Positions 1 to 64,000 of a DNA stretch of 64,000 bases are shown in pieces. The notes below the pieces were generated by a model, which was given only the letters and a program-made list of their open reading frames with translations, ran no database searches and was not told the DNA's origin. Source of the DNA: Vicinamibacterales bacterium (GTDB lineage Bacteria; Acidobacteriota; Vicinamibacteria; Vicinamibacterales; UBA2999). The stretch is taken from the NCBI GenBank assembly GCA_036374815.1, contig DASUSZ010000130.1, positions 2,732 through 66,731 on the forward strand, in the 5' to 3' direction. How positions within the stretch are numbered: position 1 is the first letter of the stretch; every line of letters starts with the position of its first letter. Both the position numbers and the translations under genes were made by a program.

Positions 1-688
1 TGGGCTGCGCGGAATTGAGGCGCGCCGTCAGCACGATGGCGGCGACCGCGCTCATCAGGCCGGCGACGCCGTAGACCGCGGTCTTGTGAAAACGGACGGC
101 GACCCCCGACAGCCGAGTGGCTTCTTCGTTGCCGCCGATGGCATACACGTATCGTCCGAACGTGGTCCGCGTCAGCACGAAGTGCGCGATCGCGTAGACG
201 ACGACCATCACCAGCACCGGCGCCGGCACGAACCCGATGCTGCCGGTGGCGATCCACCGGAAGCTTTCGCTGAAGCCCGAGACGGGCCGCCCTTCGGTGA
301 AGACCAGCGCCGCGCCGCGCGCCACGCTCATCATGCCGAGCGTGACGATGAACGGCGGCAATCGTCCGAAACTGATCAGCAGTCCGTTGAGCAGCCCGCA
401 CGCGATGCCGGCGGCGAGGGCGGCGGGGATCGCGATCATCGCGGGCTGGCCGTCCTGCAACAGCGCGCCGAGGGCGACGCCCGACAACGCGACGATCGAT
501 CCGACCGAGAGATCGATGCCGCCCGAGATGATGACGAACGTCATCCCGACGGCGACGATCGCGTTGATGCTCGTCTGCTGCACGATGTTGAGCAGGTTCG
601 ACACCGTCATGAAGTGCGGCGTCAGGATCCACAGCACCACGCACAACAGGACGAGGCCGATCAGCGTGCCGAAACGGCGTGCCCTCAC
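1..688 (-). CDS. Sugar ABC transporter permease (RbsC/AraH type), 5' portion; gene runs off the left window edge
   Basis: Absent from the ORF track because no stop lies in the window. My reverse translation from GTG 688 reads MRARRFGTLIGLVLLCVVLWILTPHFMTVSNLLNIVQQTSINAIVAVGMTFVIISGGIDLSVGSIVALSG...TFGRYVYAIGGNEEATRLSG. The multi-TM pattern and the GGIDLSVGS block are typical of ribose/inositol-type permeases. The GTG overlaps the ATPase stop (GTGA). Confidence 0.8.
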   Translation of the reverse strand, partial: MRARRFGTLIGLVLLCVVLWILTPHFMTVSNLLNIVQQTSINAIVAVGMTFVIISGGIDLSVGSIVALSGVALGALLQDGQPAMIAIPAALAAGIACGLLNGLLISFGRLPPFIVTLGMMSVARGAALVFTEGRPVSGFSESFRWIATGSIGFVPAPVLVMVVVYAIAHFVLTRTTFGRYVYAIGGNEEATRLSGVAVRFHKTAVYGVAGLMSAVAAIVLTARLNSAQP

Positions 689-2199
689 CCTTTGACTCCA
701 CTCAATCCCAGCGCTGCGCTCAACACGCGCTCCTGCGTGGCGTCGGCCGCGTCGAGCTCCGCCTGGATTCGCCCGCCGCGCATCACCAGGATGCGATCGC
801 TCATGCCGAGCAGCTCCGGCAGCTCCGACGAGATCATCAACACGCCGGCTCCGGATTCGGTGAGCCGGTTGATCAGTTGATAGATTTCGACCTTGGCGCC
901 GACATCGACGCCGCGAGTCGGCTCGTCGAAGATGAAAATGCGCGCCGCGCCCGCGAGCCACTTGCCGAGCACCACCTTCTGCTGATTGCCGCCGCTCAGC
1001 AGCCGCACCTCCTGCGTCGGAGTGGCTTTGATGCGCAGATCCTTCACCACCGGTTCCGCGAGACGCTCTTCACAACCCGCGGGAAGAACCCCGCTCGCGG
1101 CCAGCTTTCTGCCGTGTGGCAGCGCCACGTTGCGCGCGACGGTGAGGCCGGCGACGAGGCCTTCGGCCTTGCGATCCTCGGGCAGCAGTCCAATGCCCTG
1201 TGCAATCGCGTCGGCGGGATTTCGAAAGACGACGGGCCGTCCGTCGCAGGTGATGCGGCCGGCGTCGGCGCGATCCGCGCCGGCGAGCACGCGCGCCAGC
1301 TCGCTGCGGCCGGCGCCGAGCAGTCCCGCGATGCCGATCACCTCGCCGGCGCGCAGAGTGAAACTGATGTCGCTCAACACGTTCTTGCGGCCGACGCCCT
1401 CGACGGAGAGCAGCGCCGTGCCGGGGGCGTGCCGGCGCCGCGGGAACTGCTCGCTGAGATCGCGATTCGCCATCAGGCGGACGAGCTCGGCGACCGTCAC
1501 ATCGGACAGTAAGTGCGACGCGACGTTGGCGCCGTCGCGCAGCACCGTCACCCGCTTGCCGATGCGATACACCTCGTCGAGGCGATGCGTGATGTACACG
1601 ACCGCGACACCGCGCCGGGCCAGCCGCTCGATCAGCACGAACAGCTGATCGACTTCTCGCGACGTCAACGCCGAGGTCGGCTCATCCATCACGAGGATCG
1701 ACGCATCAGCGCGCAAGGCCTTTGCGATCTCCACCATCTGGCGCTGCGCCAGGCTCAATCGCGAGAGCAGCGCGCCGGGATCGAGATCCATTCCCAGGCC
1801 GGCAAGCAGCGCTGTCGTCTGGTCGTGCAGCCGGCGTCGATCGATCACGCCCGGCAACCGCGTCGGCGCCGCGCCGAGAAAGATGTTCTCGGCCACCGAC
1901 AGGTGCGGAACGAGGTTGAGCTCCTGGTAGATGACGCGGATGCCGAGATCGAGCGCGTGCCGCGGGCTGGTGATCTCGACGGCGCGATCGCCGACGCGAA
2001 TCTCGCCGCCGTCTTTCCGATACGCGCCGCTGAGGATCTTCATCAGCGTCGACTTGCCGGCGCCGTTCTCGCCGAGCAGCATGTGCACTTCGCCGGCGTA
2101 GAGCGTGAGATCAACGCCGGCCAGCGCGACGACCCCCGGGAAGGTTTTCCGGATGCCCCGCATCTCGAGGACGGCGGGGCCGCTCGCGGCGGCGCTCAC
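685..2199 (-). CDS. Sugar ABC transporter ATP-binding protein with duplicated NBD (RbsA/MglA type)
   Basis: Track ORF 685..2430 has two Walker A sites (GENGAGKST, GLLGAGRSE) and the LSGGNQQK signature. I trimmed the start to GTG 2199 (VSAAASGPAVLEMRGIRKTF...), which forms a GTGA overlap with the upstream stop. The extra 77 codons are R/P/A-rich and overlap the upstream gene. Confidence 0.9.
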   Translation of the reverse strand: MSAAASGPAVLEMRGIRKTFPGVVALAGVDLTLYAGEVHMLLGENGAGKSTLMKILSGAYRKDGGEIRVGDRAVEITSPRHALDLGIRVIYQELNLVPHLSVAENIFLGAAPTRLPGVIDRRRLHDQTTALLAGLGMDLDPGALLSRLSLAQRQMVEIAKALRADASILVMDEPTSALTSREVDQLFVLIERLARRGVAVVYITHRLDEVYRIGKRVTVLRDGANVASHLLSDVTVAELVRLMANRDLSEQFPRRRHAPGTALLSVEGVGRKNVLSDISFTLRAGEVIGIAGLLGAGRSELARVLAGADRADAGRITCDGRPVVFRNPADAIAQGIGLLPEDRKAEGLVAGLTVARNVALPHGRKLAASGVLPAGCEERLAEPVVKDLRIKATPTQEVRLLSGGNQQKVVLGKWLAGAARIFIFDEPTRGVDVGAKVEIYQLINRLTESGAGVLMISSELPELLGMSDRILVMRGGRIQAELDAADATQERVLSAALGLSGVKG

Positions 2200-3581
2200 G
2201 GAATCGGAATCTCCAGCGGCGTGCCGGGCCTGATCTGCGCGTTGCCGGTCCAGTGCAGGCGGCCGGCCGTCGGCCGGTAGCGGTCGTCGAGGCCGAACAG
2301 CGTATTCAGCCGCGTGAAGATCACCGGCGTCGTTGCCGGCCGGTCTTTCCGCGGGTAGGCGTGGACGCGAACGGCGGTGACGTTGTCGACGGTCGCGCCC
2401 ACGGGCAAGGGCACCGCGCCGCGGAAGCATCCATCACGCGCGATGCGGTATTCGGCGACGCCGCGATCGGCGGCAATCCATTTGTCGTTCACCTTGATCG
2501 AGAACGTCAGCGCGCGATTGCCGAGCGTGCCGCAGCCCTCGAGATACGCGTAGCGCCGCGGATCCGGAATCGTGCCCTTGCCGGGCGGCGGATCATCCGC
2601 GATCTTGGCCTCGCGCGTCAGCTCCTTCGATGCGACCGCATACGTCCAGGCGTTGGTGTCCATCACCATCTCGCGCGAGACGTCGGTGAGATTCACCAGC
2701 AGCGGCGCCGGCGCGTAACGAACGGTGGTGGTCCCGCGGTCGAGCACCATGTTGTTGTCGGTGCTGACCCATAGCAGCGGGTGCCGGCCTTCACGTTTGC
2801 CGGCAAACGGCAGGATCTCGTGTTCAGGGCCCTGCATGTCCTCGCTGACAATCGATCCGCCGGCGCCGAGCTCGACGCTGTAGACGTACTCGATGTCGGT
2901 GCTGCGGCCCCACGTCGCCATCAGCCGATCGACCGGCGTGCCGCCGTCTTCATTGGTGAAGATCACGGTGTAGCGGTAGCGCCTGCCCGCCGGCGCCTTT
3001 TCGACTTCGTACCACATCAGGATCGGCACGTCGGTGAACTTGCCGACGGTATTCGGACGCGCGTGGACGAACGGCGCCAGCGACAGCGCCTCGAAGCTGT
3101 CGGCGTCGGGTTCGATTTGATCGATCGATACCGTCCACTGCGCCGCGTTCGCGCCTGTGAGCGCCTTCGCCGTCAGCTCGGCATCCTCGGAGATGGCGAG
3201 CGAGTGCTTGCCGGCACCGACCAGTCCGAGCATCACGTCGTAATCGGCTTCGCCGCTCCTGACGATCGGCACATGGATCGGCGCGCGATCGTCGAGCGTG
3301 AGCTTGAGGACCACCGCCTCGGAGCCGGCCGTGTCCCACGCACACCGCTCGCACCGCACCTTCAGCCGCGCGATCGCCTCGACGTTTTCGGAGGAATCAA
3401 ACGCCGTGCGGAAAACGCCGTCGGCGATCGGCGCGGGCCGCGCCGGCCCGCAGCCAAGAAAGACGAGACCGGTGAGGACCAAAAACGCCGGGAGCTGGGA
3501 ACCGGGAACCGGGAACCGAGCGGCTCCCCGTTCCTGGCCGGCTCCCGGCTCCCGGCTCCCGGCTTGCGGCTTAGAAGCCAA
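2196..3581 (-). CDS. Hypothetical lipoprotein (about 460 aa), no family recognised
   Basis: Track ORF 2196..3581. A hydrophobic stretch ends in a lipobox-like LVFLGC. The only in-frame starts are TTG 3581 (overlaps the TBDR stop by 11 nt; the N-region then translates the heptamer repeat as AGSREPGAGQERG) and TTG 3482 (MVLTGLVFLGC). It sits between the TBDR and ABC genes in the same orientation. Confidence 0.6.
   Translation of the reverse strand: MASKPQAGSREPGAGQERGAARFPVPGSQLPAFLVLTGLVFLGCGPARPAPIADGVFRTAFDSSENVEAIARLKVRCERCAWDTAGSEAVVLKLTLDDRAPIHVPIVRSGEADYDVMLGLVGAGKHSLAISEDAELTAKALTGANAAQWTVSIDQIEPDADSFEALSLAPFVHARPNTVGKFTDVPILMWYEVEKAPAGRRYRYTVIFTNEDGGTPVDRLMATWGRSTDIEYVYSVELGAGGSIVSEDMQGPEHEILPFAGKREGRHPLLWVSTDNNMVLDRGTTTVRYAPAPLLVNLTDVSREMVMDTNAWTYAVASKELTREAKIADDPPPGKGTIPDPRRYAYLEGCGTLGNRALTFSIKVNDKWIAADRGVAEYRIARDGCFRGAVPLPVGATVDNVTAVRVHAYPRKDRPATTPVIFTRLNTLFGLDDRYRPTAGRLHWTGNAQIRPGTPLEIPIP
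3489..3563. repeat. Inverted heptamer arrays: GGGAGCT-(GGGAACC)x3, 22-nt spacer, (GGCTCCC)x3
   Basis: Read directly from the sequence: GGGAACC at 3497-3517 and GGCTCCC at 3540-3560. On the minus-sense RNA, GGGAGCC pairs with GGUUCCC with a G:U at the variable position. Confidence 0.9.
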
Positions 3582-6500
3582 AGCGCAACGACAGCTGCGC
3601 GACCCGCGGATCGCCCGCGAGACTGGAGATCACGCCGACATTGGCCGCCGAGATGTTGGAGACCGGCAGGCCGAAGTTGGCGCGATTGAACACGTTGAAC
3701 ACGTCGGCGCGCAGCGTGATGTTGGCGCGGCTGTTCAACGCAATCCTGCGCTGCACGCTCATGTCGAACGTCACCCAGCCGGGTCCGCGCAGGATGTTGC
3801 GGCCCGCGTTGCCGAACGTGCCCGAGGGCACCGGCGTGAACGCCGCCGGATTGAACCACTGCGCCACCGTCTTCGGACCGTCCGGATCGCCGGTGAGGTT
3901 CGGCACGCCGGTCTGATCGGCGCCGACGTTGTTGTTGCCCTGCGTGACCGTGAACGGCCGGCCCGATCGCGCGCTGTAGATGCCGCTCAACAGCCACCCG
4001 CCGAGAATCTTGCCGGCGATGCCGTCCGACAGCATCGCCTTGCCCTCACCGAACGGCAGCTCGACGACGAAGTTGCCGACGAAGCGGTGACGGATGTCGA
4101 AGTCGCTCGGGCCCTCCCACGATTCGAGATCGCGCGTGTTCTGCGCGCGTCCTGAAGACGCATTGAGGTGCTCCGGCGCCTGGTCGCGCGCCTCGCCGAT
4201 CGTGTACGACGCGCGGATGCTGTAGCCGTCGCTGAAGCGCTTCTCGAACGACAGGTCGACGCCCTTGTAGTTGGCTTCGCCGTTCATCTCGCGCGCCTGG
4301 ATGTTGCCGAAGTTCGGGTACGGCACCGGGCCGTTGGCGTCGAGCGTGCCGCGCAGCGGCTGGTTCAGGTTGCGCAGCACCGCGAGGTGCCTGGTGAACG
4401 AGCCGATCGCGTCGGCCGAGACCACGAAATTGCCGGCCAGCTCGCGCTCGATGCCGGCGCCGAACTGCTGCACCATCGTGCGCGGCGCGTCCTCGAACGC
4501 GGCACGCAGCTTCAGGTTGCGAATCACCAGGTTGTTCGGGTCGAGGTAGTTCGACGGGAACCCGTCGCGCATGAAGAACACCGGCGTGGTCGCGCCCGAC
4601 GAGGAATTGACCTGGATGTTGATCAGCCCCGGCGGGTTCAACGCGAGCTGATCCTCCGAACCGATGCGATCGAACTGGTTGAAGAACACGCCGTAGCCGC
4701 CGCGCAGCAGCGTCCTGTCGTTGATGCGGTAGATCGCGCCGATGCGCGGCGCGAAGTTGTTGGTATCGGGTTTCACCAGCGCGCGATCGGCGAGCGAGCC
4801 GTCGGACGCGAACACCAGCGAGCCGCCGCCGTCCGGATTGAAGTTCGCCATCCGGTTGTCCTGCTCGGTCGCCGGCGTCATGAAGTCGTAGCGCAGGCCG
4901 AGATTGAGCGTCAGCTTGTCGGTCGGCTTCCAGTCGTCCTGCACGAAGAACGAGCTCGACCACAGCTCCTGCGTGACCACGAACACGTTGGTGAGCTCGG
5001 CGCGGTTGGGATAACCCAGCAGGAAATCCGCGAACGCGTGGCCGGTGAACGTCGACTGGAAGCGCAGGTTGCCGCGCGTCGGCGCCACGTCGAAGTACTC
5101 GTTGGTCATCGGCATCATCAGGTCGATGCCGAACTTGATCTGGTGATTGCCGCGCATCCACGTGGTGGTGTTCAGCCACTGCACCTGGTTGGTGTGCTGG
5201 AACTTCGGCATGAAGTTCGGCGAGCCGAGACGGATGTGCCCGTCGATGTCGATGCCGACAATGCCGCCGGCCACGCGCGGATCTTCAGGCACGCCGCGGA
5301 AGCCGATCTGCGCCATGCCGCTCTCGCCGAACGGATCCTGCTGCCCGTCGTTGGTGCCGCGCGCCCACGACACGCGCGATTCGTTGACGAGATGCGAGCT
5401 GATCACCTTGTTCCAGCCGCCGACGACCGCATGCGAGTCGAGGAAGTTGCGGCCCCACGCCGACGTCGACGTGCCGTCGATGATGCCGCCGAACCACCCG
5501 GGCACGAATCGCACGCGGTTGCTGCCGATGTAGCGGACGAACAGATTGTTGGTGTTGCCCATCGGCACGTCGACGCGAACGAGGTAGCGATCCGATTCGT
5601 CCTCGACGTTCGGCTGGCGGATGAAGTTGTTGGCGCCCGTCGTGTTCGGCAGCGGCACCAGCTGCATGATCGCCGCGGCGACCGGATCGATGCGGTTCTG
5701 CGGAATCGTGTTGTTCGGGAACGGCTGGCCGGTCAGCGGATCGCGAATCGTCGACGTGAACACGCCGCTGCGCTGCGCCGCCGTCATCACGTTGCCGGTG
5801 CGAAGCACGCCCTGCTCGAGCCGCGTGCCTTCGTAGTCGGCAAAGAAGAACGCGCGGCTGCGCATCAGCGGGCCGCCGAGGTTGCCGCCAAACTGGTTCT
5901 GCTTGTTGGTGGCCTTGGGCTGGTTCGCGACCTTCGCGAAGTAATTGATCGTGTCGAGGCGATCGTCACGGTAGAAGTCGTAGACGGTGCCGCGGAACTG
6001 GTTGGTGCCGGACTTGGTGTTGACGATGATCGCCGCGCCTGGCGACCAGCCGTACTCGGCCGCGTACGGGCTCGTCACGACCTTGAACTCGTCGATCGCA
6101 TCGACCGACGGCCTCGATATCTGCGTCGTCAGCTCCTGCACGTTGGTCGAGAAGCTGTTGTTGGCGACGCCGTCGAGCAGGAAGTTGTTCTGCAGGCTGC
6201 GATTGCCGTGGACGCTGATGCCGCCGGTGCGCCCGGCCGACGTGCCGCCGGCCTGCTCGGTGTAGCGATCGCTCTGCACGCCGGGAACCATCGCCAGCAG
6301 ATCGTCCCAGTTCCGGATCGCCAGCGGCAGCTTGTCGACTTCGTTGGTGTCGACGACGGTGCCGAGCACGGCGGATTCGGTGCTGAGCAGCGGCGTGACG
6401 CCTTCGACCTTCACCGTCTCGCCGATCGATCCGACGGCGAGCGACAGATCAAGCCGTGACCTGGCGCCGAGCTCGAGGCTCACCACCTGTTCGTAACGCT

Positions 6501-6783
6501 GGAAGCCCGTGGCTTCCGCCTGCACCAGGTATTCACCGGGCATCAGGTTGACGACGAGATACACGCCCGCGTTGGTCGTCGTCGCGGTCGACGACACGCC
6601 GGTGGCGAGGCTCGTGACGGTGACCTTCGCGTTGGGGAGCACCGCTTCCGAGGCGTCGCGGACCACGCCGGTCAGCGTGGCGCGATCGACCTGCGCGAAC
6701 ACCGTGGCGGCCGACACCAGCAACACGGCCAGCGCCGCGCCCGTACACTGAGCGAATCGAGCAATCATCGTCCTCCTCCTCAT
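3571..6783 (-). CDS. TonB-dependent receptor with N-terminal carboxypeptidase-regulatory-like domain
   Basis: Track ORF 3571..6855. It shows a signal peptide (MIARFAQCTGAALAVLLVSAATVFAQ), a CarboxypepD_reg-like block (LTGVVRDASEAVLPNAKVTVTS...GEYLV), a plug region (DLLAMVPGVQ) and the C-terminal ...LSLRFGF typical of TBDR barrels. ATG 6783 forms an ATGA overlap with the iolB stop. ATG 6768, preceded by AGGAGGAGGA, is an alternative start. Confidence 0.9.
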   Translation of the reverse strand: MRRRTMIARFAQCTGAALAVLLVSAATVFAQVDRATLTGVVRDASEAVLPNAKVTVTSLATGVSSTATTTNAGVYLVVNLMPGEYLVQAEATGFQRYEQVVSLELGARSRLDLSLAVGSIGETVKVEGVTPLLSTESAVLGTVVDTNEVDKLPLAIRNWDDLLAMVPGVQSDRYTEQAGGTSAGRTGGISVHGNRSLQNNFLLDGVANNSFSTNVQELTTQISRPSVDAIDEFKVVTSPYAAEYGWSPGAAIIVNTKSGTNQFRGTVYDFYRDDRLDTINYFAKVANQPKATNKQNQFGGNLGGPLMRSRAFFFADYEGTRLEQGVLRTGNVMTAAQRSGVFTSTIRDPLTGQPFPNNTIPQNRIDPVAAAIMQLVPLPNTTGANNFIRQPNVEDESDRYLVRVDVPMGNTNNLFVRYIGSNRVRFVPGWFGGIIDGTSTSAWGRNFLDSHAVVGGWNKVISSHLVNESRVSWARGTNDGQQDPFGESGMAQIGFRGVPEDPRVAGGIVGIDIDGHIRLGSPNFMPKFQHTNQVQWLNTTTWMRGNHQIKFGIDLMMPMTNEYFDVAPTRGNLRFQSTFTGHAFADFLLGYPNRAELTNVFVVTQELWSSSFFVQDDWKPTDKLTLNLGLRYDFMTPATEQDNRMANFNPDGGGSLVFASDGSLADRALVKPDTNNFAPRIGAIYRINDRTLLRGGYGVFFNQFDRIGSEDQLALNPPGLINIQVNSSSGATTPVFFMRDGFPSNYLDPNNLVIRNLKLRAAFEDAPRTMVQQFGAGIERELAGNFVVSADAIGSFTRHLAVLRNLNQPLRGTLDANGPVPYPNFGNIQAREMNGEANYKGVDLSFEKRFSDGYSIRASYTIGEARDQAPEHLNASSGRAQNTRDLESWEGPSDFDIRHRFVGNFVVELPFGEGKAMLSDGIAGKILGGWLLSGIYSARSGRPFTVTQGNNNVGADQTGVPNLTGDPDGPKTVAQWFNPAAFTPVPSGTFGNAGRNILRGPGWVTFDMSVQRRIALNSRANITLRADVFNVFNRANFGLPVSNISAANVGVISSLAGDPRVAQLSLRFGF

Positions 6784-7676
6784 TCCGATAGCCGTTCCGT
6801 GGATCTGTTGCCGGGTGGCGCCACGAGTGGCAGCCGCGCATCGGGGGCGGGCCACGATCGCAACGCCGCGTAACGCGGGTCGTCGCTGGCTGCCATCGAT
6901 CGTCGCGTGCCGGCAAGCACGTTCAGGTAGTAGGCGTTATATCCATACGCTGCGACGAACGGGTGATATCCCGATCGGATGACCGTGACATCGCCGTGAT
7001 GAACTGTTACCGCGCGATCCGAGCGGCGATCGTAGAGCCGCTGGATGCCGTAGGCGTCCCGATGATCGAAGCGGTAGTAATAGATCTCCTCGAGCTTGAC
7101 CTCGCCCGGCGGGCGATCGACGTCGTGTTTGTGCGGAGGATAACTCGACCAGTTCCCCGACGGCGTGAACACTTCGCAGACCAGCAGGCGATCGGCGGGG
7201 AAGCCCGGCGGCATGATGTCGACGATCTGCCGAGTGGCGTTGCCGCCGCCGCGAATCTCGTAACCACAGTCTTGCGGCGCGATGACGCGAGCGTCGAGCC
7301 GGCTGCTCTTCTTGCTGACGGCGGCGCGGCCGTCGGCGAGCTCCGTCAATTGATCGGCCTCGACTCGAAACGCGGTTCCCGGCGGCAGATAGATCGCATG
7401 TGGATAAGCGGCAAACACGCTGGCCCGCGGGCCAAGCGTCTCCTCGCGGCCGTCGAAGATGACGCGGCACCGGCCGGCGAGCAGCACCAGGCAGCATTCC
7501 GACGAGCCGGTGCGGCTGCTCCACGCGCGCTGCGGAGCGATTTGCCGCACCGCGAAATGCACGAATCGCCACCCCGCCTGAGCGCGAGTGATTTCGATCG
7601 CCGTGCCGGTGCGCGTGCTCGCGATCGAAGACGACTTGTAGAGGACTCGAGCCGCCAACCGGGGGGATACTATCAC
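6780..7676 (-). CDS. iolB: 5-deoxy-glucuronate isomerase
   Basis: Track ORF 6780..7751. The cupin-type IolB block is present: GNWSSYPPHKHDVDRPPGEVKLEEIYYYRF...GYHPFVAAYGYNAYYLNVLAG. I placed the start at GTG 7676 (alternative TTG 7658) because further upstream collides with the divergent iolE start at 7682. Confidence 0.85.
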   Translation of the reverse strand: MIVSPRLAARVLYKSSSIASTRTGTAIEITRAQAGWRFVHFAVRQIAPQRAWSSRTGSSECCLVLLAGRCRVIFDGREETLGPRASVFAAYPHAIYLPPGTAFRVEADQLTELADGRAAVSKKSSRLDARVIAPQDCGYEIRGGGNATRQIVDIMPPGFPADRLLVCEVFTPSGNWSSYPPHKHDVDRPPGEVKLEEIYYYRFDHRDAYGIQRLYDRRSDRAVTVHHGDVTVIRSGYHPFVAAYGYNAYYLNVLAGTRRSMAASDDPRYAALRSWPAPDARLPLVAPPGNRSTERLSE

Positions 7677-7681
7677 CGCCG

Positions 7682-8581
7682 ATGATTCGTGTAGCCAACG
7701 CACCGTGCTCCTGGGGAGTCCTTGAATTTGGCGGCGACGCCAAGCCTGCAACCTTTGACACCGTCCTCGACGAGATCCGATCGACCGGATATGAGGGGAC
7801 CGAGCTGGGCGACTGGGGTTTCATGCCCACCGACCCCGCCGCGCTGAAACGCGAGCTGGCCAGCCGGCGCCTTGCGATGGTCGGCGCGTTCGTTCCGATC
7901 GGGCTGGCCGACGCACGGACGCATGGGTTCGGGCTGGAAACAGCGGTGCGGACGGCGGAGCTGATGCGCGATGCCGGCGCCGCGGAGGCGGTGATTGTGC
8001 TTGCCGACGACAACGCATCGGTGCCGGCGCGCGAGCAGAATGCCGGACGGATCGCGCCCGAGCACGAGCTGACCGATCGGCAATGGGACACCTTTGCCGC
8101 CGGCGCGGACCTCGTCGCCCGCGCGGTGGCGGAGCGCACCGGTTTGCGCACTGTTTTCCATCCGCACTGCGGCGGCTACGTTGAAACCCCGCGCGAGATC
8201 GATGCGCTGATGCAGCGCACGGATCCGAAACGGCTCGGCCTCGTCCTCGACACCGGCCACATCGTCTACGGCGGCGGCGACCCGTTGCGCGTGTTCCAGG
8301 CGCATCGCGATCGCGTATGGCACGTGCACTTCAAGGATTGCGACGCGAACGTCGCCGCGATGGCACGCCAGCAGAAGCTCGGCTACCTCGCCGCGGTCCG
8401 AAAGCAGTTGTTCTGCGAGCTCGGCGAAGGCATTGTCGACTTCGAGGCGGTCACTGCGGCGCTGCGTGAAGCGCGCTACAACGGATGGATCGTGGTCGAG
8501 CAGGATGTCTTCCCGGGGTACGGCTCCCCGAAGGAGAGCGCGGCAAAAAGCCGGAATTACCTACGCAGCCTCGGTGTTTGA
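7682..8581 (+). CDS. iolE: Inosose dehydratase-like sugar phosphate isomerase/epimerase (xylose-isomerase-like TIM barrel)
   Basis: Track ORF 7682..8581. The blocks FHPHCGGYVETPREIDALMQRTDPKRLGLVLDTGHI...VWHVHFKDCD...GWIVVEQD parallel B. subtilis IolE as I remember it. The context is iolB/iolD. Confidence 0.8.
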   Translation: MIRVANAPCSWGVLEFGGDAKPATFDTVLDEIRSTGYEGTELGDWGFMPTDPAALKRELASRRLAMVGAFVPIGLADARTHGFGLETAVRTAELMRDAGAAEAVIVLADDNASVPAREQNAGRIAPEHELTDRQWDTFAAGADLVARAVAERTGLRTVFHPHCGGYVETPREIDALMQRTDPKRLGLVLDTGHIVYGGGDPLRVFQAHRDRVWHVHFKDCDANVAAMARQQKLGYLAAVRKQLFCELGEGIVDFEAVTAALREARYNGWIVVEQDVFPGYGSPKESAAKSRNYLRSLGV

Positions 8582-8592
8582 CCGCCGGGCCG

Positions 8593-8616
8593 TGAGCCCG
8601 CAAGCCCGTGAGCCCG
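8593..8616. repeat. Octamer tandem repeat TGAGCCCG CAAGCCCG TGAGCCCG
   Basis: Read directly. It lies in the 45-nt spacer between the iolE stop (8581) and the transaldolase-family start (8627). The unit family (YRRGCCCS) is the same as at 38923 and 58162. Confidence 0.85.
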
Positions 8617-8626
8617 AATCACGCTT

Positions 8627-9730
8627 ATGATTTCGCCCATGTCGACCGGCACCGCGAAGCGGAACCCGCTGCAGGAGATGACGCGGACCACGCCGACGTG
8701 CCTGTGGAACGACTCGGCGGACCCGGACGAGCTGCGATGGAGCCTCGACCAGGGCGGCGTCGGCGCCACGTGCAATCCGGTCATCGCGCACACCGTTCTG
8801 AAGACTCGCATCGCGGAATGGCGGCCGCGTATTGCCGCGTTGATCCGCGAGCGGCCGTCGGCGACCGAGGATGAGATCGCGTGGGCGGCTGTCGAAGCGC
8901 TGTCGATTGATGCGGCGGCGTTGCTGATGCCCGCGTTCGAAGCGAGCCGCGGCCGCAACGGCCGCCTGTCCATTCAAACCGACCCGCGGTTCTACCGCGA
9001 CGCGCCGGCGCTCGTCGAGCAGGCGGTGCGGTTCGCTTCGCTCGCCCCGAACATGATCGTGAAGATTCCCGCGACGCGCGCCGGCATCGAGGCAATCGAG
9101 GAGGCGACCGCACACGGCATCAGCATCAATGCCACCGTGTCGTTCAGCGTGCCGCAGACCATCGCGGTGGCCGAAGCGGTCGAGCGCGGCTTGAAGCGCC
9201 GCGAAGCACGCGGCCACGATGTCGAGCGCATGGGTCCGGTCTGCACGATCATGGTCGGCCGGCTCGACGACTGGTTGAAGGTGGTAATGGAGAAATCGGG
9301 CATCACGACCGATCCCGGTCACCTCGAATGGGCGGGCGTGGCGGTGTTCAAGAAGGCCTATGCGATCTACCGCGAGCGCGGCTACCGCCTGCGGTTGCTT
9401 TCCGCCGCGTTCCGCAATCACATGCACTGGAGCGAGCTGATCGGCGGTGATGTGGTGATTTCACCGCCGTGCCCGTGGCAAAAGAGATTTGCGGCGAGCG
9501 ATATCGAGATCGCGCCGCGCATCGAGACGCCCGTCGATCGCGCGATGGTCGACGACCTGTATCGCCGATTCGAGGACTTCAGGCGCGCCTACGATGCGGA
9601 CGGGATGCGCGTCGACGAGTTCGACGGCTTCGCGCCGACGCGCCGCACGCTGCGGCAGTTTCTTGCCGCCTGCGATGATCTCGCCTCGCTGGTGCGCGAC
9701 ATCATGATTGCCAATCCCGACACGCCATGA
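8627..9730 (+). CDS. Transaldolase-family protein
   Basis: Track ORF 8627..9730. It contains TCLWNDSADPDEL, GATCNPVI and the Schiff-base lysine block MIVKIPATRAGIEAI typical of transaldolase/FSA-type aldolases. Its stop forms an ATGA overlap with the iolD start. Confidence 0.8.
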   Translation: MISPMSTGTAKRNPLQEMTRTTPTCLWNDSADPDELRWSLDQGGVGATCNPVIAHTVLKTRIAEWRPRIAALIRERPSATEDEIAWAAVEALSIDAAALLMPAFEASRGRNGRLSIQTDPRFYRDAPALVEQAVRFASLAPNMIVKIPATRAGIEAIEEATAHGISINATVSFSVPQTIAVAEAVERGLKRREARGHDVERMGPVCTIMVGRLDDWLKVVMEKSGITTDPGHLEWAGVAVFKKAYAIYRERGYRLRLLSAAFRNHMHWSELIGGDVVISPPCPWQKRFAASDIEIAPRIETPVDRAMVDDLYRRFEDFRRAYDADGMRVDEFDGFAPTRRTLRQFLAACDDLASLVRDIMIANPDTP

Positions 9731-11544
9731 TTCGCCTCACTACCGCACAGGCGCTGGTGCGATTCCTCGGCGTCCAGTCCAGCGAGCGCGATCGGCAGCA
9801 ACAGCCGCTCTTCGGCGGCGTGTTTGGCATCTTCGGCCACGGCAACGTGGCAGGCATCGGCCAGGCGCTCGATGAGATGGGCGGCCCGCTTCGTTATTAC
9901 CAATGCCGCAACGAGCAGGCGATGGTCCATACCGCCGCGGCGTTTGCGAAGATGTCGAACCGGTTGCGCACGCTCGTGTGCACCACGTCGATCGGTCCCG
10001 GCGCGACCAACATGCTGACCGGCGCCGCCGGAGCGACGATCAATCGGCTGCCTGTGTTGCTGCTCCCCGGAGACGTGTTCGCGAATCGCGTCCCCGCGCC
10101 GGTGCTGCAGCAGCTCGAGTCGGCACAGACGCAGGACCTGTCCGTCAATGACTGCTTCCGCCCGGTGTCGCGATACTGGGATCGCATCTATCGCGCCGAG
10201 CAGCTGCTGACCGCGCTTCCTGAAGCGATGCGCGTGCTGACCTCTCCGGCCGAGACGGGCGCGGTGACGCTCGCGCTCCCGCAGGACACGCAGACCGAAG
10301 CGTTTGACTTTCCGGAGTCGTTCTTCGAGCCGCGGGTGTGGGCGATTCCGCGGCAGCGCGGCGATGCGGCCTCGATCGCGCGCGCGGTGGAGCTGATTCG
10401 CGGCAGCAAGGCGCCGCTCGTCATCGCCGGCGGCGGCGTGCTCTACAGCGACGCGTCGCAGGCGTTGCGAAGGTTTGCGGACGCCACCGGCATCGCTGTC
10501 GCCGAAACGCAGGCGGGCAAGAGCGCGATCGCGTGGGATCATCCGCTCGCGCTCGGCGGCATCGGCGTCACCGGCACGCTGGCCGCGAACCGCATCGCCC
10601 GCCAGGCCGACGTCGTGATCGCGATTGGCACGCGCCTCGCCGATTTCACGACCATGTCGAACAGCCTGTTCGGCGAGGGCACGAAGTTCATCGGCATCAA
10701 CGTCTGCGAGATGGATGCGTTCAAGCGCGACGCGGTGCCGGTGATCGCGGACGCGCGCGCCGCCATCGAGGAGATCGGCGGCGCACTCGCGGGCTGGCGC
10801 ACGACCGATGCGTATCGAAACAATGTCGGGCGGCTCGCCGGCGAATGGCACGCCGAGGTCGATCGCCTCTACGGTCAGCGGAGCGCGGCGCCGTTCGCGC
10901 AGGCGGAAGTGATCGGCGCGGTAAACGCGAGCGCAGCACCGCGCGATGTCGTGGTTTGTGCCGCCGGCAGCATGCCGGGCGATCTCCACAAGTTATGGCG
11001 CGCGTCCGAGCCGAATACCTACCACCTCGAGTACGGCTACTCGTGCATGGGCTACGAGATCGCGGGAGGCCTGGGCGTGAAGATGGCCGATCCATCCCGC
11101 GAGGTGTTGGTGATGGTCGGCGACGGTTCGTACCTCATGATGGCGCAGGAAATCGTCACCTCGATCCAGGAAGGCCGCAAGCTGATCATCGTTCTCGTCG
11201 ACAGCAGCGGCTACGCGAGCATCGGCGGACTGTCGAGGTCTATCGGCTCCGGCGGTTTCGGCACGCAGTTCGATTACAAGGTGCCGATCGATCTTGCCGC
11301 CAACGCCGAGTCGCTTGGCGCGCTCGTGTATCGCGCAACCGATCGCGCCTCGCTCGACGAGGGACTGCGCGCCGCTCGCGCAGCGGATCGCACCGCGGTG
11401 ATCTACGCGCGCGTCGATCCGATGAAAGGTGTCCCCGGCTGCGAGTCGTGGTGGGACGTGCCGGTCGCGGAAGTGTCGTCGCAGCCAACGGTCCAGGCCG
11501 CGCGCGCCGCGTGGGAGGAAGGGCGCCGCCGCCGCGGCCGCTGA
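9727..11544 (+). CDS. iolD: 3D-(3,5/4)-trihydroxycyclohexane-1,2-dione acylhydrolase (ThDP enzyme)
   Basis: Track ORF 9727..11544. The N-terminus [14 protein letters not shown]...[18 protein letters not shown] matches the IolD N-terminus as remembered. A ThDP-binding block is present ([17 protein letters not shown]). Confidence 0.9.
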
Positions 11545-11576
11545 ATCGCCGCGGATCGTACTGCTATCCTCAGATT

Positions 11577-13763
<2,187 letters not shown>

Positions 13764-13768
13764 CCTCG

Positions 13769-14263
13769 CTATTGAATCTCGCCGCGCAGCCACGTCATCG
13801 GCCCAAGCCGCTGTTCTCCGAAAGTCCCCGTGCTGATACCGATCGTCCCCTCGATCTCGAACGCAATCGGCTGACGCGACACGGCGCGCGTGATCGCCTG
13901 GCCGAGACCGGGAACGTCGCGAAAGTCGACCGAGATGTCGATCGGCACGATCTCCTCGCTGCGCGCGGGCAGTGGAAGTCCGAAGGGGAAGTCGACGGTC
14001 GCTGCGCGCGACCCCTCGAGATGCAGCGTGCCTTGCAGCGTGCCGAGCGTGACGCCGAACGCATTCGGATTGGTCACGCGCGTCCAGATGCGCACCGCCG
14101 CGCCGTTGACCCCGCGCAGGCGTATCTCGCTGCGGGTTTGATCGTCCTGTTCGAATCGCGGTGGCTGGATGAACGACTGAAGCTGTTGCAACGCCGTGCA
14201 TCCGAGCGAGGATGAAACGATCGCCGCCAGCACGACAGCTTTCACCGCGCGTGAAGTAGGCAT
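13769..14263 (-). CDS. LEA_2 (WHy/LEA14-like) domain lipoprotein
   Basis: Track ORF 13769..14326, trimmed to ATG 14263, which is preceded by AGGAGACACC. The lipoprotein signal is MPTSRAVKAVVLAAIVSSSLGC. The beta-sandwich pattern VRIWTRVTNPNAFGVTLGTLQGTLHLEG resembles LEA_2. Confidence 0.75.
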   Translation of the reverse strand: MPTSRAVKAVVLAAIVSSSLGCTALQQLQSFIQPPRFEQDDQTRSEIRLRGVNGAAVRIWTRVTNPNAFGVTLGTLQGTLHLEGSRAATVDFPFGLPLPARSEEIVPIDISVDFRDVPGLGQAITRAVSRQPIAFEIEGTIGISTGTFGEQRLGPMTWLRGEIQ

Positions 14264-14366
14264 GGTGTCTCCTGCCTTTGACACTGCAAGTCGTGTTCCG
14301 TGCAGTTCTGTCCTGCCCTGCTGCAAGGATTCGAAGCTCGCCCGTTCTAGGAATCAGGAGGACGAC

Positions 14367-15260
14367 ATGAATCGGAAACTGGGCGCTTTTTCTCTGGCGG
14401 CGGTGATGGCCGGAGGCTGCTCCAACCCCGACCTCGCGTCAGTACGACGGGACAAGGTTGCGGCAATGGCTTCCCACGCCGGGGAGGCGATGATCCCGGA
14501 AAGCCGAGTGGCCGACGCGTCTCTGCACGCGCCGGCGGCACAGCCCGAGCCGCCGGCGCAGCCGCAGCGCGATCGCAAACTGATTCGCAACGGAGAAATC
14601 ACGCTCGAAGTAAAGAGCGTCGAGTCTGCGCTCGCCGGCCTGGCGGAGACGGTGCGCACGATAGGCGGCCAGTCGACGAATCAGATCGAGCGTCAGAACC
14701 AATACGGCGTCCGTACCGCTTCGCTGACGTGGCTGGTGCCCGCCGCGCGGCTCGACGCCGCGATCGCCGCTATCCGCGCGCTGGGCCAACCGAAGGAGCT
14801 GTCGTTGAAGACCGAGGACGTCACTACCAGCTACTTCGACGTGACAGTACGTATCGACACGCAGAAGCAGCTGGAGCGGCAGCTGGTCGCGCTGCTCGGA
14901 CGCGCCAGCAACCGGCTGTCCGACCTGCTCGAGATCGAGCGCGAGGTGGCGCGCGTTCGCGAGGAGATCGATCGGCTCGAGGGCCGCGTCAGGTTGTGGG
15001 ACAGTCAGCTCGCGATGTCGTCGGTAGTGATCACGCTGACGGAGCCGACGCCGATTGCAGCCAGGACTGGCGGGCCACTCACGACGCTGATCCGTTCATT
15101 CGGCGCCGCCGGCGAGAACTTCGTGCTGACGCTTGCCGCGCTCGTCGCGGCCGCTGGGTCGGCGTTGCCGGTGATGTTGCTGCTTGCCGGTCCGGTTTGG
15201 CTGGCAGTGAGAGCATGGCGCCGCCATCGCGCGGCCGCAGCGCCCGCCCCCGCGCAATAG
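14367..15260 (+). CDS. DUF4349-like lipoprotein with C-terminal TM segments
   Basis: Track ORF 14196..15260, trimmed to ATG 14367, which is preceded by AGGAGG. The signal is MNRKLGAFSLAAVMAGGC. The block RKLIRNGEITLEVKSVESALAGLAETV plus a coiled-coil region and a hydrophobic C-terminus fit DUF4349 as remembered. Confidence 0.75.
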   Translation: MNRKLGAFSLAAVMAGGCSNPDLASVRRDKVAAMASHAGEAMIPESRVADASLHAPAAQPEPPAQPQRDRKLIRNGEITLEVKSVESALAGLAETVRTIGGQSTNQIERQNQYGVRTASLTWLVPAARLDAAIAAIRALGQPKELSLKTEDVTTSYFDVTVRIDTQKQLERQLVALLGRASNRLSDLLEIEREVARVREEIDRLEGRVRLWDSQLAMSSVVITLTEPTPIAARTGGPLTTLIRSFGAAGENFVLTLAALVAAAGSALPVMLLLAGPVWLAVRAWRRHRAAAAPAPAQ

Positions 15261-15314
15261 CGTGCGCACAGGGTTGGCTGATGCCGAGGTATGATGGGTG
15301 CTTGCCGTCACGCC

Positions 15315-15409
<95 letters not shown>

Positions 15410-15487
15410 TCGCTCGGCCTTCGGCCTCGCTCGGCGGTTCGGTCGGGCTTCGGGATCAATCGCCGCTGCTTCGCAGCGTCGACAATA

Positions 15488-15508
15488 CGAATCCCTCCCT
15501 TGACGCCG
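15488..15508 (+). repeat. Partial direct copy of the tRNA-Ser 3' end
   Basis: CGAATCCCTCCCT (15488-15500) is identical to tRNA positions 15389-15401. The next 8 nt (TGACGCCG versus CACCGCCA) are partly conserved. Confidence 0.7.
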
Positions 15509-15599
15509 TGGCTCGCCTTCGGCGAGGCCACGAGCGGGAGCGATCCTGTCGGCATCGGATCTTCCCGGACTTCCCGACTGACTGCCGACTGGAGTCGCG

Positions 15600-16259
15600 T
15601 CAGTCGTGCTCGTCGTGCGCGGCGTGCACAGGCTTTGACTCCGGTGAGCGCCGCTGCCTCAGATAAACCGCGAGCCACACCATCGCTGCAATCGAGAAAA
15701 ATTCGCTCTGCCAGTTCTGGAACGACTCGAACCAGAATCGCGACGACACCAGGTAATCGACGAACTCGGGGCGTGGGCCGCCGTGCTCCGCTTGATCGTT
15801 CACGAACTCGGCGTATCCGCCGAACGCGTGTCCGACCCACGAGATCAGGAACAGAAACACAAACGCGAGGCCGAGCGAGTTTTCGTAGATCCGCAAGACC
15901 CAGCCGCCGCGGCGGACCGGCCACGGCACGCCGGGGCGATCCGCGAATTCGCGCGGGTCGGCATCCACGAGCTCCTTCACGTGCGCGCGGCGCGATTCCG
16001 GCGATCCCTTCTGGACCAGCATCGTCGTCAGCAGCACGAACACCGCCATCTGCAGGAACTCGCTCTCCCAATTTTCAAAGACCGCCTCCCACCAGTGGCC
16101 GGTGTTGAAGTATTCGGCCATGGCGATCGGCGCCTGCCCGTGTTCGGTCTGGGAGTTGTTGTATTCGTAGAAGCCCGTCACGTACTGGCCCGCGAGGAAG
16201 ACGACAAACATCACCATCAGGACGATCGTCAGCGCGCGGTCGTGCATCCAGGACAACAT
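15600..16259 (-). CDS. Membrane protein with internal duplication (resembles what I recall as DUF6766; name unverified)
   Basis: Track ORF 15600..16259. The two halves align: ...EYNNSQTEHGQ...WWEAVFENWESEFLQMAVFVLL...KGSPESR versus ...EFVNDQAEHGG...FWFESFQNWQSEFFSIAAMVWL...RRSPESK. Confidence 0.75.
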   Translation of the reverse strand: MLSWMHDRALTIVLMVMFVVFLAGQYVTGFYEYNNSQTEHGQAPIAMAEYFNTGHWWEAVFENWESEFLQMAVFVLLTTMLVQKGSPESRRAHVKELVDADPREFADRPGVPWPVRRGGWVLRIYENSLGLAFVFLFLISWVGHAFGGYAEFVNDQAEHGGPRPEFVDYLVSSRFWFESFQNWQSEFFSIAAMVWLAVYLRQRRSPESKPVHAAHDEHD

Positions 16260-16336
16260 GCCCGGGCAATGTAGTGCAAGAACTGCACCGGAACTCGCTT
16301 GAATTGCCCCGACTCAGCCGATAACCTTCGTAGCAC

Positions 16337-18439
16337 GTGCGACAGTCCGCCTCCCTGACGACAGCCGCTCGTTCGTGGTACGCCGCCAACGAGCTCATCG
16401 GCACGATCGTGCTGAATGTCGTCGTCGCCCTGGTGGCCTGGGGCCTCTCGGCGCTGGTGCTTGCCCCCACTGCGGGCGGCCGCGCGGTCACGCCGCTATG
16501 GCCTCCGGTCGGTCTTGCCGTCGCGCTCACTTACATCGGCGGCTACCGCCTGCTGCCGGGCATCGTGCTCGGCTCGCTCGCGCTCGGCCTCAGCTACAAC
16601 GCGTGGCCGCTGGCGATGATGATGGCGATTGCGCAGGTCGCCCAGCCGGTCGTCGATGTGCGGATCATGAAGGCGCTCGGATTCGATCCACGGCTCGAGC
16701 GCGTACGCGATCCGATCATCCTCTCGGTGATTGCCGGCCCTGCCGGGTCGTTTGCCGCGGCGCTGATCGCCGTGTCGCTGTCCTTCGCATTTGGCGCGCG
16801 CGCCGCCGACGCGCTGTGGTACGACTTCGTCCTCTGGTGGCTGCGCGACTGGCTTGGCGTGATGGTCACCGCGCCGCTGGTGTTCGCGTGGGTCTACGGG
16901 CGGCCGACGGCATGGACGTGGCCGCGCGTCGCCGAGATGATCGCGATGCTGCTGACGCTGTTCGCGGGCTCGCAGCTGATGTTCGGACTGTGGGGCATCT
17001 TCGCCACCCGCGATGTGCCGATCGCGTTCATCTTCTTTCCCATCGTCGGCTGGGCGGGCCTGCGCTTCGGCGCGCGCGGCTCAACGACCGTCGTCGCGAT
17101 GATCGCGGCGTTTGCGATCGCGATCGCCGGCATGGGCGTGGGGCCGTTCTCCGCGTTCCCCGTCGAGTTCACGCAGTTCCTGCTGTTCACGTTCCTCGCG
17201 CTCGGCTCGCTGAGCGGCCTGCTGCTGGCCGCGATCATGGCCGAGCGAGACGACGCGCTGCACAAGCGGCTGGTGCTCGAGGAGCAGCTGCGCCACTCGC
17301 AGAAGATGGAGGCGGTCGGTCGCCTCGCCGGCGGCATCGCGCACGACTTCAACAACCTGTTGACGGCGATCATCGGCTACACCGAGATCGTGCTGACCTC
17401 GCTCGATCCGAAAGACGATCGGCGCGCCGACGCGGAAGAGATCGGCCGCGCGGCGATGCGCGCCGCGGATCTGACGCGCCAGATGCTCGCGTTCAGCCGC
17501 CGGCAGGTGCTGCAGCTGAAAGTCATCGACCTCAACGTCGCGCTCAGCAAGGTCGAGCCGATGCTGCGCCGCGTGATCGGCGAAGACATCGTGATGACCG
17601 TGACCGGCAAGGCGACCAACGCCTTCGTGCGCGTCGATCCGGGCCAGGTCGAGCAGGTGGTGATGAACCTGGTCGTCAACGCGCGCGATGCGATGCCGAA
17701 AGGCGGACGGCTGACGGTCGAGACCGCCGACGCGGTGCTCGATGATGCGGCGCTGGCCGATTCGCCCGATGCGCGTCCCGGGGCCTACGTCCTGTTGTCC
17801 GTCTCCGACACCGGCATCGGCATGTCGCCCGAAGTGCGCGCGAGGATCTTCGAGCCGTACTTCACGACCAAGGACGTCGGCAAGGGCACCGGCCTCGGTT
17901 TGTCGACGGCCTACGGTATCGTGCGGCAAAGCGAAGGGCACATCTCGGTGTCGAGCGAGATCGGGCTGGGCACGACGTTCCGCATTTACCTGCCGCGGTC
18001 CGAAGCGCCGCAGCAAGTGGCGACGGAAGTCGCCGGCGAGAAACTGCCGGAAGGCAACGAGCACATCCTGCTCGTGGAAGATGACTCATCCGTGCGGCGG
18101 CTTTCGAAGGAACTGCTCGTCCGCCTCGGCTATTCCGTCACCGAAGCCGCGTCAGGCCGCGCCGGACTCGCGCTCGGCAGCGACGACACGAGGCATTTCG
18201 ATCTGGCGCTCTGCGATGTCATTCTTGGGGACATGAGCGGTCCTGCCGTAGCCGAAGCGTTAAGTGCGCTCCGGCCGTCGATTCGTGTGCTGTATATGTC
18301 AGGTTATACCGACGAGGCGATCGTCAAGACCGGCGTGCTCGACGAGGGCAAGCCGTTCCTGCAGAAACCGTTCACACCGATGCAGCTTGCGAAGAAAATT
18401 CGCGAAGTGCTCGACGAGCCGGAGACCGGATCGCTGTGA
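16337..18439 (+). CDS. MASE1-domain hybrid sensor histidine kinase / response regulator
   Basis: Track ORF 16337..18439 (GTG start). It has a MASE1-like multi-TM N-terminus ([28 protein letters not shown]), an H-box ([20 protein letters not shown]), an HATPase block (DTGIGMS...[11 protein letters not shown]) and a C-terminal REC ([12 protein letters not shown]...[14 protein letters not shown]). Confidence 0.85.
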
Positions 18440-21237
18440 TTGGCGAAACCATTTCTCACTACAAGATCCTGTCCCGCCTTGGCGCCGGCGGGATGGGCGT
18501 CGTCTACGAGGCCGAAGACACGCGGCTGGGCCGCAAGGTGGCGATCAAGTTCCTGCCCGACGAGGTCAGCGCGGACGCCGACGCGATCCAGCGGTTCCAG
18601 CGCGAAGCGCGCATCATTTCGAACCTCAATCACCCTCACATCTGCGTGCTCTACGACATCGGTGTTCATGACCACCGCCATTTCATGGTCATGGAGCTGC
18701 TCGACGGCCAGTCGCTGAAGGATCGCATTGCGCGCGGCGTCGTGCCGGCGGACGAAGCACTGGAGCTGGGCTCGCAAATCGCCGCCGCGCTCGAGGCGGC
18801 CCACCAGCAGGGTGTCGTTCATCGCGACATCAAGCCCGCGAACCTGTTCATCACCCGCCGCGGGATGATCAAGGTGCTGGACTTCGGCATCGCCAAGCCA
18901 AGCAACGCGGGTCAGGCGGATCGCATGGTGGAAACCATGGGATCCGACCGACTGACGACGATGGGAACGACGGTTGGGACGGTGGCCTACATGTCGCCCG
19001 AGCAGGCGCGCGGCCACGAGATCGACGCGCGCAGCGACGTGTTTTCAGCGGGCGTTGTCCTCTATGAGATGGTCACCGGCCAGTTGCCTTTCCAGGGCGC
19101 AACCCTCGGCGCGATTTTCGAGAGCTTGCTGACGAAGGAGCCCGCGAAGCCATCGCGGCTGAATACGAATCTGCCGCCAGCAATCGATCGCGTCATCCTC
19201 GAAGCGCTCGAGAAGGATCCTGATCTTCGGTATCAGTCGGCGGCTGACCTGCGCGCCGCGATCAATCGGGTCCGACGTGCCGCCGAATCCGACAAGGTCG
19301 CAACCGCCGCTGCTGCGTCGGCGAAGCGCGGCTGGCTGAAGCCGGTTGCGATCGGCGCGCCGCTGTTGACGGCGCTCGCGGTGGGCGGGTTCTTCTTCTA
19401 TCAATCGATCAACACGCCGGCGCTCACCCAGAAAGACAGCGTCGTGCTCTCGTCGGTCGTCAATCGCACCGGCGACGCGATGTTCGACGACACGCTCGGT
19501 GAAGCGCTCGCGCTGCAGCTGCGGCAGTCGCCGTTCCTGAACGTCGTGCCGGAACAGCAGGTGCAGGCCACGCTCCGCTTGATGGGCCGGGAGCCGACCA
19601 CGCCGATCACCGCGGAATTGGGGCGCGAGATCTGCCAGCGCGCCGGCGCGAAGGCGTTGCTCGGCGGCACGATCGCGATGCTCGGATCGTCCTACGTGAT
19701 CACGCTCAACGGCCAGGACTGCGTGGCAGGCAACGTGATCGCGGAGGAGCAGGCCCAGGCATCCTCGAAAGAGACGGTGCTGGCGGCGATGGGCGCCGCG
19801 GTTTCGAAGTTCCGTGAAAAGCTGGGCGAGTCGCTCGCCTCGATTCAGCGTTACGACGCGAAGATCGAAGAAGCCACGACGCCGTCTCTGGAAGCCTTGA
19901 AGGCCTACAGCCAGGGCCTGCGCACGCGGCGCACCACCGGTGATTTCGACTCGGTGCCGTTCTTCGTTCGCGCCATCGAGCTCGACGACGAGTTCGCGCT
20001 CGCCTACGCGCGGCTCGGCACGGTCTACGCCAATCTCGGGCGGACCGACGACTCGAAGAAGATGACCACGCGCGCCTACGAGCTGCGTGACAAGGTCAGC
20101 GACGCGGAGCGGTATTACATCGAAGCGCGCTACCACTCGACCGTCGGCAACGACGTGCAGAAGGCGCTCGATGTTTACAAGGTGTGGCTGGCGACGTACC
20201 CCAACGATTACACGGCGTTGACCAACTCGGCGCTGCTGCACAAGCGACAGGGCGATCGCGAGGAAGCGATTCGCAAACTCGAGCTCGCGACGAAGGTCGC
20301 GCCCGACCAGCCGGTGGCCTTCACGAATCTCGGCCAGACCTATTTCGAAGCCGGGCAGCACGACAAGGCGAAGCAGGCCTACGAAAGCGCGATTCTGCTG
20401 CTCGATTCGACCAGCGCGCGGGTGGGTTTATACCAGAGCGCCGTCCTGCTGGGGGATCAGGCGCTCGCCGATCAGCAGGCGGCGGCGGTGCAGGGCCGCC
20501 GCGACGAAATCGACATGATCGGCATCCGCCTGTTCGCCGCGACCTATCGCGGACGCATGCAGGAGGCGTCGCAGCTCTTCGACGACTATCAGGCCCGCGC
20601 GCTCGCGCTCAGCCGGCCGCAGGCCGCATCGAATGCGGTGATGCAGCTCGCCATCAGCGAGGCGGTTGTCGGTCTAGGCGAACGCGCGCAGGCGCGCGTC
20701 GACAAGGCGGTGGAGGACGGCATCCTGGGTGACGGCGTGTTCGACGACCGGCTGGTGCTGGCCGCGCTGACGAAGGATGCGGCCACCGCGCGTGAGCTGT
20801 ACGCGAAGGCGCTCGAAGAGCAGAAGAAAAATGCGCAGGCCGGAGACAGCGGGCCTGAGGGCGTGCGCGCCGTCGAGGCGCTCGTCAAGCTCGCCGAAGG
20901 CAAGGCCGCTGAAGCGGCGGCGACGGTCGAGCCGGTGTCGTTCCGGCCGTCGCTCCAGGATGTCATCAGCATCTGGACGCTCGCGAAGATGGAGGCGGGC
21001 GATCGCGCGTCGGCTGAAAAAGGTTTGACGTGGCTGGTGTCCAAAGATGCGCGCAGTGGTTTGTCTTCGTCGACCGCGTGGGTCTACGCGTCGCTCGCGC
21101 GTTTGCACGCCAAGGCGGGAAACACCGCTGAGGCCCGCAAGAACTACGACAAGTTCTTCGATCTCTTCAAGGATGCGGATCCTGATTTGCCGCTGCTCGT
21201 GCAGGCCAGGGAAGAATTCGCCAAGCTCGGTTCGTGA
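18436..21237 (+). CDS. Ser/Thr protein kinase (Hanks type) with one TM and a TPR-rich C-terminal region
   Basis: Track ORF 18436..21237. It contains GAGGMGVVYEA, VAIKFL, HRDIKPANL, DFGIAK and SPEQ, then a TM (VAIGAPLLTALAVGGFFFY) and TPR-like repeats. GTG 18436 forms a GTGA overlap with the kinase stop. Confidence 0.9.
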   Translation: MIGETISHYKILSRLGAGGMGVVYEAEDTRLGRKVAIKFLPDEVSADADAIQRFQREARIISNLNHPHICVLYDIGVHDHRHFMVMELLDGQSLKDRIARGVVPADEALELGSQIAAALEAAHQQGVVHRDIKPANLFITRRGMIKVLDFGIAKPSNAGQADRMVETMGSDRLTTMGTTVGTVAYMSPEQARGHEIDARSDVFSAGVVLYEMVTGQLPFQGATLGAIFESLLTKEPAKPSRLNTNLPPAIDRVILEALEKDPDLRYQSAADLRAAINRVRRAAESDKVATAAAASAKRGWLKPVAIGAPLLTALAVGGFFFYQSINTPALTQKDSVVLSSVVNRTGDAMFDDTLGEALALQLRQSPFLNVVPEQQVQATLRLMGREPTTPITAELGREICQRAGAKALLGGTIAMLGSSYVITLNGQDCVAGNVIAEEQAQASSKETVLAAMGAAVSKFREKLGESLASIQRYDAKIEEATTPSLEALKAYSQGLRTRRTTGDFDSVPFFVRAIELDDEFALAYARLGTVYANLGRTDDSKKMTTRAYELRDKVSDAERYYIEARYHSTVGNDVQKALDVYKVWLATYPNDYTALTNSALLHKRQGDREEAIRKLELATKVAPDQPVAFTNLGQTYFEAGQHDKAKQAYESAILLLDSTSARVGLYQSAVLLGDQALADQQAAAVQGRRDEIDMIGIRLFAATYRGRMQEASQLFDDYQARALALSRPQAASNAVMQLAISEAVVGLGERAQARVDKAVEDGILGDGVFDDRLVLAALTKDAATARELYAKALEEQKKNAQAGDSGPEGVRAVEALVKLAEGKAAEAAATVEPVSFRPSLQDVISIWTLAKMEAGDRASAEKGLTWLVSKDARSGLSSSTAWVYASLARLHAKAGNTAEARKNYDKFFDLFKDADPDLPLLVQAREEFAKLGS

Positions 21238-23129
21238 TCATGGCCAGACGCGTTGTCTTTCTCTTCATCTTCATCCTCAGCGTTTCGACTGCGTGGGCCC
21301 AGAACGCGCCGATCGAATATCGTCTGTCGTTCCCGGCGCCGCAGCATCGCTGGATGCAGGTCGAGGTGCGTTTCCCGAATGTGCCGAACGGTCCGTTGCA
21401 GGTCCGCATGGCGCGCACCTCGCCCGGGCGCTACGCGCTCCATGAGTTTGCGAAGAACGTCTTCGACGTGACGATCGCTGATGGCAAGGGACAGCCGCTG
21501 ACCGCGACGCGGCCCGATCCGCACCAATGGGACATCGCCTCGCACGACGGCACCGTCGTCATCACCTACAAGGTGTTTGGCGATCGCACCGACGGCACGT
21601 ATCTCGGCATCGACGACGTGCACGCGCACATCAACATCCCGGCGGCGCTGATGTTCGCGCGCGGCTGGTTCGAGCGGCCGGCGCGGGTCACGTTCGTGCA
21701 GCCGCCCGGCAAGAACTGGAAAGTCGCAACGCAGCTGTTTCCGACGGGCGATCCGCTGGTGTTCACGGCGCCGAACATCCATTACCTGATGGACAGCCCG
21801 GCCGACTTCAGCAACTTCACGCTGCGGGAATTCACCGTCGACGATGGACAGAAGAGGAATGGTCCGCCGCCGACGTTTCGCATCGCGCTGACGCACGACG
21901 GCACCGCAGCCGAGGCGGATGCCTTCGCGAAGGATGTCGAGCGCATCGTCCGCGAAACGATTCCGGTGTTTGGCGAGCTGCCGGCGTTCGAGACCAACAC
22001 GTATACCTTCCTGAGCGTGTACCTGCCGTGGGCCAATGGCGACGGCATGGAGCATCGCAACAGCACGTCGCTGACCAACTCGGGCGCGTTGCGCAATCCG
22101 CAGCAGCGCGCGGGCATCATCGGCACGGTCGCGCACGAGTTCTTTCATGCGTGGAACATGGAGCGGCTGCGCTCGGGCGGCGTCGAGCCGTTTGACTTCG
22201 AAGCAGCCGACATGAGCGACGACCTGTGGCTCGGCGAGGGCTTCACCAACTACTTCGACAGCCTGATCCAGCATCGCGCCGGGTTCAGCACCATCGACGG
22301 TTTTTCGGGCGAGCTGGCCGGCGTCATCAACACCGTGCTGCTCAGTCCGGGACGAATGTTCCGCAGCGCCGTCGACATGAGCCGGCTGGCGCCGTTCGTC
22401 GATGCGGCCGCGTCGATCGATCGCACCGCGTGGCCGAACCTGTTCATCTCGTATTACACCTACGGCCAGGCGATCGGTCTCGGCCTGGATCTGTCCCTGC
22501 GCGATCGATCGAACGGCAAGATCAGCGGCGAGGATTACATGCGCGCGCTGTGGACGCGGTTTGGCCGGCCCGGGCAGAAGGGCGAGCCCGGCAAGGTCAG
22601 CGCCACGTATTCGATCGATGGCTTGAAAGAGACGCTGGCCGCCGTTGCCGGCGATCGCAGCTTCGCGAATGACTTCTTTTCGAAGTTCATCGAGGGGCGC
22701 GAGGTCGTCGACTACGCGCGGCTGCTGGGCCGCGCCGGCCTGGTGATGCGCAAGCACGCTCCCGGGCGCCCCTTCATCGGGCAGGTCCAGCTCACCGCCG
22801 GCGGCAGCTCGTTGCGGGTCGGCAGCCTCGTGCCGTGGGAATCGCCGCTCTACAAGGCCGGCGTCGCGCAGGACGATCAGCTTCTCAATCTCAATGGCAT
22901 CGATCTGACGTCGATGATGGCCCTCGAGCAGGCGCTCGCCAGGCGCAAGGCGGGCGATCGCGTGCCGCTGCTCTTCGCCCGGCGCAGCGGCGAACGGGTC
23001 AACGCCACGATCGAGCTGGTCGAAGATCCGCGCATCGAGATCGTGCCGATCGAGAAAACCGGCGGCACGCTCACCGACGAGCAAAAGCGGTTCAGGGCGT
23101 CGTGGTTGTCATCGCTGCAGAAGCGATAG
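21234..23129 (+). CDS. M61 family (glycyl aminopeptidase-like) metallopeptidase with C-terminal PDZ
   Basis: Track ORF 21234..23129. It has a signal peptide (ARRVVFLFIFILSVSTAWAQ), the HExxH block TVAHEFFHAWNMERLR and a PDZ-like C-terminus. GTG 21234 overlaps the STK stop (GTGA); ATG 21240 is an alternative start. Confidence 0.85.
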   Translation: MIMARRVVFLFIFILSVSTAWAQNAPIEYRLSFPAPQHRWMQVEVRFPNVPNGPLQVRMARTSPGRYALHEFAKNVFDVTIADGKGQPLTATRPDPHQWDIASHDGTVVITYKVFGDRTDGTYLGIDDVHAHINIPAALMFARGWFERPARVTFVQPPGKNWKVATQLFPTGDPLVFTAPNIHYLMDSPADFSNFTLREFTVDDGQKRNGPPPTFRIALTHDGTAAEADAFAKDVERIVRETIPVFGELPAFETNTYTFLSVYLPWANGDGMEHRNSTSLTNSGALRNPQQRAGIIGTVAHEFFHAWNMERLRSGGVEPFDFEAADMSDDLWLGEGFTNYFDSLIQHRAGFSTIDGFSGELAGVINTVLLSPGRMFRSAVDMSRLAPFVDAAASIDRTAWPNLFISYYTYGQAIGLGLDLSLRDRSNGKISGEDYMRALWTRFGRPGQKGEPGKVSATYSIDGLKETLAAVAGDRSFANDFFSKFIEGREVVDYARLLGRAGLVMRKHAPGRPFIGQVQLTAGGSSLRVGSLVPWESPLYKAGVAQDDQLLNLNGIDLTSMMALEQALARRKAGDRVPLLFARRSGERVNATIELVEDPRIEIVPIEKTGGTLTDEQKRFRASWLSSLQKR

Positions 23130-23849
23130 CTGTTCCGACTGCCATCGTTCCCACGCCGCCTGTTCGACGATGTGATACTCGCCGCGCATGCGGTAGTGGC
23201 CGAGGCCGCAGAGCTGCGAGCACGCGATTTCCCAGTCGCCGATCGCCGTCGGCGTAAACCACACGCGCGCGGTCATTCCCGGATTCGCATCCTGCTTTAC
23301 GCGCATCTCGTTCAGCGTGAAGCTGTGAATCACGTCTCGGCTCGTCAGTTGGATCACCGCCGTGCGGTACACCGGAAGCATCAACACGTTCTGCACGCCG
23401 ATGTCGTCGGCGGCGGCGGGATCCGATCGATCGATGCCCACGGGATTCACGGCGCTGACGAACGTTGGCCCGGTCCGGCCGAACACGCGATCGGCGCCGG
23501 GGTAGTGGATGTTCCACGCGAACTGTTCGGCGGTGACGCGGATCTCGACCGGCTGAACACCTGGTGGCGGCGGCTCATTGCGCGCCGCCCACGCCGGCAG
23601 TGCGATCGTGGCGAGGATGATCACGTCGCCGACGATCACGGCGCCAATCGCGACGGCCGCGAAGGTACCCTTCATGCCGCGCTCGCGCGGCTCCGGATGC
23701 GCGCCTTTGCGGAACTTGACCAGCGCGATTACGAACAGCGCGAGCCAGGCCACGAAGATCAGCAGCATGTGCGCGTGCACGCTCAGCAGCACCGCATCGA
23801 GCGCGGCCGCATGATCCGAAGCTGCTCGCGGCATCCAGCGCTCAAGCAT
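23109..23849 (-). CDS. ctaC: Cytochrome c oxidase subunit II (CuA domain, no fused cytochrome c)
   Basis: Track ORF 23109..23849. It has two N-terminal TM helices and CuA ligands in VIHSFTL...EIACSQLCGLGHYRM. Confidence 0.9.
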   Translation of the reverse strand: MLERWMPRAASDHAAALDAVLLSVHAHMLLIFVAWLALFVIALVKFRKGAHPEPRERGMKGTFAAVAIGAVIVGDVIILATIALPAWAARNEPPPPGVQPVEIRVTAEQFAWNIHYPGADRVFGRTGPTFVSAVNPVGIDRSDPAAADDIGVQNVLMLPVYRTAVIQLTSRDVIHSFTLNEMRVKQDANPGMTARVWFTPTAIGDWEIACSQLCGLGHYRMRGEYHIVEQAAWERWQSEQLSLLQR

Positions 23850-23997
23850 CGCGTTGGTCCTGGCGCCAGAGCGTGACGCCGTAGCGCACGATCATGCCGG
23901 CGACAACGGTGAGGGCAAGAATCAGGATCGCCGCCCCCGCGCGCATGCCGTCGTTGATCGCGGCGCCTTCCGGTGAGTTGCAGATCGGGCAGGCCAT
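23842..23997 (-). CDS. 51-aa small membrane protein with N-terminal CxxC (unlisted mini-ORF)
   Basis: Hand translation checked base by base gives MACPICNSPEGAAINDGMRAGAAILILALTVVAGMIVRYGVTLWRQDQRDA. The ATG lies 1 nt after the subunit I/III stop (TGAcATG). Its stop overlaps the ctaC start by 8 nt (ATGCTTGA). It has high GC3 and one clear TM helix. Confidence 0.5.
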   Translation of the reverse strand: MACPICNSPEGAAINDGMRAGAAILILALTVVAGMIVRYGVTLWRQDQRDA

Positions 23998-23998
23998 G

Positions 23999-26098
23999 TC
24001 AAAAGTAGAAGCTCGCGACGATCAGGAGCCACACGAGATCGACGAAGAGCCAGTACTTCCGCGTCGCATCGATGCGCGCCAGCCACCGCTCTCGATCGTC
24101 GGCCGCCATGCTGAACCCAGGTCCGGCCAGCCAGCCCGTGAACACGGCGCCGCCGAGAACGTGCGCGGCGTGCACGCCGGTCAGCGTAAACCAGCACGCC
24201 CACATCAAGTTGGTCGACGGCAGGATGCCGTTGCCGAGCAGCGCGGCATCGTTCAACACTTTCATGATCACGAACGTCAGGCCGAGCGTGTTGCTGACGA
24301 CCAGCTGGCTGCGCTTCGCGCCGAACGCCGCGCTCGCGCCGACCAGTAATACTGTCTCGAGCCACGGAAACCCGCCGACCGGCCCCGGCCAGCTCGCCGC
24401 CCCGGCGCGCAGCATGACGTAGCCCGAAAACAGCGACGCAAACAGCATCACCTCCGACGCAATAAACAGCCAGATACCGAGCTTCGCGCGCCGGGATCCG
24501 GGATCCGGGAGATGGGAACCGGAATTCGCTTCCGGTTCGCGCTTCCCGGTTCCCGCTTCCCGGTTCCCGGTTCCCGGCTCCCGTCGTGTTCGCGCGAGCA
24601 ACAGATTCACGACGAATGGAATCTGAAATAGACCGAGCGCGAACGCGGCATATGTCATGTGGGTCTGCCATTGCAGCGTCGGCTGCGCGTGCGCGTAACT
24701 GGCGCCCGCGTCCCACAAGCGGCGATTCACGCCCATCAGGCCGATCGCGAACATCGGCATGAAGATCAGATTCATGCACACGAACGATCCCCAGAAGTGA
24801 ATCTTGCCGAGCATCTCGTCGAGCGATCGGCCGGTGATCGTCGGGAACCAGTAATAGATGCCGGCGAACAGCGCGAACACCGTGCCCGGTGCGACGAGAT
24901 AGTGAAAGTGGCCGACGACGTAATAGGTGTCGTGCAGCGTGACGTCACTCGCGGCCAGGCCAAGCGGCAGGCCGGTCAGCCCGCCGATGCCGAACATCGG
25001 CAGGAAGGCGAGCGCGAACAGCATCGGCGTGTTGAACGTGATCGAGCCGCCCCACAGCGTCAGCACCAAAGACGAAATCAAAATCACCGACGGTATCGAA
25101 ATGATGAACGTCGTCACCTGGAAGAACCCGGTCAGCGTGGTGCCCATGCCCGTCAGGAACATGTGATGCGCCCAGACGACCATCGACATGCCGCCCATGA
25201 ACAGCACGGCCGACACCATCAGGCCGTAGCCCCATAACGGCCGCCGCGCATTCGCGGTGATCACTTCCGACACGATGCCCATCGCCGGCAGGATCAGCAC
25301 GTAGACCTCTGGATGTCCGAGGAACCAGAACAGGTGCTGCCAGAGCAGCGGATTGCCGCCACCCGCCACGCCTTGCAACGGCACCCCGCCAACCATCAGC
25401 CCACTCGGCAAGAAAAAGCTCGTGCCCGCGACGCGATCCATCAACTGGAAGATCGCGGCTGCCTGCAACGCGGGAAACGCGAGCAACAACAGCAGTGCCG
25501 TGATCAGCTGCGACCAGACGAAGAACGGCATCTTCGCGAGCGTGATGCCGGCCGCGCGGCCGTGCGCAATGGTCACGATGACGTTGATCGCATTCAGCGC
25601 CGACGATACGCCGATCAGGAAAATGCCAATCAGCCAGAAATTCTGTCCGGTTGTTTCGATCACGGCGAGCGGCGCGTACGAGGTCCACCCCGATCGCGCG
25701 GCGCCGCCTTCGACGAAAAAGCTCGCGACCATGATCAGGCCGGCCGCGAGGTACAGCCAGTAGCTCAGCGCGTTGAGACGCGGGAACGCCATCTCCGGCG
25801 CGCCGATTTGCAGTGGGACGAAATAGTTGGCGAACGCCCCGGCGGCCAGCGGCACCACGGCGAGGAACACCATCACGCTGCCGTGCATCGCCACGAGCTG
25901 GTTGTAGAACTCCGGCAGCATGATGCCGCCCGGTGCGTTGGATTCGCCGACAAAGAAGGTGATCCACGCGGGCATCGGCTGGCCGGGCCAGGCCAGTTGC
26001 CATCGCATCAGGATCATCAGCAGGAAGCCGACCAGCAGGAAGAAGAGGGCCGTGATGCCGTACTGCAGGCCCACGGTCTTGTGGTCGGTCCACCGCAC
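23999..26098 (-). CDS. ctaD: Cytochrome c oxidase subunit I fused to subunit III (A-type heme-copper oxidase)
   Basis: This is the 3' 700 codons of track ORF 23999..27046. Subunit I blocks: WFLGHPEVYVLILP, VWAHHMFLTGMG, HDTYYVVGHFHYLV. After a repeat-encoded linker comes a subunit III-like part (LGIWLFIASEVMLFASLFSGY...FTLTGVHAAHVLGG...YWLFVDLVWLLIV). The start is GTG 26098 (MRWTDHKTVGLQYG). Sequence further upstream overlaps the divergent M61 gene. No in-frame stop or start separates the two parts. Confidence 0.85.
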   Translation of the reverse strand: MRWTDHKTVGLQYGITALFFLLVGFLLMILMRWQLAWPGQPMPAWITFFVGESNAPGGIMLPEFYNQLVAMHGSVMVFLAVVPLAAGAFANYFVPLQIGAPEMAFPRLNALSYWLYLAAGLIMVASFFVEGGAARSGWTSYAPLAVIETTGQNFWLIGIFLIGVSSALNAINVIVTIAHGRAAGITLAKMPFFVWSQLITALLLLLAFPALQAAAIFQLMDRVAGTSFFLPSGLMVGGVPLQGVAGGGNPLLWQHLFWFLGHPEVYVLILPAMGIVSEVITANARRPLWGYGLMVSAVLFMGGMSMVVWAHHMFLTGMGTTLTGFFQVTTFIISIPSVILISSLVLTLWGGSITFNTPMLFALAFLPMFGIGGLTGLPLGLAASDVTLHDTYYVVGHFHYLVAPGTVFALFAGIYYWFPTITGRSLDEMLGKIHFWGSFVCMNLIFMPMFAIGLMGVNRRLWDAGASYAHAQPTLQWQTHMTYAAFALGLFQIPFVVNLLLARTRREPGTGNREAGTGKREPEANSGSHLPDPGSRRAKLGIWLFIASEVMLFASLFSGYVMLRAGAASWPGPVGGFPWLETVLLVGASAAFGAKRSQLVVSNTLGLTFVIMKVLNDAALLGNGILPSTNLMWACWFTLTGVHAAHVLGGAVFTGWLAGPGFSMAADDRERWLARIDATRKYWLFVDLVWLLIVASFYF
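24490..24583. repeat. Heptamer (GGGAWCC/GGGARSC) arrays in inverted arrangement around a 9-bp perfect hairpin core, inside the ctaD I-III linker
   Basis: The plus strand reads CCGGGATCCGGGATCCGGGAGATGGGAACCGGAATTCGCTTCCGGTTCGCGCTTCCCGGTTCCCGCTTCCCGGTTCCCGGTTCCCGGCTCCCG. The core is GAACCGGAA-TTCGC-TTCCGGTTC (24516-24538). It is translated as REPGTGNREAGTGKREPEANSGSHLPDPGS. Confidence 0.9.
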
Positions 26099-26118
26099 GC
26101 GTTGATTGTAGGCGCTAT

Positions 26119-26146
26119 CGCTTTCGGCTTCCGGCTCTCGGCTTAA
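26119..26146. repeat. Degenerate heptamer run CGCTTTC GGCTTCC GGCTCTC GGCTTAA
   Basis: Read directly. It has period 7 and lies in the 60-bp divergent spacer between the ctaD start (26098) and the M61 start (26159). It is related to the GGCTCCC unit at 3540-3560. Confidence 0.6.
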
Positions 26147-26158
26147 AATACCGGCATC

Positions 26159-27961
26159 ATGAAATTCAGGTTGCTGGTGGCCGCGGCGTGGTTGTCTACG
26201 GTTGTCTTCAGCGCGACATCGGCCGGCGCGCAGACGCTCGATCCGATTCGCTACACGCTGCGCTTTCCCGCGCCGCACACGCACTACGTCGAAGTCGAAG
26301 CCGCCATTCCGGCGGCGGGGCGTCCCGAGGTCGAAGTCTACATGGCGACATGGACCCCGGGCTCGTACCTGATTCGCGAGTACGAGCGTCACGTCGAAGC
26401 GGTCACGGCAAGCGCCGGCACGCGCGCGGTCAACGTCGTCAAGTCGACCAAGAACCGCTGGAAGATCACCACCGGCGGGGCGCCGAGCGTGACGCTCCGC
26501 TACAAGGTCTACAGCCGCGAAATGACGGTCCGCAACAACTGGGTCGAGTCGGCGTTCGCGATGTTGAACGGCGCGCCAACGTTCATCACGCTCGTCGAGC
26601 GCGCGGCGCGGCCGCACGAGATTCGCATCGAGCTGCCGGCGGCGTGGAAGAGAGTCGAGACGGCGCTGGAGCCGGTGGCCGGATCGGCGAACACCTTCCG
26701 CGCACCCGACTTCGATACCGTCATCGACAGCCCGATCATCATCGGCAATCCGGTGACGCGCGAGTTCACCGTCGACGGCAAGCGTCACACCGTGGTGTTC
26801 GAAGGCGATACCGCGATGATCGATGCCGACCGCGTCGCCGCCGACGTGCAGAAGATCGTCGACCAGGGCAAGGCGGTGATGGGCTCGCTGCCGTATCCGC
26901 ACTACAAGTTCATGACGATGGTCACCGAGGCGAGCGGCGCGCTGGAGCACAAGAACAGCTATCTCGGCATGACCAGCCGCTTTGCCACGCGCACGCGCGC
27001 AGCGTATCTGTCGTTCATCGGCACGCTCGCGCACGAATACTTCCACGCGTGGAACGTCAAGCGGCTGCGTCCGGTAGAGCTCGGGCCGTTCGATTACGAG
27101 AACGAGAATTACGTGAAGACGTTGTGGGTCGCCGAGGGCTTCACGGATTACTACGCCGACATCCTCAACAAGCGCGCCGGCATCGAGACGCGCGACGAGT
27201 ACCTGAACGCGCTGTCGAACCAGATCGAGCAGGTGCAGACGATCCCGGGCCGGCTGGTCACGCCGGTCAACATGGCGTCGTTCGATACCTGGATCAAGCA
27301 GTACCGCCCCGACGAGAACACCGCGAACATGAGCGTCAACTACTACCCGAAGGGTGCGGTGATCGCGTTCCTGCTCGATGCCAAGATTCGCAAGGCCACC
27401 AACGGCGCGCGCTCGCTCGACACCGGCATGCAGTGGGCGATGCAGCGCTATTCAGGCGACAAGGGCTACACGCCCGAACAGTTCTACGCGGTGATGAGCG
27501 AAGCCGCCGGCACCGATCTCAAAGGCTGGTTTGCAAACGTCGCCGAATCCACCGAGGAGCTCGATTACACCGAGGCGCTCGAGTATTACGGACTGCGATT
27601 CCGTCCCGTCGATTCGCGCAACGCCGCGCCGTACATCGGCGGCGGCACGCGCAACGATGCCGGCCGTCTCGTCATCACGTCGGTGCGCCGCGGCACGCCC
27701 GGCATCGAGGCCGGCCTCAACGTCGACGACGAGATCATCGCGATCGACGATGTGCGCGTGCGCGCGGATGGCCTGACGGCGCGTCTCGCGCAGTACAAAC
27801 CAGGCGACAGGATTTCCGTGCTGGTCGCCAGGCGCGATCGCCTGATGAAGATCGACGTCACGCTGGGGACCGATCCCGGCCGTCCCTGGCGGCTGGAACC
27901 GCTGCCCAACGCCACGGCCGAGCAAACTGCGCACCTCAATGCATTAATTGAAGGAAAGTAG
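26159..27961 (+). CDS. M61 family metallopeptidase with C-terminal PDZ (paralogue of 21234..23129)
   Basis: Track ORF 26159..27961. It has a signal peptide (MKFRLLVAAAWLSTVVFSATSAGAQ), the block TLAHEYFHAWNVKRLRP and a PDZ-like block GTPGIEAGLNVDDEIIAIDD. Confidence 0.85.
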   Translation: MKFRLLVAAAWLSTVVFSATSAGAQTLDPIRYTLRFPAPHTHYVEVEAAIPAAGRPEVEVYMATWTPGSYLIREYERHVEAVTASAGTRAVNVVKSTKNRWKITTGGAPSVTLRYKVYSREMTVRNNWVESAFAMLNGAPTFITLVERAARPHEIRIELPAAWKRVETALEPVAGSANTFRAPDFDTVIDSPIIIGNPVTREFTVDGKRHTVVFEGDTAMIDADRVAADVQKIVDQGKAVMGSLPYPHYKFMTMVTEASGALEHKNSYLGMTSRFATRTRAAYLSFIGTLAHEYFHAWNVKRLRPVELGPFDYENENYVKTLWVAEGFTDYYADILNKRAGIETRDEYLNALSNQIEQVQTIPGRLVTPVNMASFDTWIKQYRPDENTANMSVNYYPKGAVIAFLLDAKIRKATNGARSLDTGMQWAMQRYSGDKGYTPEQFYAVMSEAAGTDLKGWFANVAESTEELDYTEALEYYGLRFRPVDSRNAAPYIGGGTRNDAGRLVITSVRRGTPGIEAGLNVDDEIIAIDDVRVRADGLTARLAQYKPGDRISVLVARRDRLMKIDVTLGTDPGRPWRLEPLPNATAEQTAHLNALIEGK

Positions 27962-28009
27962 CCGGCTGCCCAACCTTTCGCGGGGCGCTTCCGTCTATTG
28001 GAAGTGCTT

Positions 28010-30571
28010 ATGAAAGGCGTGTTCCTCGGCGTTCTGGCTGCTGTGGCGGTGGCCGCCCCCGCACTCGCGGCGTCCAATGAGCGGCGCGCCACCGCGGCTG
28101 TCGAAGCCGTTGCCGTGCCGGCGACGACCCCGATCGTGCTCGACGGCAAACACAACGAAGAGATCTGGCAGCAGGCGCCTGCCGTCGTCGAATTCCTGCA
28201 GCGTGAGCCGAACGAGGGCCGCGAGCCGAGCCATCGCACCGAAGCGCGCATGGCCTACGACGAGGGCGCGTTGTATGTCGCGGTGCGCGCGTTCGACAAC
28301 GACCCCGACAAGATCGTCGGCATCCTGACGCGACGCGATCAGCGATCACCCTCCGACTGGATTCGCATCGTCGTCGACTCGTACTTCGACAAGCGATCGG
28401 CGTACGAGTTCGGCGTCAATCCGGTTGGCGTCAAGACCGATCGCTACTACTTCAACGACGGGCAGAGCGACGACAGCTGGGATGCGGTGTGGGACGTCGA
28501 AGTGGAAAAAGACGCCGCCGGCTGGCGCGCCGAGTTCCGCATTCCGTTTTCGCAGCTCCGCTTCAACAACACCTCGGGCGGCCCGGTGGGCTTCTCGATC
28601 ATTCGCGAGGTCGGCCGCCTCGCAGAGACGTCAAGCTGGCCGCTGCTGTCCCGCAATGCCAACGGATTCGTGTCGCAGTTCGGCGAGCTGCGCGGCCTGA
28701 AAATGTCGGGCGCGCCGAAGCGCTTTGAGCTGATGCCGTATTCGGTGGGCAAGGTCGACACGCGTCCGCTTGACGTCTCAGATCCTCTCAGCGAGTCGCC
28801 GGATCCCGGCGGCTCGTTCGGCCTGGATTTGAAATACGCCGTCACGCCCGGCCTGACGCTCACCGCGACCGCGAATCCGGACTTCGGCCAGGTCGAAGCC
28901 GATCCGGCGGTCGTCAACCTCGATGCGTTCGAAACCTTCTTCCCCGAGCGCCGTCCGTTCTTCGTTGAAGGCTCGGGCACGTTCCGCTTCAACATGGACT
29001 GCAACGACGGCAACTGCACCGGCATGTTCTATTCGCGCCGCATCGGCCGCGCGCCGCAGGGATCGCCAACGGTCAACGACGGCGAGTACTCGAAGCAGCC
29101 GGATTCGGCGACGATCATCGGCGCCGCGAAGCTGACCGGCCGCGTCGCGGGATTTTCGATCGGCGCGCTGACCGCGGCCACCGCGCGCGAGGACGCGGAA
29201 ATCGCCGGCGTCGACATGATCGGCCGCCGCGATCAGAACGTGGAGCCGCTCACCGGCTACACGGTGCTGCGCGCGCGCAAGGAATTTGCCAACCAGTCGT
29301 CGCTCGGCTTCATGACGACGTCGACGAACCGGCAGCTCGATGCGGAGACGTCGTTTCTGTCGAAGAATGCCTACGCCGGCGGCATCGATTACGACTGGCG
29401 CCTGTCGCCGATGTACAACATCAGCGGCTACTTCGCCGGCAGCCACATCGACGGCAACGTCGATGCGATTCGACGGCTGCAGGAAAACAACGTCCACAGC
29501 TTTCAGCGCACCGACGCCGACTACATCGATGTCGATCCCACCGCCACATCCTTGAACGGGCACGCCGGTTCGATCGCGTTCGGCAAGATTGCGGGCGAGA
29601 GCACGCGGTTCAGCTCACACTTCGGCTACAAGTCGCCGGGCTTCGACACCAACGACCTCGGCTTCATGCGCCGCGCCGACGATCGCAACCAGTCGAACTG
29701 GTTCCAGTGGCGCAACTTCCGGCCGGGCAAGTACGTCCGCACCCGCAACTTCAACATCAACCAGTATCAAAGCTGGAACTTCGGCGGCGATCGCACGTTC
29801 TCCGGCGGCAACGTCAACTCGCACTGGACGTTCGTGAACTACTACAGCGTTGGCGGCGGCATCAACTACGACCTGGCGCCGTTCCGCGATCGCGTGACGC
29901 GCGGCGGTCCCGGCGTGCTCGGCAATCCCAGCAAGTACAGCTTCTGGTACTACGCCAACACCGACAATCGCAAGCCGCTGTCGTTCTTCTTCAACGGCAA
30001 CCACTGGGCGGATCGTTTCAATAGTTCGCGCCACGGCTATGGACCCGGCTTCAACTGGCGCCCGACCTCGTCGATGTCGCTCAACATGGGCTTCTGGTTG
30101 AACGTGAACCGCGACGATTCGCAGTGGGTGACCAACGAGGATCTGGGTGGCGGCGGCCAGCGCTACGTGTTCGGGCGCATCGAACAGAAGACGCTGTCGA
30201 TCAGCACGCGCTTCAACTACACGATGACGCCGAACCTGTCGCTGCAGGTTTATGCGGAGCCGTTCGTGAGCGCCGGCGATTACACCAACTACAAGGAGCT
30301 GGTCGACGGCCGCGCCGAGAACTACGCGGATCGCTACAAGCCGTACGCCTACGGCGGCAACGCCGACTTCAACATCCGCTCGTTCCGCACCACCAACGTG
30401 CTGCGCTGGGAATATCGCCCGGGCTCGCAGCTGTTCCTGGTCTGGCAGCAGGGCAAGTCGGATTACCAGGAATACGGCGATTTCCGCTTCGGCCGCGACT
30501 TCAGCGGCGTGTTCTCGGCGCCGACCCGCAACGTCTTCCTCGTAAAGTTCAGCTACTGGTTGAATATGTAA
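28010..30571 (+). CDS. CBM9-like / DUF5916-like secreted (probably outer-membrane) protein
   Basis: Track ORF 27998..30571, trimmed to ATG 28010 (MKGVFLGVLAAVAVAAPALA). The N-terminus fits the CBM9-like plus DUF5916 architecture as remembered (IVLDGKHNEEIWQQAP...FLQREPNEG...DSYFDKRSAYEFGVNP...WDAVWDVEV). The C-terminal half is beta-rich and ends FSYWLNM. Confidence 0.8.
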   Translation: MKGVFLGVLAAVAVAAPALAASNERRATAAVEAVAVPATTPIVLDGKHNEEIWQQAPAVVEFLQREPNEGREPSHRTEARMAYDEGALYVAVRAFDNDPDKIVGILTRRDQRSPSDWIRIVVDSYFDKRSAYEFGVNPVGVKTDRYYFNDGQSDDSWDAVWDVEVEKDAAGWRAEFRIPFSQLRFNNTSGGPVGFSIIREVGRLAETSSWPLLSRNANGFVSQFGELRGLKMSGAPKRFELMPYSVGKVDTRPLDVSDPLSESPDPGGSFGLDLKYAVTPGLTLTATANPDFGQVEADPAVVNLDAFETFFPERRPFFVEGSGTFRFNMDCNDGNCTGMFYSRRIGRAPQGSPTVNDGEYSKQPDSATIIGAAKLTGRVAGFSIGALTAATAREDAEIAGVDMIGRRDQNVEPLTGYTVLRARKEFANQSSLGFMTTSTNRQLDAETSFLSKNAYAGGIDYDWRLSPMYNISGYFAGSHIDGNVDAIRRLQENNVHSFQRTDADYIDVDPTATSLNGHAGSIAFGKIAGESTRFSSHFGYKSPGFDTNDLGFMRRADDRNQSNWFQWRNFRPGKYVRTRNFNINQYQSWNFGGDRTFSGGNVNSHWTFVNYYSVGGGINYDLAPFRDRVTRGGPGVLGNPSKYSFWYYANTDNRKPLSFFFNGNHWADRFNSSRHGYGPGFNWRPTSSMSLNMGFWLNVNRDDSQWVTNEDLGGGGQRYVFGRIEQKTLSISTRFNYTMTPNLSLQVYAEPFVSAGDYTNYKELVDGRAENYADRYKPYAYGGNADFNIRSFRTTNVLRWEYRPGSQLFLVWQQGKSDYQEYGDFRFGRDFSGVFSAPTRNVFLVKFSYWLNM

Positions 30572-30581
30572 GAATCGCTGA

Positions 30582-30836
30582 GTGAGCCTGCGCGATAACA
30601 TTCGCGACTTCTTCCACGGCGCGGCCTACGGCGCGTACGAGCGCGAGCTGCGCATGCAGGCGGCGGAGCTGAACGACCTGTTCCTTCTGCTCTGCTACAT
30701 GGAAGTCGTCGGCCTGCCGAACCCGGCCACGCTCTACCTTCTCGACATCTATCCTTATCTGCTCGAGCAGTTTCATCTCTGGCATAAGCGCATGGGGATG
30801 GATCGATCGCCGCTGGGAAGCCTGCCTTGCTGTTGA
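30582..30836 (+). CDS. Small protein ending in Cys-Cys-stop (resembles the family PGAP calls cory-CC-star protein; from memory)
   Basis: Track ORF 30582..30836 (GTG start), 84 aa, ending ...SPLGSLPCC. It lies directly upstream of an ArsA/GET3-like ATPase, which is the context I recall for that family. Confidence 0.6.
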   Translation: MSLRDNIRDFFHGAAYGAYERELRMQAAELNDLFLLLCYMEVVGLPNPATLYLLDIYPYLLEQFHLWHKRMGMDRSPLGSLPCC

Positions 30837-30862
30837 AGGCGAAAGGCAGAAGGCAAAACTAA

Positions 30863-31795
30863 ATGCGAGCGCTGCTAAGTAAGCGCGTCCTCTTCTTCGG
30901 TGGGAAGGGCGGCGTCGGCAAGACGACATCGGCGTCGGCGATGGCGCTGGCGGCGAGCCAGGCGGGCAAGCGGGTGCTGCTGGTGTCGACCGATCCCGCG
31001 CATTCGACGGCGGATATCTTCGAGCGGGCGATCGGGCCGGAGCCGATCGAGCTGCTGCCGAACCTGCACGGCCTCGAGATCGACGGTGAGTTCGAAGCGA
31101 AGCGTTACGTCGGCGAGGTGAAAGAGCGTATCAAGGGCCTGTTCGGCCACAGCATCCAGAAGGAAGCCAACAAGCAGATCGACCTGGCGGCGAGCATGCC
31201 CGGCGCGGAGGAGATGGCGCTGTTCGATCGCATCGGCGGGCTGGTGCGCGGCGAGGACGATCGATTCGATCTCGTGATCTTCGATACCGCGCCGACCGGC
31301 CACACGCTGCGGCTGATTCGCATGCCCGAGCTGATGGAGGCATGGATTCGCGCGCTGTCGCGATCGCGGCAGGCGATGCTCGGCATCGAGCAGGACGACA
31401 AGACCGATCCGGTGATGGTGTCGCTCAAAGAGCGGCTCGAGCACCTGCGCGAGTTCCGGGCGCGGCTGTTGAGTCCGCGGATCTGCGCGTTCGTCCTCGT
31501 GCTCGTCGCCGAGCGGCTGCCGATCGAAGAAACCGCGCGCGCGATCGAGCAGTTGAGCGACGCCGGCGTGACGATCGGCGGGATGATCGTCAATCGCGTG
31601 CTGCCGGAGACGAGCCCCGATCCGTTCCTGCGCTCTCGCCACGAGCAGGAACAGGTCTATCTCGACGAGATCGAGCGGCGCTTCAAGTCGTTCGCCCGCG
31701 TGCGGCTGCCGCAGCTGCCTTCCGACGTGCACGGTGTGCAGACGCTCGAGCAAATCTCCAGCCTGTTGATGAAGGACAAGGTGCTCGCCTCATGA
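30863..31795 (+). CDS. ArsA/GET3-family ATPase
   Basis: Track ORF 30863..31795. It has the deviant Walker A GGKGGVGKTT, STDPAHS and the signature DTAPTGHTLRLI. Confidence 0.85.
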   Translation: MRALLSKRVLFFGGKGGVGKTTSASAMALAASQAGKRVLLVSTDPAHSTADIFERAIGPEPIELLPNLHGLEIDGEFEAKRYVGEVKERIKGLFGHSIQKEANKQIDLAASMPGAEEMALFDRIGGLVRGEDDRFDLVIFDTAPTGHTLRLIRMPELMEAWIRALSRSRQAMLGIEQDDKTDPVMVSLKERLEHLREFRARLLSPRICAFVLVLVAERLPIEETARAIEQLSDAGVTIGGMIVNRVLPETSPDPFLRSRHEQEQVYLDEIERRFKSFARVRLPQLPSDVHGVQTLEQISSLLMKDKVLAS

Positions 31796-32316
31796 TCTTC
31801 GATCGCCCGCAGCCATCCGAGTTCAACGAGTTCTATGCCGGCTACATCGCGAAAGTGCCGGCGTCCGGTCCGCTCGGCCTGCTGCGCGCGCAGATGGCGG
31901 CGTTCGAGCAGCTGCGCCACTTGTCGGACGAGCAGGCGCGCTATCGCTATGCCGAAGGGAAGTGGTCGATCAAGGAGCTCGTTGGCCACATGGCCGACAC
32001 CGAGCGGCTGTTCTCGTACCGGCTGCTGCACGTGTTGCGCTCGGATCCGGCGCCGCTCGCCGGCATGGACGAGAAGGCGTGGACGGCGGCGGCGCCGCAC
32101 GCCAATCGCCGCGTCGACGACATCGCCGATGAGATGAGCGCCGTGCGCCGGGCGACGATCGCGCTCGTCGAGTCAACCGAGCCCGCCGCGCTCGCGCGCA
32201 GCGGCGTTGCCAACAACTTTCCGATCACCGCCCGGGCGCTCTGCTGGATCCTGCCCGGCCACGCGCAGCACCACCTCGATGTGCTGCGGGACCGCTACAA
32301 CATCACCTTTGCGTAG
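31792..32316 (+). CDS. DinB-family (DinB_2) protein
   Basis: This is the 3' part of track ORF 31342..32316. ATG 31792 forms an ATGA overlap with the ArsA-like stop. The four-helix-bundle histidines are in KELVGHMADTERLFSYRL and ILPGHAQHHLDVL. Confidence 0.8.
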   Translation: MIFDRPQPSEFNEFYAGYIAKVPASGPLGLLRAQMAAFEQLRHLSDEQARYRYAEGKWSIKELVGHMADTERLFSYRLLHVLRSDPAPLAGMDEKAWTAAAPHANRRVDDIADEMSAVRRATIALVESTEPAALARSGVANNFPITARALCWILPGHAQHHLDVLRDRYNITFA

Positions 32317-34744
32317 CGGTCGACGCCGGCGTCAGGCGCGTCGTGCTCTCGCGCACCGATTCGACCTTCGCGCGCGAGTAGGCGATCGGGAAGTACTCGC
32401 CGCGCGCCCACAGCGGGAACAGATCCCGGTAGTGCGGGCTGTCGGGATCGCCCGACTGCCCCGGCGTGTTGAGGCCCACCGACTTATCCCAGTCTTCCGT
32501 GTCGGCGATGATCTTCAACGAGCCGCCCGAGGTCTGGTTGTCGCCGGCGCCTGTCGCGCTTACCGTTGATCCGTCGCCGCCTCTCGGCAGCGGCCCGACG
32601 TTCAGTTTCGCAAGCGTCGCCGCGTTGACGGCGTCCGACAGCGGATGCCTGATCAGCGCGTGGTGATAGCCCGGCTGCCCGTACTTCCACGCGCTCATGT
32701 CGGCGCCGAACCGCTTCGTCAGCTCGGCGACGGCTTCGTCCATGCTCTTCGCAACCAGCGCGTTTCGGCCGGCAATCGGATTGCTGCCGAAGCGCCCATC
32801 GGGCGAGTGCAGCATGTCGATCAGTTTGCGGGTCCCGACCAGATTCGTTCCGCCATCCTTGCGTATCGCCGCCGGGACGATCGCTTCGCGCGCGTTGGCG
32901 AACAAGCGGCGCTGGAACATCGCGTAGACGCCGGCCTCGATCGAATTCTTGTCGAGGACGAAATCCCAGCGCGCCAGCAGGTCGCGGGCGCGGGCACTGG
33001 CAGCGTTGGCCATCTCCGCGTTCAACGCCAGCGGCACCAGCTCGCGCGCCACCACCGACAAGTCGTCATTCTGCAGTCTCGTCGTCTCGGCAACGTTGAA
33101 GAGACGGCCCGAGCCAAGCACCTCGGTGATGCGCGCGGCGCGGAACGGATCCGACCACGTGTTCTGCAGCAGATCCTTGTATTGATAGTTGGGCGGCAAC
33201 AGGTAATTGTTGGCGGTGGCGATGAAGCCGCGCGCCGGATTTGCTTCCGACGGCAGCGACGCGATCGGCAGGTAGCCGTCCCACTCGTAACGCCCGTCGC
33301 CGGGCACCGGCAGAATGCCGCTCCAGTTGCGGCGAATCGGCTGGATGCCGGCCGCGTGCCAGCCGATGTTGCCGTTGCGATCGACCCACACCATGTTCTC
33401 CGACGGCATGTGGCTGAACGCGCACGCCGCCTTGAACTCCTCCCAGGTCTTCGCCTGGTTCATGCGCAGGCTCGCCAGGTACGGCGCGCTGCCCGGTTCC
33501 ATCCACCCCGCCCGCAGCGCGTAGGCCTTGCGATTGGCGCGATCCTCGAACAGCACCGGCCCGTGACGCGTGTATTTGAGCTCGACCTGCTCCGGCTTCT
33601 CGCCTTCGATCGGAATCGACTCGGTGATCACGCGCATCGCTTCCCAGCCGCTGCGATAGCGGTATTCGTTCGCGTTGGCGGGATTGGTGTCGTAGACGTA
33701 GAGATCCTCCGCGTCCTGCCCGAAGATGGTCAGCCCCCACGCGCCGTGCTCGTTGTGGCCGATCGATACGCCGGGCAGCACCGGCTCGCCGCCGCCGATC
33801 ACGTTCCAGCCGGGCGCGACCAGGTGCACCCAGTAACGCAGCGACGGCGCCGCAATCACGCGATGCGGATCGTTGGCCATGATCGGCATTCCGCTCATCG
33901 TCTTCGAGCCGGCAATCACCCAGTTGTTCGATCCGATGTCCTTCGGATCGGCGTCGAGGTCGGCAGGGCCGGCCGGGTCGGGAGCTGGCGCGATCGCGAG
34001 TGCTCGAGTCGTGGCGGCGCCCCGATACTCCGCGGCGATGTCTTCGGGCCTGAACTGGACGCTGGCGCGGAACGCGTTGTAGACCGCCAGTACGTCGGCG
34101 GGAATCAGCTGAGGATCGATTGCCGGATCGAGCGTGAAGCGCGGATCGCCGCCCTGGAACGTCATCAACTCGCGCACCGTGTCGACGTTCGATGATTTGA
34201 TCGCGCGCAGCAGCCGCACCTCTTCGCCGACGTTCGACGCCAAGGCCTGGTGCCGCGAGATCACCACCGCCGGCGTCCAGCGCCCCGGCGTGATGCCGAG
34301 CATCTTGAACTCGATCGGCAACAGCGCGGCATTGCGCTCCGTTTCGGCAATGTAGGCGTTGACGCCTTTCACGTAGGCATCGACGATCGCCGCTCCGCGC
34401 GGGTGATAGCGATTCAGCTCATCGGTCATGTCGCCGCGGAACTGGTGGAGCCGCGCGCCGCGATCGCGCGTCAACTCGCGCCGCCCGAGAATCTCGGACA
34501 CCGTGCCGGTGGCCTGCCGCCGCCACACCTCGAACTGGAAGAGGCGGTCCCTGGCGGCCGCATACCCTTGCGCGAAGAACAAGTCCGCTTCGTTCTGCGC
34601 GTAGATGTGGTTGATGCCCCAGCGGTCGCGGATGATCTCGACCGGCTGCGTCAGCCCGGCGATCTGAACGGCGTTGTCGACCTGCGCGGAACCGGTGGTG
34701 ATGGTGGCAGCAACAGCGAGAACAATGGCGACGAGGCGCGTCAT
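32303..34744 (-). CDS. Penicillin acylase (S45 Ntn-hydrolase) family protein, possibly an acyl-homoserine-lactone acylase type
   Basis: This is the 3' 813 codons of track ORF 32303..36130. The start is ATG 34744 (MTRLVAIVLAVAATITTGSAQ signal). It contains RDRWGINHIYA, FFAQGYAAARDRLFQ and the autoprocessing site GSNNWVIAG. Confidence 0.9.
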   Translation of the reverse strand: MTRLVAIVLAVAATITTGSAQVDNAVQIAGLTQPVEIIRDRWGINHIYAQNEADLFFAQGYAAARDRLFQFEVWRRQATGTVSEILGRRELTRDRGARLHQFRGDMTDELNRYHPRGAAIVDAYVKGVNAYIAETERNAALLPIEFKMLGITPGRWTPAVVISRHQALASNVGEEVRLLRAIKSSNVDTVRELMTFQGGDPRFTLDPAIDPQLIPADVLAVYNAFRASVQFRPEDIAAEYRGAATTRALAIAPAPDPAGPADLDADPKDIGSNNWVIAGSKTMSGMPIMANDPHRVIAAPSLRYWVHLVAPGWNVIGGGEPVLPGVSIGHNEHGAWGLTIFGQDAEDLYVYDTNPANANEYRYRSGWEAMRVITESIPIEGEKPEQVELKYTRHGPVLFEDRANRKAYALRAGWMEPGSAPYLASLRMNQAKTWEEFKAACAFSHMPSENMVWVDRNGNIGWHAAGIQPIRRNWSGILPVPGDGRYEWDGYLPIASLPSEANPARGFIATANNYLLPPNYQYKDLLQNTWSDPFRAARITEVLGSGRLFNVAETTRLQNDDLSVVARELVPLALNAEMANAASARARDLLARWDFVLDKNSIEAGVYAMFQRRLFANAREAIVPAAIRKDGGTNLVGTRKLIDMLHSPDGRFGSNPIAGRNALVAKSMDEAVAELTKRFGADMSAWKYGQPGYHHALIRHPLSDAVNAATLAKLNVGPLPRGGDGSTVSATGAGDNQTSGGSLKIIADTEDWDKSVGLNTPGQSGDPDSPHYRDLFPLWARGEYFPIAYSRAKVESVRESTTRLTPASTATQR

Positions 34745-34757
34745 ACCGACCCCCTTT

Positions 34758-34799
34758 GGGCCCGCCTGCGCGGGGCTGAACGCCCGCGCAGGCGCGCCC
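34758..34799. promoter_or_regulatory. GC-rich perfect 12-bp inverted repeat (extendable to ~17 bp) in a divergent intergenic region
   Basis: CGCCTGCGCGGG (34763-34774), loop GCTGAACG, CCCGCGCAGGCG (34783-34794), with flanking GGGC/GCCC pairs. It sits between the acylase start (34744, minus) and the ArgH-like start (34820, plus). A TATACT box lies at 34806-34811. Confidence 0.5.
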
Positions 34800-34819
34800 G
34801 GCGAATATACTGCTAATAG

Positions 34820-36274
34820 ATGAAGTTCGCCCCCGAATACGTCAAGCACGTCCTCAACGACAACTTCGAGGACGCCAAGACGTTGCTGCTGTCGCCGCTG
34901 ATGGCGATCAACTACGCGCACCTCGTGATGCTGGCCGAGCAGGGCATCATTTCCGCTCCTGATGCGAGGGCGCTGCGCGATGCGCTTGATGGCATTTCGC
35001 TCGACCGCGTCCGCGAAGTGCTGTACGACGGCAGCTACGAGGATCTGTTCTTCTACATCGAGCGCCTGATCGACAAAGCCTGCGGCGAGGACACTGCCGG
35101 GCGCCTGCACACCGCGCGCAGCCGCAACGACCTGGCGATGACGATGTACCGGATGCATCAGCGTGAATCGATCGCGCTGCTCGCCGAAGAGACGATCAAC
35201 CTGCGCGACGCGTTGATCGCGCTGGCCGCCCGCCACACCGAAACCATTTACGGCGCGCACACGCACACCCAGCCGGCGCAGCCGACCACCATCGCGCACT
35301 ACCTGCTGGCGATCATCGAGCAGCTCGAGCGCGACACGAAACGGCTCGGCGCCGCCTTCGAATCGACCAACGTCAATCCGCTCGGCGCGTGCGCGATCAC
35401 CGGCACCGGCTTTCCGATCGATCGCCGGCGCACCAGCGAGCTGCTCGGCTTCAACGGCCCGACCGGCAACACCTACGGCAGCATCGCGACGGTCGACTAC
35501 CTGCTCGAAAGCGTGTCGGCCACGAGCGTGATGATCGTCGGGCTCGGCCGCGTGATTCAGGACCTGCTGCTGTGGTGCACGATGGAGTTCGGTTATCTGC
35601 GCCTCAGCGACGGCTTCGTGCAGGGCAGCAGCATCATGCCGCAGAAGCGCAATCCCGTCGCGCTCGAGCACGCGCGCGCGATCGGCAGCAAAGCCGTCGG
35701 CCAGGCGCAGGCGATCATCACCGCCGTCCACAACACCCCCTTCGGCGACATCGTCGACACCGAGGACGATCTGCAGCCGCTCGTGGCATCGATGTTCCGC
35801 GATGCAACGCGCATGGTGACGCTGGTCGCGGCCGCAATGCGGCTTGCCGACTTCGACATCGCCAGGCTGGCGTCGCGGGCCGCGGCTGGCGGCACCACTT
35901 TGACCGAGCTTGCGGATACGCTGGTGCGCGATCACCAGCTGCCGTTCCGCAACGCGCATGCGATCGCCGCCCTGCTGCTGAAAGCGCGCACCGAAGATCC
36001 GCAGGCGCCGCTGTCGCAAACGCTGTCGAAAGCGTCGCAGGCGATTCTCGGCACGCCGATCGAGTACGCGGAAGCGGACCTCGAAAAGATCATGAGCCCC
36101 GCCCACTTCGTGCAGGTCCGCGCGACCCACGGCGGCCCGTCGCCGAAGGAAGCGTCGCGCGCGATCGCGGAATCACGGCAGAAGCTGCAGGACGATCGCG
36201 AAAGCTGGCAGGCACGCCGCCGCCGCATCGATGAGGCGGAAACCCGTCTGGCCGCGCGGGTGAAGGCGCTGTGA
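34820..36274 (+). CDS. Argininosuccinate lyase family (fumarate-lyase superfamily) protein
   Basis: Track ORF 34820..36274. It contains TARSRNDLAMTMY, THTQPAQPTT and the signature GSSIMPQKRNP. Confidence 0.85.
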   Translation: MKFAPEYVKHVLNDNFEDAKTLLLSPLMAINYAHLVMLAEQGIISAPDARALRDALDGISLDRVREVLYDGSYEDLFFYIERLIDKACGEDTAGRLHTARSRNDLAMTMYRMHQRESIALLAEETINLRDALIALAARHTETIYGAHTHTQPAQPTTIAHYLLAIIEQLERDTKRLGAAFESTNVNPLGACAITGTGFPIDRRRTSELLGFNGPTGNTYGSIATVDYLLESVSATSVMIVGLGRVIQDLLLWCTMEFGYLRLSDGFVQGSSIMPQKRNPVALEHARAIGSKAVGQAQAIITAVHNTPFGDIVDTEDDLQPLVASMFRDATRMVTLVAAAMRLADFDIARLASRAAAGGTTLTELADTLVRDHQLPFRNAHAIAALLLKARTEDPQAPLSQTLSKASQAILGTPIEYAEADLEKIMSPAHFVQVRATHGGPSPKEASRAIAESRQKLQDDRESWQARRRRIDEAETRLAARVKAL

Positions 36275-36393
36275 ACGAACCGATCACCAAGCTGGACGAC
36301 GAGCAGCCGATCGCGCATCACTACGTGATGGTGCTCGTCGTCGAAGCCGTGACCGTGTTCGCGTTGTGGCTGCTGTCGCGGGCCTTCCTCTAA
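36271..36393 (+). CDS. 40-aa single-TM mini-protein upstream of the symporter (unlisted)
   Basis: Hand translation gives MNEPITKLDDEQPIAHHYVMVLVVEAVTVFALWLLSRAFL. GTG 36271 overlaps the lyase stop (GTGA). Its TAA lies 2 nt before the symporter ATG (36396). An internal ATG (codon 20) is an alternative start. Confidence 0.45.
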   Translation: MNEPITKLDDEQPIAHHYVMVLVVEAVTVFALWLLSRAFL

Positions 36394-36395
36394 TC

Positions 36396-38108
36396 ATGCA
36401 TCCCATCGACTGGGCGATTCTCGTCGGGGTGATGGCGTGGATCGTCTACGACGGTCTCAAGCGCACCAAGGGCCGCGACGAGCTCGAAGGCTACTTCCTC
36501 GCCAATCGCAGCATCCCGTGGTGGGCGGCGGGCCTGTCGGTGATGGCGACGCAGCTGTCCGCGATCACCATGATCGGCACGACCGGCCAGGGCTATTCGT
36601 CCGGCATGAGCTTCGTGCAGTTTTATTTCGGCCTGCCGCTGGCGATGGTGGTGCTGTCGCTGACACTGGTGCCGTTCTTCTATCGCGCACGCGTCTACAC
36701 CGCCTACGAGTACCTCGAGCGCCGCTTCGACGCGAAGACGCGATCGCTGACCAGTTTTCTGTTCCTGCTGCAGCGCGGCCTGTCGTGCGGCGTCATCATC
36801 TCGGCGCCGGCCGTGGTGATGTCGATCATCCTTGGCCTCGACGTCACCACGACGGCGTTCGTGATCGGTGTGCCGGCGATCGTCTACACGGTGTTCGGCG
36901 GCGTGCAGGCGGTGACGTGGACCGACGTCAAGATCATGGTGCTGATCGTCGGCGGCCTGCTGGCGACGGCGGTGCTGCTGGTCGTCGGCCTCCCCGACAC
37001 CGTGGGCTTTGGCGATGCGCTGCACCTGGCCGCGATCACGGGCCGGCTCGACACGCTCAACTTCACGTTCGATTTGAACCAGACCTACACCGTCTGGTCG
37101 GGACTGATCGGCGGCCTGTTCCTGATGCTGGGGTATTTCGGCGCGGACCAGAGCCAGGTGCAGCGTTACCTGACCGCGCAGTCGCTGCACGCGGCGAAGC
37201 ATTCGCTGCTGATGAGCGCGTACTGGAAGATCCCGCTGCAGGTGCTGGTGCTGCTGGTCGGCATCCTCGTCTACACGTTCTACATCTTCACGCCGGCGCC
37301 GATGCTCTTCAACAGGGTGCACGAAGAGCGCGTCGCGCGCAGCGAGCGCGCCGGCGAGTTCTCGCAGCTGCAGCAGCGGTTCGATGCGACGGTGGCAGCC
37401 CGCCGCGCCGCGGCACAGCAGGTGGTGACCGCCGACACTCCGGAGAGCCAGGCGGCGTACCTGAAACTGGATGCGGACTTGCAGGCGGTGCGCAGCGAGG
37501 CCGCCACGCTCGTCAAGGAAACGTCCGGCGATCGCAACTACAACGACGCGAATTACGTGTTTCCGACGTTCATCGCCACGCAGCTGCCGATCGGGCTGAT
37601 CGGCTTGATGATGGTCGCGATCATCCTCGCGGCCACGGACTCGATCGCCGCGGAGCTCAATTCGCTGTCGACCGCCACGGTGATCGATTTCTACAAGCGC
37701 TACGTGAAGACCGAAGCATCCGACGGACACTACCTGATGGTGTCGAAGTGGGCGACGGCCTTCTGGGGCCTGTTCGCAAGCATCGTCGCGATCTGGGCCA
37801 GCGAGCTGGGCTCGCTGATCGAGGTCGTCAACCGCTTCGGCTCGTATTTCTACGGCTCGATTCTCGGCGTTTTCATCCTGGCGATCGGCTGGCGCCGCGC
37901 CAACGGCACCGGCGCGTTCATCGGCGTGCTCGGCGGGCTTGGCCTGGTGATGTACGCGGCCTCGACGGGCATCTCCTTCTTGTGGCTGAACCTCGTCGGC
38001 GCGGTCGGCGTGTTCGTGATCGGGATGATCGTCAGCGAGATCACGCGAGCGGGGAGCGGGGAGCCGGGAACCGGGAGGCGGGAGCCGGGAACCGGGAGCC
38101 GGGCATGA
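36396..38108 (+). CDS. Sodium:solute symporter (SSF) family transporter
   Basis: Track ORF 36366..38108, trimmed to ATG 36396 (MHPIDWAILVGVMAW). It has about 13-14 TM helices and the SSF block YFGADQSQVQRYLTA. The C-terminal tail GSGEPGTGRREPGTGSRA is encoded by the heptamer repeat. Confidence 0.9.
   Translation: MHPIDWAILVGVMAWIVYDGLKRTKGRDELEGYFLANRSIPWWAAGLSVMATQLSAITMIGTTGQGYSSGMSFVQFYFGLPLAMVVLSLTLVPFFYRARVYTAYEYLERRFDAKTRSLTSFLFLLQRGLSCGVIISAPAVVMSIILGLDVTTTAFVIGVPAIVYTVFGGVQAVTWTDVKIMVLIVGGLLATAVLLVVGLPDTVGFGDALHLAAITGRLDTLNFTFDLNQTYTVWSGLIGGLFLMLGYFGADQSQVQRYLTAQSLHAAKHSLLMSAYWKIPLQVLVLLVGILVYTFYIFTPAPMLFNRVHEERVARSERAGEFSQLQQRFDATVAARRAAAQQVVTADTPESQAAYLKLDADLQAVRSEAATLVKETSGDRNYNDANYVFPTFIATQLPIGLIGLMMVAIILAATDSIAAELNSLSTATVIDFYKRYVKTEASDGHYLMVSKWATAFWGLFASIVAIWASELGSLIEVVNRFGSYFYGSILGVFILAIGWRRANGTGAFIGVLGGLGLVMYAASTGISFLWLNLVGAVGVFVIGMIVSEITRAGSGEPGTGRREPGTGSRA
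38052..38103 (+). repeat. Seven tandem heptads GGGAGCG GGGAGCC GGGAACC GGGAGGC GGGAGCC GGGAACC GGGAGCC (+GGG)
   Basis: Read directly. It is a direct (not inverted) array on the sense strand and ends 2 nt before the ATGA junction at 38105-38108. Confidence 0.9.
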
Positions 38109-38203
38109 ATCGCCCGTTGCTGATCGCGCTCTTCGCGGTGATCGCCGTGATGGTTGCGTCGTGGACGCTTGGCGAATTTTTGCGGCAGCGTAAAGATAAG
38201 TAG
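38105..38203 (+). CDS. 32-aa single-TM mini-protein downstream of the symporter
   Basis: Sequence MNRPLLIALFAVIAVMVASWTLGEFLRQRKDK. Its ATG forms an ATGA overlap with the symporter stop. It is visible as the last 32 residues of the alternative-frame track ORF 36437..38203. Confidence 0.45.
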   Translation: MNRPLLIALFAVIAVMVASWTLGEFLRQRKDK

Positions 38204-38207
38204 CTGC

Positions 38208-38226
38208 GGTCCGCTAAAGCCGGACC
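38208..38226. terminator. Short hairpin between convergent genes (GGTCCG-CTAAAGC-CGGACC), no U-tract
   Basis: Read directly. It is the only obvious structure in the 30-nt gap between the mini-ORF stop (38203) and the yciI-like stop (38234). Confidence 0.3.
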
Positions 38227-38233
38227 CTCCGAC

Positions 38234-38527
38234 CTACAGCTTGTCGAGCGCGTCTTTCCCGATCACCACGTTCCAGCAAAGCAACTCGTACTGAACGACG
38301 CCCGCTTTGTAATACGGATCCGCGTCGCGTATAGCATCGAGCGTCTTCTGCGCGTTCTCGTCGTCGACGCGCAGCAGCATCATGCCGCCAAAGCGCGGAT
38401 CGTGCGGTCCGGCGGCGAGGAGTTTTCCCTCTTCCTGCAGCTTCCGCTGGAATGCGCGATGACCTTCCTGGTGGGCGACTACCTCTTCAATAGGGCGGCG
38501 ATAGCGGATCAGCGCGAGCGCATACAT
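38234..38527 (-). CDS. YciI-family protein
   Basis: Track ORF 38234..38551. The pattern MYALALIRYRRPIEEVVAHQEGHRAFQRKLQEEGKLLAAGP...DPYYKAGV fits YciI-like proteins. I preferred ATG 38527 over ATG 38551 by analogy with typical N-termini. Confidence 0.8.
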   Translation of the reverse strand: MYALALIRYRRPIEEVVAHQEGHRAFQRKLQEEGKLLAAGPHDPRFGGMMLLRVDDENAQKTLDAIRDADPYYKAGVVQYELLCWNVVIGKDALDKL

Positions 38528-38673
38528 CGGAACAGGATACCTGAATCCCATTAGCGGACACTTCCGAGGGCCCTTCCAACCGTTTCAATCCCGTAACCGT
38601 CAATTAGTCAGTGAGTTACGAGATCCAGCGAAGCTGGTACGGTCCTCGCTATAACGTAAACCCGAATAGCACC

Positions 38674-38925
38674 ATGGCACGACTACTCCCAGCGACCGAT
38701 CGGCCCAGACAGGCTCCCCGAAGCCGTTTCTGGCCACGTGTTTTCAAGACCGTCAGCGTGACGTCGATCACCCTCGCGCCGGTCGCGGCGATGTCGTTGT
38801 GGCTGTTGATGAGCGATGCCGTGCTCGCGGAAGAAGTGATGGAGCGCGGCGATCTCCTGCCGGTGGTCAAAGCTCTCGCGAAGGTGATCGGCAAGGCCGT
38901 CATGGCCGCGATGTCCGCTCTTTAA
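38674..38925 (+). CDS. Hypothetical small protein (start uncertain)
   Basis: Track ORF 38611..38925. Only the 3' two thirds has the high GC3 of local genes (from about ...KTVSVTSITLAPVAAMSLWLLMSD). It has one hydrophobic helix and no recognised motif. Its stop TAA is the first unit of the (TAAGCCCC)6 repeat. Confidence 0.3.
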   Translation: MARLLPATDRPRQAPRSRFWPRVFKTVSVTSITLAPVAAMSLWLLMSDAVLAEEVMERGDLLPVVKALAKVIGKAVMAAMSAL

Positions 38926-38972
38926 GCCCCTAAGCCCCTAAGCCCCTAAGCCCCTAAGCCCCTAAGCCCCTA
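38923..38972. repeat. (TAAGCCCC)x6 perfect tandem octamer plus partial TAG
   Basis: Read directly: six perfect units at 38923-38970. The first TAA is the stop of the plus-strand ORF. The final CTA (38970-38972) is the TAG stop of the minus-strand DUF5916-like gene. Confidence 0.95.
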
Positions 38973-41207
38973 GAACCTGAACGTCCGCACGATCTTCGCC
39001 GCGCCTCTTCGATCGAGCGTCTGAAGTCTTCGACCGGTCTCGAAATCCAACCAGTTCTGCGTCCAGATGAAGAAGACGTCGTTGCCGGGCTTCTGAATCC
39101 ACCGGAAGCGCAGCTGCCATCCGATCTCGCGGCTTTCAGAGTCGTACTGAATGTTGTTGCTCAGCGAGATCCACGGGCTGAACTGCGTGCGCGCGTCGAT
39201 GCGATAGAGCTTCGTCGTAAACGATCCCTGCGGCAGGTTGACGTCGTTGAACTCGCTCGACAACTGCACCGAGATGCCCGGCCGCGGCCGCAGCGTGAGA
39301 TCGAGATTCAACTCGCGCCGATCGCCGTTCCAGAAATCGCCGAACGAAAACTCGACGCGGCCCGACAGCGCGCGATGCTCGGCGCCGTCGTAGACGAACT
39401 GGTAGCGCAGCCAGTCGTAGCTGCTGCCGGCCGGCAGGATTACACCGTCGCTGATCTCGAACTCCTCGTCGAGGTTCTCGGTCTGCTTGAACATCTGGAA
39501 CTCGATGCTGTCGCCGCTGTGGAATTCGATCTCCATCGGCGTCAGCTGCACGTTGCGATCGATCACCTGGTTGTCGAGATTCAGGTTGATGTCGGCGCCG
39601 GTGCTGATCTCGATGCCGCGGATCCAGCGATGGCCGCTGAAGCGCGGCGACCAGTTGAACTCCGGGTTCCAGCTGCGATAGTCGCGCCGCGGCGTGAAGC
39701 CGATCGCCGGATCGTAGGCGGGCTGCACTTCCCTGAACGACATCTCCGCGCGATACGGGTCCTTCGACACGCTGCCGTGCCAGCCGTAGGAATAGCTGGG
39801 ACCTTCAGGTGGCGTCAGACCGTCTTCGGAAATGAACCGGGGTTTCGAGGTGTGCACGAACCAGGCGCCGGAGTCGAGCGTCGACCCGCGGATGAAATCG
39901 GGCGTGGCGATGGTCACATCGGCGCCCGCCGTATGGCGCGCGTCGACGAGCGAATCGCGCGGCGCCCGCCGCGTGTAGATCGCGCCCGCGCTCGACTGGC
40001 TGCCGAATCGCCGCCGCACCCGCGCCACGGTGAAGTCCTCTCCCTTCAACTGCACGGGCAGGTTGCCGCGCTCGAACTCCTCTTCGCTCGTGCTGACGTG
40101 TAGAAAGCCGATGTCCTGCCGTCCGAGCTGTCCGACCAGCTTCGCACCGTAGAGAATCGGCTGCGGCGCGCCGGCGTTGAGACCGATGCGGCGGCTGAAG
40201 AACGGGCTCTCATCGCCGCCGGGGAACTCGAAGAAGTTCGAGCCGTCGAGAAAGAACTCGCGCTTCTCAGGAAAGAACAACGGAAAGCGCGTCAGGTTGG
40301 TCCGCCGCTCATCGACTTCCGTCTCGGCAAAGTCGGTGTTGACGGTGAAGTTCGCCTTGAGCGACGGCGTCACGTTGTAGAACACGTCGAGGCCGGCGTC
40401 CGCGTCGCCATCGGTATCGGGCGAGTTTCTTCCCGGCGCGTTACCCGCCGCGCCAAGCAGATACGGTTTGAGGTCGAGTCCGATCCCCTGCGAGATGCCG
40501 CTGATGCCGGCGACCCGTCCCGCGTTCGACATCCGCGTCAGGCCCTCATCGCGCAGCCATCCGGTCCACAGGCTTTCTTCGTTCTTGCGCTTCACCGTGC
40601 GCTGAAAGTTGGCGCCCCACGTATCGGTGTCGGGATTGAAGTTCACCGTCTTGAACGGCACTTCGATTTCCGCCGTCCACCCCGCGCCCGTGCGCCGCAC
40701 CCGCGCCAGCCAGATGCCGTCCCACGATTTCTCCATCTCGCCGCCGAAGCCGCGCCCGCCGGTCGGGCTCGTGATCAGTCCGTCGCCCATCGCGCCCGAC
40801 GGATTGATCTCGAAGAAGTAACCGGTGCGGCCGTCGAGAAACGGATCGATCGTGAACATGAATCGATCGTCGGCCTCGAATGGCTGATCGCGCTGCATCT
40901 GGTTGCCGAGCAGCTGGTCCGGCTCCGAGTCGAAGCACGTAACGCCGAGGATGATCCGATCGCGATCGAAGACGACGCGAACTTCGGTGCGCTCGGTGGC
41001 CGGGGTGCCGTTGTCGGGATCGCGCTGAAGGAAATTCGTTGCCGGCGGCGCGTTTTGCCACGCCGCTTCATCGGGCGCGCCGTCGATGACGATCGATTCG
41101 CTCTCAGCAAGACGATGAGCGCGAATCTCCGGGCGCGTCGATTGCGCGGCGGTTACAGACACGCCGGCAAGCCACAACACCAGAGATACAATTACCCGGT
41201 TAATCAA
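38970..41207 (-). CDS. CBM9-like / DUF5916-like secreted protein (paralogue of 28010..30571)
   Basis: This is the 3' 745 codons of track ORF 38970..41711. The start is TTG 41207 (MINRVIVSLVLWLAGVSVTAAQS signal). It contains IVIDGAPDEAAWQNAPP...FLQRDPDNG...DPFLDGRTGYFFEINP...WDGIWLARV and ends KIVRTFRF. Confidence 0.8.
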   Translation of the reverse strand: MINRVIVSLVLWLAGVSVTAAQSTRPEIRAHRLAESESIVIDGAPDEAAWQNAPPATNFLQRDPDNGTPATERTEVRVVFDRDRIILGVTCFDSEPDQLLGNQMQRDQPFEADDRFMFTIDPFLDGRTGYFFEINPSGAMGDGLITSPTGGRGFGGEMEKSWDGIWLARVRRTGAGWTAEIEVPFKTVNFNPDTDTWGANFQRTVKRKNEESLWTGWLRDEGLTRMSNAGRVAGISGISQGIGLDLKPYLLGAAGNAPGRNSPDTDGDADAGLDVFYNVTPSLKANFTVNTDFAETEVDERRTNLTRFPLFFPEKREFFLDGSNFFEFPGGDESPFFSRRIGLNAGAPQPILYGAKLVGQLGRQDIGFLHVSTSEEEFERGNLPVQLKGEDFTVARVRRRFGSQSSAGAIYTRRAPRDSLVDARHTAGADVTIATPDFIRGSTLDSGAWFVHTSKPRFISEDGLTPPEGPSYSYGWHGSVSKDPYRAEMSFREVQPAYDPAIGFTPRRDYRSWNPEFNWSPRFSGHRWIRGIEISTGADINLNLDNQVIDRNVQLTPMEIEFHSGDSIEFQMFKQTENLDEEFEISDGVILPAGSSYDWLRYQFVYDGAEHRALSGRVEFSFGDFWNGDRRELNLDLTLRPRPGISVQLSSEFNDVNLPQGSFTTKLYRIDARTQFSPWISLSNNIQYDSESREIGWQLRFRWIQKPGNDVFFIWTQNWLDFETGRRLQTLDRRGAAKIVRTFRF

Positions 41208-41225
41208 GCCACCTATGATACGTGC

Positions 41226-42599
41226 ATGCCCTCGCTGACGTTTCTCGGAGCCGCGCGGACGGTGACCGGCTCCAAGCATCTGCTCGAAGTCGATGGCCGG
41301 CGCATCCTGTTCGACTGCGGCTTGTTCCAGGGCTTGAAGGAACTGCGCCTGCGGAACTGGTCGCCGCTGCCGGTGCCTCCGGAAACGATCGACGCCGTCG
41401 TCCTGACGCACGCGCACATCGATCATTGCGGCTGGCTGCCGCGGCTCGTCGGCCAGGGCTTCAAGGGTCCGGTGTATTGCACCGGCGGCACGCTCGACTT
41501 GTGCCGGCTCGTGCTGCCCGACGCCGCGCATCTCCAGGAAGAGGACGCGAAGTTCGCGAACAGACGCGGCTTCAGCAAGCATCAACCGGCGCTGCCGCTG
41601 TATACCGAGGCCGATGCCGCCGAGGCGCTGTCGCGCTTCCGCACCGTCGACTTCGGCACGGCGATCGAAGTGATCAAGGGCATCACCATCGAGTTCATCA
41701 ATGCCGGCCACCTGCTCGGATCGGCGTACGTGCTCGCGCAGCGCAGCGACAAGAGCGGCGGACGCATCCTGTTTGGCGGTGATCTTGGCCGCTACTCGCG
41801 GCCGATCCTGCCCGACCCATCACCGGGTGTCGACGCCGACGTCCTGCTCGTCGAATCGACCTACGGCGATCGGGTGCATCCCGATGAAGACGACGGCGCG
41901 ACGTTGGCGCGCATCATCAAGGAAACGGTTGCCCGCCGCGGCAAGGTGATCGTGCCGGCGTTTGCGATCGGCCGCGTCGAGGAGCTGTTGTACTGGCTTT
42001 TCAAGCTCGAGGACGAAGGCCGGCTCGAGAAGCTGCCGGTCTACGTCGACAGTCCGATGGCCATCAAGGGCATCGCGTATTACAGCGCCCGCACCGGCGA
42101 GCTCGACAAGGAAATCCTGGCGATGCGCCGCAAGCTGCCGCGCTTCACCTCGATCAATTCAGCGCGCGAGTCGAAGGAGCTGGTCGAGCGCGACGAGCCC
42201 GCGGTGATCATCGCGTCGAGCGGCATGGCCACCGGCGGAAGGGTCGTGCATCATCTTTTTGCCGGGCTGCCGGACCCGCGCAACACGGTGCTGTTCGTCG
42301 GTTTCCAGGCCGCCGGCACCCGCGGCCGCCAGCTGGTGGACGGCGCCCGGCACGTCAAGATCTTCGGACAATACGTGCCGGTCCACGCCAGAATAGAGAA
42401 GATTGACGGCATGTCGGCACACGCCGATGCCGGCGAAATCGTCCGCTGGCTGCGGACGTTTCCGCGCGCCCCAAGGACGACGTATCTCGTGCACGGTGAA
42501 ATCGTTGCGCAGGACGCGTTGAAGGCCCGTATCACGAGAGAGCTCGGATGGAATGTAGAGATCCCCGCGCACGGTCTGAAGGTGGACCTGCCGCTGTAG
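41226..42599 (+). CDS. MBL-fold metallo-hydrolase with beta-CASP / RNA-specificity domain
   Basis: Track ORF 41055..42599, trimmed to ATG 41226 (MPSLTFLGAARTVTGSKHLLE). It has the HxHxDH motif (VLTHAHIDHCGWLP) and C-terminal MSAHAD. Confidence 0.85.
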   Translation: MPSLTFLGAARTVTGSKHLLEVDGRRILFDCGLFQGLKELRLRNWSPLPVPPETIDAVVLTHAHIDHCGWLPRLVGQGFKGPVYCTGGTLDLCRLVLPDAAHLQEEDAKFANRRGFSKHQPALPLYTEADAAEALSRFRTVDFGTAIEVIKGITIEFINAGHLLGSAYVLAQRSDKSGGRILFGGDLGRYSRPILPDPSPGVDADVLLVESTYGDRVHPDEDDGATLARIIKETVARRGKVIVPAFAIGRVEELLYWLFKLEDEGRLEKLPVYVDSPMAIKGIAYYSARTGELDKEILAMRRKLPRFTSINSARESKELVERDEPAVIIASSGMATGGRVVHHLFAGLPDPRNTVLFVGFQAAGTRGRQLVDGARHVKIFGQYVPVHARIEKIDGMSAHADAGEIVRWLRTFPRAPRTTYLVHGEIVAQDALKARITRELGWNVEIPAHGLKVDLPL

Positions 42600-44512
42600 C
42601 AACCGATCGGCGTTATCTCCTCGAACAGATCGAAGACGCCGCCGTCGTGCAGTTGTATGCCGACGGTTTCGAGAAGCTGACGCTCCAGGAAAAGACGCTG
42701 GTCTGGCACCTGTATCTGGCCGCGCTCGCCGGCCGCGACATTTATTACGATCAGCGCCATCGCCACAACCTCGGCATCCGCCGGATGCTCGAGCAGATCC
42801 TCCGCCACTCGACGGGCATTCCCGCCGCCACGCTCCAGGAGATCACGCGCTACACCAAGTTGTTCTGGCTCAACACCGGGCCGTATAACAACCTGACCGC
42901 GCGCAAGTTCCTGCTCAAGCTCGATCGCCAGCAGCTGATCGAGGCGATCGAGATCGCGGCGATCAACGGCGCGAAGTTCCATCTCGAGAAGGGCGAGTCG
43001 ATCGCCAGGCGCGTCGACGTCTACGCGCAGATATTGTTCGACCCCGACTTCGAGCCGATGGTCACCTGCAAGACGCCGGGCGAGGGACAGGACATCCTTG
43101 CATCGAGCGCCAACAATCTCTACGAGGGTGTGACGATGGCGGACCTCGAGGGATTCAAGGAGGAGAACCAGCTCAACTCCCGCGTCTCGAAGATCGAAGG
43201 CATCGTCATCGAAGAGGTCTATAAAGTCGGCGGCCTCTACGACAAGGAGATCAGCAAGATCGTCGGGCACCTCAACGACGCGATTCCGTTTGCGCCGGAG
43301 CCGTTTGCCAGGGCGCTGCAGGCGCTGGTGAAGTGGTACGAGACCGGCCTCGACAGCGATCGGCAGGCCTTCGACATTGCGTGGGTCCAGAATCGCGACT
43401 CGGCCGTCGACACGATGAACGGTTTCATCGAGGTCTACATGGACGCGCGCGGCATGAAGGGCGCGTGGGAAGGCGTGGTGTACTACGCCAATCACGAGAA
43501 GACCAGCAAGATTCGCGCGCTCGCCGAGCATGCGCAGTGGTTCGAGGATCACCTGCCGGTGGATCCGAAGTTCCGCAAGCAGAAAGTCGAAGGCATTTCC
43601 GCGCAGGCGATCGAGGTCGTGATCGAGACCGGCGACTCGGGGCCGATCACACCGATCGGCGTGAACCTGCCGAACGATCAACGCATCCGCGAAAAGTACG
43701 GCAGCAAGTCGGTGTCGCTGTCGAACGTGCTCGACGCCTATGAGCGCTCGATGCCCGACAGCTTCCGCCAGGAATTCGCGTGGGACGATGCCGAGCTCGA
43801 GCGGTCGAAGACCTGGGGTGCGTTTGCCGGCGAGCTGACGACCGAAATTCACGAAGTGCTGGGCCATGGCTCCGGACGCATGGCCGATCACATCAAGGTG
43901 ACGCCGCAGGATCTGCTGAAGGAGCAGTATTCAGCGCTCGAGGAAACGCGCGCCGATCTGGTCGCATTGTATTTCGTCGCGGAGCCGTATCTGGCGAAGA
44001 TTGGCCTGGTGCCCGCGGACGAGCAGCAGGCCGTGGTGCAGACCGAGTACGAAGCCTACGCGCGCAACGCGCTGGTGCAGCTGCGGCGCGTTCGCGTCGG
44101 TTCGCAGCTCGAAGAGGACCACATGCGCAACCGCCAGGCGATCGTGCACTGGCTGCTGGCGAACACCAGGTCGATCGACGTGCGCAAGCGCGAGGGCAAA
44201 ACCTACTTCGTGGTGATCGACTGCGACGCGTTCCGCGACGGCGTGGCGCGGCTGCTCGCCGAGGTGCAGCGCATCAAGTCCGAAGGCGACTACGCGAAGG
44301 CGAAGGAGCTGTTTGAAACCTACGGCGTGCACTTCGATCCCGACATGCGCGACGAGATCGTCGCGCGCGTCGAGCACCTGAACATGCCGTCGTACACCGG
44401 TTTCGTGATGCCGAAGCTGGAGCCGGTAATGGACGGCAAGAAGATCACCGACGTAAAAATTTCGTACCCGTGTGACCTGACGGCCCAAATGCTCGAGTAT
44501 TCCGAGTTGTGA
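42548..44512 (+). CDS. Peptidase family M49 (dipeptidyl-peptidase III-like) protein; start uncertain
   Basis: Track ORF 42548..44512. It has both M49 zinc motifs, HEVLGHGSG and EETRADLVALY. ATG 42548 overlaps the upstream gene by 52 nt with poor GC3. The next canonical start is GTG 42647. Confidence 0.8.
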   Translation: MECRDPRARSEGGPAAVATDRRYLLEQIEDAAVVQLYADGFEKLTLQEKTLVWHLYLAALAGRDIYYDQRHRHNLGIRRMLEQILRHSTGIPAATLQEITRYTKLFWLNTGPYNNLTARKFLLKLDRQQLIEAIEIAAINGAKFHLEKGESIARRVDVYAQILFDPDFEPMVTCKTPGEGQDILASSANNLYEGVTMADLEGFKEENQLNSRVSKIEGIVIEEVYKVGGLYDKEISKIVGHLNDAIPFAPEPFARALQALVKWYETGLDSDRQAFDIAWVQNRDSAVDTMNGFIEVYMDARGMKGAWEGVVYYANHEKTSKIRALAEHAQWFEDHLPVDPKFRKQKVEGISAQAIEVVIETGDSGPITPIGVNLPNDQRIREKYGSKSVSLSNVLDAYERSMPDSFRQEFAWDDAELERSKTWGAFAGELTTEIHEVLGHGSGRMADHIKVTPQDLLKEQYSALEETRADLVALYFVAEPYLAKIGLVPADEQQAVVQTEYEAYARNALVQLRRVRVGSQLEEDHMRNRQAIVHWLLANTRSIDVRKREGKTYFVVIDCDAFRDGVARLLAEVQRIKSEGDYAKAKELFETYGVHFDPDMRDEIVARVEHLNMPSYTGFVMPKLEPVMDGKKITDVKISYPCDLTAQMLEYSEL

Positions 44513-44524
44513 AAGTAGCGAAAC

Positions 44525-44570
44525 GTGCCTGACACCAACCGACGCCCAAGTAGCGGTTGGTGTCAGGCAC
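44525..44570 (+). terminator. Perfect 17-bp stem / 12-nt loop hairpin, no U-tract
   Basis: GTGCCTGACACCAACCG (44525-44541), loop ACGCCCAAGTAG, CGGTTGGTGTCAGGCAC (44554-44570). It lies 13 nt after the M49 stop and 15 nt before the next ATG (44585). Confidence 0.45.
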
Positions 44571-44584
44571 CCACCGATACCAAA

Positions 44585-46627
44585 ATGTTGAAGATTCTGC
44601 TGATTGGTTTGACATTTTGCGCGACACCTGCCGTTGCGCAGACGTTGCAGGAGCGCATGCTGCAGGCCGAGGATGCGCGGCCGACCACCGACGCGGGGCT
44701 GGCGCCGCTGTTGGAAGGGCTCAAAGGTAACGGGCGCCGAACGGCGATTCGCGCGATCGGGCGGCTCGAACGGCCGGAAATGATTCCGCTGGTCGCGCCG
44801 GCGCTCAACGACGGCGTCGGCATCCGCGCCGAAGCGGCCAACGCGCTCGCGCAAATGGCGCGCACGCCCGCCGCGGTCGTCGACGTCCAGAAGCTGCTGC
44901 TGGCGCGCGCCGCCACCGACGCGAACCTCAACACGTGGGAATCGTGGGGTGAAATCGCAGCGGCGCTCGGCCGGCTCCCCTACGACACCACCGAGCAGGT
45001 CCAGGCGGCCGAAGCGGTGCTCATCACCGGATTGCCGGCGCCGGACTCGATGAACGACGTCGAGACGGCAGCGCTGGCCGGAGCCACCCGTGGTCTCGAA
45101 TCGCTCGCGCGCACGGTGCGCGCCAAGAAGCTCGCGCCGCTCGGCGAGCGCACGTGGGATCTGCTGCGATGGGCCGCCACCGCACAACGGCCTGCCGCCG
45201 ATCCCCGCCATGCCATTACCCGCCGCCTGGCGATGGCGGCCCTCGTAACGGGCAATCAGGCAACGACGTCGGTGATCGAGCGTGGATTGAATGACGCTGA
45301 CGCGGAAGTGCGCCGCTTCGCCGCCGCTGCCGCCGCGACCGATGCACGTCTCGAAGAACGCGATCGCGTGATCAAGATTGCGCTGGCCGACAAGGAACCT
45401 CGCGTCCGCCTCGAAGCGCTGCGCGCGTGGGGACGCCATTATCAAAAAACTTCCTGCGCGCCGATCCTTGCCGCGCTGAAAGATCCCAACCCGCACGTGA
45501 TGCTGCAGGCGATCGATCAGCTCGCCACACCCTGCCCGTACGTCGATTCGCCCGCCGATGAGCTGATGGCGATCGCCGGCGCGCTGAGCAACACGCCACG
45601 CACGTGGCACGCCCCCGCGCACGCGATCGTCTCGCTGGCGCGTGTCTCCCCGGACGGCGCCAGGAAGCTGCTGCCGCAGTTCATGTCGCATCCCACCTGG
45701 CAGGTGCGCATGTATGCCGCGCGCGCCGCCGGCATCCTCGGCATGATTCGCGAGCTCGACGCGCTGTGGGCCGATCAGAACGACAACGTCAAGGAAGCGG
45801 CACTGGCCGCGATGATCGAGCGCAAGGCCGCCAACACGGTGACGGCGGCGATCGCGTCGCTCAGCCGTCCCGACTACCAGCTGATTCTCACCGCGGTCCG
45901 CGCGCTCGAGGACAAATCCACCGCGCCGCAAGCGACGACCGCACTCATCACGGCGCTCGGCCGCATCACGAAGGAACACAAAGACACGTCGCGAGATCCG
46001 CGCATGGCGATCCTCGCTCGCCTGCAGGCTTACGGCGACACGTCGCAAGCGGTCCATCTCGAAGGCTACTTGAAGGATTTCGATCCGGCGATCGCGCGCA
46101 AGGCCGCGGAGATCCTGACCGCGTGGACCGGCCAGCCTCGAACGGCCGCGCCTCAGCCGCTCACGCCGCCGGGAGTGACGACGGCGATGGTCAACGCGCT
46201 GCGGGGCAAGGCGTTGCGCTGGCACATGCAGGGGCGCGGCTACTTCGATATCGCGCTCGACGTCGATGCCGCGCCGCTCACCTCGATTCGCATCGCCCGC
46301 CGCGCCGGCGAAGGCTATTACAACGGCCTGACATTTCACCGCATCGCGCCGAACTTCGTGATTCAGGGTGGCAGCCCCGGGGCCAACGAGTACGCGGGCG
46401 AGCACTTTTACATGCGCGACGAGCCCGGGCTGCACCTGCGCGGCACTGCCGGCATCTCGACGCGCGGCCGCGACACCGGCGACGCGCAGATCTTCATCAA
46501 CCTCATCGACTCGCCGCGGCTCGATCACATCTACACCGTGTTCGGCACCGTCGTCTCGGGCATGGACGTCGTCGACGGCACGCTCGAAGGCGACGTCATC
46601 GAGCGCGTCGAGATCGTCAGCCGCTGA
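44585..46627 (+). CDS. HEAT-repeat protein with C-terminal cyclophilin-type peptidyl-prolyl isomerase domain
   Basis: Track ORF 44525..46627, trimmed to ATG 44585 (MLKILLIGLTFCATPAVAQ signal). HEAT-like repeats are present (RRTAIRAIGRLE, VRLEALRAWG, VRMYAARAAG). The cyclophilin block is YYNGLTFHRIAPNFVIQGG...IYTVFGTVVSGMDVVD. Confidence 0.8.
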   Translation: MLKILLIGLTFCATPAVAQTLQERMLQAEDARPTTDAGLAPLLEGLKGNGRRTAIRAIGRLERPEMIPLVAPALNDGVGIRAEAANALAQMARTPAAVVDVQKLLLARAATDANLNTWESWGEIAAALGRLPYDTTEQVQAAEAVLITGLPAPDSMNDVETAALAGATRGLESLARTVRAKKLAPLGERTWDLLRWAATAQRPAADPRHAITRRLAMAALVTGNQATTSVIERGLNDADAEVRRFAAAAAATDARLEERDRVIKIALADKEPRVRLEALRAWGRHYQKTSCAPILAALKDPNPHVMLQAIDQLATPCPYVDSPADELMAIAGALSNTPRTWHAPAHAIVSLARVSPDGARKLLPQFMSHPTWQVRMYAARAAGILGMIRELDALWADQNDNVKEAALAAMIERKAANTVTAAIASLSRPDYQLILTAVRALEDKSTAPQATTALITALGRITKEHKDTSRDPRMAILARLQAYGDTSQAVHLEGYLKDFDPAIARKAAEILTAWTGQPRTAAPQPLTPPGVTTAMVNALRGKALRWHMQGRGYFDIALDVDAAPLTSIRIARRAGEGYYNGLTFHRIAPNFVIQGGSPGANEYAGEHFYMRDEPGLHLRGTAGISTRGRDTGDAQIFINLIDSPRLDHIYTVFGTVVSGMDVVDGTLEGDVIERVEIVSR

Positions 46628-47800
46628 ATGATCTCTTCGCGCCTCCCCAGGAGTCTCGAGACCAATCCGCTGGCGCGCGCGCTGTATGCGAAGCGCCGCG
46701 CCGACGCGGCGATTCTCGACCTGACCGAAACCAATCCGACGCGCGTGGGCCTTACCTATCCGAAGGAATTGCTCGTGCCGCTGTCGGACGGCCGCGCCCT
46801 CGAGTACGATCCGCAGCCGCTCGGCTTGTGGTCGGCCCGCGCTGCCGTCGCCGCCGACTTCCGCCGCCGCGGCATCGTCATCTCCGCCGATCGAGTCGCG
46901 CTGACCTCGAGCACGAGCGAAGCTTATGCGCTGCTGTTCAAGCTGCTGTGCGACGCCGGCGACGCCGTGCTGGTACCGCAGCCGAGTTACCCGCTGTTCG
47001 AGCATCTGACGCGGCTTGAATCGATCACGCCGATTCCATATGCGCTCGAGTTTCACGGCGGCTGGCGGATCGACCTCGAGTCGCTGGCCAACGCCGCGAG
47101 CGATCGCGTGCGCGCCGTCCTGATCGTATCGCCCAACAATCCAACGGGGTCGTTCCTCCACCGCGACGATCTCGAAGCGATTTCGCATCTCGCTGTCGCG
47201 CGCGGCTGGGCGATCATCGGCGATGAAGTATTTGCCGACTATCCACTCGATCCCGCTCCCCACGCGGCCAACGTGCTTGCCGGCGCCGACGCGCTGACGT
47301 TCAGCCTGGGCGGGCTGTCGAAATCAGCGGGACTGCCGCAGCTCAAGCTCGGATGGATCGGATTCGGTGGCCCCGCGGCCACCGTCGATCGAGCGATGGC
47401 GGCATACGAGCTGATTGCGGACACGTACTTGTCGGTGTCGACACCGGTGCAAGCCGCTGCTTCCGAACTGATCGAGCACGGCACCGCGATTCGCGCGCAG
47501 ATCCTCGTGCGTCTGCGGCGGAATCTCGAATCGCTGCGCAAACTTGCTGCCGCGCACCCATCGATCGGCGTACTCCCGGTCGAAGGCGGATGGTCCGCGG
47601 TGATCCAGGCGCCGCGGATTCGTTCGGAAGAGGCGCTGGTGCTCGAGCTCCTCGAGAAAGATGACGTCCTCGTCCATCCCGGGTATTTCTTCGACTTCGA
47701 TCGCGAAGCCTTCGTGATCGTCAGCCTGATCGTCGATCCGGCCAGGTTCGACGCAGGGATCGCGCGCGTACTGTCGCGCGCCTCGGGAGCCGCGGCATGA
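46628..47800 (+). CDS. Class I/II pyridoxal-phosphate-dependent aminotransferase
   Basis: Track ORF 46628..47800. It contains LVPQPSYPLF, SPNNPTG and the PLP-lysine block GGLSKSAGLPQLKLGW. The start directly follows the upstream stop (TGAATG). Confidence 0.85.
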   Translation: MISSRLPRSLETNPLARALYAKRRADAAILDLTETNPTRVGLTYPKELLVPLSDGRALEYDPQPLGLWSARAAVAADFRRRGIVISADRVALTSSTSEAYALLFKLLCDAGDAVLVPQPSYPLFEHLTRLESITPIPYALEFHGGWRIDLESLANAASDRVRAVLIVSPNNPTGSFLHRDDLEAISHLAVARGWAIIGDEVFADYPLDPAPHAANVLAGADALTFSLGGLSKSAGLPQLKLGWIGFGGPAATVDRAMAAYELIADTYLSVSTPVQAAASELIEHGTAIRAQILVRLRRNLESLRKLAAAHPSIGVLPVEGGWSAVIQAPRIRSEEALVLELLEKDDVLVHPGYFFDFDREAFVIVSLIVDPARFDAGIARVLSRASGAAA

Positions 47801-49287
47801 GGCGGCGCCAGAGCGGCATCAGCGTGCCGCTGTTCGCGCTCGCATCTTCGCAGAGCTGGGGCCTCGGCGAATTCGCCGACCTGCCGATGTTCGCGCGCTG
47901 GCTGCAGGAAGCCGGCCAGTCGCTGGTGCAGATCCTGCCGATCAACGAGATGCCGCCGATCGAGTCGTCGCCGTACTCGGCGATGACGGCGATGGCGCTC
48001 GATCCGATTTACATCACGATGGCGAACGTCCCGGATTACGCCGGGCTGGGCGCGGAGCTCGCGCTCGACGGCGCCGAGCAGGCGGAGCTCGAGCGGCTGC
48101 GCGCGGCGCCGCGCATCGAATACGCCGCCATCCGGCGCCTCAAGGACAAGTGGCTCCGCCGCGGCTTCGATCGTTTCTTGAAGCTCGAAATATCGCGCGG
48201 CTCGCCGCGTGCCGCGAGGTTCGAGGCGTTCGTCGCCGCGCAGTCGTGGTGGCTCGACGAATACGTGCTGTTCCGCGCGTTGCATGCACTGCACGACGAG
48301 CAGTCGTGGACGAACTGGCCCGAGCCGCTCGCGCGCGCGGATGCCGGCGCGGTTGACGCGATGCGACCGTCGGTCGCGATCGAGTCGCGCTATCGCGCCT
48401 ACGTGCAATGGCTCGCCGCCGAACAATGGGCCGAGGCCAAGCGCCTGTCGTGGCCGGTGAAAGTGTTCGGCGATCTGCCGTTCATGATCTCGGCCGACAG
48501 TCCCGACGTGTGGGCGCGGCAGCACGAGTTCCGGTTCGATTCGACGGTCGGCACGCCGCCCGATGCCTTCAGCGAGACCGGCCAGGACTGGGGACTGCCG
48601 CCGTGGCGCTCGAGCGTGATGGCCTCGAGCGGTTTCAGCTGGATGCGGGCGCGGGCGCGCCGCTACGGCGATCTCTACGACGGCTTCCGCATCGATCACC
48701 TCGTCGGCCTGTATCGCATGTTCATCCGGCCGGCCGACAGGTCGATCGCGCCGTTCTTCGATCCGCCTGATGAGCCGTCCCAGATCTCGCTCGGCGAAAC
48801 GTTGATCGGCATTCTTTCGGGAGCAGCGTCGAACCCGTCCGTGATCGCTGAAGATCTCGGATCGATTCCTCCGTTCGTGCGCGACTCGATGGCGCGCCTC
48901 GATCTGCCCGGTCTCAAGGTGCTCCGCTGGGAAAGACACTGGGATCGCGACGGCCAGCCGCCGATCGATCCGGCAGAGTTCCCGGAACGATCGGTGGCGA
49001 CGACGGGGACGCACGATATCGAGCCGCTGGCGGCGACGCCGGAAGGCGAGACCGAGGAGCAGCGAGCCGCCGTGCTGCAATCGCTCCTCTCCGCCGGCTC
49101 GTCGTTGACGCTGATTCCGCTGCAGGACGTGTTTGGCTGGAAGGACCGCATCAACGTTCCCGCGGTTGTCGATGACGTCAACTGGACGTGGCGCGTGAAG
49201 TGGCCGATCGACAAGTGGCTCAATCCCGAGGAAGCAATGGAGCGCGCCGATCAATTGAAAGCGTGGACGCGCGCGGCCGGCCGATGA
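47797..49287 (+). CDS. malQ: 4-alpha-glucanotransferase (GH77 amylomaltase)
   Basis: Track ORF 47797..49287. It contains SPYSAMTAMALDPIYI, QDWGLPPW, FRIDHLVGLYRMF, VIAEDLGSIP and LKVLRWE. The start forms an ATGA overlap. Confidence 0.9.
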   Translation: MRRRQSGISVPLFALASSQSWGLGEFADLPMFARWLQEAGQSLVQILPINEMPPIESSPYSAMTAMALDPIYITMANVPDYAGLGAELALDGAEQAELERLRAAPRIEYAAIRRLKDKWLRRGFDRFLKLEISRGSPRAARFEAFVAAQSWWLDEYVLFRALHALHDEQSWTNWPEPLARADAGAVDAMRPSVAIESRYRAYVQWLAAEQWAEAKRLSWPVKVFGDLPFMISADSPDVWARQHEFRFDSTVGTPPDAFSETGQDWGLPPWRSSVMASSGFSWMRARARRYGDLYDGFRIDHLVGLYRMFIRPADRSIAPFFDPPDEPSQISLGETLIGILSGAASNPSVIAEDLGSIPPFVRDSMARLDLPGLKVLRWERHWDRDGQPPIDPAEFPERSVATTGTHDIEPLAATPEGETEEQRAAVLQSLLSAGSSLTLIPLQDVFGWKDRINVPAVVDDVNWTWRVKWPIDKWLNPEEAMERADQLKAWTRAAGR

Positions 49288-50726
49288 GCGAGAACGAAGA
49301 GCCGCAGGGTCCGATTCGCGCGCCGGGGCTCGAGGGCGCCGTCGCCTGGCTCAATGTCGCCGCGCCGATCACGATCGAGCAGCTGCGCGGCAAGGTCGTC
49401 ATCCTCGATTTCTGGACCTACGGCTGCGTCAACTGCATGCACGTGCTGCGCGATCTGAAAATCCTCGAGCAGCGCTTTCCCGAGGAGCTCGTCGTCATCG
49501 GCGTGCACTCGGCGAAGTTCGCGAACGAGAAGATCACCGACAATCTCGAGCGCATCCTCGTTCGCTACGAGATCGAACACCCGGTCGCCAACGATGCCAA
49601 CCTCGAGATCTGGCGCCGCTACGGCGCGCAGGCGTGGCCGACGCGGGTGATCATCGACCCGGCCGGCAATCTCGTCGGCACGGCGATGGGCGAGGGCAAC
49701 CTCGAAGGCTTCGTGAACGCGATCAGGTCGGTGATCCGCGTCTTCGACGAGCAGGGAGGCATCAACCGCGCGCCGCTGCCGATGCAGCTCGAGCGGCTGC
49801 GCCACGAGGACCGGCCGTTGCTGTATCCAGGCAAAGTGCTCGCCGACGAGCGCAGCGGGCGGCTGTTCATCAGCGACTCCAATCACAATCGCATCGTCGT
49901 GGCGACGCTCGAGGGAAAGCTGATCGAAACGATCGGCTCCGGCCTGCAGGGCGACAACGACGGAATCTTCTCGCAGGCGCGCTTCAACCGCCCGCAAGGT
50001 CTCGCTCTCGATCAGAACAGCCTGTACGTCGCCGACACCGAAAACAACCAGGTGCGCGTCGTCGACTTCGACGCGCGAGCGGTGCACACCGTCGCAATCG
50101 ACGCGAAGATGAAATCGCCATGGGACCTCGCGCTGAAGACCGGCATCCTGATCGTCGCGATGGCGGGCACGCATCAGCTGTGGGTGGTCGATTTGTTGAA
50201 CGACCAGGCGTATCCGTATGCGGGCAGCGGTGAAGAAGCGAGGCGCGACGGCGCCATCACCGAGGCCGCCTTCGCGCAGCCATCGGGTCTGACTGTCGAG
50301 GCCAGCACGCTGTTCGTTGCCGATGCGGAATCGAACACGATTCGCGCGGTGCAGTTACCTCCGGTCAACACCGTGAAGACGATTGCCGGCGGCGACCTGT
50401 TCGAATTTGGCGATGCGGACGGCAAGGGCGACAGCGTCCGGTTGCAGCATCCGCTCGGCGTGGCGTCGACGCACGGCCGGGTGTTCATCGCCGACACCTA
50501 CAATCACAAGATCAAAGTCCTCGAGCCGGCGTCGGGCAAGGTGTCGACGTTTGCGTCCGGCTTCCACGAGCCCGGCGGCCTTTCGATCGCCGGCAGCACG
50601 CTGTTCGTCGCGGACACGAACAATCACTCGATTCGGACGGTGGACCTGGCATCACGAGAGGTGGCGACGCTGCCCGTCGAAGGTTTGACGCCCCCCGACA
50701 CGTGGAGCTACCTTCGCCGCCGATGA
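49284..50726 (+). CDS. Thioredoxin-like domain plus NHL-repeat beta-propeller protein
   Basis: Track ORF 49188..50726, trimmed to ATG 49284 (ATGA overlap). The TlpA/Trx-like block is GKVVILDFWTYGCVNCMHVL. Repeated NHL motifs are present (RFNRPQGLALD..LYVADTENNQVRVV; LQHPLGVAS..VFIADTYNHKIKVL). Confidence 0.8.
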   Translation: MSENEEPQGPIRAPGLEGAVAWLNVAAPITIEQLRGKVVILDFWTYGCVNCMHVLRDLKILEQRFPEELVVIGVHSAKFANEKITDNLERILVRYEIEHPVANDANLEIWRRYGAQAWPTRVIIDPAGNLVGTAMGEGNLEGFVNAIRSVIRVFDEQGGINRAPLPMQLERLRHEDRPLLYPGKVLADERSGRLFISDSNHNRIVVATLEGKLIETIGSGLQGDNDGIFSQARFNRPQGLALDQNSLYVADTENNQVRVVDFDARAVHTVAIDAKMKSPWDLALKTGILIVAMAGTHQLWVVDLLNDQAYPYAGSGEEARRDGAITEAAFAQPSGLTVEASTLFVADAESNTIRAVQLPPVNTVKTIAGGDLFEFGDADGKGDSVRLQHPLGVASTHGRVFIADTYNHKIKVLEPASGKVSTFASGFHEPGGLSIAGSTLFVADTNNHSIRTVDLASREVATLPVEGLTPPDTWSYLRRR

Positions 50727-51970
50727 CGCGACGACTATTGCTCGCGGCGCTGCTCGCCCTCAGCGCGCTCGCCTGCCGCGAAACCGCCGTCTCGGTGCCG
50801 GCGCGTCCGATCCTGATCCTGATCTCGATCGATGGCTTCCGCTGGGATTATCTCGATCGTTTCCGGCCGCCCACACTGGGCGAGCTCGCGAAGAGCGGAG
50901 TGCGCGCCGACGGACTCATTCCTGAATTCCCGTCGAAGACCTTTCCCAACCACTACACGATCGTCACGGGGCTGCGGCTCGCGCGCCACGGCATCATCTC
51001 GAACAACATGCGCGATGCGAACATCGCCGGTGAATTCTCGCTGTCGAATCGACAGGTGCAGCAGGATCCGCGGTGGTGGGGCGGCGAGCCGATCTGGAAC
51101 ACCGCCGAGCAGCAAGGCTTGAAAGCGGGCGCGATGTTCTGGCCGGGGTCCGAAGCGGTGATCAACGGCCGGCAGGCGACCTACTGGATGCCGTTCGACG
51201 ACGACATGCCGAACAGCGCGCGCGTCAATCGCGTGCTCGGCTGGTTGAAGCTTCCGGAAGGGCAGCGGCCCTCGTTCCTGACGCTGTACTTCAGCGACGT
51301 GGACAGCGCCGGGCATCGCAGCGGGCCCGATTCCGCCGACGTGCAGGATGCAGTGCAGCGCGTCGACAGCGAAATCGGCAATCTCGTGGCCGGCGTCAAG
51401 GCGGCGGGCCTTGCCGATCACGTTCACTACGTCATCGTCAGCGATCACGGCATGGCCGGCGTCAGCCCCGAGCGAACGATCGTGCTCGACGAGTTCATCG
51501 ATGTCGAGCAGGTGGAGGTCGTCGACTGGTCGCCCGTTCTCGCGCTCACGCCAAAGGACGGCGACGTCGAGAAGTTGTACGCCGCGCTGAAGGGCAAGCA
51601 CCCCTCGCTCGATGTGTATCGCAGCTCGGAGCTGCCCGCGGAACTTCGATTGGCCGGTCATCCGCGGCTGCCTCCGGTCATTGGCATTGCGAAGGAAGGC
51701 TGGTCGATTACATCGCGGCGCAACCTGCGCCGATGGGTGGAGGACAAGATTCGCAGCCTGGCGAGGGGCGAACACGGCTACGACCCGCGCGTGCAATCGA
51801 TGCACGGCCTGTTCATCGCCAACGGTCCGCGGCTCCGCAGCGGCCTGCGGGTCGCGGCATTCGAGAACGTTCACATCTACGAGTTGATGTGCGCGATCCT
51901 CGGCCTGCAGCCGGCAAAGAACGACGGCGATCCGGCCGTGACTCGCGATATGCTGCGTCCCAGTCAATGA
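50723..51970 (+). CDS. Ectonucleotide pyrophosphatase/phosphodiesterase (NPP, alkaline-phosphatase superfamily)
   Basis: Track ORF 50702..51970, trimmed to ATG 50723 (ATGA overlap; MTRRLLLAALLALSALAC lipobox-like). It contains LISIDGFRWDY, the nucleophile block SKTFPNHYTIVTG, DSAGHRSGP and VSDHGM. Confidence 0.85.
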   Translation: MTRRLLLAALLALSALACRETAVSVPARPILILISIDGFRWDYLDRFRPPTLGELAKSGVRADGLIPEFPSKTFPNHYTIVTGLRLARHGIISNNMRDANIAGEFSLSNRQVQQDPRWWGGEPIWNTAEQQGLKAGAMFWPGSEAVINGRQATYWMPFDDDMPNSARVNRVLGWLKLPEGQRPSFLTLYFSDVDSAGHRSGPDSADVQDAVQRVDSEIGNLVAGVKAAGLADHVHYVIVSDHGMAGVSPERTIVLDEFIDVEQVEVVDWSPVLALTPKDGDVEKLYAALKGKHPSLDVYRSSELPAELRLAGHPRLPPVIGIAKEGWSITSRRNLRRWVEDKIRSLARGEHGYDPRVQSMHGLFIANGPRLRSGLRVAAFENVHIYELMCAILGLQPAKNDGDPAVTRDMLRPSQ

Positions 51971-53259
51971 CCGCAGATTCGGATCGCATCACACCCGCGG
52001 GCTGGAGGATCGTCCTGCTCGCCAGCCTCGGCGGCACCCTCGAGTTTTACGACTTCGTCATCTTCGGCGTGTTCGCGCGCGACATCGGCGCGGCGGTGTT
52101 TGCGCCGAGCTACGACCCGATCGTCCAGTTGATCATGTCGTTCGCGACGTTCACCGTCGGTTACCTGGCCCGGCCGATCGGCGGCATCGTGCTCGCGCAC
52201 TTTGGCGATCGCTACGGCCGCCGCTCAGTATTCCTGTGGTCCGTGTTCGTGATGTCGGCCGCGACCCTCGCGATGGGGCTGGTGCCGCCGTATGCGCAGA
52301 TTGGTGTCGCCGCCAGCCTGCTGATGGTGACGCTGCGATTGATCCAGGGCTTCTGCCTTGGCGGCGAGCTCCCCGGCGCGCTGACCTACGTCGTCGAAAC
52401 GGCGCCGCGCATCGCGCCGTTCGTGTGCGGCGTGGTCTTCGCCTGCGTGACGATGGGCGTAGCGGTGGCCACCGGGGTCAGCCTGTCGGTCCGCACGTTC
52501 ATGGATCCGGAGCTGGTGCCCGCATACGGATGGCGCATTGCCTTCATCCTCGGCGGCCTTGGCGGCGTGCTGAGTTTCGTCCTTCGCCGCTCGCTCGAGG
52601 AGTCGCCGGAGTTCGCGCGCATGAAGAGCCTGGCGGTGCGCCAGCCGTTCCGCGAGCTGCTCCGCACCAACCTTCCTCACGTAGCCGTCGGCTGCGCGCT
52701 GCTTGGCGGCATCGGCTGCTTCAACGGGTTGTTCTTCTCACACCTGTCCGCGTATCTGTCGGCAGTGCTCAAGTACGATGCGCGTCAGGCGGTGCTGGCG
52801 CAGACGGTCGGTGTCATCGTGATGGCTGCCGCGACGTTGCTCACCGGCTGGCTTGGCGATCGCATCCAGCCGCGACACCTGCTGCGGATCGGCGCAGTGC
52901 TGCTGCTGGCTGCCGCGTATCCGTTCTACGCCGCGCTCGAATCGCGCGCCGCGAATCTCACGATGCTGTGCGCGATGGCGGGCCTGGTCGGCGCATTGTC
53001 GGCGGGTTCATTCGCCGTGCTGCTGACAGATTTATTTCCGACACGGATCCGTTTCACCGGTGTTGCGCTGGTCTTCAACGTCGCGTTCACGCTGTTCAGC
53101 GGTACCGCGCCGTTGGTGGCGACGAGCCTGATCGAGGAAACCAAAAGCGCCACCGCGCCGGCATACATGATGGCGGCGTGCGCGGTGATCGCGCTCGCGG
53201 GCAGCTTCTTCAGCGGCCGCTACGGCGGCAACGTGCTAGCGCGCGGCGGAGCCGAGTAA
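51967..53259 (+). CDS. MFS transporter (metabolite:H+ symporter-like)
   Basis: This is the 3' part of track ORF 51073..53259. ATG 51967 forms an ATGA overlap. It contains GTLEFYDFVIFG, MFS motif A (HFGDRYGRRSVF) and 12 predicted TM helices. Confidence 0.85.
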   Translation: MTADSDRITPAGWRIVLLASLGGTLEFYDFVIFGVFARDIGAAVFAPSYDPIVQLIMSFATFTVGYLARPIGGIVLAHFGDRYGRRSVFLWSVFVMSAATLAMGLVPPYAQIGVAASLLMVTLRLIQGFCLGGELPGALTYVVETAPRIAPFVCGVVFACVTMGVAVATGVSLSVRTFMDPELVPAYGWRIAFILGGLGGVLSFVLRRSLEESPEFARMKSLAVRQPFRELLRTNLPHVAVGCALLGGIGCFNGLFFSHLSAYLSAVLKYDARQAVLAQTVGVIVMAAATLLTGWLGDRIQPRHLLRIGAVLLLAAAYPFYAALESRAANLTMLCAMAGLVGALSAGSFAVLLTDLFPTRIRFTGVALVFNVAFTLFSGTAPLVATSLIEETKSATAPAYMMAACAVIALAGSFFSGRYGGNVLARGGAE

Positions 53260-53571
53260 CTCGAACGACCCGTGCTGCATGATCAGCGACGATTCGTTCG
53301 ACGCAAACGCCACCAGCTTCAGCGTCTTGTAATCCATCACCACGGTGAGCGTGTAGCCGTTGCCGGAGAGGTAAGAAAGGGCATGAACATCCTGCCCGAG
53401 TGACGCAACCTGATACTGATCCGCAGATCCTGGTTTCGCGTTTGGATCGCCGCCGACCTCGCGAAACGTCACCTGGCCATTGCGATTGAACGTGTGATCG
53501 AACGATTTTCCGGCCATCGGTCCGTCCGCGAATTTGAAGCGCAACGAGTGCCCCGTGATCGGGTTCGCCAC
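53236..53571 (-). CDS. Small beta-rich protein, MoaF-N-terminal-domain-like (tentative)
   Basis: Track ORF 53236..53700, trimmed to GTG 53571, which is preceded by GGAGGG. The sequence MANPITGHSLRFKFADGPMAGKSFDHTFNRNGQVTFREV...YTLTVVMDYKTLKLVAF resembles the calycin-like MoaF-related domain as remembered. Confidence 0.6.
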   Translation of the reverse strand: MANPITGHSLRFKFADGPMAGKSFDHTFNRNGQVTFREVGGDPNAKPGSADQYQVASLGQDVHALSYLSGNGYTLTVVMDYKTLKLVAFASNESSLIMQHGSFELLGSAAR

Positions 53572-53634
53572 TATCTCATCCCTCCGGGTTGGCGCAGTTG
53601 CAAGCAAAATGCCACGAAGGGATAGAATGACGGT

Positions 53635-54126
53635 ATGCGCGTTGCACGGATGATCAGGCTGTCGCTCGCAGTGGCGGGCGTGGCGCTGGTCGCCTTTCAC
53701 GGATGGCTGTTTGCCGGCCAGCTGGCCGCCGGCCGGCTCGAAGATCCGTGGCTGGTATTCCGCTGGTTAGCCGCGGCGCTGCTGGTCGTCTCGTTGGTGG
53801 CGGTGCGCCGCCGCGATTCATCGATTTTCGGGCGCAAGAGCGTCGCGATCTGGGTCCTTGCCGCGTTATTGCACGGACCCGCGATTTCCGATCTGCAACC
53901 CGACTTCAACTCGTTCGCCCTGCCGGAAACGGTAGCGACGACGGTTGTGCAACTGTTGTCGTCGGCGGCGCTCGGCGCCGGCCTGTGGCTGCTGGCTGCG
54001 CTGCTCTTCGCGCGCCGCCGTGCAACTTCGATTCGTTACGCAACGATCCCCGTCTTCACGCCGTCCGGGGGGCTGTCCCTGAGAAATTCGCGGCAGTTCG
54101 CGCCGCGCCCGCCGCCCCTGCGCTAG
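53635..54126 (+). CDS. Hypothetical 4-TM membrane protein
   Basis: Track ORF 53635..54126. It has four hydrophobic helices and high GC3 but no recognised motif. It is followed by a clean intrinsic terminator. Confidence 0.6.
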   Translation: MRVARMIRLSLAVAGVALVAFHGWLFAGQLAAGRLEDPWLVFRWLAAALLVVSLVAVRRRDSSIFGRKSVAIWVLAALLHGPAISDLQPDFNSFALPETVATTVVQLLSSAALGAGLWLLAALLFARRRATSIRYATIPVFTPSGGLSLRNSRQFAPRPPPLR

Positions 54127-54141
54127 GCGCCAAGCCAAGCG

Positions 54142-54165
54142 GCTGGCCGCAGCGGCCAGCTTTTT
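54142..54165 (+). terminator. Rho-independent terminator
   Basis: GCTGGCC-GCAGC-GGCCAGC followed by TTTTT (54161-54165), 16 nt after the stop at 54126. Confidence 0.65.
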
Positions 54166-54188
54166 AACTTTCTATTTTCAGTTTTTAA

Positions 54189-54224
54189 CTGCCGCGGGCC
54201 GACGCCCGTGGCGGGAGCTTTTTT
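54189..54224 (+). promoter_or_regulatory. Second hairpin plus U6 immediately upstream of the TBDR start; partly sequesters the GGGAG Shine-Dalgarno
   Basis: CTGCCGCGGGC-CGAC-GCCCGTGGCGG (about 11 bp including G:U pairs), then GAGC TTTTTT ATG. The GGGAG at 54213-54217 overlaps the 3' base of the stem. The 9-mer TTTTTAACT occurs twice (54161-54169 and 54182-54190). Confidence 0.4.
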
Positions 54225-56867
54225 ATGCGTACGTTTCGTCTTTGTGTCTTTCTGTCTGCGATAGCGCTTGCCGCTTCGGCGTCCGCGGCCACCATCAGCG
54301 GCGTCATTACCGACAGCAGCGGCGCGGCGTTGCCGTCGACGCGCGTCGTTCTCAAGTCACTCGCCAGCGGCGAGGAAACGATTGTTGAAACCGATGCGTC
54401 CGGCCGTTACACCTTCGACGTGGCGGGCACGGGTTCGTATCTCGTGATTGTCAGCCGCCCCGGATTCTCCGAGGCCGCCCGCACCGTCGTGATCGATTCG
54501 GCGGAGCGCACCTTCGATCTGCCGCTGTCGCTCGAGCTCGGCGTGTTGAGCGACCAGGTGACGGTCACCTCGAGCCGCGGCGATCGCGAGGTCCGGCAGA
54601 TTCCGCTGCACGTCGAGACGCTGTCGCGCGCCGGCATCGAGCAGAGCAACGTGCTCTCGACCGGCGATGCGCTGGCCAGCGCCGTCAACGTCACACCCGT
54701 CGGCAACGGGCCGTTCGGCGTCCGTCCGCGGCTGCGCGGTCTCGATTCGACGCGCATGCTCGTACTGGTCGACGGCGAGCGGCTCAACACCGCGCGGCAG
54801 GCGACCGATCGCACCGGCGCGGAAGTCGGCTTGATCGCACCCGACACCATCAGCCGCGTCGAGATCATCAACGGCGCAGGAACGCTGATGTACGGATCCG
54901 ACGCCCTCGCCGGTACGGTCAACATCATCACCAACGAGACGGCGTTCTCGCCGACGCGGCAGCTCCAGTACGGCTTCAACGGCTTCTACAGCTCCAACGA
55001 GAACGGCATGCGCGGCACCGTGACGCTCGGCGGGTCGTCGCCGCGGGCCACGTTCCGGATCCAGGCCGGCGCCGAGAAGTACGATAACTACCAGGCCGGA
55101 TCGTTCGACCTCGAAGACACGCGTCCACTCTACGCGGATGGCACGCTGCGCCAGGCCGACACGATCGACACGAACTTCGGCTTCAACTTCCGCGCCTTCC
55201 CCGACCCGTTCAACCAGCCGTTCGTGCGCACCGATGCGGAGATCTTGAACTCGCAGGCCGAGGGCAAGTTCGTCAACGCCTCGGGCCTCTTCAAGCTCGG
55301 TGATCGCCGCACGCTGCGTCTCCGCTACCAGAGCCGCCGGATGGAGAACATCGGCTTCCCCGACTTCGAGCAGCCCTACTTCTTCAACGACACGTCGCTG
55401 CCGCACAGCAATCTCGACAAGTTCTCGGCGCGCTATGAAGCGCGGTCGCTCACCCCGTGGCTCGCCAACCTCTCGCTCACCGCGTATTACCAGCGCACCG
55501 AACGCCTGCTGCGCACGACGCTGCCGATCCAGTTCCCGGCCCCGACCGCGGGAGCCTTCTTCCCGATCTCGGTGTTCCGTCTCGACATCCTGTCCGACAC
55601 CGAGCAGCGGGTCTGGACACCTGGCGTCGATCTCAATGCCGTGTTCGTGCCGGCCAAGGATCACTTGCTGACGACCGGCGTCACCTTCTATCGCGATCGC
55701 AGCAGCGATCAGCGGACGACGACGACGCAGATGTCGCTGCTGGGACAGGTGGCGCTCGGCGCCCGCGGCCCGGCGCCCGTGGTGTTCCCTTCGCCGGTCG
55801 CCATCGGGCCGCCGGCGATCGCACACCCGGTCCGCGTGCCGGACGCGAGCCTTCGCGATGTTGCGGTGTTCGCGCAGGACGAGTGGCGCGTCAGGCCGTC
55901 GCTGTCGGTCGTCGCCGGCCTGCGCGGCGACTTCTATACGGTGGTCACCGAAGCCACGCCGGGCTATGACGTGCAGGCGGTGATCGGCAACGCCACGCCG
56001 GCGATCGATCAGAGCAAGCTCCCCGATCCGAACGGCGCCACCTATTCGCGCAACGCCCTCACCGGCGACATCGGCATCGTCTCGAATCCGGATGGCGCCA
56101 TCAACCCGTTCGTCCGATTTGGCCGCAGCTACCGCCATCCGAACCTGGAGGAAATGCTGTTCGCGGGCACGGCGACGAGCGGCAGCCTCCTGCCGAACGT
56201 CACGGTCGAGCCCGAAACCGGCAACAACTTCGATGCGGGCGTGAAGTTCCGCGCCGGCTCGTTCAGCGGCGGCGCTTACTACTTCCTGAACCAGTATCAG
56301 AACTTCATCGCGCAGGATCTCGTGGTCGCCAGCAACGCTGCCGGTCCGCTCGCCCAGGCGCGCAACTTCGGCAACGTGCGCGTCACCGGCGTCGAGCTGT
56401 CCGGCGCGATGCCGATCACGCTGCGTCCCGGAGTGCTGACGCTGACCGGCTCGGCGGCGCTGACGCGCGGCACGATTCGCGAGGGCACCAACCCCCTCGA
56501 CAACAGCTCGCTCGCCGACACGCCGTTCGACAACATCACGCCGTCGAAGGTGATCGCCAACGCCCGCTTCACGCAGTCGCGCGGCCGCTGGTGGGTTGAG
56601 TACGGCGTGCGCGCGCAGGGCGAAGTCAGGCGCGTCGCCGCCACGCTGCTCGACTCGCCGTTCCTGATCGCGCAGGACCTGCTCTCGCTCGACGGCTTCG
56701 CCGTGCATCGCGCCGGCGCCGGCATCAACCTGTCGAGCGGCCGGAACCGCGCGGCGTTGACCTTCGCCGTCGAGAACCTTGCCGATCTCTACTACCGTGA
56801 GCACTTCCAGTTCGCGCCGTCGCGCGGCCGGAGCTTCACGATCGGGCTCAACGTCGGAGCGTTTTAG
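54225..56867 (+). CDS. TonB-dependent receptor with N-terminal carboxypeptidase-regulatory-like domain
   Basis: Track ORF 54225..56867. It has a signal peptide (LCVFLSAIALAASASAA), a CarboxypepD_reg-like block (ISGVITDSSGAALPSTRVVLKS...GSYLVIVSRPGF), a plug (GLDSTRMLVLVDGERLN) and the C-terminal FTIGLNVGAF. Confidence 0.9.
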   Translation: MRTFRLCVFLSAIALAASASAATISGVITDSSGAALPSTRVVLKSLASGEETIVETDASGRYTFDVAGTGSYLVIVSRPGFSEAARTVVIDSAERTFDLPLSLELGVLSDQVTVTSSRGDREVRQIPLHVETLSRAGIEQSNVLSTGDALASAVNVTPVGNGPFGVRPRLRGLDSTRMLVLVDGERLNTARQATDRTGAEVGLIAPDTISRVEIINGAGTLMYGSDALAGTVNIITNETAFSPTRQLQYGFNGFYSSNENGMRGTVTLGGSSPRATFRIQAGAEKYDNYQAGSFDLEDTRPLYADGTLRQADTIDTNFGFNFRAFPDPFNQPFVRTDAEILNSQAEGKFVNASGLFKLGDRRTLRLRYQSRRMENIGFPDFEQPYFFNDTSLPHSNLDKFSARYEARSLTPWLANLSLTAYYQRTERLLRTTLPIQFPAPTAGAFFPISVFRLDILSDTEQRVWTPGVDLNAVFVPAKDHLLTTGVTFYRDRSSDQRTTTTQMSLLGQVALGARGPAPVVFPSPVAIGPPAIAHPVRVPDASLRDVAVFAQDEWRVRPSLSVVAGLRGDFYTVVTEATPGYDVQAVIGNATPAIDQSKLPDPNGATYSRNALTGDIGIVSNPDGAINPFVRFGRSYRHPNLEEMLFAGTATSGSLLPNVTVEPETGNNFDAGVKFRAGSFSGGAYYFLNQYQNFIAQDLVVASNAAGPLAQARNFGNVRVTGVELSGAMPITLRPGVLTLTGSAALTRGTIREGTNPLDNSSLADTPFDNITPSKVIANARFTQSRGRWWVEYGVRAQGEVRRVAATLLDSPFLIAQDLLSLDGFAVHRAGAGINLSSGRNRAALTFAVENLADLYYREHFQFAPSRGRSFTIGLNVGAF

Positions 56868-56869
56868 CC

Positions 56870-57565
56870 ATGTCTGCGCAAGCGGTTCACTACGTTCCGA
56901 TCGTCACGACGATCCTTGCGGTGATCTTCTCGGCGGAGATTTTCCGCCGCTATCGAGAGCACCCCGAGCGCCTGCACCTGTGGTGGTGGGCGTTCGGCAT
57001 CGCGGTCTACGGCGTCGGCACGTTCACCGAAGCGGCGACGACGGTGGTGGGGTGGAACGAGCCGACGTTCCGGGCGTGGTACATCTCGGGCGCGCTGCTC
57101 GGCGGCGCGCCGCTCGCCCAGGGCACGGTCTACCTGCTGCTGGCGCGCCGCACCGCGCACCTGCTGACGGTGCTGCTCGTCAGCTTCGTCGCGATCGCGT
57201 CGGTGGCGGTGTTGCTGTCGCCGATCGACTACTCGCAGGTCGAAACGCATCGCCTGACCGGGCGCGTCTTCGCGTGGCAGTGGGTGAGGGCGTTCAGCCC
57301 GTTCGTCAACATGTACGCCGTGGTGTTCCTGATCGGCGGCGCGATTCTCTCGGCGCTGCGCTATACCGCCAACCCGGCGACGCGTCATCGCGTGATCGCC
57401 AACGTGCTGATCGCGGTCGGCGCGATCCTGCCCGGCATCGGCGGCACGGCGACGCGCATGGGCTACACCGAAGTGCTCTACGTCACCGAGCTCGCGGGAC
57501 TGCTGCTGACGTGGATGGGCTATCGCATGAGCGTCCGGCCAGTCTCGATGCCGGTTACTGCGTGA
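56870..57565 (+). CDS. Hypothetical 6-TM membrane protein
   Basis: Track ORF 56870..57565. The ATG lies 2 nt after the TBDR stop. It has six hydrophobic helices, no recognised motif and high GC3. Confidence 0.65.
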   Translation: MSAQAVHYVPIVTTILAVIFSAEIFRRYREHPERLHLWWWAFGIAVYGVGTFTEAATTVVGWNEPTFRAWYISGALLGGAPLAQGTVYLLLARRTAHLLTVLLVSFVAIASVAVLLSPIDYSQVETHRLTGRVFAWQWVRAFSPFVNMYAVVFLIGGAILSALRYTANPATRHRVIANVLIAVGAILPGIGGTATRMGYTEVLYVTELAGLLLTWMGYRMSVRPVSMPVTA

Positions 57566-58088
57566 CGCGGTAGTTCACATACACGCATCCACCATCGAGC
57601 TGGCGGGTCTCCGTCAGCTCGAGGCTGATGCGCCCGCCGGCATCGAGGAACGCCGGCGCGCCGCCGCCGAGCAGCACCGGGTGAATGTTCAAGCCGACTT
57701 CGTCGACCACGCCGGCCTTGAGCAGCGATGCGGCGAAATCGCCGCCGCTCATCACGATGATGTCCCTTCCTGGCTCGGACTTCAGCTGCTTCACGAACGC
57801 GCCGGCATCGCTCGTCACGAGCTCGGCCTTCCTGTCCGGGATCGATGTGAGCGTGCGCGAGAACACGTAGCTCTTGATGCCGGCGAACGCGGCATCATCG
57901 GCGGGGCCCGGCTGCGACGAGGCCCACTCCCACGTCTTGCGTCCAAACAGGATCGTGTCGACGGTCGCCCACGACTTGCGCATGATCTCCTGGACCGCCT
58001 TGCCGTGGATCAGCCAGTCGACGCTGCCGTTGCGATCGGTGAAAAACCCATCGAGACTGCACGCGCCGCCGTAAATGACCTTCCGCAT
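57555..58088 (-). CDS. Dihydrofolate-reductase-family protein (RibD C-terminal domain type)
   Basis: Track ORF 57555..58088. The pattern MRKVIYGGACSLDGFFTDRNGSVDWL...TILFGRKTWEW...GGGAPAFLDAG is typical of YyaP/RibD_C-like proteins. A GGAGG lies 7 nt upstream of the ATG. Confidence 0.85.
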   Translation of the reverse strand: MRKVIYGGACSLDGFFTDRNGSVDWLIHGKAVQEIMRKSWATVDTILFGRKTWEWASSQPGPADDAAFAGIKSYVFSRTLTSIPDRKAELVTSDAGAFVKQLKSEPGRDIIVMSGGDFAASLLKAGVVDEVGLNIHPVLLGGGAPAFLDAGGRISLELTETRQLDGGCVYVNYRVTQ

Positions 58089-58105
58089 AGCGCATCCTCC
58101 GGGTA

Positions 58106-58125
58106 TTCTAAATACACATTTAGAA
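58106..58125. promoter_or_regulatory. Perfect palindrome TTCTAAAT-ACAC-ATTTAGAA, candidate TetR operator
   Basis: Read directly. It is AT-rich and lies in the divergent spacer between the DHFR-family gene and tetR, immediately downstream of the candidate minus-strand promoter. Confidence 0.55.
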
Positions 58126-58129
58126 ACAG

Positions 58130-58158
58130 ATACTAAACTGGCATTTATTAACTGTCAA
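58130..58158 (-). promoter_or_regulatory. Sigma70-like promoter reading toward the DHFR-family gene
   Basis: On the minus strand: TTGACA (58158..58153), a 17-nt spacer, then TAGTAT (58135..58130). The predicted +1 falls inside the palindrome at 58106-58125. Confidence 0.55.
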
Positions 58159-58161
58159 CTT

Positions 58162-58194
58162 CCGTAAGCCCGTAGGCCCGTAAGCCCGTAGCCC
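58162..58194. repeat. Octamer tandem repeat CCG TAAGCCCG TAGGCCCG TAAGCCCG TAGCCC abutting the tetR ATG
   Basis: Read directly. The array ends at the base before ATG 58195. No purine-rich Shine-Dalgarno is present. Confidence 0.9.
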
Positions 58195-58782
58195 ATGGCC
58201 AGACCGCAGAAAGTTACCGACGACGACATTTACACGGCCGCGCAGCGCGCGATGTCGCGGCTGGGCCCGGGAGAACTGACGCTCGCCGACATCGCCCAGG
58301 AAGCCGGCGTCACGGCGGGACTCCTGGTTCAGCGCTTCGGCTCAAAGCGCGATCTGCTGCTGTCGTTGTCGGAGAAATTCTCGGGCGGCGCGGGCGAGAT
58401 GTTCGCCGGGCTGCGCAAGGGCCATCGTTCACCGCTGGCGGCGCTTCGCGCCTACAGCGATTGCATGGCCCACATGGCCGCGACGCCTGCCGCCTTCGCG
58501 CGCAACTTCGCCTACCTGCAGATCGATCTGACCGATCCTGATTTCCGGAAGCACATCGCCAGGCACGCGGCGGCCAGCCGCGTGGAACTCCAGAAGCTCG
58601 TCCGCGAAGCGATCGCTGCCAAGGAGTTGAAGCCGGATACCAATGCTAAGCAGTTGGCGCGGACGATCGAAGCAGTGGTCGGCGGCTCGATGTTGAGCTG
58701 GGCCTTCTATCAGGAAGGCACCGCCCAAAAATGGATGCGGCATGACCTCGATGCCGTGTTGAAGCCCTACATCAGGGAATAG
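58195..58782 (+). CDS. TetR/AcrR-family transcriptional regulator
   Basis: Track ORF 58195..58782. The N-terminal HTH is IYTAAQRAMSRLGPGELTLADIAQEAGVTAGLLVQRFGSKRDLL. Confidence 0.9.
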   Translation: MARPQKVTDDDIYTAAQRAMSRLGPGELTLADIAQEAGVTAGLLVQRFGSKRDLLLSLSEKFSGGAGEMFAGLRKGHRSPLAALRAYSDCMAHMAATPAAFARNFAYLQIDLTDPDFRKHIARHAAASRVELQKLVREAIAAKELKPDTNAKQLARTIEAVVGGSMLSWAFYQEGTAQKWMRHDLDAVLKPYIRE

Positions 58783-58810
58783 GCGAACTTCTTGCACATA
58801 CCGCGAGCGT

Positions 58811-59995
58811 ATGCGCACTGCGCTCGCTGTCGTCACTCTCGCAGGTGCGGTCGCCCTTGGCGCGGCCACCATGTCCAGCCCGGACGACGACCAGAAGGCT
58901 GCGTCGAAACCTGCCGCTGCGGAGAAGAAGGACGACAAGAAAGATAAGAAGGACGACCAGGGCGGCAAGAAACCGCTCAAGTCGAAGACCGTGTCCGCTG
59001 AAGAACGCGTCGACGCGCTGTCGCGCGCCGCGGTGTGGATTGCGCCCCCGCCGATCGGCAAGGCCAACCTCGGCCCGCTGCCGAATCAGCCCAGGGAAGT
59101 GACGTGCACCTTCGAGATCTCGCAGCTCGGAGGCACCGCGCCCAAGTTCGATTGCAAGACCAAGGACGGCGAGAAGCTTCGCATCAAGTACGGACGCAGC
59201 CCCGAAGTGCCGTCGGAGGTCGCCGCCGCAAAGCTGCTGCACACGCTCGGTTTCGGCGCCGACAACGTCATCCTCGTCGAGAACGTGCGTTGCTACGGCT
59301 GCCCGGCCGAGCCCTTCATGACCATGAAGACGCTGGGTCTCGCCGGCGCCGAGAAACTCTACTCGAAGGTGATGGATCCGAAAGACTACAAGGATTTCGA
59401 GTGGGCGGCCGTCGAGCGCAAGCACTATGGGCGGCCGATCGAGACGGAGGAAGTCGAAGGCTGGGCGTTCTTCGAGCTCGATCTGATCGACCCGAAAAAA
59501 GGCGGCGCGCCGCGCGCCCATGTCGATGCGCTGCGCCTGCTGTCCGTGATGCTGTCGCACTGGGACAACAAGAGCGAGAACCAGCGCCTGGTCTGCCTGT
59601 CAGAGAAGGACTGGCCCGAGGGCGGCAAGTGCTCGAAGCCGTTCGCGATGCTGCAGGACGTCGGCTCGGCGTGGGGACCGCGCAAGGTCGATCTTCCCGA
59701 GTGGGAGAAAGCGCCGCTCTGGGCCGACCGCAAGACGTGCACGGCGTCGATGGATCACCTGCCGTATCACGGCGCCACGTTCAACCCGGTGAAGATCAGC
59801 GAGGCCGGCCGCAAGCATCTCGGCGGCCTGCTGACGCAGCTTTCCGATGCGCAGCTCGATGCGCTGTTCCGCAGCGCGCGCTTCGACCGCCCCACCGGCC
59901 TGGTCGTGCAGCAGACCACGCCGATCTCGGAGTGGGTGCGGGTGTTCAAGCAGAAGGTGAAGCAGGTTACCGACGGTCCGGCGTGTCCTCAGTAG
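58811..59995 (+). CDS. Secreted, Cys-rich hypothetical protein with protein-kinase-like motifs
   Basis: Track ORF 58811..59995. It has a signal peptide (MRTALAVVTLAGAVALGAA), a K/D-rich low-complexity segment and 8 Cys. The kinase-like motifs are LGGTAPKF, LRIK(126)YG, PSE(136)VAAAKLL, H(250)WDNKSEN(257) (nt 59558-59581) and D(283)VG. Confidence 0.7.
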   Translation: MRTALAVVTLAGAVALGAATMSSPDDDQKAASKPAAAEKKDDKKDKKDDQGGKKPLKSKTVSAEERVDALSRAAVWIAPPPIGKANLGPLPNQPREVTCTFEISQLGGTAPKFDCKTKDGEKLRIKYGRSPEVPSEVAAAKLLHTLGFGADNVILVENVRCYGCPAEPFMTMKTLGLAGAEKLYSKVMDPKDYKDFEWAAVERKHYGRPIETEEVEGWAFFELDLIDPKKGGAPRAHVDALRLLSVMLSHWDNKSENQRLVCLSEKDWPEGGKCSKPFAMLQDVGSAWGPRKVDLPEWEKAPLWADRKTCTASMDHLPYHGATFNPVKISEAGRKHLGGLLTQLSDAQLDALFRSARFDRPTGLVVQQTTPISEWVRVFKQKVKQVTDGPACPQ

Positions 59996-60947
59996 CACGG
60001 CCCGTCGAAGGCCGCCTTCGCAGCGAGCCGGCATCCACGGTCTCACCCTTGCGGTTGATCGCCTGGAAGAAGAATCCCTCGTCGCTGATTTCCGCGAGCA
60101 TGAAGTGATAGTCCTGATCGTAGCTGCGCGCGATCTGCGGCACCTGCCGCGCATCGCCGGCGCGCAGTGAGCCCGCGCCGCCGGTCACGAAATACAGGAT
60201 GCCGCGCTGCAGCTCCGAGCGCGCGTAGATGTGCTCGTGGCCGCTGAACACCACGTCGACCCCGCCATTGACGAACGCCGATTCGAGCGCCAGCCGGATG
60301 CCGCGCGCCGCGAGGCTGTAGCGGCCCGACGTGTAGACCGGGTGATGCATGAACGCGATCTTCCATTCAGCCCGCGACTCGGTGACCTCCTTCTCGAACC
60401 AGCGCAGCTGCTCGAGCGACAGGTAGGTGCTGTCGAGCGCGAAGAAGCGGACGCGGGTGTCCCAGCGCGTGATGGGATCGACCGGCGGCACGAACGTGTA
60501 GTACCGCTCGCCGCCCATGTTGAACGGCTTGTAGAAGATCTGGTTGGTGTCGTCGTGGTTGCCGAGCGCCGCGTAGAACTTCACGCCCGCATCGAGCAGC
60601 GGCTTATACGGCTCCTCGAACTTGAGGCGATAGTCTTCCTCGCTGGCAGGTCCTTCATAAATGTTGTCGCCGGCCATCAGCACGAATTCGAAGTCGAACC
60701 GCTGCCGATAGGCGGCCATCTGCGCGCCGACCTCGTGCTGGGCCTTGTCGCCGCGCCCGCTGTCGCCGATGATCGCGAACTTGATCGAGCGTTCGGCGTT
60801 GGGCAATGCGAGCTGGCCGGGCGCGATTGAGGCCGGTTGCAGGGCTTCGAGCGTCGGGCGTGCGGTCTCGTCCCTGGTCCGGTCATTCCAGCTGTTGCCG
60901 CAGGCGGTAAGAACGCTGATTTGAAGGCAGAGGACGAGCCAACGCAT
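59967..60947 (-). CDS. Calcineurin-like metallophosphoesterase lipoprotein (purple-acid-phosphatase-like)
   Basis: Track ORF 59967..60950 (GTG 60950 or ATG 60947). The signal is MRWLVLCLQISVLTAC. The motifs GDSG, AGDNIY, GNHD, HHP and GHEH appear in canonical order. Confidence 0.85.
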   Translation of the reverse strand: MRWLVLCLQISVLTACGNSWNDRTRDETARPTLEALQPASIAPGQLALPNAERSIKFAIIGDSGRGDKAQHEVGAQMAAYRQRFDFEFVLMAGDNIYEGPASEEDYRLKFEEPYKPLLDAGVKFYAALGNHDDTNQIFYKPFNMGGERYYTFVPPVDPITRWDTRVRFFALDSTYLSLEQLRWFEKEVTESRAEWKIAFMHHPVYTSGRYSLAARGIRLALESAFVNGGVDVVFSGHEHIYARSELQRGILYFVTGGAGSLRAGDARQVPQIARSYDQDYHFMLAEISDEGFFFQAINRKGETVDAGSLRRRPSTGRATEDTPDRR

Positions 60948-61090
60948 CACGAGTCGACCGATGCACGAAGTGCACCAACCCCCTGTGTAGCGCGAGGCCC
61001 AAACTGGGCATCGCCCGGTTCATGCTGATGAGGTAGACGGGGCACTTTTGGGCGCAACGGTGGCACAGCTATTGAAGTCATAACAGCGCC

Positions 61091-61771
61091 ATGACGAAGT
61101 TACTCTCGGCGTTGATCGCGCTCTCCACCGTGTTCGCGTTCGCGTGCAACCGTGCGGATAGCGCCGAACCTCGTGCGTTGGCCTCCGCCGACGCGCAGAG
61201 CAAACCCGCGACGAACGCAACTCCCGTGAACCCGCCGATTGGCCACGAGCCGGGCGTGACCCCGGACGGCAAGGCCATCAATCCGCAGGGCGCGGCGACG
61301 CTCGAATTCAAGAAGCACATCGACGCGTACATGAAGATTCACAACGAGGCCGAAAGCAAGGTGCCGGCCCTCAAGCGCACCGACGACCCGAAGGAGATTG
61401 CCGATCGGGAAACCGCGCTCGCCAAGATGATCATGACGCTGCGCGCCGGCGCGAAGCCCGGCGACATCTTCGCCCCCGAGTATCAGCCGTACTTCGTCAA
61501 GATCGTGCAGGACGACTTCAAGTTGCGCTCCGCCGCCGACCGCAAGGCGCTCGTCGCCGAGCTGCCGAAGAACATCAAGGTCGACATCAACACCGTCTAC
61601 CCCACGACGCTGCCGCTCGAGACGTTCCCGCCGGCGCTGCTCAGGAAGCTCCCCGATCTTCCGCAGGAGCTCGAATACCGCATCGTCGGGCGCAGCTTGA
61701 TTCTGCGCGACGTCAAGGCCAATCTGATTGTCGACATCCTTCGAGACGTGGTGCCGACCATTCCGAGCTGA
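61091..61771 (+). CDS. Hypothetical lipoprotein
   Basis: Track ORF 61091..61771. The signal is MTKLLSALIALSTVFAFAC. It has high GC3 and no recognised motif. Confidence 0.65.
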   Translation: MTKLLSALIALSTVFAFACNRADSAEPRALASADAQSKPATNATPVNPPIGHEPGVTPDGKAINPQGAATLEFKKHIDAYMKIHNEAESKVPALKRTDDPKEIADRETALAKMIMTLRAGAKPGDIFAPEYQPYFVKIVQDDFKLRSAADRKALVAELPKNIKVDINTVYPTTLPLETFPPALLRKLPDLPQELEYRIVGRSLILRDVKANLIVDILRDVVPTIPS

Positions 61772-61784
61772 CGTGGGATAGATC

Positions 61785-62708
61785 ATGAAGAAGTCATCCG
61801 TTCGCCTCTTCGTTTCGTGCTGGGCCCTGCTCGCGGTCGCCTGCCTCACCACCACCCAGGCGCTCAACGATCAGCAACAGCAGCCGCGCGCGCCGGTGGC
61901 GCAGATCGGCGCCGCCACCGAAGTCCAGCCGCCGGTCGGCAAGGACTCGGTGAAGTTCCTGGTGATCGGCGACAGCGGCACCGGCGATCGCGCGCAGACG
62001 GAAACCGCCGCGCAGATGTGGAAGGCGCACGCGGCGTTCCCGTACGAGTTCGCGATCATGCTCGGCGACAACATGTACGGCTCGGAGCGGCCGCAGGATT
62101 ACGTGTCGAAGTTCGAGCGGCCGTTCAAGCCGCTGCTCGACAACAAGATCGAGTTCTATGCCGCGCTGGGCAACCACGACGATCCGAACCAGCGCTTCTA
62201 CAAGAACTTCGGCATGGGCGGGAAGCGCTTCTACACGTTCGAGAAGAAGGACGCCAAGTTCTTCGTGCTCGACAGCAACTACATGGACCAGGACCAGCAG
62301 AAGTGGCTCGACAACGAGCTGTCGCGCACCGGCTCGAAGTGGAAGATCGCCTACTTCCACCACCCGATTTACTCGTCCGGCGGCCGCCACGGATCGGAGG
62401 TCGACCTGCGGTCGATCATCGAGCCGATGTTCATCAAGTACAACCTGAACGTGGTGTTCGCCGGGCACGAGCACTTCTACGAACGGTTGAAGCCGCAAAA
62501 GGGCATCCACTATTTCACCGCCGGCGGTTCGGCGAAGCTGCGCGCCGGCGACATCATGCAGAACTCGGGCATGACCGCGAAGGGTTTCGATACCGAGCAG
62601 AGCTTCATGCTGGTCGAGATCGACGGCGACGTGATGCGGTTCCAGACGATTTCGCGGCGCGGCCGTCGCGTCGATTCCGGCGAGGTGCGCCGGACCCCGT
62701 CTTCCTAG
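61785..62708 (+). CDS. Calcineurin-like metallophosphoesterase (paralogue of 59967..60947)
   Basis: Track ORF 61785..62708. It has a signal peptide and the motifs GDSGTGD, LGDNMY, GNHDD, FHHPIYSSG and GHEHFYER. Confidence 0.85.
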   Translation: MKKSSVRLFVSCWALLAVACLTTTQALNDQQQQPRAPVAQIGAATEVQPPVGKDSVKFLVIGDSGTGDRAQTETAAQMWKAHAAFPYEFAIMLGDNMYGSERPQDYVSKFERPFKPLLDNKIEFYAALGNHDDPNQRFYKNFGMGGKRFYTFEKKDAKFFVLDSNYMDQDQQKWLDNELSRTGSKWKIAYFHHPIYSSGGRHGSEVDLRSIIEPMFIKYNLNVVFAGHEHFYERLKPQKGIHYFTAGGSAKLRAGDIMQNSGMTAKGFDTEQSFMLVEIDGDVMRFQTISRRGRRVDSGEVRRTPSS

Positions 62709-62718
62709 AAGGGCAGTC

Positions 62719-63390
62719 ATGCAGCCAGGTGTCGATCTCCCCGGGGTAATGGACACGTTCCAGGAGGAACTGTTCGCATCCGCGATCCGCTTACCTCTCG
62801 CCGCGTTGCTCGGCACCGTGCTGGCCTTGCGGCCCCGCCGCAACGGCACGCCGGAGCGGCAGCCGGCCGTCGTGCAGACGCAGATCATCCTGGCGGTGGT
62901 CGGCTCGCTGATCATGCTGGTGGTCGGCGCGAGCCTGGCGCGCGCGTTCGGCATTGTCGGCGCCGCCAACCTGATTCGCTACCGCTCGAAGATCGAGGAT
63001 CCGAAGGACGCGGTCGTGATGCTGTGCGCGCTGGCCGCGGGCCTGGCCGCCGGCGTCGGCCTCTACGGCCTCTCGGTGATCGGCACGCTGTTCATCGTGT
63101 TGTGCCTGTGGATCATCGAGGGCTTCGAGCCGCAAACGCGCCTGTTCGAGCTCAACGTCAAGATGGGCGACAACACCGCGGAGCTGCGGCCGAAGATCGA
63201 GGAAGTGCTGCGCCGCTACAAGGCGCGCTATGAGCTGCGCACCGCCGCCGAGGACACCGTGTCGTACATGGTGACCACGCCGAAGGCGCTGCGGACCGAT
63301 CGCGTGTCGAACGCGCTGATGGAGCTGGCGCCGGACGGCAAGGGCGCGGTCGAGTGGGCCGAGAAGGCCAAAGACAAAGTGCCGAAGTGA
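62719..63390 (+). CDS. DUF4956-like membrane protein
   Basis: Track ORF 62719..63390. It has 3-4 TM helices and the block GAANLIRYRSKIEDPKDAVVMLCALAAGLAAG, which resembles the (I/L)(I/V)RFRT..KDP core I recall for DUF4956. A soluble C-terminal domain follows. Confidence 0.7.
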   Translation: MQPGVDLPGVMDTFQEELFASAIRLPLAALLGTVLALRPRRNGTPERQPAVVQTQIILAVVGSLIMLVVGASLARAFGIVGAANLIRYRSKIEDPKDAVVMLCALAAGLAAGVGLYGLSVIGTLFIVLCLWIIEGFEPQTRLFELNVKMGDNTAELRPKIEEVLRRYKARYELRTAAEDTVSYMVTTPKALRTDRVSNALMELAPDGKGAVEWAEKAKDKVPK

Positions 63391-63394
63391 CGCC

Positions 63395-64000
63395 GTGAAG
63401 CTCATCGTCCAGCCCGAAGCCGGCGTCGTTCCGGTGGTGCAGGCCATCAAGGCCGCGAAGAAGTGGATCGACATCCTCATCTTCCGCTTCGATCGCACTG
63501 AAATCGAAAAAGCCCTCGCCGCGGCGGTGCAGCGCGGCGTCAAGGTGCGCGCGCTCATCGCGCATACCAACCGCGGCGGCGAATCGCGGCTGCGCAAGCT
63601 CGAGCAGCGGCTGCTCGCGGCCGGCGTGCTGGTGTCGCGCAGCGCCGACGACCTGATTCGCTATCACGCGAAATTCATGGTCGTCGACTCGACCACGCTG
63701 CACCTGTTCGGCTTCAATTTCACCAAGCTCGACATCGACAAGAGCCGCAGTTTCGCGATTTCAACGCGCGACTCGAAGGCGGTGGCCGAGGCGGTGCGGC
63801 TGTTCGAGTCGGACCTGACGCGGCAGGCGTTCATCCCGGGGAAATCGCACCTGGTGGTCAGCCCGGAAAACGCGCGCGCCATGCTGACCGCGTTCATCGC
63901 CAGCACCAGGAGAGAGCTGCTGATCTACGACACCAAGGTCCAGGACCCGTCGATGATCCGGCTCCTCAAGGAGCGCGCCGCCAAGGGCGTGCGCATCCGC
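63395..64000 (+). CDS. Phospholipase D-family (HKD) protein, 5' portion; runs off the right window edge
   Basis: Not in the track because no stop lies in the window. Hand translation from GTG 63395 gives VKLIVQPEAGVVPVVQAIKAAKKWIDILIFRFDRTEIEKALAAAVQRGVKVRALIAHTNRGG...IRYHAKFMVVDSTTLHLFGFNFT. The HKD motif is HAKFMVVD. A second PLD-like repeat begins near ...RRELLIYDTKVQD. Confidence 0.8.
   Translation, partial: MKLIVQPEAGVVPVVQAIKAAKKWIDILIFRFDRTEIEKALAAAVQRGVKVRALIAHTNRGGESRLRKLEQRLLAAGVLVSRSADDLIRYHAKFMVVDSTTLHLFGFNFTKLDIDKSRSFAISTRDSKAVAEAVRLFESDLTRQAFIPGKSHLVVSPENARAMLTAFIASTRRELLIYDTKVQDPSMIRLLKERAAKGVRIR

Follow-up and report, generated by a model that had tools for sequence, protein, structure and literature searches.

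What are the short tandem repeats, with units of seven or eight nucleotides, that mark the gene boundaries of a 64,000-nucleotide stretch of DNA (hereafter the window) from a Vicinamibacterales MAG, a soil acidobacterium? An earlier note had singled out seven such loci and read them as structure-forming punctuation elements rather than chance low complexity. Tandem Repeats Finder called period-7 arrays at 3488-3518 plus 3538-3564, at 24491-24510 plus 24527-24583 and at 38047-38103 (8.1 copies), with a weak one at 26120-26144 (77% matches, score 36), and period-8 arrays at 38923-38972 (6.2 perfect copies of TAAGCCCC) and 58162-58194 (4.2 copies), with a weak one at 8595-8616 (2.8 copies, score 30). 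Relative to 100 dinucleotide-preserving shuffles, the window holds seven period-7 arrays where 0.98 are expected (shuffle maximum 4) and four period-8 arrays where 0.88 are expected. The octad count by itself is not significant, because the shuffle maximum is five; the two strong octad arrays stand out clearly as non-random in the same test, and the weak calls at 8595 and 26120, taken singly, are at chance level. Chance low complexity is thereby set aside, as the note had argued, for five of the seven loci, which stand far above expectation, while those at 8593 and 26119 are weak alone.

The accompanying claim, that none of the seven loci is more than 40 nt from a start or stop codon, is true of six. 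The exception, 24490-24583, is the junction of the COX1 and COX3 domains, at which more distant relatives have a boundary between genes, and a location at gene and domain boundaries is thus confirmed. Since the window is 95% coding and 57% of its intergenic bases are located no more than 40 nt from a gene end, the closeness of arrays to gene ends largely follows from their non-coding status. Three heptad loci are indeed translated, all in frame, as a lipoprotein signal peptide, a COX1-COX3 linker and a symporter tail, and the plus strand is C-rich at each of the octad loci, of which there are only three. Two of the heptad loci, 3489-3563 and 24490-24583, share an inverted layout in which G-rich heptads are followed by their complement, and these are the longest inverted repeats of the window.

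On the minus strand, the heptad hairpin at 3484-3568 reads (GAGCCGG)x3.9 (3538-3564) and then (GGTTCCC)x~4 (3488-3518). It begins 7 nt past the stop codon (3571-3573) of a gene encoding a TonB-dependent receptor and lies in frame within the signal-peptide n-region of the downstream, co-operonic lipoprotein, the TTG start of which is at 3581. The predicted RNA fold of these inverted arrays reaches -68.7 kcal/mol on the minus strand (z -5.9) and -63.3 kcal/mol on the plus strand. Lipoprotein orthologues start with MASR or MASK; the start in the relative L163 is without an array, and all three array-bearing starts (L162, L160 and the window) are in frame.

The second minus-strand heptad hairpin, at 24485-24583, is the top inverted repeat of the window by length and constitutes a 120-nt in-frame linker (peptide REPGTGNREAGTGKREPEANSGSHLPDPGSRR) joining the COX1 and COX3 domains within a single ORF (23999-26098); its inverted arrays have a predicted RNA fold of -73.6 kcal/mol (z -6.6). 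COX1 and COX3 are separate genes with a 4-nt overlap in distant relatives, while the COX1-COX3 linkers of close relatives are in frame and hypervariable, the length of the fused linker being divisible by 3 in 14 of 14 cases. Degenerate minus-strand heptads (AAGCCGA GAGCCGG AAGCCGA) at 26120-26144 occupy the 33 nt separating two back-to-back -10-like boxes, namely TACAAT on the minus strand (26105-26110), 6 nt before the cox1 GTG (26098), and TAAAAT on the plus strand (26144-26149), 9 nt before an ATG (26159). Because relatives have clear arrays at the orthologous site, with AGCCGAR, AAGCCCC, TAGCCGC or AGTGCTG as the unit, this array is a real, degenerate member.

The direct plus-strand heptad array at 38047-38103, composed of 8.1 GGGAGCC/GGGAACC units, codes for the C-terminal tail of a sodium:solute symporter, and its fold is unremarkable (z -1.2). 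A conserved 32-aa ORF (33 codons including the stop) begins at an ATG (38105) that overlaps the symporter stop codon (38106-38108). Six perfect octads at 38923-38972, reading GGGGCTTA on the minus strand and TAAGCCCC on the plus strand, span exactly the interval from the stop codon of a plus-strand gene (38923-38925) to that of a convergent minus-strand gene (38970-38972). Comparison with the relative L001 reveals a clean 48-bp difference, the stop codons overlapping in L001 (TTCTAAAGAGCGG). The weak plus-strand octads at 8593-8616 (about three units, GTGAGCCC GCAAGCCC GTGAGCCC) are located between a stop codon (8579-8581) and a -10-like TATGAT (8626-8631), which lies 7 nt ahead of the ATG at 8639, a placement that coincides with the clade-wide peak of TANNNT hexamers. 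Finally, the plus-strand octads at 58162-58194 (4.2 units of CCGTAAGC/CCGTAGGC) directly adjoin the ATG (58195) of a TetR-family gene with their C-rich strand as the sense strand, and neither a Shine-Dalgarno sequence nor a -10 box is found between these octads and the ATG.

The repeat phenomenon had been taken to be genome-specific, which it is not, as heptad arrays dominate the whole Vicinamibacterales-like clade. Specifically, a survey of the window and 79 related loci (1.43 Mb, Vicinamibacterales-like) returned 107 arrays of period 7, as compared with 1, 12, 46, 51 and 9 of periods 5, 6, 8, 9 and 10, respectively, and perfect runs of at least three copies number 53 at period 7 and 6, 10, 16 and 2 at periods 5, 6, 8 and 9. 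Loci of distant homologues are without a heptad excess (4 heptad arrays in 371 kb). Many of the surveyed array loci are orthologous to each other. About 83% of the heptad arrays are intergenic, though the DNA is about 87% coding, and 8 of the 18 classed as coding lie within 25 nt of a C-terminus. Throughout the clade, arrays adjoin either a stop codon or, at leaderless genes, the -10 box: where neighbouring genes are co-directional, 25 of the 50 arrays between them begin -4 to +9 nt from the upstream stop codon, and 30 of 38 arrays upstream of genes with a -10 box in the leaderless position end -7 to +9 nt from the hexamer. With orthologous loci collapsed into 28 independent intergenic sites, the stop side exceeds the start side by 17 to 7 (p = 0.06). 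An inverted partner no more than 250 nt away accompanies 36 of the 153 arrays with 7- or 8-nt units.

What is restricted to the lineage is the unit. Exact (GGGARCC)≥3 runs occur four times in the window and, across approximately 1.9 Mb of other sequence, only twice more, both in the relative L002; the unit is thus confined to the window genome and one relative, in keeping with the specificity that had been claimed for it. The octamer unit is a variant related to the heptamers, with which it shares the core R-A-G-C-C. At orthologous sites in sister genomes other units are found (GAAAGTA, CACGAAG, GCCATCAG or TAGCGGC), such that one site bears different repeat units in different lineages, and array pairs have the same unit in 22% of comparisons within a genome versus 11% between genomes. 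The between-species comparison of copy number that the earlier note had called for confirms that copy number changes at orthologous sites: the symporter tail contains 8 GGGARCC units in the window and 4 at the same site in L002 (other units in L008, L062 and L053, and none in most relatives), and L018 and L070 differ at 6.4 versus 4.4, 7.3 versus 5.3 and 4.3 versus 4.0 copies. L001, the closest relative, has no array at either of the two sites tested, while L161, the sole independent assembly from the same sample, is identical to the window sequence.

Repeats of this class were suspected of belonging to no described family, yet G-rich heptamer repeats are known from Xanthomonas, with the unit GGGAATC, and from Nostoc, with GGGGA(C/T)T (Rehm et al., 2015, PLoS One, PMC4692102); what is new is the lineage and the repeat unit, the class itself being already described in these two genera. 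Heptamer over-representation and a polymerase-slippage hypothesis are credited to Mrazek (2007) in the account given by Rehm et al. (2015, PMC4692102). As in the present clade, the repeats of Rehm et al. are tandem 7-nt units with a G3-4 tract, scattered over many loci, strongly biased toward non-coding DNA (89-93%, versus 83% here) and not tied to a single functional gene class; their modal copy number is likewise 4, convergent inverted pairs are frequent (70 of 186, versus 36 of 153 here), and a given intergenic site differs in array length and sequence from one related species to another. In both cases, arrays lie nearest to the upstream ORF, no more than 50 bp from its stop codon, with a G-rich coding strand; where they precede an ORF, it is the non-coding strand that is G-rich (Rehm et al., 2015, PMC4692102), as at 58162-58194. 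The arrays described here differ in phylum (Acidobacteriota, Vicinamibacterales), in unit (GGGARCC as opposed to GGGNATC), in the presence of an octamer variant (RAGCCCGY / TAAGCCCC), in that half of the clade arrays lack any G run and several are translated in frame, and in their association with the -10 boxes of leaderless genes.

Similarly, the STRR heptanucleotide repeats of the cyanobacteria Calothrix and Nostoc, cited as reference 39 by Rehm et al. (2015, PMC4692102), and the TAACTGA direct repeats known from Beggiatoaceae, Cyanobacteria and Bacteroidetes, for which a binding protein has only been proposed (MacGregor, 2015, PMC4679880), are intergenic tandem heptamers whose units differ by lineage. 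TAACTGA repeats are situated a few nucleotides upstream of starts that have no canonical ribosome-binding site (MacGregor, 2015, PMC4679880), as are the octads at ATG 58195. These repeats lie mainly upstream of start codons, whereas the arrays here lie mainly just past stop codons, and STRR and TAACTGA units are AT-richer than those described here. One surveyed relative, L078, carries (CCCCAGT)x5, which we take to be the STRR1 unit.

How, then, are the position and the potential structure of these arrays to be explained? REP units, which are imperfect palindromes of 20-40 nt spread by a RAYT transposase in enterobacteria and pseudomonads, resemble the present arrays in being short, species-specific, intergenic and usually 3' of genes, and REP/BIME elements are likewise often inverted pairs giving mRNA stem-loops. 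Here, in contrast, arrays are built of direct tandem units of 7-8 nt, which yield a hairpin only where two arrays face each other, and no RAYT-like gene is present among 20 window proteins scanned. It is unlikely that inverted arrays after stop codons act as REP- or terminator-like RNA stem-loops that terminate or attenuate transcription, insulate the promoter of the next, often leaderless, gene or protect the 3' end of the upstream mRNA. Many arrays do separate a stop codon from the next gene's -10 box, but three quarters lack the inverted partner that 36 of 153 possess, and intergenic regions with arrays are no more structured than those without (-0.392 versus -0.395 kcal/mol per nt). The z-scores of -5.9 and -6.6 belong to two window hairpins that are within ORFs and must therefore be translated through. 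Sense RNA folds better in 13 of 16 hairpin-type arrays (mean -2.5 kcal/mol, p ~0.05), because G-U pairs turn into A-C mismatches on the opposite strand, but the overall sense versus antisense difference is not significant (p = 0.13). The UUUUU after the hairpin at 3484-3568 encodes Ala-Phe-Leu and is not kept in L160 or L162, while ordinary terminators, each a GC-hairpin with a T-run, are present elsewhere in the genome. Quite improbable is the proposal that evenly spaced G3-4/C3-4 runs form four-stranded DNA or RNA, as G-quadruplexes or i-motifs, that regulates transcription or translation at gene ends. All seven quadruplex-pattern matches in the window (0.96 expected from shuffles) fall within the five repeat loci that had been said to fit the pattern. 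As a common denominator, however, evenly spaced G3-4 runs fail, since the pattern fits 45 of the 153 clade arrays (29%) and a G3 or C3 run is present in the unit of 77, about half being without one; units free of G runs also occupy orthologous sites. Under the ViennaRNA quadruplex model, (GGGGCUUA)6 at 38923-38972 is predicted to prefer G4 (-49.0 versus -28.2 kcal/mol), whereas canonical pairing wins at the other four of the five loci, two of which would be halves of very stable hairpins (-69 and -74 kcal/mol). The analogous repeats GGGAATC and GGGGA(C/T)T form G4 and i-motif in vitro, but a regulatory role could not be demonstrated for them (Rehm et al., 2015, PMC4692102); here, quadruplexes are suggested by sequence pattern and model. 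The sense strand after stop codons does tend to be the G-rich one.

Phase-variable repeats such as CTCTT in Neisseria opa leader peptides and the 7-bp repeats of Haemophilus hmw promoters also have units that are not a multiple of 3 and are placed in signal-peptide coding regions or just before a promoter or start codon; they are found in host-adapted pathogens, target surface antigens and have documented ON/OFF alleles. An array within the signal-peptide codons of a lipoprotein whose gene shares an operon with that of a TonB-dependent receptor, together with others immediately upstream of -10 boxes, might suggest contingency switches in which one 7- or 8-nt unit shifts frame or promoter geometry, toggling a surface lipoprotein, transporter tails and leaderless promoters. 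This reading is very doubtful, as the frame is kept in all three lipoprotein alleles with an array and in each of the 14 fused cox linkers, with no OFF allele among them, and the array-linked genes include transporter genes as well as core respiration (cox) and metabolism; phase variation was judged unlikely by Rehm et al. (2015, PMC4692102) on the same grounds. Equally hard to credit is copy-and-paste dispersal by targeted insertion or recombination, or selection by a lineage-specific trans-acting protein or RNA recognising the unit. One unit does occur at four unrelated window sites and hardly anywhere in the other 1.9 Mb, the octad unit does not derive from local ancestral-like L001 sequence, and arrays adjoin TA-containing signals (stop codons, -10 boxes). 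A search for conserved flanks, terminal inverted repeats and a transposase found none of these, unit families follow phylogeny at orthologous sites as predicted by vertical descent with homogenisation, and complete contraction of an array would leave exactly the L001 state.

The explanation that we consider probable, though by no means assured, is that these arrays are slippage-prone, long-unit simple-sequence repeats that survive only at seams between functional signals, their quadruplex potential being incidental. A mutational process of the clade that favours duplication and slippage in 7-8-nt steps, which we infer from the period spectrum and the between-species differences in copy number, would create, expand and contract arrays. 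In this genome, which is approximately 95% coding, signals are often contiguous, with stop codons overlapping starts, other stops or -10 boxes, such that an array could persist only where it fits precisely into the seam of two functional signals or, alternatively, in frame within a sequence-tolerant protein segment, for example the n-region of a signal peptide, a linker between domains or a C-terminal tail. Survival restricted to seams would thus lend arrays the appearance of punctuation; punctuation as a function is not borne out. Each lineage would homogenise and re-use its own favoured unit. Slippage alone predicts random units, yet four GGGARCC loci share their unit within 64 kb. Roughly one quarter of arrays, arranged as inverted pairs, would give long stem-loops in the sense transcript that may incidentally dampen read-through or translational coupling, for which a dedicated function need not be assumed, and quadruplex potential would be a trait of some units only and not of the class. 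Lastly, sense-strand biases, both in stop-adjacent arrays (G-rich strand sense in 35, antisense in 14) and in hairpin folding (13 of 16), hint at selection or a transcription-linked process.

All seven loci of short tandem repeats named in the earlier note were recovered with Tandem Repeats Finder. Heptad arrays, composed of 7-nt GGGARCC units (GGGAGCC or GGGAACC), were returned at period 7 as pairs at 3488-3518 and 3538-3564 and at 24491-24510 and 24527-24583, as 8.1 copies at 38047-38103 and as a weak array at 26120-26144. Octad arrays, composed of 8-nt YRRGCCCS units, were returned at period 8 as 6.2 perfect copies at 38923-38972, 4.2 copies at 58162-58194 and a weak 2.8 copies at 8595-8616; unit sequences include the octads GGGGCUUA and GGGGCTTA and a further repeat unit, GGGCTTAC. 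When set against 100 dinucleotide-preserving shuffles, the window (65% GC) holds seven period-7 arrays versus 0.98 expected (maximum four) and four period-8 arrays versus 0.88 expected (maximum five). Chance therefore does not account for the heptad excess or for the two strong octad arrays, and to that extent the claim that these repeats exceed chance holds; the 8595 and 26120 arrays are, each alone, at chance level. All seven of the window's matches to the quadruplex pattern fall inside the five loci for which it had been claimed, versus 0.96 expected in shuffles. What had been missed is that 3489-3563 and 24490-24583, the longest inverted repeats of the window, are inverted arrangements in which G-rich heptads are followed by their complement.

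As called with a codon log-odds caller, the window is approximately 95% coding, with 4-nt overlaps between many adjacent genes; a GC3-based caller was dropped, adjacent ORFs having come out fused. A covariance-model scan of the window against Rfam 15 gave no match at any repeat locus, the sole match being a tRNA at 15315-15406 (tRNA-Ser at 15315-15409 by ARAGORN), and no transposase was found among 20 window proteins scanned against Pfam. Exact look-ups of three window proteins gave no hit. The sample also yielded a 1.6-kb Logan contig (L161; such handles denote loci of related genomes or contigs) that is identical to the window, and a metagenome scan for strain-level relatives gave a best match of only 80% amino-acid identity.

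The DUF5916 protein encoded at 27998-30568 has its best relatives, at 91% and approximately 78% identity, in MAGs of Vicinamibacterales and other Acidobacteriota. Across the 1.43 Mb made up of the window and 79 related loci, perfect runs with three or more copies number 6, 10, 53, 16, 2 and 1 for periods 5 through 10, and Tandem Repeats Finder arrays number 1, 12, 107, 46, 51 and 9. Mid-distance loci also show the heptad excess (12 versus 0, 2 and 2 for periods 6, 8 and 9), and no excess is seen in 371 kb of distant-homologue loci (31-37% identity, 60% GC; 4 versus 3, 5 and 5). The units themselves vary by genome and include GGGAGTC, AGGGATC, AAGGCAG, TAGCGGC, GAAAGTA, CACGAAG and GCCATCAG. 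In a motif scan of 1.98 Mb in total, runs of three or more GGGARCC units were confined to the window, the Logan contig identical to it and L002 (two occurrences), and runs of three or more YRRGCCCS units to the window and L026 (one occurrence). This makes the unit lineage-specific and the phenomenon clade-wide; the description of these repeats as a genome-specific class is thus borne out for the unit at the level of the lineage, and the period-7 excess in relatives speaks against it for the phenomenon.

The earlier note had proposed comparing copy number at orthologous loci, and species do differ there: the symporter tail carries eight GGGARCC units in the window versus four in L002, and copy numbers in L018 versus L070 are 6.4 versus 4.4, 7.3 versus 5.3 and 4.3 versus 4.0. 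Differences extend to the unit and to the presence of an array. The octads at 38923-38972 span exactly the distance from one stop codon to that of the convergent gene; in L001, the closest relative, the two stop codons overlap (TTCTAAAGAGCGG), and the window exceeds L001 by exactly TA(GGGGCTTA)x6. Elsewhere this site holds a CACGGAAR octad hairpin (L008, L082), TGATCCC heptads (L005) or no array (L080, L057). Judging from this comparison, it appears that arrays can be gained as clean insertions at overlapping stop codons. Similarly, at least 15 unit types, of 7, 8, 16 or 22 nt, directly abut the stop codon of DUF5916 orthologues in a species-dependent manner, often with an inverted copy next, and no spacer is present at this 3' site in the window and its closest relatives. 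Upstream of cox1, the 26120-26144 array occupies the 33 nt between back-to-back -10-like boxes at 26105-26110 (-) and 26144-26149 (+). AGCCGAR units are common to this region in the window, L007, L062 and L024, AAGCCCC is found in the next clade, and TAGCCGC or AGTGCTG in others, which is, as far as these sequences go, what vertical descent with homogenisation would produce.

Two further observations concern stop-adjacent repeats in relatives. Tandem repeats of approximately 22 nt (TTGTCGGGAGGGCACTYC...) abut the DUF5916 gene stop in L005, L011, L012, L013 and L046; in L046 they are followed by an inverted copy, and the 22-mer includes the heptad GTCGGGA. In L078, (CCCCAGT)x5.4 at 11205-11246 begins two nucleotides past a stop codon; its heptamer is identical to the cyanobacterial STRR1 unit, a match that is probably coincidental.

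Every coding array seen is in frame, and gene context together with orthologues bears out the claim that three loci are translated, as a lipoprotein start, a cytochrome oxidase linker and a symporter tail. At the first of these, the array at 3484-3568 starts 7 nt past the stop of a gene for a TonB-dependent receptor. The product of 2199-3482 matches NCBI VFZ31_06015 (hypothetical protein, Vicinamibacterales bacterium, MAG TPA) at 100% identity; that protein is annotated as 428 aa with its start at 3482, the same start picked by the gene caller used here. Orthologues have a start codon that overlaps the stop of the receptor gene and begin with MASR or MASK, followed by a hydrophobic stretch and a lipobox; at 3581 the window reads TTG-GCT-TCT-AAG (M-A-S-K), followed by the in-frame hairpin and then by LVLTGLVFLGC. 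The annotated start of VFZ31_06015 is thus probably 33 codons too late, the gene comprising 2196-3581 (-), and such arrays can mislead start-codon annotation. At the orthologous junction, L163 is without an array (MVSRTLVLAVLLLAGGC), L162 has a single-arm array of four units and L160 has a GGAATCR/GGTTCCC hairpin; the array is in frame in all three versions that bear one (window, L162, L160). In phase-variable contingency loci, changes of repeat length alter the frame or the spacing of a promoter, be it among strains or inside a population; the window's clade shows copy numbers that differ by species, coding arrays in frame throughout and, in L161, a sequence the same as that of the window.

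The array at 24485-24583 forms a 120-nt in-frame linker joining COX1 and COX3 domains in a single ORF, 23999-26098 (-). Distant relatives have individual COX1 and COX3 genes that overlap by 4 nt (GTGA or ATGA), and in near relatives (L002-L079 compared) the two are fused via hypervariable, repeat-rich linkers, every one of a length divisible by three; the fusion appears to have arisen in the window's sub-clade. The separate COX1 of distant relatives has a conserved C-terminal tail, NPW..TLEW...PPP.GNF...Y.Y. Longer palindromic elements, with cores of GGGGTC(T/A)GACCCC or TTGGGGTCAGG...CCTGACCCCAA, are found in the cox linkers of L029, L046, L062 and L079, at 12484-12600 of L056 and in intergenic regions of relatives, and resemble a separate family of REP- or MITE-like elements in the clade. 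The third translated array, 38047-38103, supplies the C-terminal tail of a sodium:solute symporter; a conserved 32-aa ORF begins with an ATG that overlaps the symporter stop codon. Other units occupy this tail in L008 (GAAGGCA), L062 (AGGGATC, with an assembly gap) and L053 (GGCGACA), and most relatives have no array there.

Outside proteins, placement follows the signals that flank genes. Heptad arrays are 83% intergenic, as compared to approximately 13% of the DNA being non-coding (approximately 87% coding), and 8 of the 18 scored as coding lie within 25 nt of the C-terminus. Where neighboring genes are co-directional, 25 of 50 intergenic heptad arrays start -4 to +9 nt from the upstream stop codon; with orthologous sites collapsed to 28, arrays are nearer the stop at 17 and nearer the start at 7 (p = 0.06). 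Stop-adjacent arrays more often have G in excess of C on the sense strand (35 versus 14). On the start side, TANNNT hexamers (typically TATGAT, TAGAAT or TACAAT) form a sharp peak starting -12 to -15 from the start codon at 146 of the 712 genes in the clade loci that have an upstream spacer of at least 25 nt. This peak has the signature of leaderless transcription and suggests that a fifth or more of spacer-bearing Vicinamibacterales genes here are leaderless and driven by promoters consisting of a -10 box only. The loci show, in addition, a Shine-Dalgarno-like peak from -13 to -9. More than half of the arrays located within 80 nt upstream of a start codon (38/70) precede a gene with a TANNNT box, and 30 of these 38 end -7 to +9 nt from the -10 hexamer. 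Together, the stop-side and -10-side placements indicate that arrays typically occupy the whole space between two functional signals. In the window, the 8593-8616 array is flanked by a stop codon and by a TATGAT box (8626-8631, +) that precedes an ATG by 7 nt, and the 58162-58194 array abuts the ATG of a TetR-family gene.

Structure was considered at the level of both RNA hairpins and quadruplexes. The sense-strand RNA folds of 3484-3568 (-68.7 kcal/mol, z -5.9) and 24485-24583 (-73.6 kcal/mol, z -6.6) are strong, and for 13 of 16 hairpin-type elements the sense RNA has the more stable fold (mean -2.5 kcal/mol, p about 0.05). Of 153 arrays, 36 are paired with an inverted array no more than 250 nt away and 117 are not; folding of the direct arrays 38047-38103 and 38923-38972 does not exceed that of shuffled sequence; sense and antisense folding show no significant asymmetry over the full set of 3' intergenic regions (p = 0.13); and array-bearing 3' intergenic regions are no more structured than array-free ones. 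An intrinsic terminator at 3484-3568, where UUUUU directly follows the hairpin, was downgraded, given that orthologues place the hairpin in frame within the lipoprotein signal peptide: it lies within the downstream ORF, the U tract specifies Ala-Phe-Leu and is found in neither L160 nor L162, and a simple terminator scan did not flag it. Ordinary terminators, each a GC-hairpin with a T-run, are found at 54139-54166 and 54195-54225, upstream of the TonB-receptor gene at 54225, one consisting of GGCTGGCCGCAGCGGCCAGC followed by TTTTT and the other of GCCGCGGGCCGACGCCCGTGGCGGGAGC followed by TTTTTT; canonical intrinsic terminators are therefore used independently of the repeats. Nor do evenly spaced G-runs, proposed in the earlier note as what these elements share, provide a common denominator, as the quadruplex pattern is present in 45 of 153 arrays and a G3 or C3 run in the unit of 77 of 153. 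Under the ViennaRNA quadruplex model, G4 is preferred only for the (GGGGCUUA)6 transcript (-49.0 versus -28.2 kcal/mol) and heptad loci all retain canonical pairing; as modeled, quadruplex potential is a property of some units only and not a unifying feature. Shine-Dalgarno-like and CsrA-binding (GGA) roles were dropped because many units are without such motifs, and TA-targeted insertion because it is indistinguishable in these data from the context of the seams, that is, the junctions between functional signals.

Tandem heptamers with many of these properties have been described. The repeats of Xanthomonas (GGGAATC) and Nostoc (GGGGA(C/T)T) have a modal copy number of four units, vary in length between species and form G4 and i-motif structures in vitro, with no function identified; those of Xanthomonas are 89-93% intergenic and nearest to the upstream ORF, and in X. 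campestris pv. campestris 70 of 186 occur in convergent inverted pairs (Rehm et al., 2015; PMC4692102). Earlier work cited therein reported over-representation of heptamers in bacteria and proposed a polymerase-slippage hypothesis, and TAACTGA heptamer repeats have been found just upstream of start codons (MacGregor, 2015; PMC4679880). Like the Rehm et al. class, arrays of the window and its clade have heptamers outnumbering other unit lengths, are intergenic and stop-proximal with the G-rich strand in sense, and frequently form convergent inverted pairs (36/153; in the window, 3484-3568 and 24485-24583). For the G4 formation shown there in vitro, the counterpart here is a sequence pattern at five window loci and a G4 predicted by model for one of them, (GGGGCUUA)6. 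The window unit, GGGA(A/G)CC, also differs from GGGNATC, and is therefore a member of the same kind and not of the same sequence family; units of relatives include AGGGATC, GGGAGTC and a GGGAATC-like unit (L160), together with many unrelated ones. The suggestion that no described REP/BIME-type family is involved is correct in that REP elements, which go with a RAYT (IS200/IS605-like) transposase, are 20-40-nt imperfect palindromes in many dispersed copies, unlike the 7-8-nt direct tandem units here, and incomplete in that the kind had already been described (PMC4692102). A literature search found no paper on heptamer repeats in Acidobacteria; what is new is thus the phylum, the unit and the related octamer variant.

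On the account with the best support, these are long-unit repeats that are prone to slippage and arise from a clade-wide bias towards 7-8-nt steps. In genomes whose signals are nearly contiguous, such repeats would persist only in the seams between signals or, alternatively, in frame within protein segments that tolerate any sequence, giving the arrays their look of punctuation; where arrays form hairpins, read-through or coupling may be affected as a side effect. Occupation of one seam by different units in different species, clean insertions, survival within proteins only in frame and the filling of stop-to--10-box spaces argue that the 'punctuation' is mostly selection's leftovers from a 7-nt-biased process. 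Re-use of a unit at unrelated sites, the G-rich-sense bias and the mild sense-fold advantage leave room for functional and dispersal explanations. On one further reading, the arrays are not passive: a lineage-specific process would seed a preferred unit exactly at stop/next-signal seams, and the arrays or hairpins would tune read-through, coupling or leaderless, -10-only promoters. Candidate mechanisms for the seeding are targeted insertion, recombination, or selection through a co-evolving factor that binds nucleic acids. We regard this reading as unlikely; were it true, array copy number would be an evolvable dial. The heptamer-repeat phenomenon of Xanthomonas and cyanobacteria is extended to soil Acidobacteriota, and the comparative evidence of different units at a single seam, of array gain by clean insertion at overlapping stop codons and of in-protein survival only in frame is new relative to earlier studies, as is the finding that many arrays occupy the stop-to--10-box space of putatively leaderless genes. 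The clade also offers many natural replicates with which to study why the length is seven nucleotides and why one unit predominates per lineage.

On a practical level, runs of N lie inside arrays of public MAG assemblies, in the symporter tail of L062 and 3' of the DUF5916 gene of L029; arrays thus break or scaffold short-read assemblies, and copy numbers from MAGs need care. Syntenic contigs with 67-91% protein identity (L001, L002, L019, L023, L024, L057 and others) bear discordant labels, including Cyanobacteriota, Acidimicrobiia, Bifidobacteriaceae and Eubacteriales, and the MAG taxonomy of these contigs is probably wrong. The L001 symporter (8329-9993) is only approximately 57-63% identical to that of the window (36396-38108), as compared to 73-91% for the flanking genes (DUF5916 genes, 32-aa ORF, 104-aa ORF), and gene replacement or fast evolution is possible. 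The 32-aa ORF (33 codons including the stop; 38105-38203, +) encodes a membrane peptide, MNRPLLIALFAVIAVMVASWTLGEFLRQRKDK, that gave no family match or annotation and is probably a small symporter subunit, and it is kept 3' of the symporter in nearly all relatives, usually overlapping or abutting the symporter stop.

Follow-up and report, generated by a model that had tools for sequence, protein, structure and literature searches.

A perfect octamer array flush with two convergent stop codons in a Vicinamibacterales contig: a probable lineage-specific insertion of a dispersed G-rich repeat

Why should the whole gap between two convergent genes be filled by perfect copies of one G-rich octamer, and why should that octamer supply the stop codons of both? 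The array that raises this question lies in a 64,000-nt stretch of a contig from a soil Vicinamibacterales bacterium (the window; G+C ∼65%), and our answer is that it is probably a lineage-specific, copy-number-variable insertion of a dispersed G-rich octamer repeat, akin to the quadruplex-capable 7-nt repeats of Xanthomonas and Nostoc. Tandem Repeats Finder (TRF) reports positions 38923-38972 as a perfect tandem array, (TAAGCCCC)x6.25, with a period of 8, 6.2 copies and 100% matches; the C-rich strand is the plus strand, and (GGGGCTTA)n is read on the minus strand. The sequence around it is ctcttTAAGCCCC(x6)TAgaacc, positions 38918-38975 consisting of ctcttTAAGCCCC followed by five further TAAGCCCC and TAgaa. 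The octamer TAAGCCCC occurs exactly six times in the 64 kb, always inside the array, as compared with 0.36 occurrences expected from dinucleotide shuffles, and a two-unit 16-mer probe gave five exact matches where shuffles predicted 0.12.

The array spans the entire 44-nt gap between the convergent stops and overlaps both stop codons: the TAA of the plus-strand gene (38923-38925) is its first three bases, and the TAG of the minus-strand gene (CTA at 38970-38972) combines the final C of the array with TA. A preliminary description had six perfect octads running from this TAA to the TAG of a DUF5916-like gene, filling the gap and supplying both stops, and the sequence and TRF bear it out. Because the plus strand of TAAGCCCC arrays has a TAA every 8 nt and the minus strand a TAG at the same spacing, all frames are covered by three consecutive units, and a stop stands in all six frames within 24 nt. 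Any ORF entering the array therefore ends within 24 nt, so a change in copy number leaves both proteins unaltered. This bears directly on whether the array might be a phase-variation (contingency) repeat that switches a neighbouring surface protein. Its copy number does vary, as described below, and the adjacent DUF5916 protein is of outer-membrane type, but the array follows both stop codons, at two 3' ends and not in a promoter or 5' coding region, and with stops in every frame no copy number changes either ORF; we regard such switching as extremely improbable.

Both flanking genes are real. The plus-strand gene (38674..38925) encodes a conserved hypothetical membrane-like protein of 83 aa; a Pfam search with it gave no match, and its family comprises 238 protein clusters. 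Among the best 120 of these 238, every member is 83 aa long except one of 84, and those labelled with an organism are Vicinamibacterales except one labelled Cyanobacteria. Of the 52 nucleotides that differ between this gene and its orthologue in contig L001, 33 are third positions of codons, and both genes stop at the same position. Orthologues convergent to a DUF5916 gene are found in L088, L089, L090, L093 and L094, and the order YciI-like gene, small 83-aa gene, DUF5916 gene recurs in related contigs. Exact-protein look-ups found the 83-aa protein and a shorter YciI product on record; the YciI product from the first ATG gave no match, nor did two DUF5916 start variants.

The minus-strand gene (38970..41207) belongs to the outer-membrane-type DUF5916 family (45.3 bits in Pfam, cut-off 22.6). 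Its protein has 581 metagenome relatives, many of which align through residue 476, the last residue, and its C-terminus, ...KIVRTFRF*, is conserved to the final residue in hundreds of metagenome homologues. Translation probably starts at the TTG at 41207, which is preceded by AGGTGG; a longer ORF reaching 41711 is an artefact of the ORF listing, and in the alignment with L001 a different gene stands from 41214 onward. To judge from these comparisons, the plus-strand TAA and the minus-strand TAG are both working stop codons, and the gene ends are ancestral.

The junction between the two genes takes many forms in relatives. Its commonest state is a pair of overlapping stop codons (cttTAGaacc or ctCTAGaacc), with CTAG or TTAG and no spacer, as in L135, L168 (where the small protein is 94% identical to that of the window), L171 and contigs of P0123 and P0128. 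Spacers, where present, measure 11 nt in L088, ∼31 nt in L089, 44 nt of non-repetitive sequence in L169 and ∼92 nt in L001. The spacer of ∼56 nt in L093 is nearly filled by (TTAGGGTC)n (TRF, 6.8 copies at 95%), that of ∼100 nt in L090 holds a hairpin of inverted heptamer-like arrays (−64.9 kcal/mol, z −10), in the 153-nt spacer of L170 inverted 13-mer arrays make up a hairpin (−81 and −99 kcal/mol, z −12 and −16), and that of ∼190 nt in L094 holds a palindromic element. Since overlap is the most frequent state, we read overlapping stops as likely ancestral and the array as a derived insertion; the direction of gain is taken from frequency, and overlap could also arise by a full, scar-free contraction of the array. 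The flanks of the L171 junction (cttTAGaacctgaacgtccgcacgatcttcgc) are identical to those of the window, which amounts to an L171-type junction in which CTT and TAG are parted by exactly 48 nt of (TAAGCCCC)6. The array is thus most simply seen as a 48-nt lineage-specific insertion that would alter neither protein.

That the array changes in length is apparent from L002, a farmland metagenome contig with 99.19% identity over 1238 nt, in which two mismatches and one 8-nt gap leave five copies as compared with six in the window. The L093 unit TTAGGGTC is one base different from the octamer of the window, and all of its copies share that change. Both observations favour the earlier suggestion of ongoing homogenisation, and the comparison of relatives that had been proposed along with it yields six copies versus five at 99.2% identity and none in the overlapping-stop lineages. 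Slipped-strand mispairing would keep the copies perfect. Neither L168 nor L171, however, has a local seed for TAAGCCCC, so slippage in place fails to explain how the array first arrived. Purifying selection acting on the two conserved C-termini would leave just such a flush fit, and the insertion of this all-frame-stop repeat into overlapping stops is one of the few that selection would pass.

The array might instead be the footprint or cargo of a mobile element, or a set of protein-binding sites. The insertion coincides precisely with a CTAG/TTAG site and is bordered by TA on either side, and one unit occurs at many loci per genome (see below), as such an origin would have it. The apparent TA duplication is uninformative, however, because TA is part of every unit. 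There are no terminal inverted repeats and no transposase nearby, IMG/VR gave one match to the octamer as compared with three and one for composition-matched control octamers, and no candidate for a binding protein emerged; we consider an origin or role of this sort very unlikely. Three further classes were rejected. A CRISPR array has repeats of 23-50 nt with unique spacers, whereas these 8-nt units stand head to tail without any; a REP or MITE has a palindromic unit or terminal inverted repeats, whereas this is purely a direct repeat that matches nothing in Rfam and lacks an inverted partner within 120 nt; and a telomere repeat stands at the end of a linear replicon, whereas the array is interstitial and the genes beside it keep their synteny in more than 10 related contigs.

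We then consider what the array might do once transcribed. The minus-sense RNA would carry (GGGGCUUA)x6, as the preliminary description had it, and its reading of this as a quadruplex pattern agrees with the energy model: the 50-nt G-rich RNA is predicted at −33.2 kcal/mol with a four-layer G-quadruplex (G4) and at −14.3 kcal/mol without the G4 term (ViennaRNA), and in a 153-nt context the values are −72.9 and −52.1 kcal/mol, the G4 term contributing ∼19-21 kcal/mol. Without that term the G-rich RNA folds no better than shuffled sequences (z −0.70). The C-rich plus-sense RNA is less structured than 191 of 200 shuffles (z +1.55), which tells against the further proposal that the array is a bidirectional, structure-based terminator; any effect on the plus strand would need another route, such as Rho loading. 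The 78-nt segment of the plus strand from 38920 has a C/G ratio of 3.09, the maximum over both strands of the 64 kb. A role as terminator or RNA cap is best treated as a hypothesis, with termination plausible on one strand.

An intrinsic (Rho-independent) terminator was rejected: there is no stable hairpin (z −0.7 and +1.55), no U-tract or T-run follows the array on either strand, and a terminator pattern scan reports no site there. Rfam gave no match around the array at E≤1, and at gathering thresholds only a tRNA in the window. The premise that U-tract terminators are rare in this genome holds in part. Of three stretches scanned, two have hairpin-plus-U-tract matches at close to chance level (12 versus 10.6 expected and 14 versus 12.8), and the third, positions 1-20000, has about twice as many as expected (20 versus 11.5). 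The need for a terminator at this junction is doubtful in any case, because five related lineages have overlapping stops with no spacer.

Besides the main array, the window has a single variant octamer array as well as several arrays of GGGARCC heptamers (GGGAACC/GGGAGCC). The variant octamer array (58162..58194, plus strand; CCGTAAGC/CCGTAGGC x4.2 by TRF, equivalent to TAAGCCCG/TAGGCCCG) was found with the 16-mer of the main array at three mismatches. Its last base directly precedes the ATG (58195) of a gene of the TetR family (TetR_N and TetR_C_13 domains in Pfam), to which its G-rich strand is antisense. On the minus strand, inverted heptamer arrays (GGGAGCC)n/(GGTTCCC)n at 3488..3564 (TRF and folding) are predicted to form a hairpin followed by U5 (−65.9 kcal/mol, z −6.0), 7 nt downstream of the stop codon of a gene (3571-6855, minus strand) for a TonB-dependent receptor.

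The octamer itself is dispersed. When one genome per GTDB species was scanned for runs of at least three perfect units, it was found at 84 places, mostly in a few Acidobacteriota and Bacteroidales MAGs. One Vicinamibacterales MAG has eight loci, two Thermoanaerobaculia MAGs have five and six, and other Acidobacteriota MAGs have 4, 3, 2, 1 and 1; four Bacteroidales MAGs have 5, 5, 6 and 10, and a fifth has one. Single or double array matches also occur in Actinomycetota, Planctomycetota, Verrucomicrobiota, Cyanobacteria, Proteobacteria and Hymenobacter. The flanking units of these arrays are often one-base variants (e.g., CCCTAAAC, CCCTAGGC and CCCCAAG). Four or more C3+ tracts are present in 81 of 86 extended arrays, and tract number among these 86 is broadly distributed with a mode of six, in a sample preselected for at least three perfect copies; the array of the window has six GGGG tracts. 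When the window was compared with the GTDB array loci by tblastx, only distant matches were found, and a linker common to the Bacteroidales composite arrays was rejected, an exact search having placed the sequence in L079 only.

These arrays show preferences of position and strand, within the limits of crude ORF calls in 8-kb loci. When arrays are oriented by the C-rich strand, a simple ORF caller places 35 between convergent, 37 between tandem and 4 between divergent genes. At 54 of 89 arrays an ORF of at least 100 aa that ends within −33 to +21 nt of the array reads in the sense of the G-rich strand, and at 22 in that of the C-rich strand (two-sided binomial p ∼3e-4, to be read with the caution that arrays in one genome are not independent). 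TAG is the stop of 41 of the 54 G-sense ORFs, many of which end in an array-encoded ...GLGA*, and where arrays have inverted partners the G-rich arm is always 5' (10 versus 0). The orientation bias could reflect the direction of replication instead of transcription.

A rival reading is a dedicated structure-based terminator or RNA-stabilising cap, in which a G4 that ends or protects the DUF5916 mRNA, together with a C-rich tract that recruits Rho, would insulate the convergent genes from each other in a genome poor in hairpin-plus-U terminators. The G-rich-sense orientation at stops (54 versus 22, and 10 versus 0 in inverted pairs) and the depletion of arrays between divergent genes speak for it, as do the G4 predicted in the minus-sense RNA, the extreme C/G ratio of the plus strand, the clade's repeat-built hairpins at gene 3' ends (one of them followed by U5), and the near-chance frequency of classical terminator matches in two of the three scanned stretches. 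In Xanthomonas and Nostoc, moreover, transcripts start or stop at G4-capable repeats somewhat more often than at controls, in a study that left the function of the repeats open (Rehm et al., PLoS One 2015; PMC4692102). However, the stops overlap without a spacer in at least five related lineages, copy number differs between near-identical strains, and the 50 nt of the array fall short of the 70-80 nt usually quoted for a rut site.

The same GTDB loci also hold more than 100 other 7- or 8-nt arrays of unrelated units (e.g., AGTTTTGC, AATTCAT and CATTAGCA), and those whose units lack G-runs are found 18 times between convergent and 4 times between divergent genes. Because G-run-free arrays share this convergent excess, the positional bias is not specific to quadruplex-capable units, which is a further point against a dedicated terminator or cap; on balance we consider one rather unlikely. 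Arrays of 7- and 8-mers are rare in 307 kb of DUF5916 loci, mostly from unrelated organisms, so that the tendency to carry them appears to be clade-specific.

Observations of this kind speak for a neutral, selfish or mutationally driven repeat that has no effect on expression and owes its 3'-3' location to selection having removed other insertions. The array is lineage-specific and variable, relatives fill the junction with many unrelated sequences, the genomes hold many unrelated 7/8-mer arrays that likewise avoid divergent regions, and the rarity of such arrays in unrelated DUF5916 loci points to a mutational tendency of the clade. Yet pure tolerance does not predict a strand preference relative to the abutting gene, nor does it predict the recurrence of one octamer at many loci in several phyla. 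We think complete neutrality quite possible, though short of probable.

A lineage-specific insertion of a dispersed, copy-number-variable octamer repeat remains the reading that we prefer, and its course may have been as follows. Once in place, the array would persist because a convergent 3'-3' junction is the least harmful site for such a repeat, all frames being stopped. In the DUF5916 transcript, and on the non-template DNA strand, (GGGGCUUA)6 can form a G-quadruplex immediately downstream of the stop codon, where it could make RNA polymerase pause or stand in the way of 3' exonucleases. To the transcript of the small gene the array would add an unstructured, extremely C-rich and G-poor tract resembling a Rho-loading site. 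Whether either effect has been selected is a separate matter. A selected role in forming or stabilising transcript 3' ends has in its favour the strand rule and the hairpins that repeats build at other gene ends of the clade; the five lineages without any spacer at the junction argue against it. Such a role seems to us conceivable but doubtful; otherwise the array is a tolerated passenger. Bolder still would be to group the stop-codon-abutting (GGGGCUUA)n arrays with the hairpins that repeats form in these genomes, as a distinct multi-phylum class of 3'-end elements, spread to new gene ends by templated insertion and terminating or stabilising transcripts through G4 formation on the G-rich sense strand and Rho loading on the C-rich strand. 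This we consider improbable, although if true it would provide hairpin-free insulation of convergent genes.

The main value of the locus lies in a natural allelic series of 0, 5 and 6 copies with identical flanks, in which the effects of a 3'-UTR quadruplex in bacteria can be studied. The array also shows, in a clean natural case, how a sequence can enter between overlapping stops with neither protein changed, and even as a tolerated microsatellite only it would still be a useful strain marker. If the rules of strand and position are functional, they would extend an unexplained observation made in Xanthomonas and Nostoc in 2015 to Acidobacteriota and Bacteroidales, and would offer a test case for whether bacterial RNA polymerase or RNases respond to 3'-UTR quadruplexes and for how identical short arrays reach many loci.

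Among systems already described, several resemble the array in part. A literature search for the octamer in any rotation returned incidental primer-like strings only. REP/BIME-type elements at gene 3' ends have been linked to mRNA stabilisation and termination (PMC3733652). Like the array they are short, dispersed 3'-end elements, but REPs are imperfect palindromes with hairpins, whereas the array is a direct repeat whose hairpin potential does not exceed chance (z −0.7). For Rho utilization sites, RhoTermPredict applies a criterion of C/G >1 over 78 nt, the mean in E. coli being 1.6 (PMC6407284). The plus-sense RNA, with a C/G of 3.09 over 78 nt, is likewise rich in C, poor in G and unstructured, and starts at the point of ribosome release; the resemblance is one of composition only, and a rut site takes up ∼70-80 nt whereas the array alone has 50. 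At the mitochondrial CSBII, transcription termination is reportedly G-quadruplex-dependent, in work attributed to Wanrooij et al. of 2010 and 2012. There, a quadruplex of G-rich nascent RNA or non-template DNA stops the polymerase without a hairpin or U-tract, as might happen at the array, but the polymerase is a different one and the element a single G-run pair, whereas the window presents a tandem array to a bacterial RNA polymerase.

Other precedents are dispersed direct repeats, and a general survey of prokaryotic satellites is one more. TAACTGA repeats have been described in Beggiatoaceae and Bacteroidetes alongside the STRR heptamers of cyanobacteria (MacGregor 2015; PMC4679880). These are species-characteristic 7-nt direct repeats at many intergenic sites, with a patchy distribution over phyla that include Bacteroidetes and Cyanobacteria, much like the octamer family; TAACTGA repeats, however, lie mostly just upstream of start codons and are not G4-capable, whereas the array of the window lies between two stops. 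Nearest are the GGGAATC and GGGGA(C/T)T heptamer repeats of Xanthomonas and Nostoc, which form scattered arrays of 2-26 units, intergenic for the most part and variable among close relatives, lie near or overlap stop codons with the G-rich strand coding, are rare between divergent ORFs, occur in some cases as tandemly inverted pairs, show a preference for four units, and form G4 as judged by CD (Rehm et al., PMC4692102).

With this class the array shares tandem units of 6-9 nt with a G-tract of at least three (here GGGGCTTA x6.25, perfect), at least four G-tracts (here six GGGG tracts), and a copy number that varies among close relatives (here 6 versus 5). The octamer family, crude as its ORF calling is, shares the stop-codon and G-sense preference (54 versus 22) and the scarcity between divergent genes (35 convergent versus 4 divergent). 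Many dispersed and mainly non-coding loci per genome are typical of the class, and related genomes of the octamer family have 5-10, the source genome being known from 64 kb. Within the window, the array at 58162-58194, with its G-rich strand antisense and just before a TetR start, fits the second preferred position of the class, and the GGGAACC/GGGAGCC heptamers resemble its unit. The differences are that the unit here is an octamer, GGGGCTTA, with four-G tracts and flush with two stop codons, in place of a heptamer; that the hosts are Acidobacteriota (Vicinamibacterales and Thermoanaerobaculia) and Bacteroidales in place of Xanthomonas and Nostoc; that the four-unit peak is absent from the octamer sample, which was preselected for at least three perfect copies; and that G4 formation, shown there by CD, is predicted here by an energy model. 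The sequence-level features of the class that could be judged are present in the array or its family, and we have little doubt that it is a slippage-maintained variable repeat of this kind.

The junction at which the small gene and the DUF5916 gene meet 3' to 3' acquires repeat-built structures repeatedly. Long hairpins occupy the orthologous site in two relatives, one made of inverted tandem 13-mers, ACGAAGGTTCAAR/TGAACCACCGTCA (L170, 1053-1205), and the other of inverted tandem arrays of CACGGAA-type units (L090, about 2930-3020), with folding energies relative to shuffled sequences (z) of -10 to -16. Alignment of the related contig L001 (1242-1456) with the window (38926-41213) revealed that in this relative, about 85% identical to the window, the DUF5916 gene has been deleted save for a 3' remnant of ∼130 bp, which still terminates in ...KIVRTSRF*; the genes flanking the deletion are kept on both sides.

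Among loci recovered by the GTDB genome scan for the octamer, those from Vicinamibacterales MAG sequence (L017, L019, L033, and L073) usually follow a single order: stop codon, G-rich octamer array of the GGGGTCCT or GGGCTTAA type, GAAGAA-like loop, and C-rich (CCCTAAGC)n array. This order produces imperfect long hairpins and thereby gives either member of a convergent gene pair a G-rich arm on its sense strand.

Within the window, the minus-strand gene for a TonB-dependent receptor (3571-6855) is followed 7 nt past its stop by heptamers arrayed in inverted orientation, (GGGAGCC)n/(GGTTCCC)n (3488-3564), whose hairpin has a folding energy of -65.9 kcal/mol (z -6.0) and runs into UUUUU; this element is a predicted intrinsic terminator built from tandem repeats. 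The window has few convincing classical terminators, and these include two strong hairpin-plus-T-run matches in succession on the plus strand (54141-54214), directly upstream of another TonB-dependent receptor gene (54225-56867).

Heptamer arrays are also found inside coding sequence. A similar inverted-array hairpin (24491-24583; -79.3 kcal/mol, z -6.9) lies within an unbroken ORF, where it encodes a linker (…REPGTGNREAGTGKREPEANSGSHLPDPGS…) joining a COX1 domain to a downstream membrane segment that we judged, from its translation alone, to be COX3-like. This may be a once-intergenic hairpin that is now read through, resulting in a gene fusion. A one-armed array, GAGCCGG x8.1 (38047-38108), codes for the final ∼19 residues of a sodium:solute symporter (…RAGSGEPGTGRREPGTGSRA*). 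The symporter stop and the start codon of a 32-aa ORF (38105-38203) overlap as ATGA, and the gene calls in L001 and in the 99.2%-identical metagenome contig L002 include this ORF as well.

A second octamer array related to the main six-copy one, CCGTAAGC/CCGTAGGC x4.2 (58162-58194), ends one base before the ATG of a TetR-family gene (58195), and its G-rich strand is the antisense strand of that gene. On the opposite strand, TTGACA-17-TAGTAT (58158-58130), a good -35/-10 match, lies 4 nt from the start of this array.

In three Bacteroidales MAGs (L013, L049, and L065), arrays encode ORF tails with similar C-terminal residues (…IRGLGV*, …IRGLGA*), a likeness that suggests the array-tailed genes are homologous; if so, the array would sit at the same gene end across species, where it would provide the C-terminal residues together with a TAG stop codon. 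The Bacteroidales MAG CAVVXI01 (L079, 7260-7560 and 1990-2310) carries composite "arrays of arrays," in which several tandem arrays with different units are stacked, always in the order [ATGAATT]n-[AGTGACT]n-[ACTGCAAA]n-[CCCTAAGC or CCCTAAAC]n, and stop about 25 nt upstream of an ATG. Non-repeat linkers are common to two composite copies within one locus. A similar order is seen in L065, L049, and L057, and such modular repeat stacks are, to our knowledge, previously undescribed.

Follow-up and report, generated by a model that had tools for sequence, protein, structure and literature searches.

A putative extracytoplasmic kinase-like protein family linked to phosphatase lipoproteins in soil Acidobacteriota

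To our knowledge, very few kinase-fold enzymes act outside the bacterial cytoplasm. The best-known kinase of an oxidising extracytoplasmic compartment is Fam20C, a disulfide-stabilised enzyme whose ATP supply is the Golgi lumen, and we know of no equivalent supply in the periplasm. The toxin kinase HipA is a cytoplasmic protein, which is paired with the antitoxin HipB and phosphorylates tRNA synthetases. CtkA (JHP0940), a Ser/Thr kinase of Helicobacter pylori, is tied to a type IV secretion system and carries a C-terminal signal (PMC5536186). CotH kinase, polyphosphate polymerase and DUF4956 have been described as a contiguous conserved gene set (PMC7112168). More recently, SEAE1 of Segetibacter (WP_147203046.1) has been proposed as a kinase-like family that came to light through structure prediction alone; it resembles the PI3K/PI4K type most and adjoins PAP2. 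Its putative motifs comprise K140, D216, N221 and D241-x-D243, with an Arg (R146) at the position of the alphaC Glu; the family was described as non-secreted and is found mainly in Bacteroidota and Verrucomicrobiota (bioRxiv 10.64898/2026.09.18.752743).

Here we describe a 394-residue protein, encoded from an ATG start at positions 58811–59995 of a 64,000-nucleotide stretch of DNA (the window) from a soil Acidobacterium of the Vicinamibacterales. It belongs to an environmental family whose members fall, at 50% identity, into at least 1,369 clusters, every one of which is annotated as hypothetical. The family combines a conserved predicted catalytic site with export signals and conserved cysteines; it has no Pfam or NCBIfam entry, and sequence comparison reveals no solved relative.

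Predicted fold and conserved motifs

A first AF2 model rested on a shallow alignment, in which every sequence was at least 67% identical, and was discarded, as its pLDDT was 60.6 and that of the catalytic region below 50. The model used here was built from a diverse alignment and reached a pLDDT of 90 and a pTM of 0.84. [quoted passage not shown] The initial annotation of this DNA had taken the protein for an extracytoplasmic one with a kinase fold, and had proposed AlphaFold with Foldseek as a check. In the Foldseek comparison with the PDB, the best 50 matches were all kinases, CtkA coming first (E 1.4e-5, probability 1.0), followed by ATM, HipA, Fam20C and VPS34. The TM-scores to solved kinases were modest (query 0.38, search target 0.50), at an rmsd of ~7 A. 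That initial reading is thus supported by the fold model, as it is by the motif conservation and export signals described below.

The best structural match, CtkA (PDB 3akj, 3akk and 3akl; TM-score 0.48–0.50 on the search target), belongs to the HipA/PI3K-like branch of atypical bacterial kinases; it is compact and, as predicted for the present protein, does not act in the cytoplasm of its producer. The two are nevertheless only 9–12% identical, show no detected sequence-profile similarity and align at an rmsd of ~7 A. Furthermore, CtkA relies on its C-terminal signal and has neither a conserved disulfide set nor a phosphatase module, whereas the present protein has a predicted Sec signal, probable disulfides and such a module. 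The HipA/HipT toxin kinases (PDB 3tpv, 3dnt, 4pu4 and 7ab3) are fold neighbours as well (Foldseek probability 0.91–0.97). Unlike HipA, however, the family has predicted export signals, and the present protein has a D-x-K-x-x-N loop and a TetR-type rather than a HipB-type gene upstream. Fam20C (PDB 4kqb) is a structural neighbour with a probability of 0.99 but a TM-score of only 0.33–0.35. The PI3K/PIKK kinases ATM, ATR and VPS34 were matched repeatedly (probability 0.8–0.96) and have the D…N…D layout in common with the present protein, although their loop reads D-R-H-x-x-N instead of D-x-K-x-x-N and their helical or FAT domains have no counterpart here; the TM-scores to them are very low because of the difference in size. 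Like SEAE1, the family is linked to PAP2, which is adjacent in SEAE1 and fused in some members of the present family. Judging from the description of SEAE1, the present family is set apart by its putative alphaC Glu, D-x-G motif, export signals, eight cysteines and occurrence in Acidobacteriota-type metagenomes.

Conservation was counted in an alignment of 331 family members, many of them only 33–52% identical to the protein. A script placed LGGTAPKF at 106–113, LRIK ending at K126, PSEVAAAKLL at 134–143 (including E136), HWDNKSEN at 250–257 and DVG at 283–285, just where the initial annotation had put them, and their order is that of the kinase topology. The description of LGGTAPKF as a Gly-rich strand has to be amended, in that the model shows a loop between strands 1 and 2 (residues 96–102 and 112–116) and only one of the two glycines is conserved (G108, 320/331); K112 and F113 are each found in 325 sequences. 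At the end of model strand 3 (122–126), K126 is a Lys in 316 sequences and an Arg in a further 11, and the helix at 132–146 carries both E132 (320/331) and E136 (301/331). By topology, K126 together with E132 or E136 would fit the positions of the strand-3 Lys and the alphaC Glu; both E132 and E136, and likewise both K112 and K126, are candidates for these putative roles. The catalytic loop, which in the model comes after helix 235–248 and before strand 258–262, keeps D252 in 327 sequences, K254 in 307 and H250 in 289. Position 257 is Asn in 258 sequences and Gln in 67 (~20%), and adjoins the near-invariant Q258 (321/331). Further on, D283 is found in 327 and G285 in 328 sequences. These counts include the five residues, K126, E136, D252, N257 and D283, whose survey among homologues had been suggested at the outset. 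Overall, K112, K126, E132/E136, D252, K254, N/Q257, Q258, D283 and G285 are each present in 91–99% of the 331 sequences, and such a motif set is far beyond chance. Read from sequence and model topology, the protein thus carries the PKL features of a catalytic-loop Asp, a putative metal-binding Asn five residues on and a DFG-type Asp.

Compared with Pfam, NCBIfam and PDB sequences (phmmer), the protein gave only noise in its low-complexity N-terminus. No kinase was found at E up to 10 when PDB sequences were compared with the protein (phmmer) and with the family profiles A2 and A3; the single PDB match of the profile searches, ribosomal protein L29 (E 0.005), was spurious. The Pfam kinase families Pkinase, APH, PI3_PI4_kinase, Fam20C, CotH, ABC1 and RIO had no match to the protein at E up to 10, nor to any of 83 + 63 family members at E up to 0.1–1. 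Two of the 83 members did show sub-threshold similarity to HipA_2 (E 0.003), but the HipA models of Pfam matched neither the protein nor any of the 63 members of the second subfamily, and membership in the HipA family was not retained nor the two weak matches counted as evidence. An hhalign comparison of profile A2 with E. coli HipA, entered as a single sequence, gave an uninformative probability of 0.4%.

Export signals and cysteines

The N-terminus of the protein, MRTALAVVTLAGAVALGAATM, has a single basic residue, behind which lies a hydrophobic core of 17 residues (Kyte-Doolittle 2.39). The K/D/P/A-rich linker behind it (residues ~22–60) varies in length between homologues. The K/D-rich spacer of the initial annotation is borne out, as are a signal-like segment in place of its proposed signal peptide and its count of eight cysteines. 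According to a hydropathy and sequence heuristic, a signal-like N-terminal segment is present in 60 of 72 diverse homologues, with a lipobox-like Cys in ~21; some family members have N-terminal multi-TM anchors. On this heuristic, the protein is predicted to be exported or periplasmic, with a Sec or lipoprotein-type signal at its N-terminus. The script found exactly eight cysteines, at residues 99, 115, 161, 164, 262, 274, 310 and 392, and 308 of the 331 aligned members keep all of them. In a handful of sequences in this alignment, C262/C274 and C310/C392 are lost as pairs, which fits disulfides between them; on such co-loss we propose four probable disulfides, likely C99-C115, C161-C164, C262-C274 and C310-C392.

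Table 1. Features of the protein and of its neighbourhood (positions in the window)
Feature	Coordinates	Strand	Remarks
Kinase-like protein, ORF	58811..59995	+	Predicted exported PKL-fold protein of an unannotated family; AF2 pLDDT 90, Foldseek top 50 all kinases
Signal-peptide-like N-terminus, residues 1-21	58811..58873	+	MR, then a hydrophobic core of 17 residues; cleavage region of the ALGA/A type
K/D/P/A-rich low-complexity linker, residues ~22-60	58874..58990	+	Gappy, unconserved alignment columns; pLDDT <50
Strand 1-2 loop, L106-GGTAPK-F113	59126..59149	+	Would bind nucleotide phosphates (putative role); family consensus G-x-[T/A/S]-P-K-F
K126 and E132/E136, putative beta3-Lys/alphaC-Glu pair	59186..59218	+	Conservation and model secondary structure; mapping from topology
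Catalytic loop, H250-W-D252-N-K254-S-E-N257-Q258	59558..59584	+	D-x-K-x-x-N as in HRDLKPEN
D283-V-G285, putative DFG-like metal-binding motif	59657..59665	+	After model strand 277-281
TetR-family regulator	58195..58782	+	Pfam TetR_N and TetR_C_13; ends 28 nt upstream of the ORF
PAP-like metallophosphoesterase, convergent	59967..60950	-	Pfam Metallophos; lipoprotein-type signal (…VLTAC)
hyp_61091, exported lipoprotein-like protein	61091..61771	+	P0224 joins a similar domain to a kinase-like one
Second PAP-like metallophosphoesterase lipoprotein (…LAVAC)	61785..62708	+	Pfam Metallophos; conserved in the module
MgtC/DUF4956 integral membrane protein	62719..63390	+	Pfam MgtC 39 bits, DUF4956 34.9 bits, both above cutoff; conserved in the module
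PLD-superfamily (HKD) protein, incomplete at the end of the window	63395..64000	+	Pfam PLDc_2 E 8e-20, HKD motif HAKFMVVD

The surrounding gene module

As recognised in the initial annotation, a TetR gene lies directly upstream and a gene for a secreted phosphoesterase is convergent. The former, separated by a gap of 28 nt, is probably co-transcribed with the kinase-like gene; the latter, a Metallophos gene, overlaps its 3' end by 29 nt, and the product has a lipoprotein-type signal and matches purple acid phosphatases (PAP)/TRAP among PDB sequences (E 1.5e-10). A PAP-like gene is found directly downstream of the homologue in 18 of 20 genome loci, down to ~40% identity (L021). The TetR gene adjoins homologues that are at least 60% identical and is absent in L013–L022. 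Both TetR and RibD_C were considered as core partners and rejected, since they are lost in relatives below ~60% identity and are clade-local neighbours only. A promoter and terminator scan around the gene gave nothing above shuffle expectation except one promoter-like site facing RibD_C.

The kinase-like gene forms a recurring envelope module with the genes for two PAP-like lipoproteins, hyp_61091, the MgtC/DUF4956 protein and the PLD-like protein. In one locus (L025), a 38%-identical family member is surrounded by the same gene types, DUF4956/MgtC among them, in another arrangement, with a hyp_61091-type gene paired with each Metallophos gene; in another (L027), a DUF4956/MgtC gene lies directly upstream of a 38%-identical member. 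The PLD-like protein, which shows sub-threshold similarity to PP_kinase_C_1 and no visible signal peptide, has an orthologue in L001, and the L025 cluster includes a homologue. No match to hyp_61091 was found in Pfam, the PDB or NCBIfam. In the fusion protein P0224, residues 33–182 are 32% identical to hyp_61091 (E 4e-16) and residues 198–522 are 37% identical to the kinase-like protein (E 4e-54). A Pfam scan of 10 members revealed a further fusion, in P0231/P0232, of the kinase-like domain with a PAP2 phosphatase, the former lying on the outer face.

The association of these genes is strong only in the subfamily represented in the window, as against 2 of 6 loci in a distant subfamily, and P0203 and P0231 lie in unrelated gene contexts. 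The related loci were found with a shallow alignment and all come from Acidobacteriota-type MAGs, so that common descent, and not function, may account for part of the synteny. The linkage of a kinase-like gene with DUF4956/MgtC parallels the CotH/DUF4956 gene set, but unlike that set, the module is without a VTC-type polyphosphate polymerase; what it has in its place are hyp_61091, PAP-like phosphatases and a PLD-like protein. Such a polymerase was rejected as a module component, as no VTC domain was found in the locus L013, where an extra 332-aa gene between Metallophos-2 and MgtC has no Pfam match.

Possible chemistry at the cell envelope

From the predicted fold, the motif conservation, the export signals, the gene linkage and the fusions, we infer, with rather more confidence than doubt, that the protein is an active extracytoplasmic phosphotransferase, representing a new kinase-like family of the periplasm or cell envelope. 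Its position beside exported phosphatases suggests phosphate-transfer chemistry outside the cytoplasm. In such an enzyme, a Sec-exported protein of ~330 residues would keep its PKL fold by means of four probable disulfides, and the nucleotide phosphates would be held by the G108/K112 loop and the K126-E132/E136 pair. D252 would act as the catalytic base on a substrate hydroxyl, K254 would contact the transferred phosphate, and N/Q257 and D283 would bind metal ions. The enzyme would work within the module, together with the PAP-like lipoproteins, hyp_61091, the MgtC/DUF4956 protein and the PLD-like protein; the PAP-like phosphatases might reverse or recycle the modification, and hyp_61091 might be a subunit, an adaptor or the substrate. 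The substrate would be an envelope component, for which we tentatively lean, and only slightly, towards a membrane lipid or glycan head group over a protein, itself a somewhat fainter possibility.

ATP is not known to be available in the bacterial periplasm. If the enzyme is active, either the envelope receives phosphate donor from an unrecognised supply or the kinase fold uses a donor new to it. By analogy with the CotH/polyphosphate polymerase/DUF4956 gene set, the DUF4956 protein may help to supply this donor. One could go further and envisage, admittedly as a long shot, an extracytoplasmic phosphorylation cycle in soil Acidobacteria: the exported kinase would write on an envelope lipid, glycan or protein, the PAP-like lipoproteins, each with its hyp_61091 partner, would erase, and the donor, possibly polyphosphate and not ATP, would be carried across the inner membrane by MgtC/DUF4956 and a PLD/PPK-like enzyme. 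Such a cycle would follow the same logic as the unexplained CotH/polyphosphate polymerase/DUF4956 set of Gram-positive bacteria, and the parallel suggests a general rule for both systems. Activity would likewise give a function to hyp_61091, the PAP-like lipoproteins and the DUF4956/MgtC-like proteins. The Vicinamibacterales and other Acidobacteriota are common and poorly understood soil bacteria; as the family is abundant in Vicinamibacterales and in other Acidobacteriota-type genomes, it may bear on soil phosphorus cycling or envelope remodelling.

A kinase fold need not perform phosphorylation, given that enzymes with this fold also carry out AMPylation (SelO) and glutamylation (SidJ). The protein could thus catalyse AMPylation or UMPylation as SelO does, or another nucleotide-dependent transfer, or else hydrolyse NTP or polyphosphate to scavenge phosphate, alongside the exported phosphatases and the nucleotide pyrophosphatase encoded upstream. 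Exported phosphoesterases are indeed abundant nearby (two PAP-like genes and the NPP gene at 50702–51970), and the Gln at position 257 in ~20% of members is non-canonical. We nevertheless regard other chemistry as unlikely: the loop is a canonical H-x-D-x-K-x-x-N followed by D-x-G, its Asp and Lys are near-invariant, while in AMPylases of the SelO type the canonical catalytic Asp is missing and ATP is bound in a flipped orientation, and no SelO or Fic-like structure is among the top 50 Foldseek matches.

Somewhat less probable again is an inert pseudokinase or binding protein, serving as a nucleotide or phosphate sensor or as a scaffold for the PAP-like phosphatases and hyp_61091. Fusions and adjacency do tie the family to partner proteins, and a periplasm in which ATP is not known to be available would fit such a role. 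Pseudokinases, however, typically lose at least one of the Lys, the catalytic Asp and the DFG Asp, and the retention of all three in >95% of the 331 sequences, deeply divergent as these are, speaks for selection on catalysis.

That the protein stays in the cytoplasm as a HipA/CtkA-type kinase, such as a toxin-like Ser/Thr kinase, and that its hydrophobic N-terminal segment is no export signal, is very improbable. CtkA, HipA and HipT are its closest solved structures, and the gene of a DNA-binding regulator directly upstream superficially recalls a hipB-hipA pair. Yet this TetR neighbour does not persist below ~60% identity, neither the HipA Pfam models nor hhalign link the protein to HipA, and the hydrophobic N-terminus is family-wide, with lipobox variants; moreover, eight cysteines are conserved, the kinase domain of the PAP2 fusions lies on the outer face and the partner genes encode exported lipoproteins. 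That an unrelated fold carries the short motifs by mere chance is hardly credible, for although no sequence-profile method ties the family to kinases and the TM-scores are only ~0.4–0.5, the 50 best structural matches are kinases of several branches with probabilities up to 1.00, and the five motifs, where conservation in the family is highest, follow one another as expected and sit on the secondary-structure elements that a kinase fold would call for.

As a separate observation on the window, the type I phosphodiesterase/NPP gene, upstream of the kinase-like gene, lies together with the genes for an MFS transporter and a TonB-dependent receptor.

Family membership and predicted fold

The gene at 58811-59995 (+), an ATG-initiated ORF of 394 codons, had been read in the initial annotation as encoding a secreted protein with kinase-like catalytic motifs. 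Searches with the target against Pfam, NCBIfam and all PDB sequences (phmmer) returned only noise, in the low-complexity N-terminus. Family-level profiles for HipA, Pkinase, PI3_PI4_kinase, Fam20C, CotH, APH, ABC1 and RIO indicated no membership for the target or its family members, and phmmer and family profiles detected no solved relative among PDB sequences. The 1,707 matches in a 90%-clustered database are all unnamed or 'hypothetical', those that are labelled coming from Vicinamibacterales or Acidobacteriota MAGs; an exhaustive profile search gave 1,369 family representatives at 50% identity, 340 with E < 1e-30.

From a shallow alignment, with every sequence at least 67% identical, AlphaFold2 gave a poor first model (pLDDT 60.6). 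The second, on a diverse alignment of 83 sequences with identity down to 32%, gave a pLDDT of 90.0 and a pTM of 0.84, residues 61-394 being nearly all above 90. With this model, Foldseek returned 13 PDB matches at E <= 0.001, and the top 50 were exclusively protein-kinase-like structures. The best was Helicobacter pylori CtkA (E 1.4e-5, probability 1.00, TM 0.38 by query and 0.48-0.50 by target); the top 50 also include ATM, ATR and Tel1, HipA, HipT and VPS34, the plant and animal Ser/Thr kinases BRI1, BIKE and AAK1, and the Golgi casein kinase Fam20C (probability 0.99). The kinase-like fold on which the earlier reading had been made to depend is thus borne out, as a prediction, by the model and Foldseek.

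A script found each annotated motif in its place: LGGTAPKF at 106-113, LRIK ending at K126, E136 within PSEVAAAKLL (134-143), HWDNKSEN at 250-257 and DVG at 283-285. In the model they sit on predicted secondary structure in canonical kinase order, and the putative catalytic residues are kept in homologues (see table), as the earlier reading also required. The pattern D-x-K-x-x-N is that of Ser/Thr protein kinases (HRDLKPEN). We infer kinase roles for these residues from topology and conservation rather than from superposition. At N257-Q258 (59577-59584) the putative metal-binding Asn alternates with Gln, next to a near-invariant Gln, as in HTDSKPEQQ of the PAP2-fusion branch; such alternation is unusual for a kinase catalytic loop.

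Predicted structural elements of the target and conservation of their residues among 331 aligned full-length family members
Element in the second model	Residue	Members
Strand 96-102		
Loop following strand 96-102	G108	320
Loop, start of strand 112-116	K112	325
Strand 112-116	F113	325
Strand 122-126, at its end	K126	316 (Arg in 11)
Helix 132-146	E132	320
Helix 132-146	E136	301
Strands 152-162 and 193-203		
Helix 235-248		
Loop 250-257	H250	289
Loop 250-257	D252	327
Loop 250-257	K254	307
Loop 250-257	N257	258 (Gln in 67)
Hairpin 258-262/277-281	Q258	321
D283-x-G285, following the hairpin	D283	327
D283-x-G285, following the hairpin	G285	328

The target has the motifs and the predicted fold of the protein-kinase-like superfamily, and we file its family as a new one inside this known superfamily; the target stands out by a probable extracytoplasmic location, the conserved cysteines and the conserved phosphatase/DUF4956 module. 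The nearest described analogue, likened by description only, is SEAE1, a structure-discovered PI-kinase-like family adjoining a PAP2 gene (September 2026 preprint, bioRxiv 10.64898/2026.09.18.752743), which, unlike the target family, is reported to have Arg for the alphaC Glu and a D-x-D motif, and to be 'non-secreted' and mostly from Bacteroidota. Those novel families of the Legionella pan-kinome that were examined are also different.

Probable location outside the cytoplasm

The target N-terminus, MRTALAVVTLAGAVALGAATM, has a single basic residue and a hydrophobic core of 17 residues, in keeping with the annotated signal peptide, and the K/D-rich spacer is seen as a K/D/P/A-rich stretch of variable length in homologues and low model confidence. 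Of 72 diverse members whose N-terminus is complete, 60 carry a hydrophobic segment there and about 21 show a lipobox-like cysteine. Some carry multi-TM N-terminal anchors, such as the six-TM domain of the family protein P0130 (602 aa), and in P0135 (553 aa) the kinase-like domain is joined to a TM-anchored N-terminal extension. The eight cysteines (99, 115, 161, 164, 262, 274, 310 and 392, by script) are all present in 308 of the 331 members, and the rare losses come in pairs, C262 with C274 and C310 with C392. In P0231 (626 aa) and P0232 (693 aa) the kinase-like domain is fused to PAP2 lipid-phosphate phosphatase membrane domains; a crude hydropathy scan of P0232 gives the order signal-like N-terminus, kinase-like domain, two TM helices and PAP2 KX6RP motif. 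Since PAP2 active sites lie on the outer face, this order would place both catalytic domains there. The N-terminal segments, lipobox-like cysteines, conserved cysteines and P0232 topology together point to the extracytoplasmic location proposed earlier.

Conserved gene module and proposed reaction

As annotated, the target lies just downstream of a TetR gene (58195-58782), which stops 28 nt before it, and is convergent with a phosphoesterase gene of the Metallophos type (59967-60950, -). The two overlap tail to tail by 29 nt (59967-59995), as they do in homologous loci L001 and L002, and there is therefore no space for an intergenic terminator. In 20 loci from species-representative genomes and on two metagenome contigs, target homologues are immediately followed by the convergent Metallophos gene as far as about 40% identity (L021). 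The gene for the exported lipoprotein-like protein hyp_61091, the second Metallophos gene and MgtC/DUF4956 are kept to about 54% identity and in part to a 30% locus (L022); TetR and RibD_C occur only beside relatives at least 60% identical. The module's Metallophos proteins have lipoprotein-type signals and are closest to purple acid phosphatases/TRAP (E 1.5e-10), and MgtC/DUF4956 is followed by a gene, running from 63395 to the window end, for a PLD-superfamily HKD protein.

The same types of gene are found again at L025, in changed order, around a member from another subfamily that is 38% identical: small TM protein, kinase-like lipoprotein, Omp85, two tandem pairs of Metallophos and hyp_61091-like genes, PLD-like and DUF4956. 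At L027 a 52%-identical MgtC/DUF4956 gene and a small TM protein gene are immediately upstream of the kinase-like gene, and P0224 (553 aa) combines a signal peptide, a hyp_61091-like domain (E 4e-16) and the kinase-like domain (E 4e-54). This reordering, adjacency and fusion suggest that the linkage goes beyond inherited gene order. The association is not universal, other neighbours being found at L026, L028, L029 and on the P0203- and P0231-bearing contigs.

Inferring catalysis, substrate and donor alike, we propose that the target is an active extracytoplasmic phosphotransferase. The G108/K112 loop and K126, with E132 or E136 as its candidate partner, would hold the donor phosphates, D252 would deprotonate the substrate hydroxyl, K254 would stabilise the transferred phosphate, and N/Q257 and D283 would bind metal ions; the PAP-like lipoproteins might reverse or recycle the product, and hyp_61091 could be a subunit, adaptor or substrate. 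PAP2 fusions, the PLD-like partner and PI3K-like structural neighbours point to a membrane lipid or glycan as substrate; CtkA, HipA and ATM as closest folds, the D-x-K-x-x-N catalytic loop and the TRAP-like phosphatases, which can use phosphoproteins, point to a protein. On this split evidence we lean slightly towards a lipid or glycan. As for the donor, ATP is not established in the bacterial periplasm. Pfam finds no VTC domain in the target's module. In Firmicutes and bifidobacteria, the genes for CotH kinase, polyphosphate polymerase and DUF4956 lie together as a conserved contiguous set (PMC7112168). By analogy, this suggests that DUF4956-type membrane proteins go with atypical kinases and perhaps take part in supplying the donor.

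Further features of the loci

The PLD-like protein (63395-64000; L025 11801-12913; L001 10573-11433) has two PLDc_2 domains with an HKD motif. Polyphosphate kinase C-terminal domains repeatedly come up as sub-threshold matches to it (E 3e-4 to 3e-3), a similarity that may come only from the common PLD fold. In a distant subfamily, the kinase-like gene is preceded, within a few bases, by one for a conserved 70-81-aa single-TM protein (…LALAYGGFSY…) (L025 5751-5996; L027 5783-5995; P0296 contig 15-227, second gene 233-1309); L029 has a 71-aa gene downstream (8262-8477), and no equivalent of the single-TM protein was seen adjoining the window's target. Two divergent loci have an Omp85-superfamily outer-membrane protein gene adjoining the kinase-like gene or close to it (L025 7332-8480; L013 3162-4442). 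In some relatives (L010-L015, e.g. L013 10708-11706) the second Metallophos gene and MgtC/DUF4956 are separated by an additional gene of 332 aa that matches nothing in Pfam.

Upstream in the window are a type I phosphodiesterase/nucleotide pyrophosphatase (50702-51970), an MFS transporter (~51970-53259), a TonB-dependent receptor whose N-terminal domain is CarboxypepD_reg (54225-56867) and a membrane protein of 231 aa that Pfam does not recognise (56870-57565). L001 and L002 likewise have the phosphodiesterase and MFS pair upstream, suggesting a broader phosphorus-related region. The sole sigma-70-like promoter match of the region, TTGACA-17-TAGTAT at 58130-58158 (-), lies between the divergent RibD_C and TetR genes, faces RibD_C and is a plausible predicted site of TetR control.

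The PAP2-fusion gene of L024 (the P0231 contig) adjoins an rve integrase and lies amid many short ORFs (40-210 aa) without Pfam matches, a region that may be mobile or badly assembled. L003, L004, L008, L010 and L019 have window-like gene order and proteins 70-88% identical; their MAG records name them Cyanobacteriota, 'uncultured cyanobacterium' or Acidimicrobiia, probably because Vicinamibacterales-like genomes were misbinned or mislabelled.
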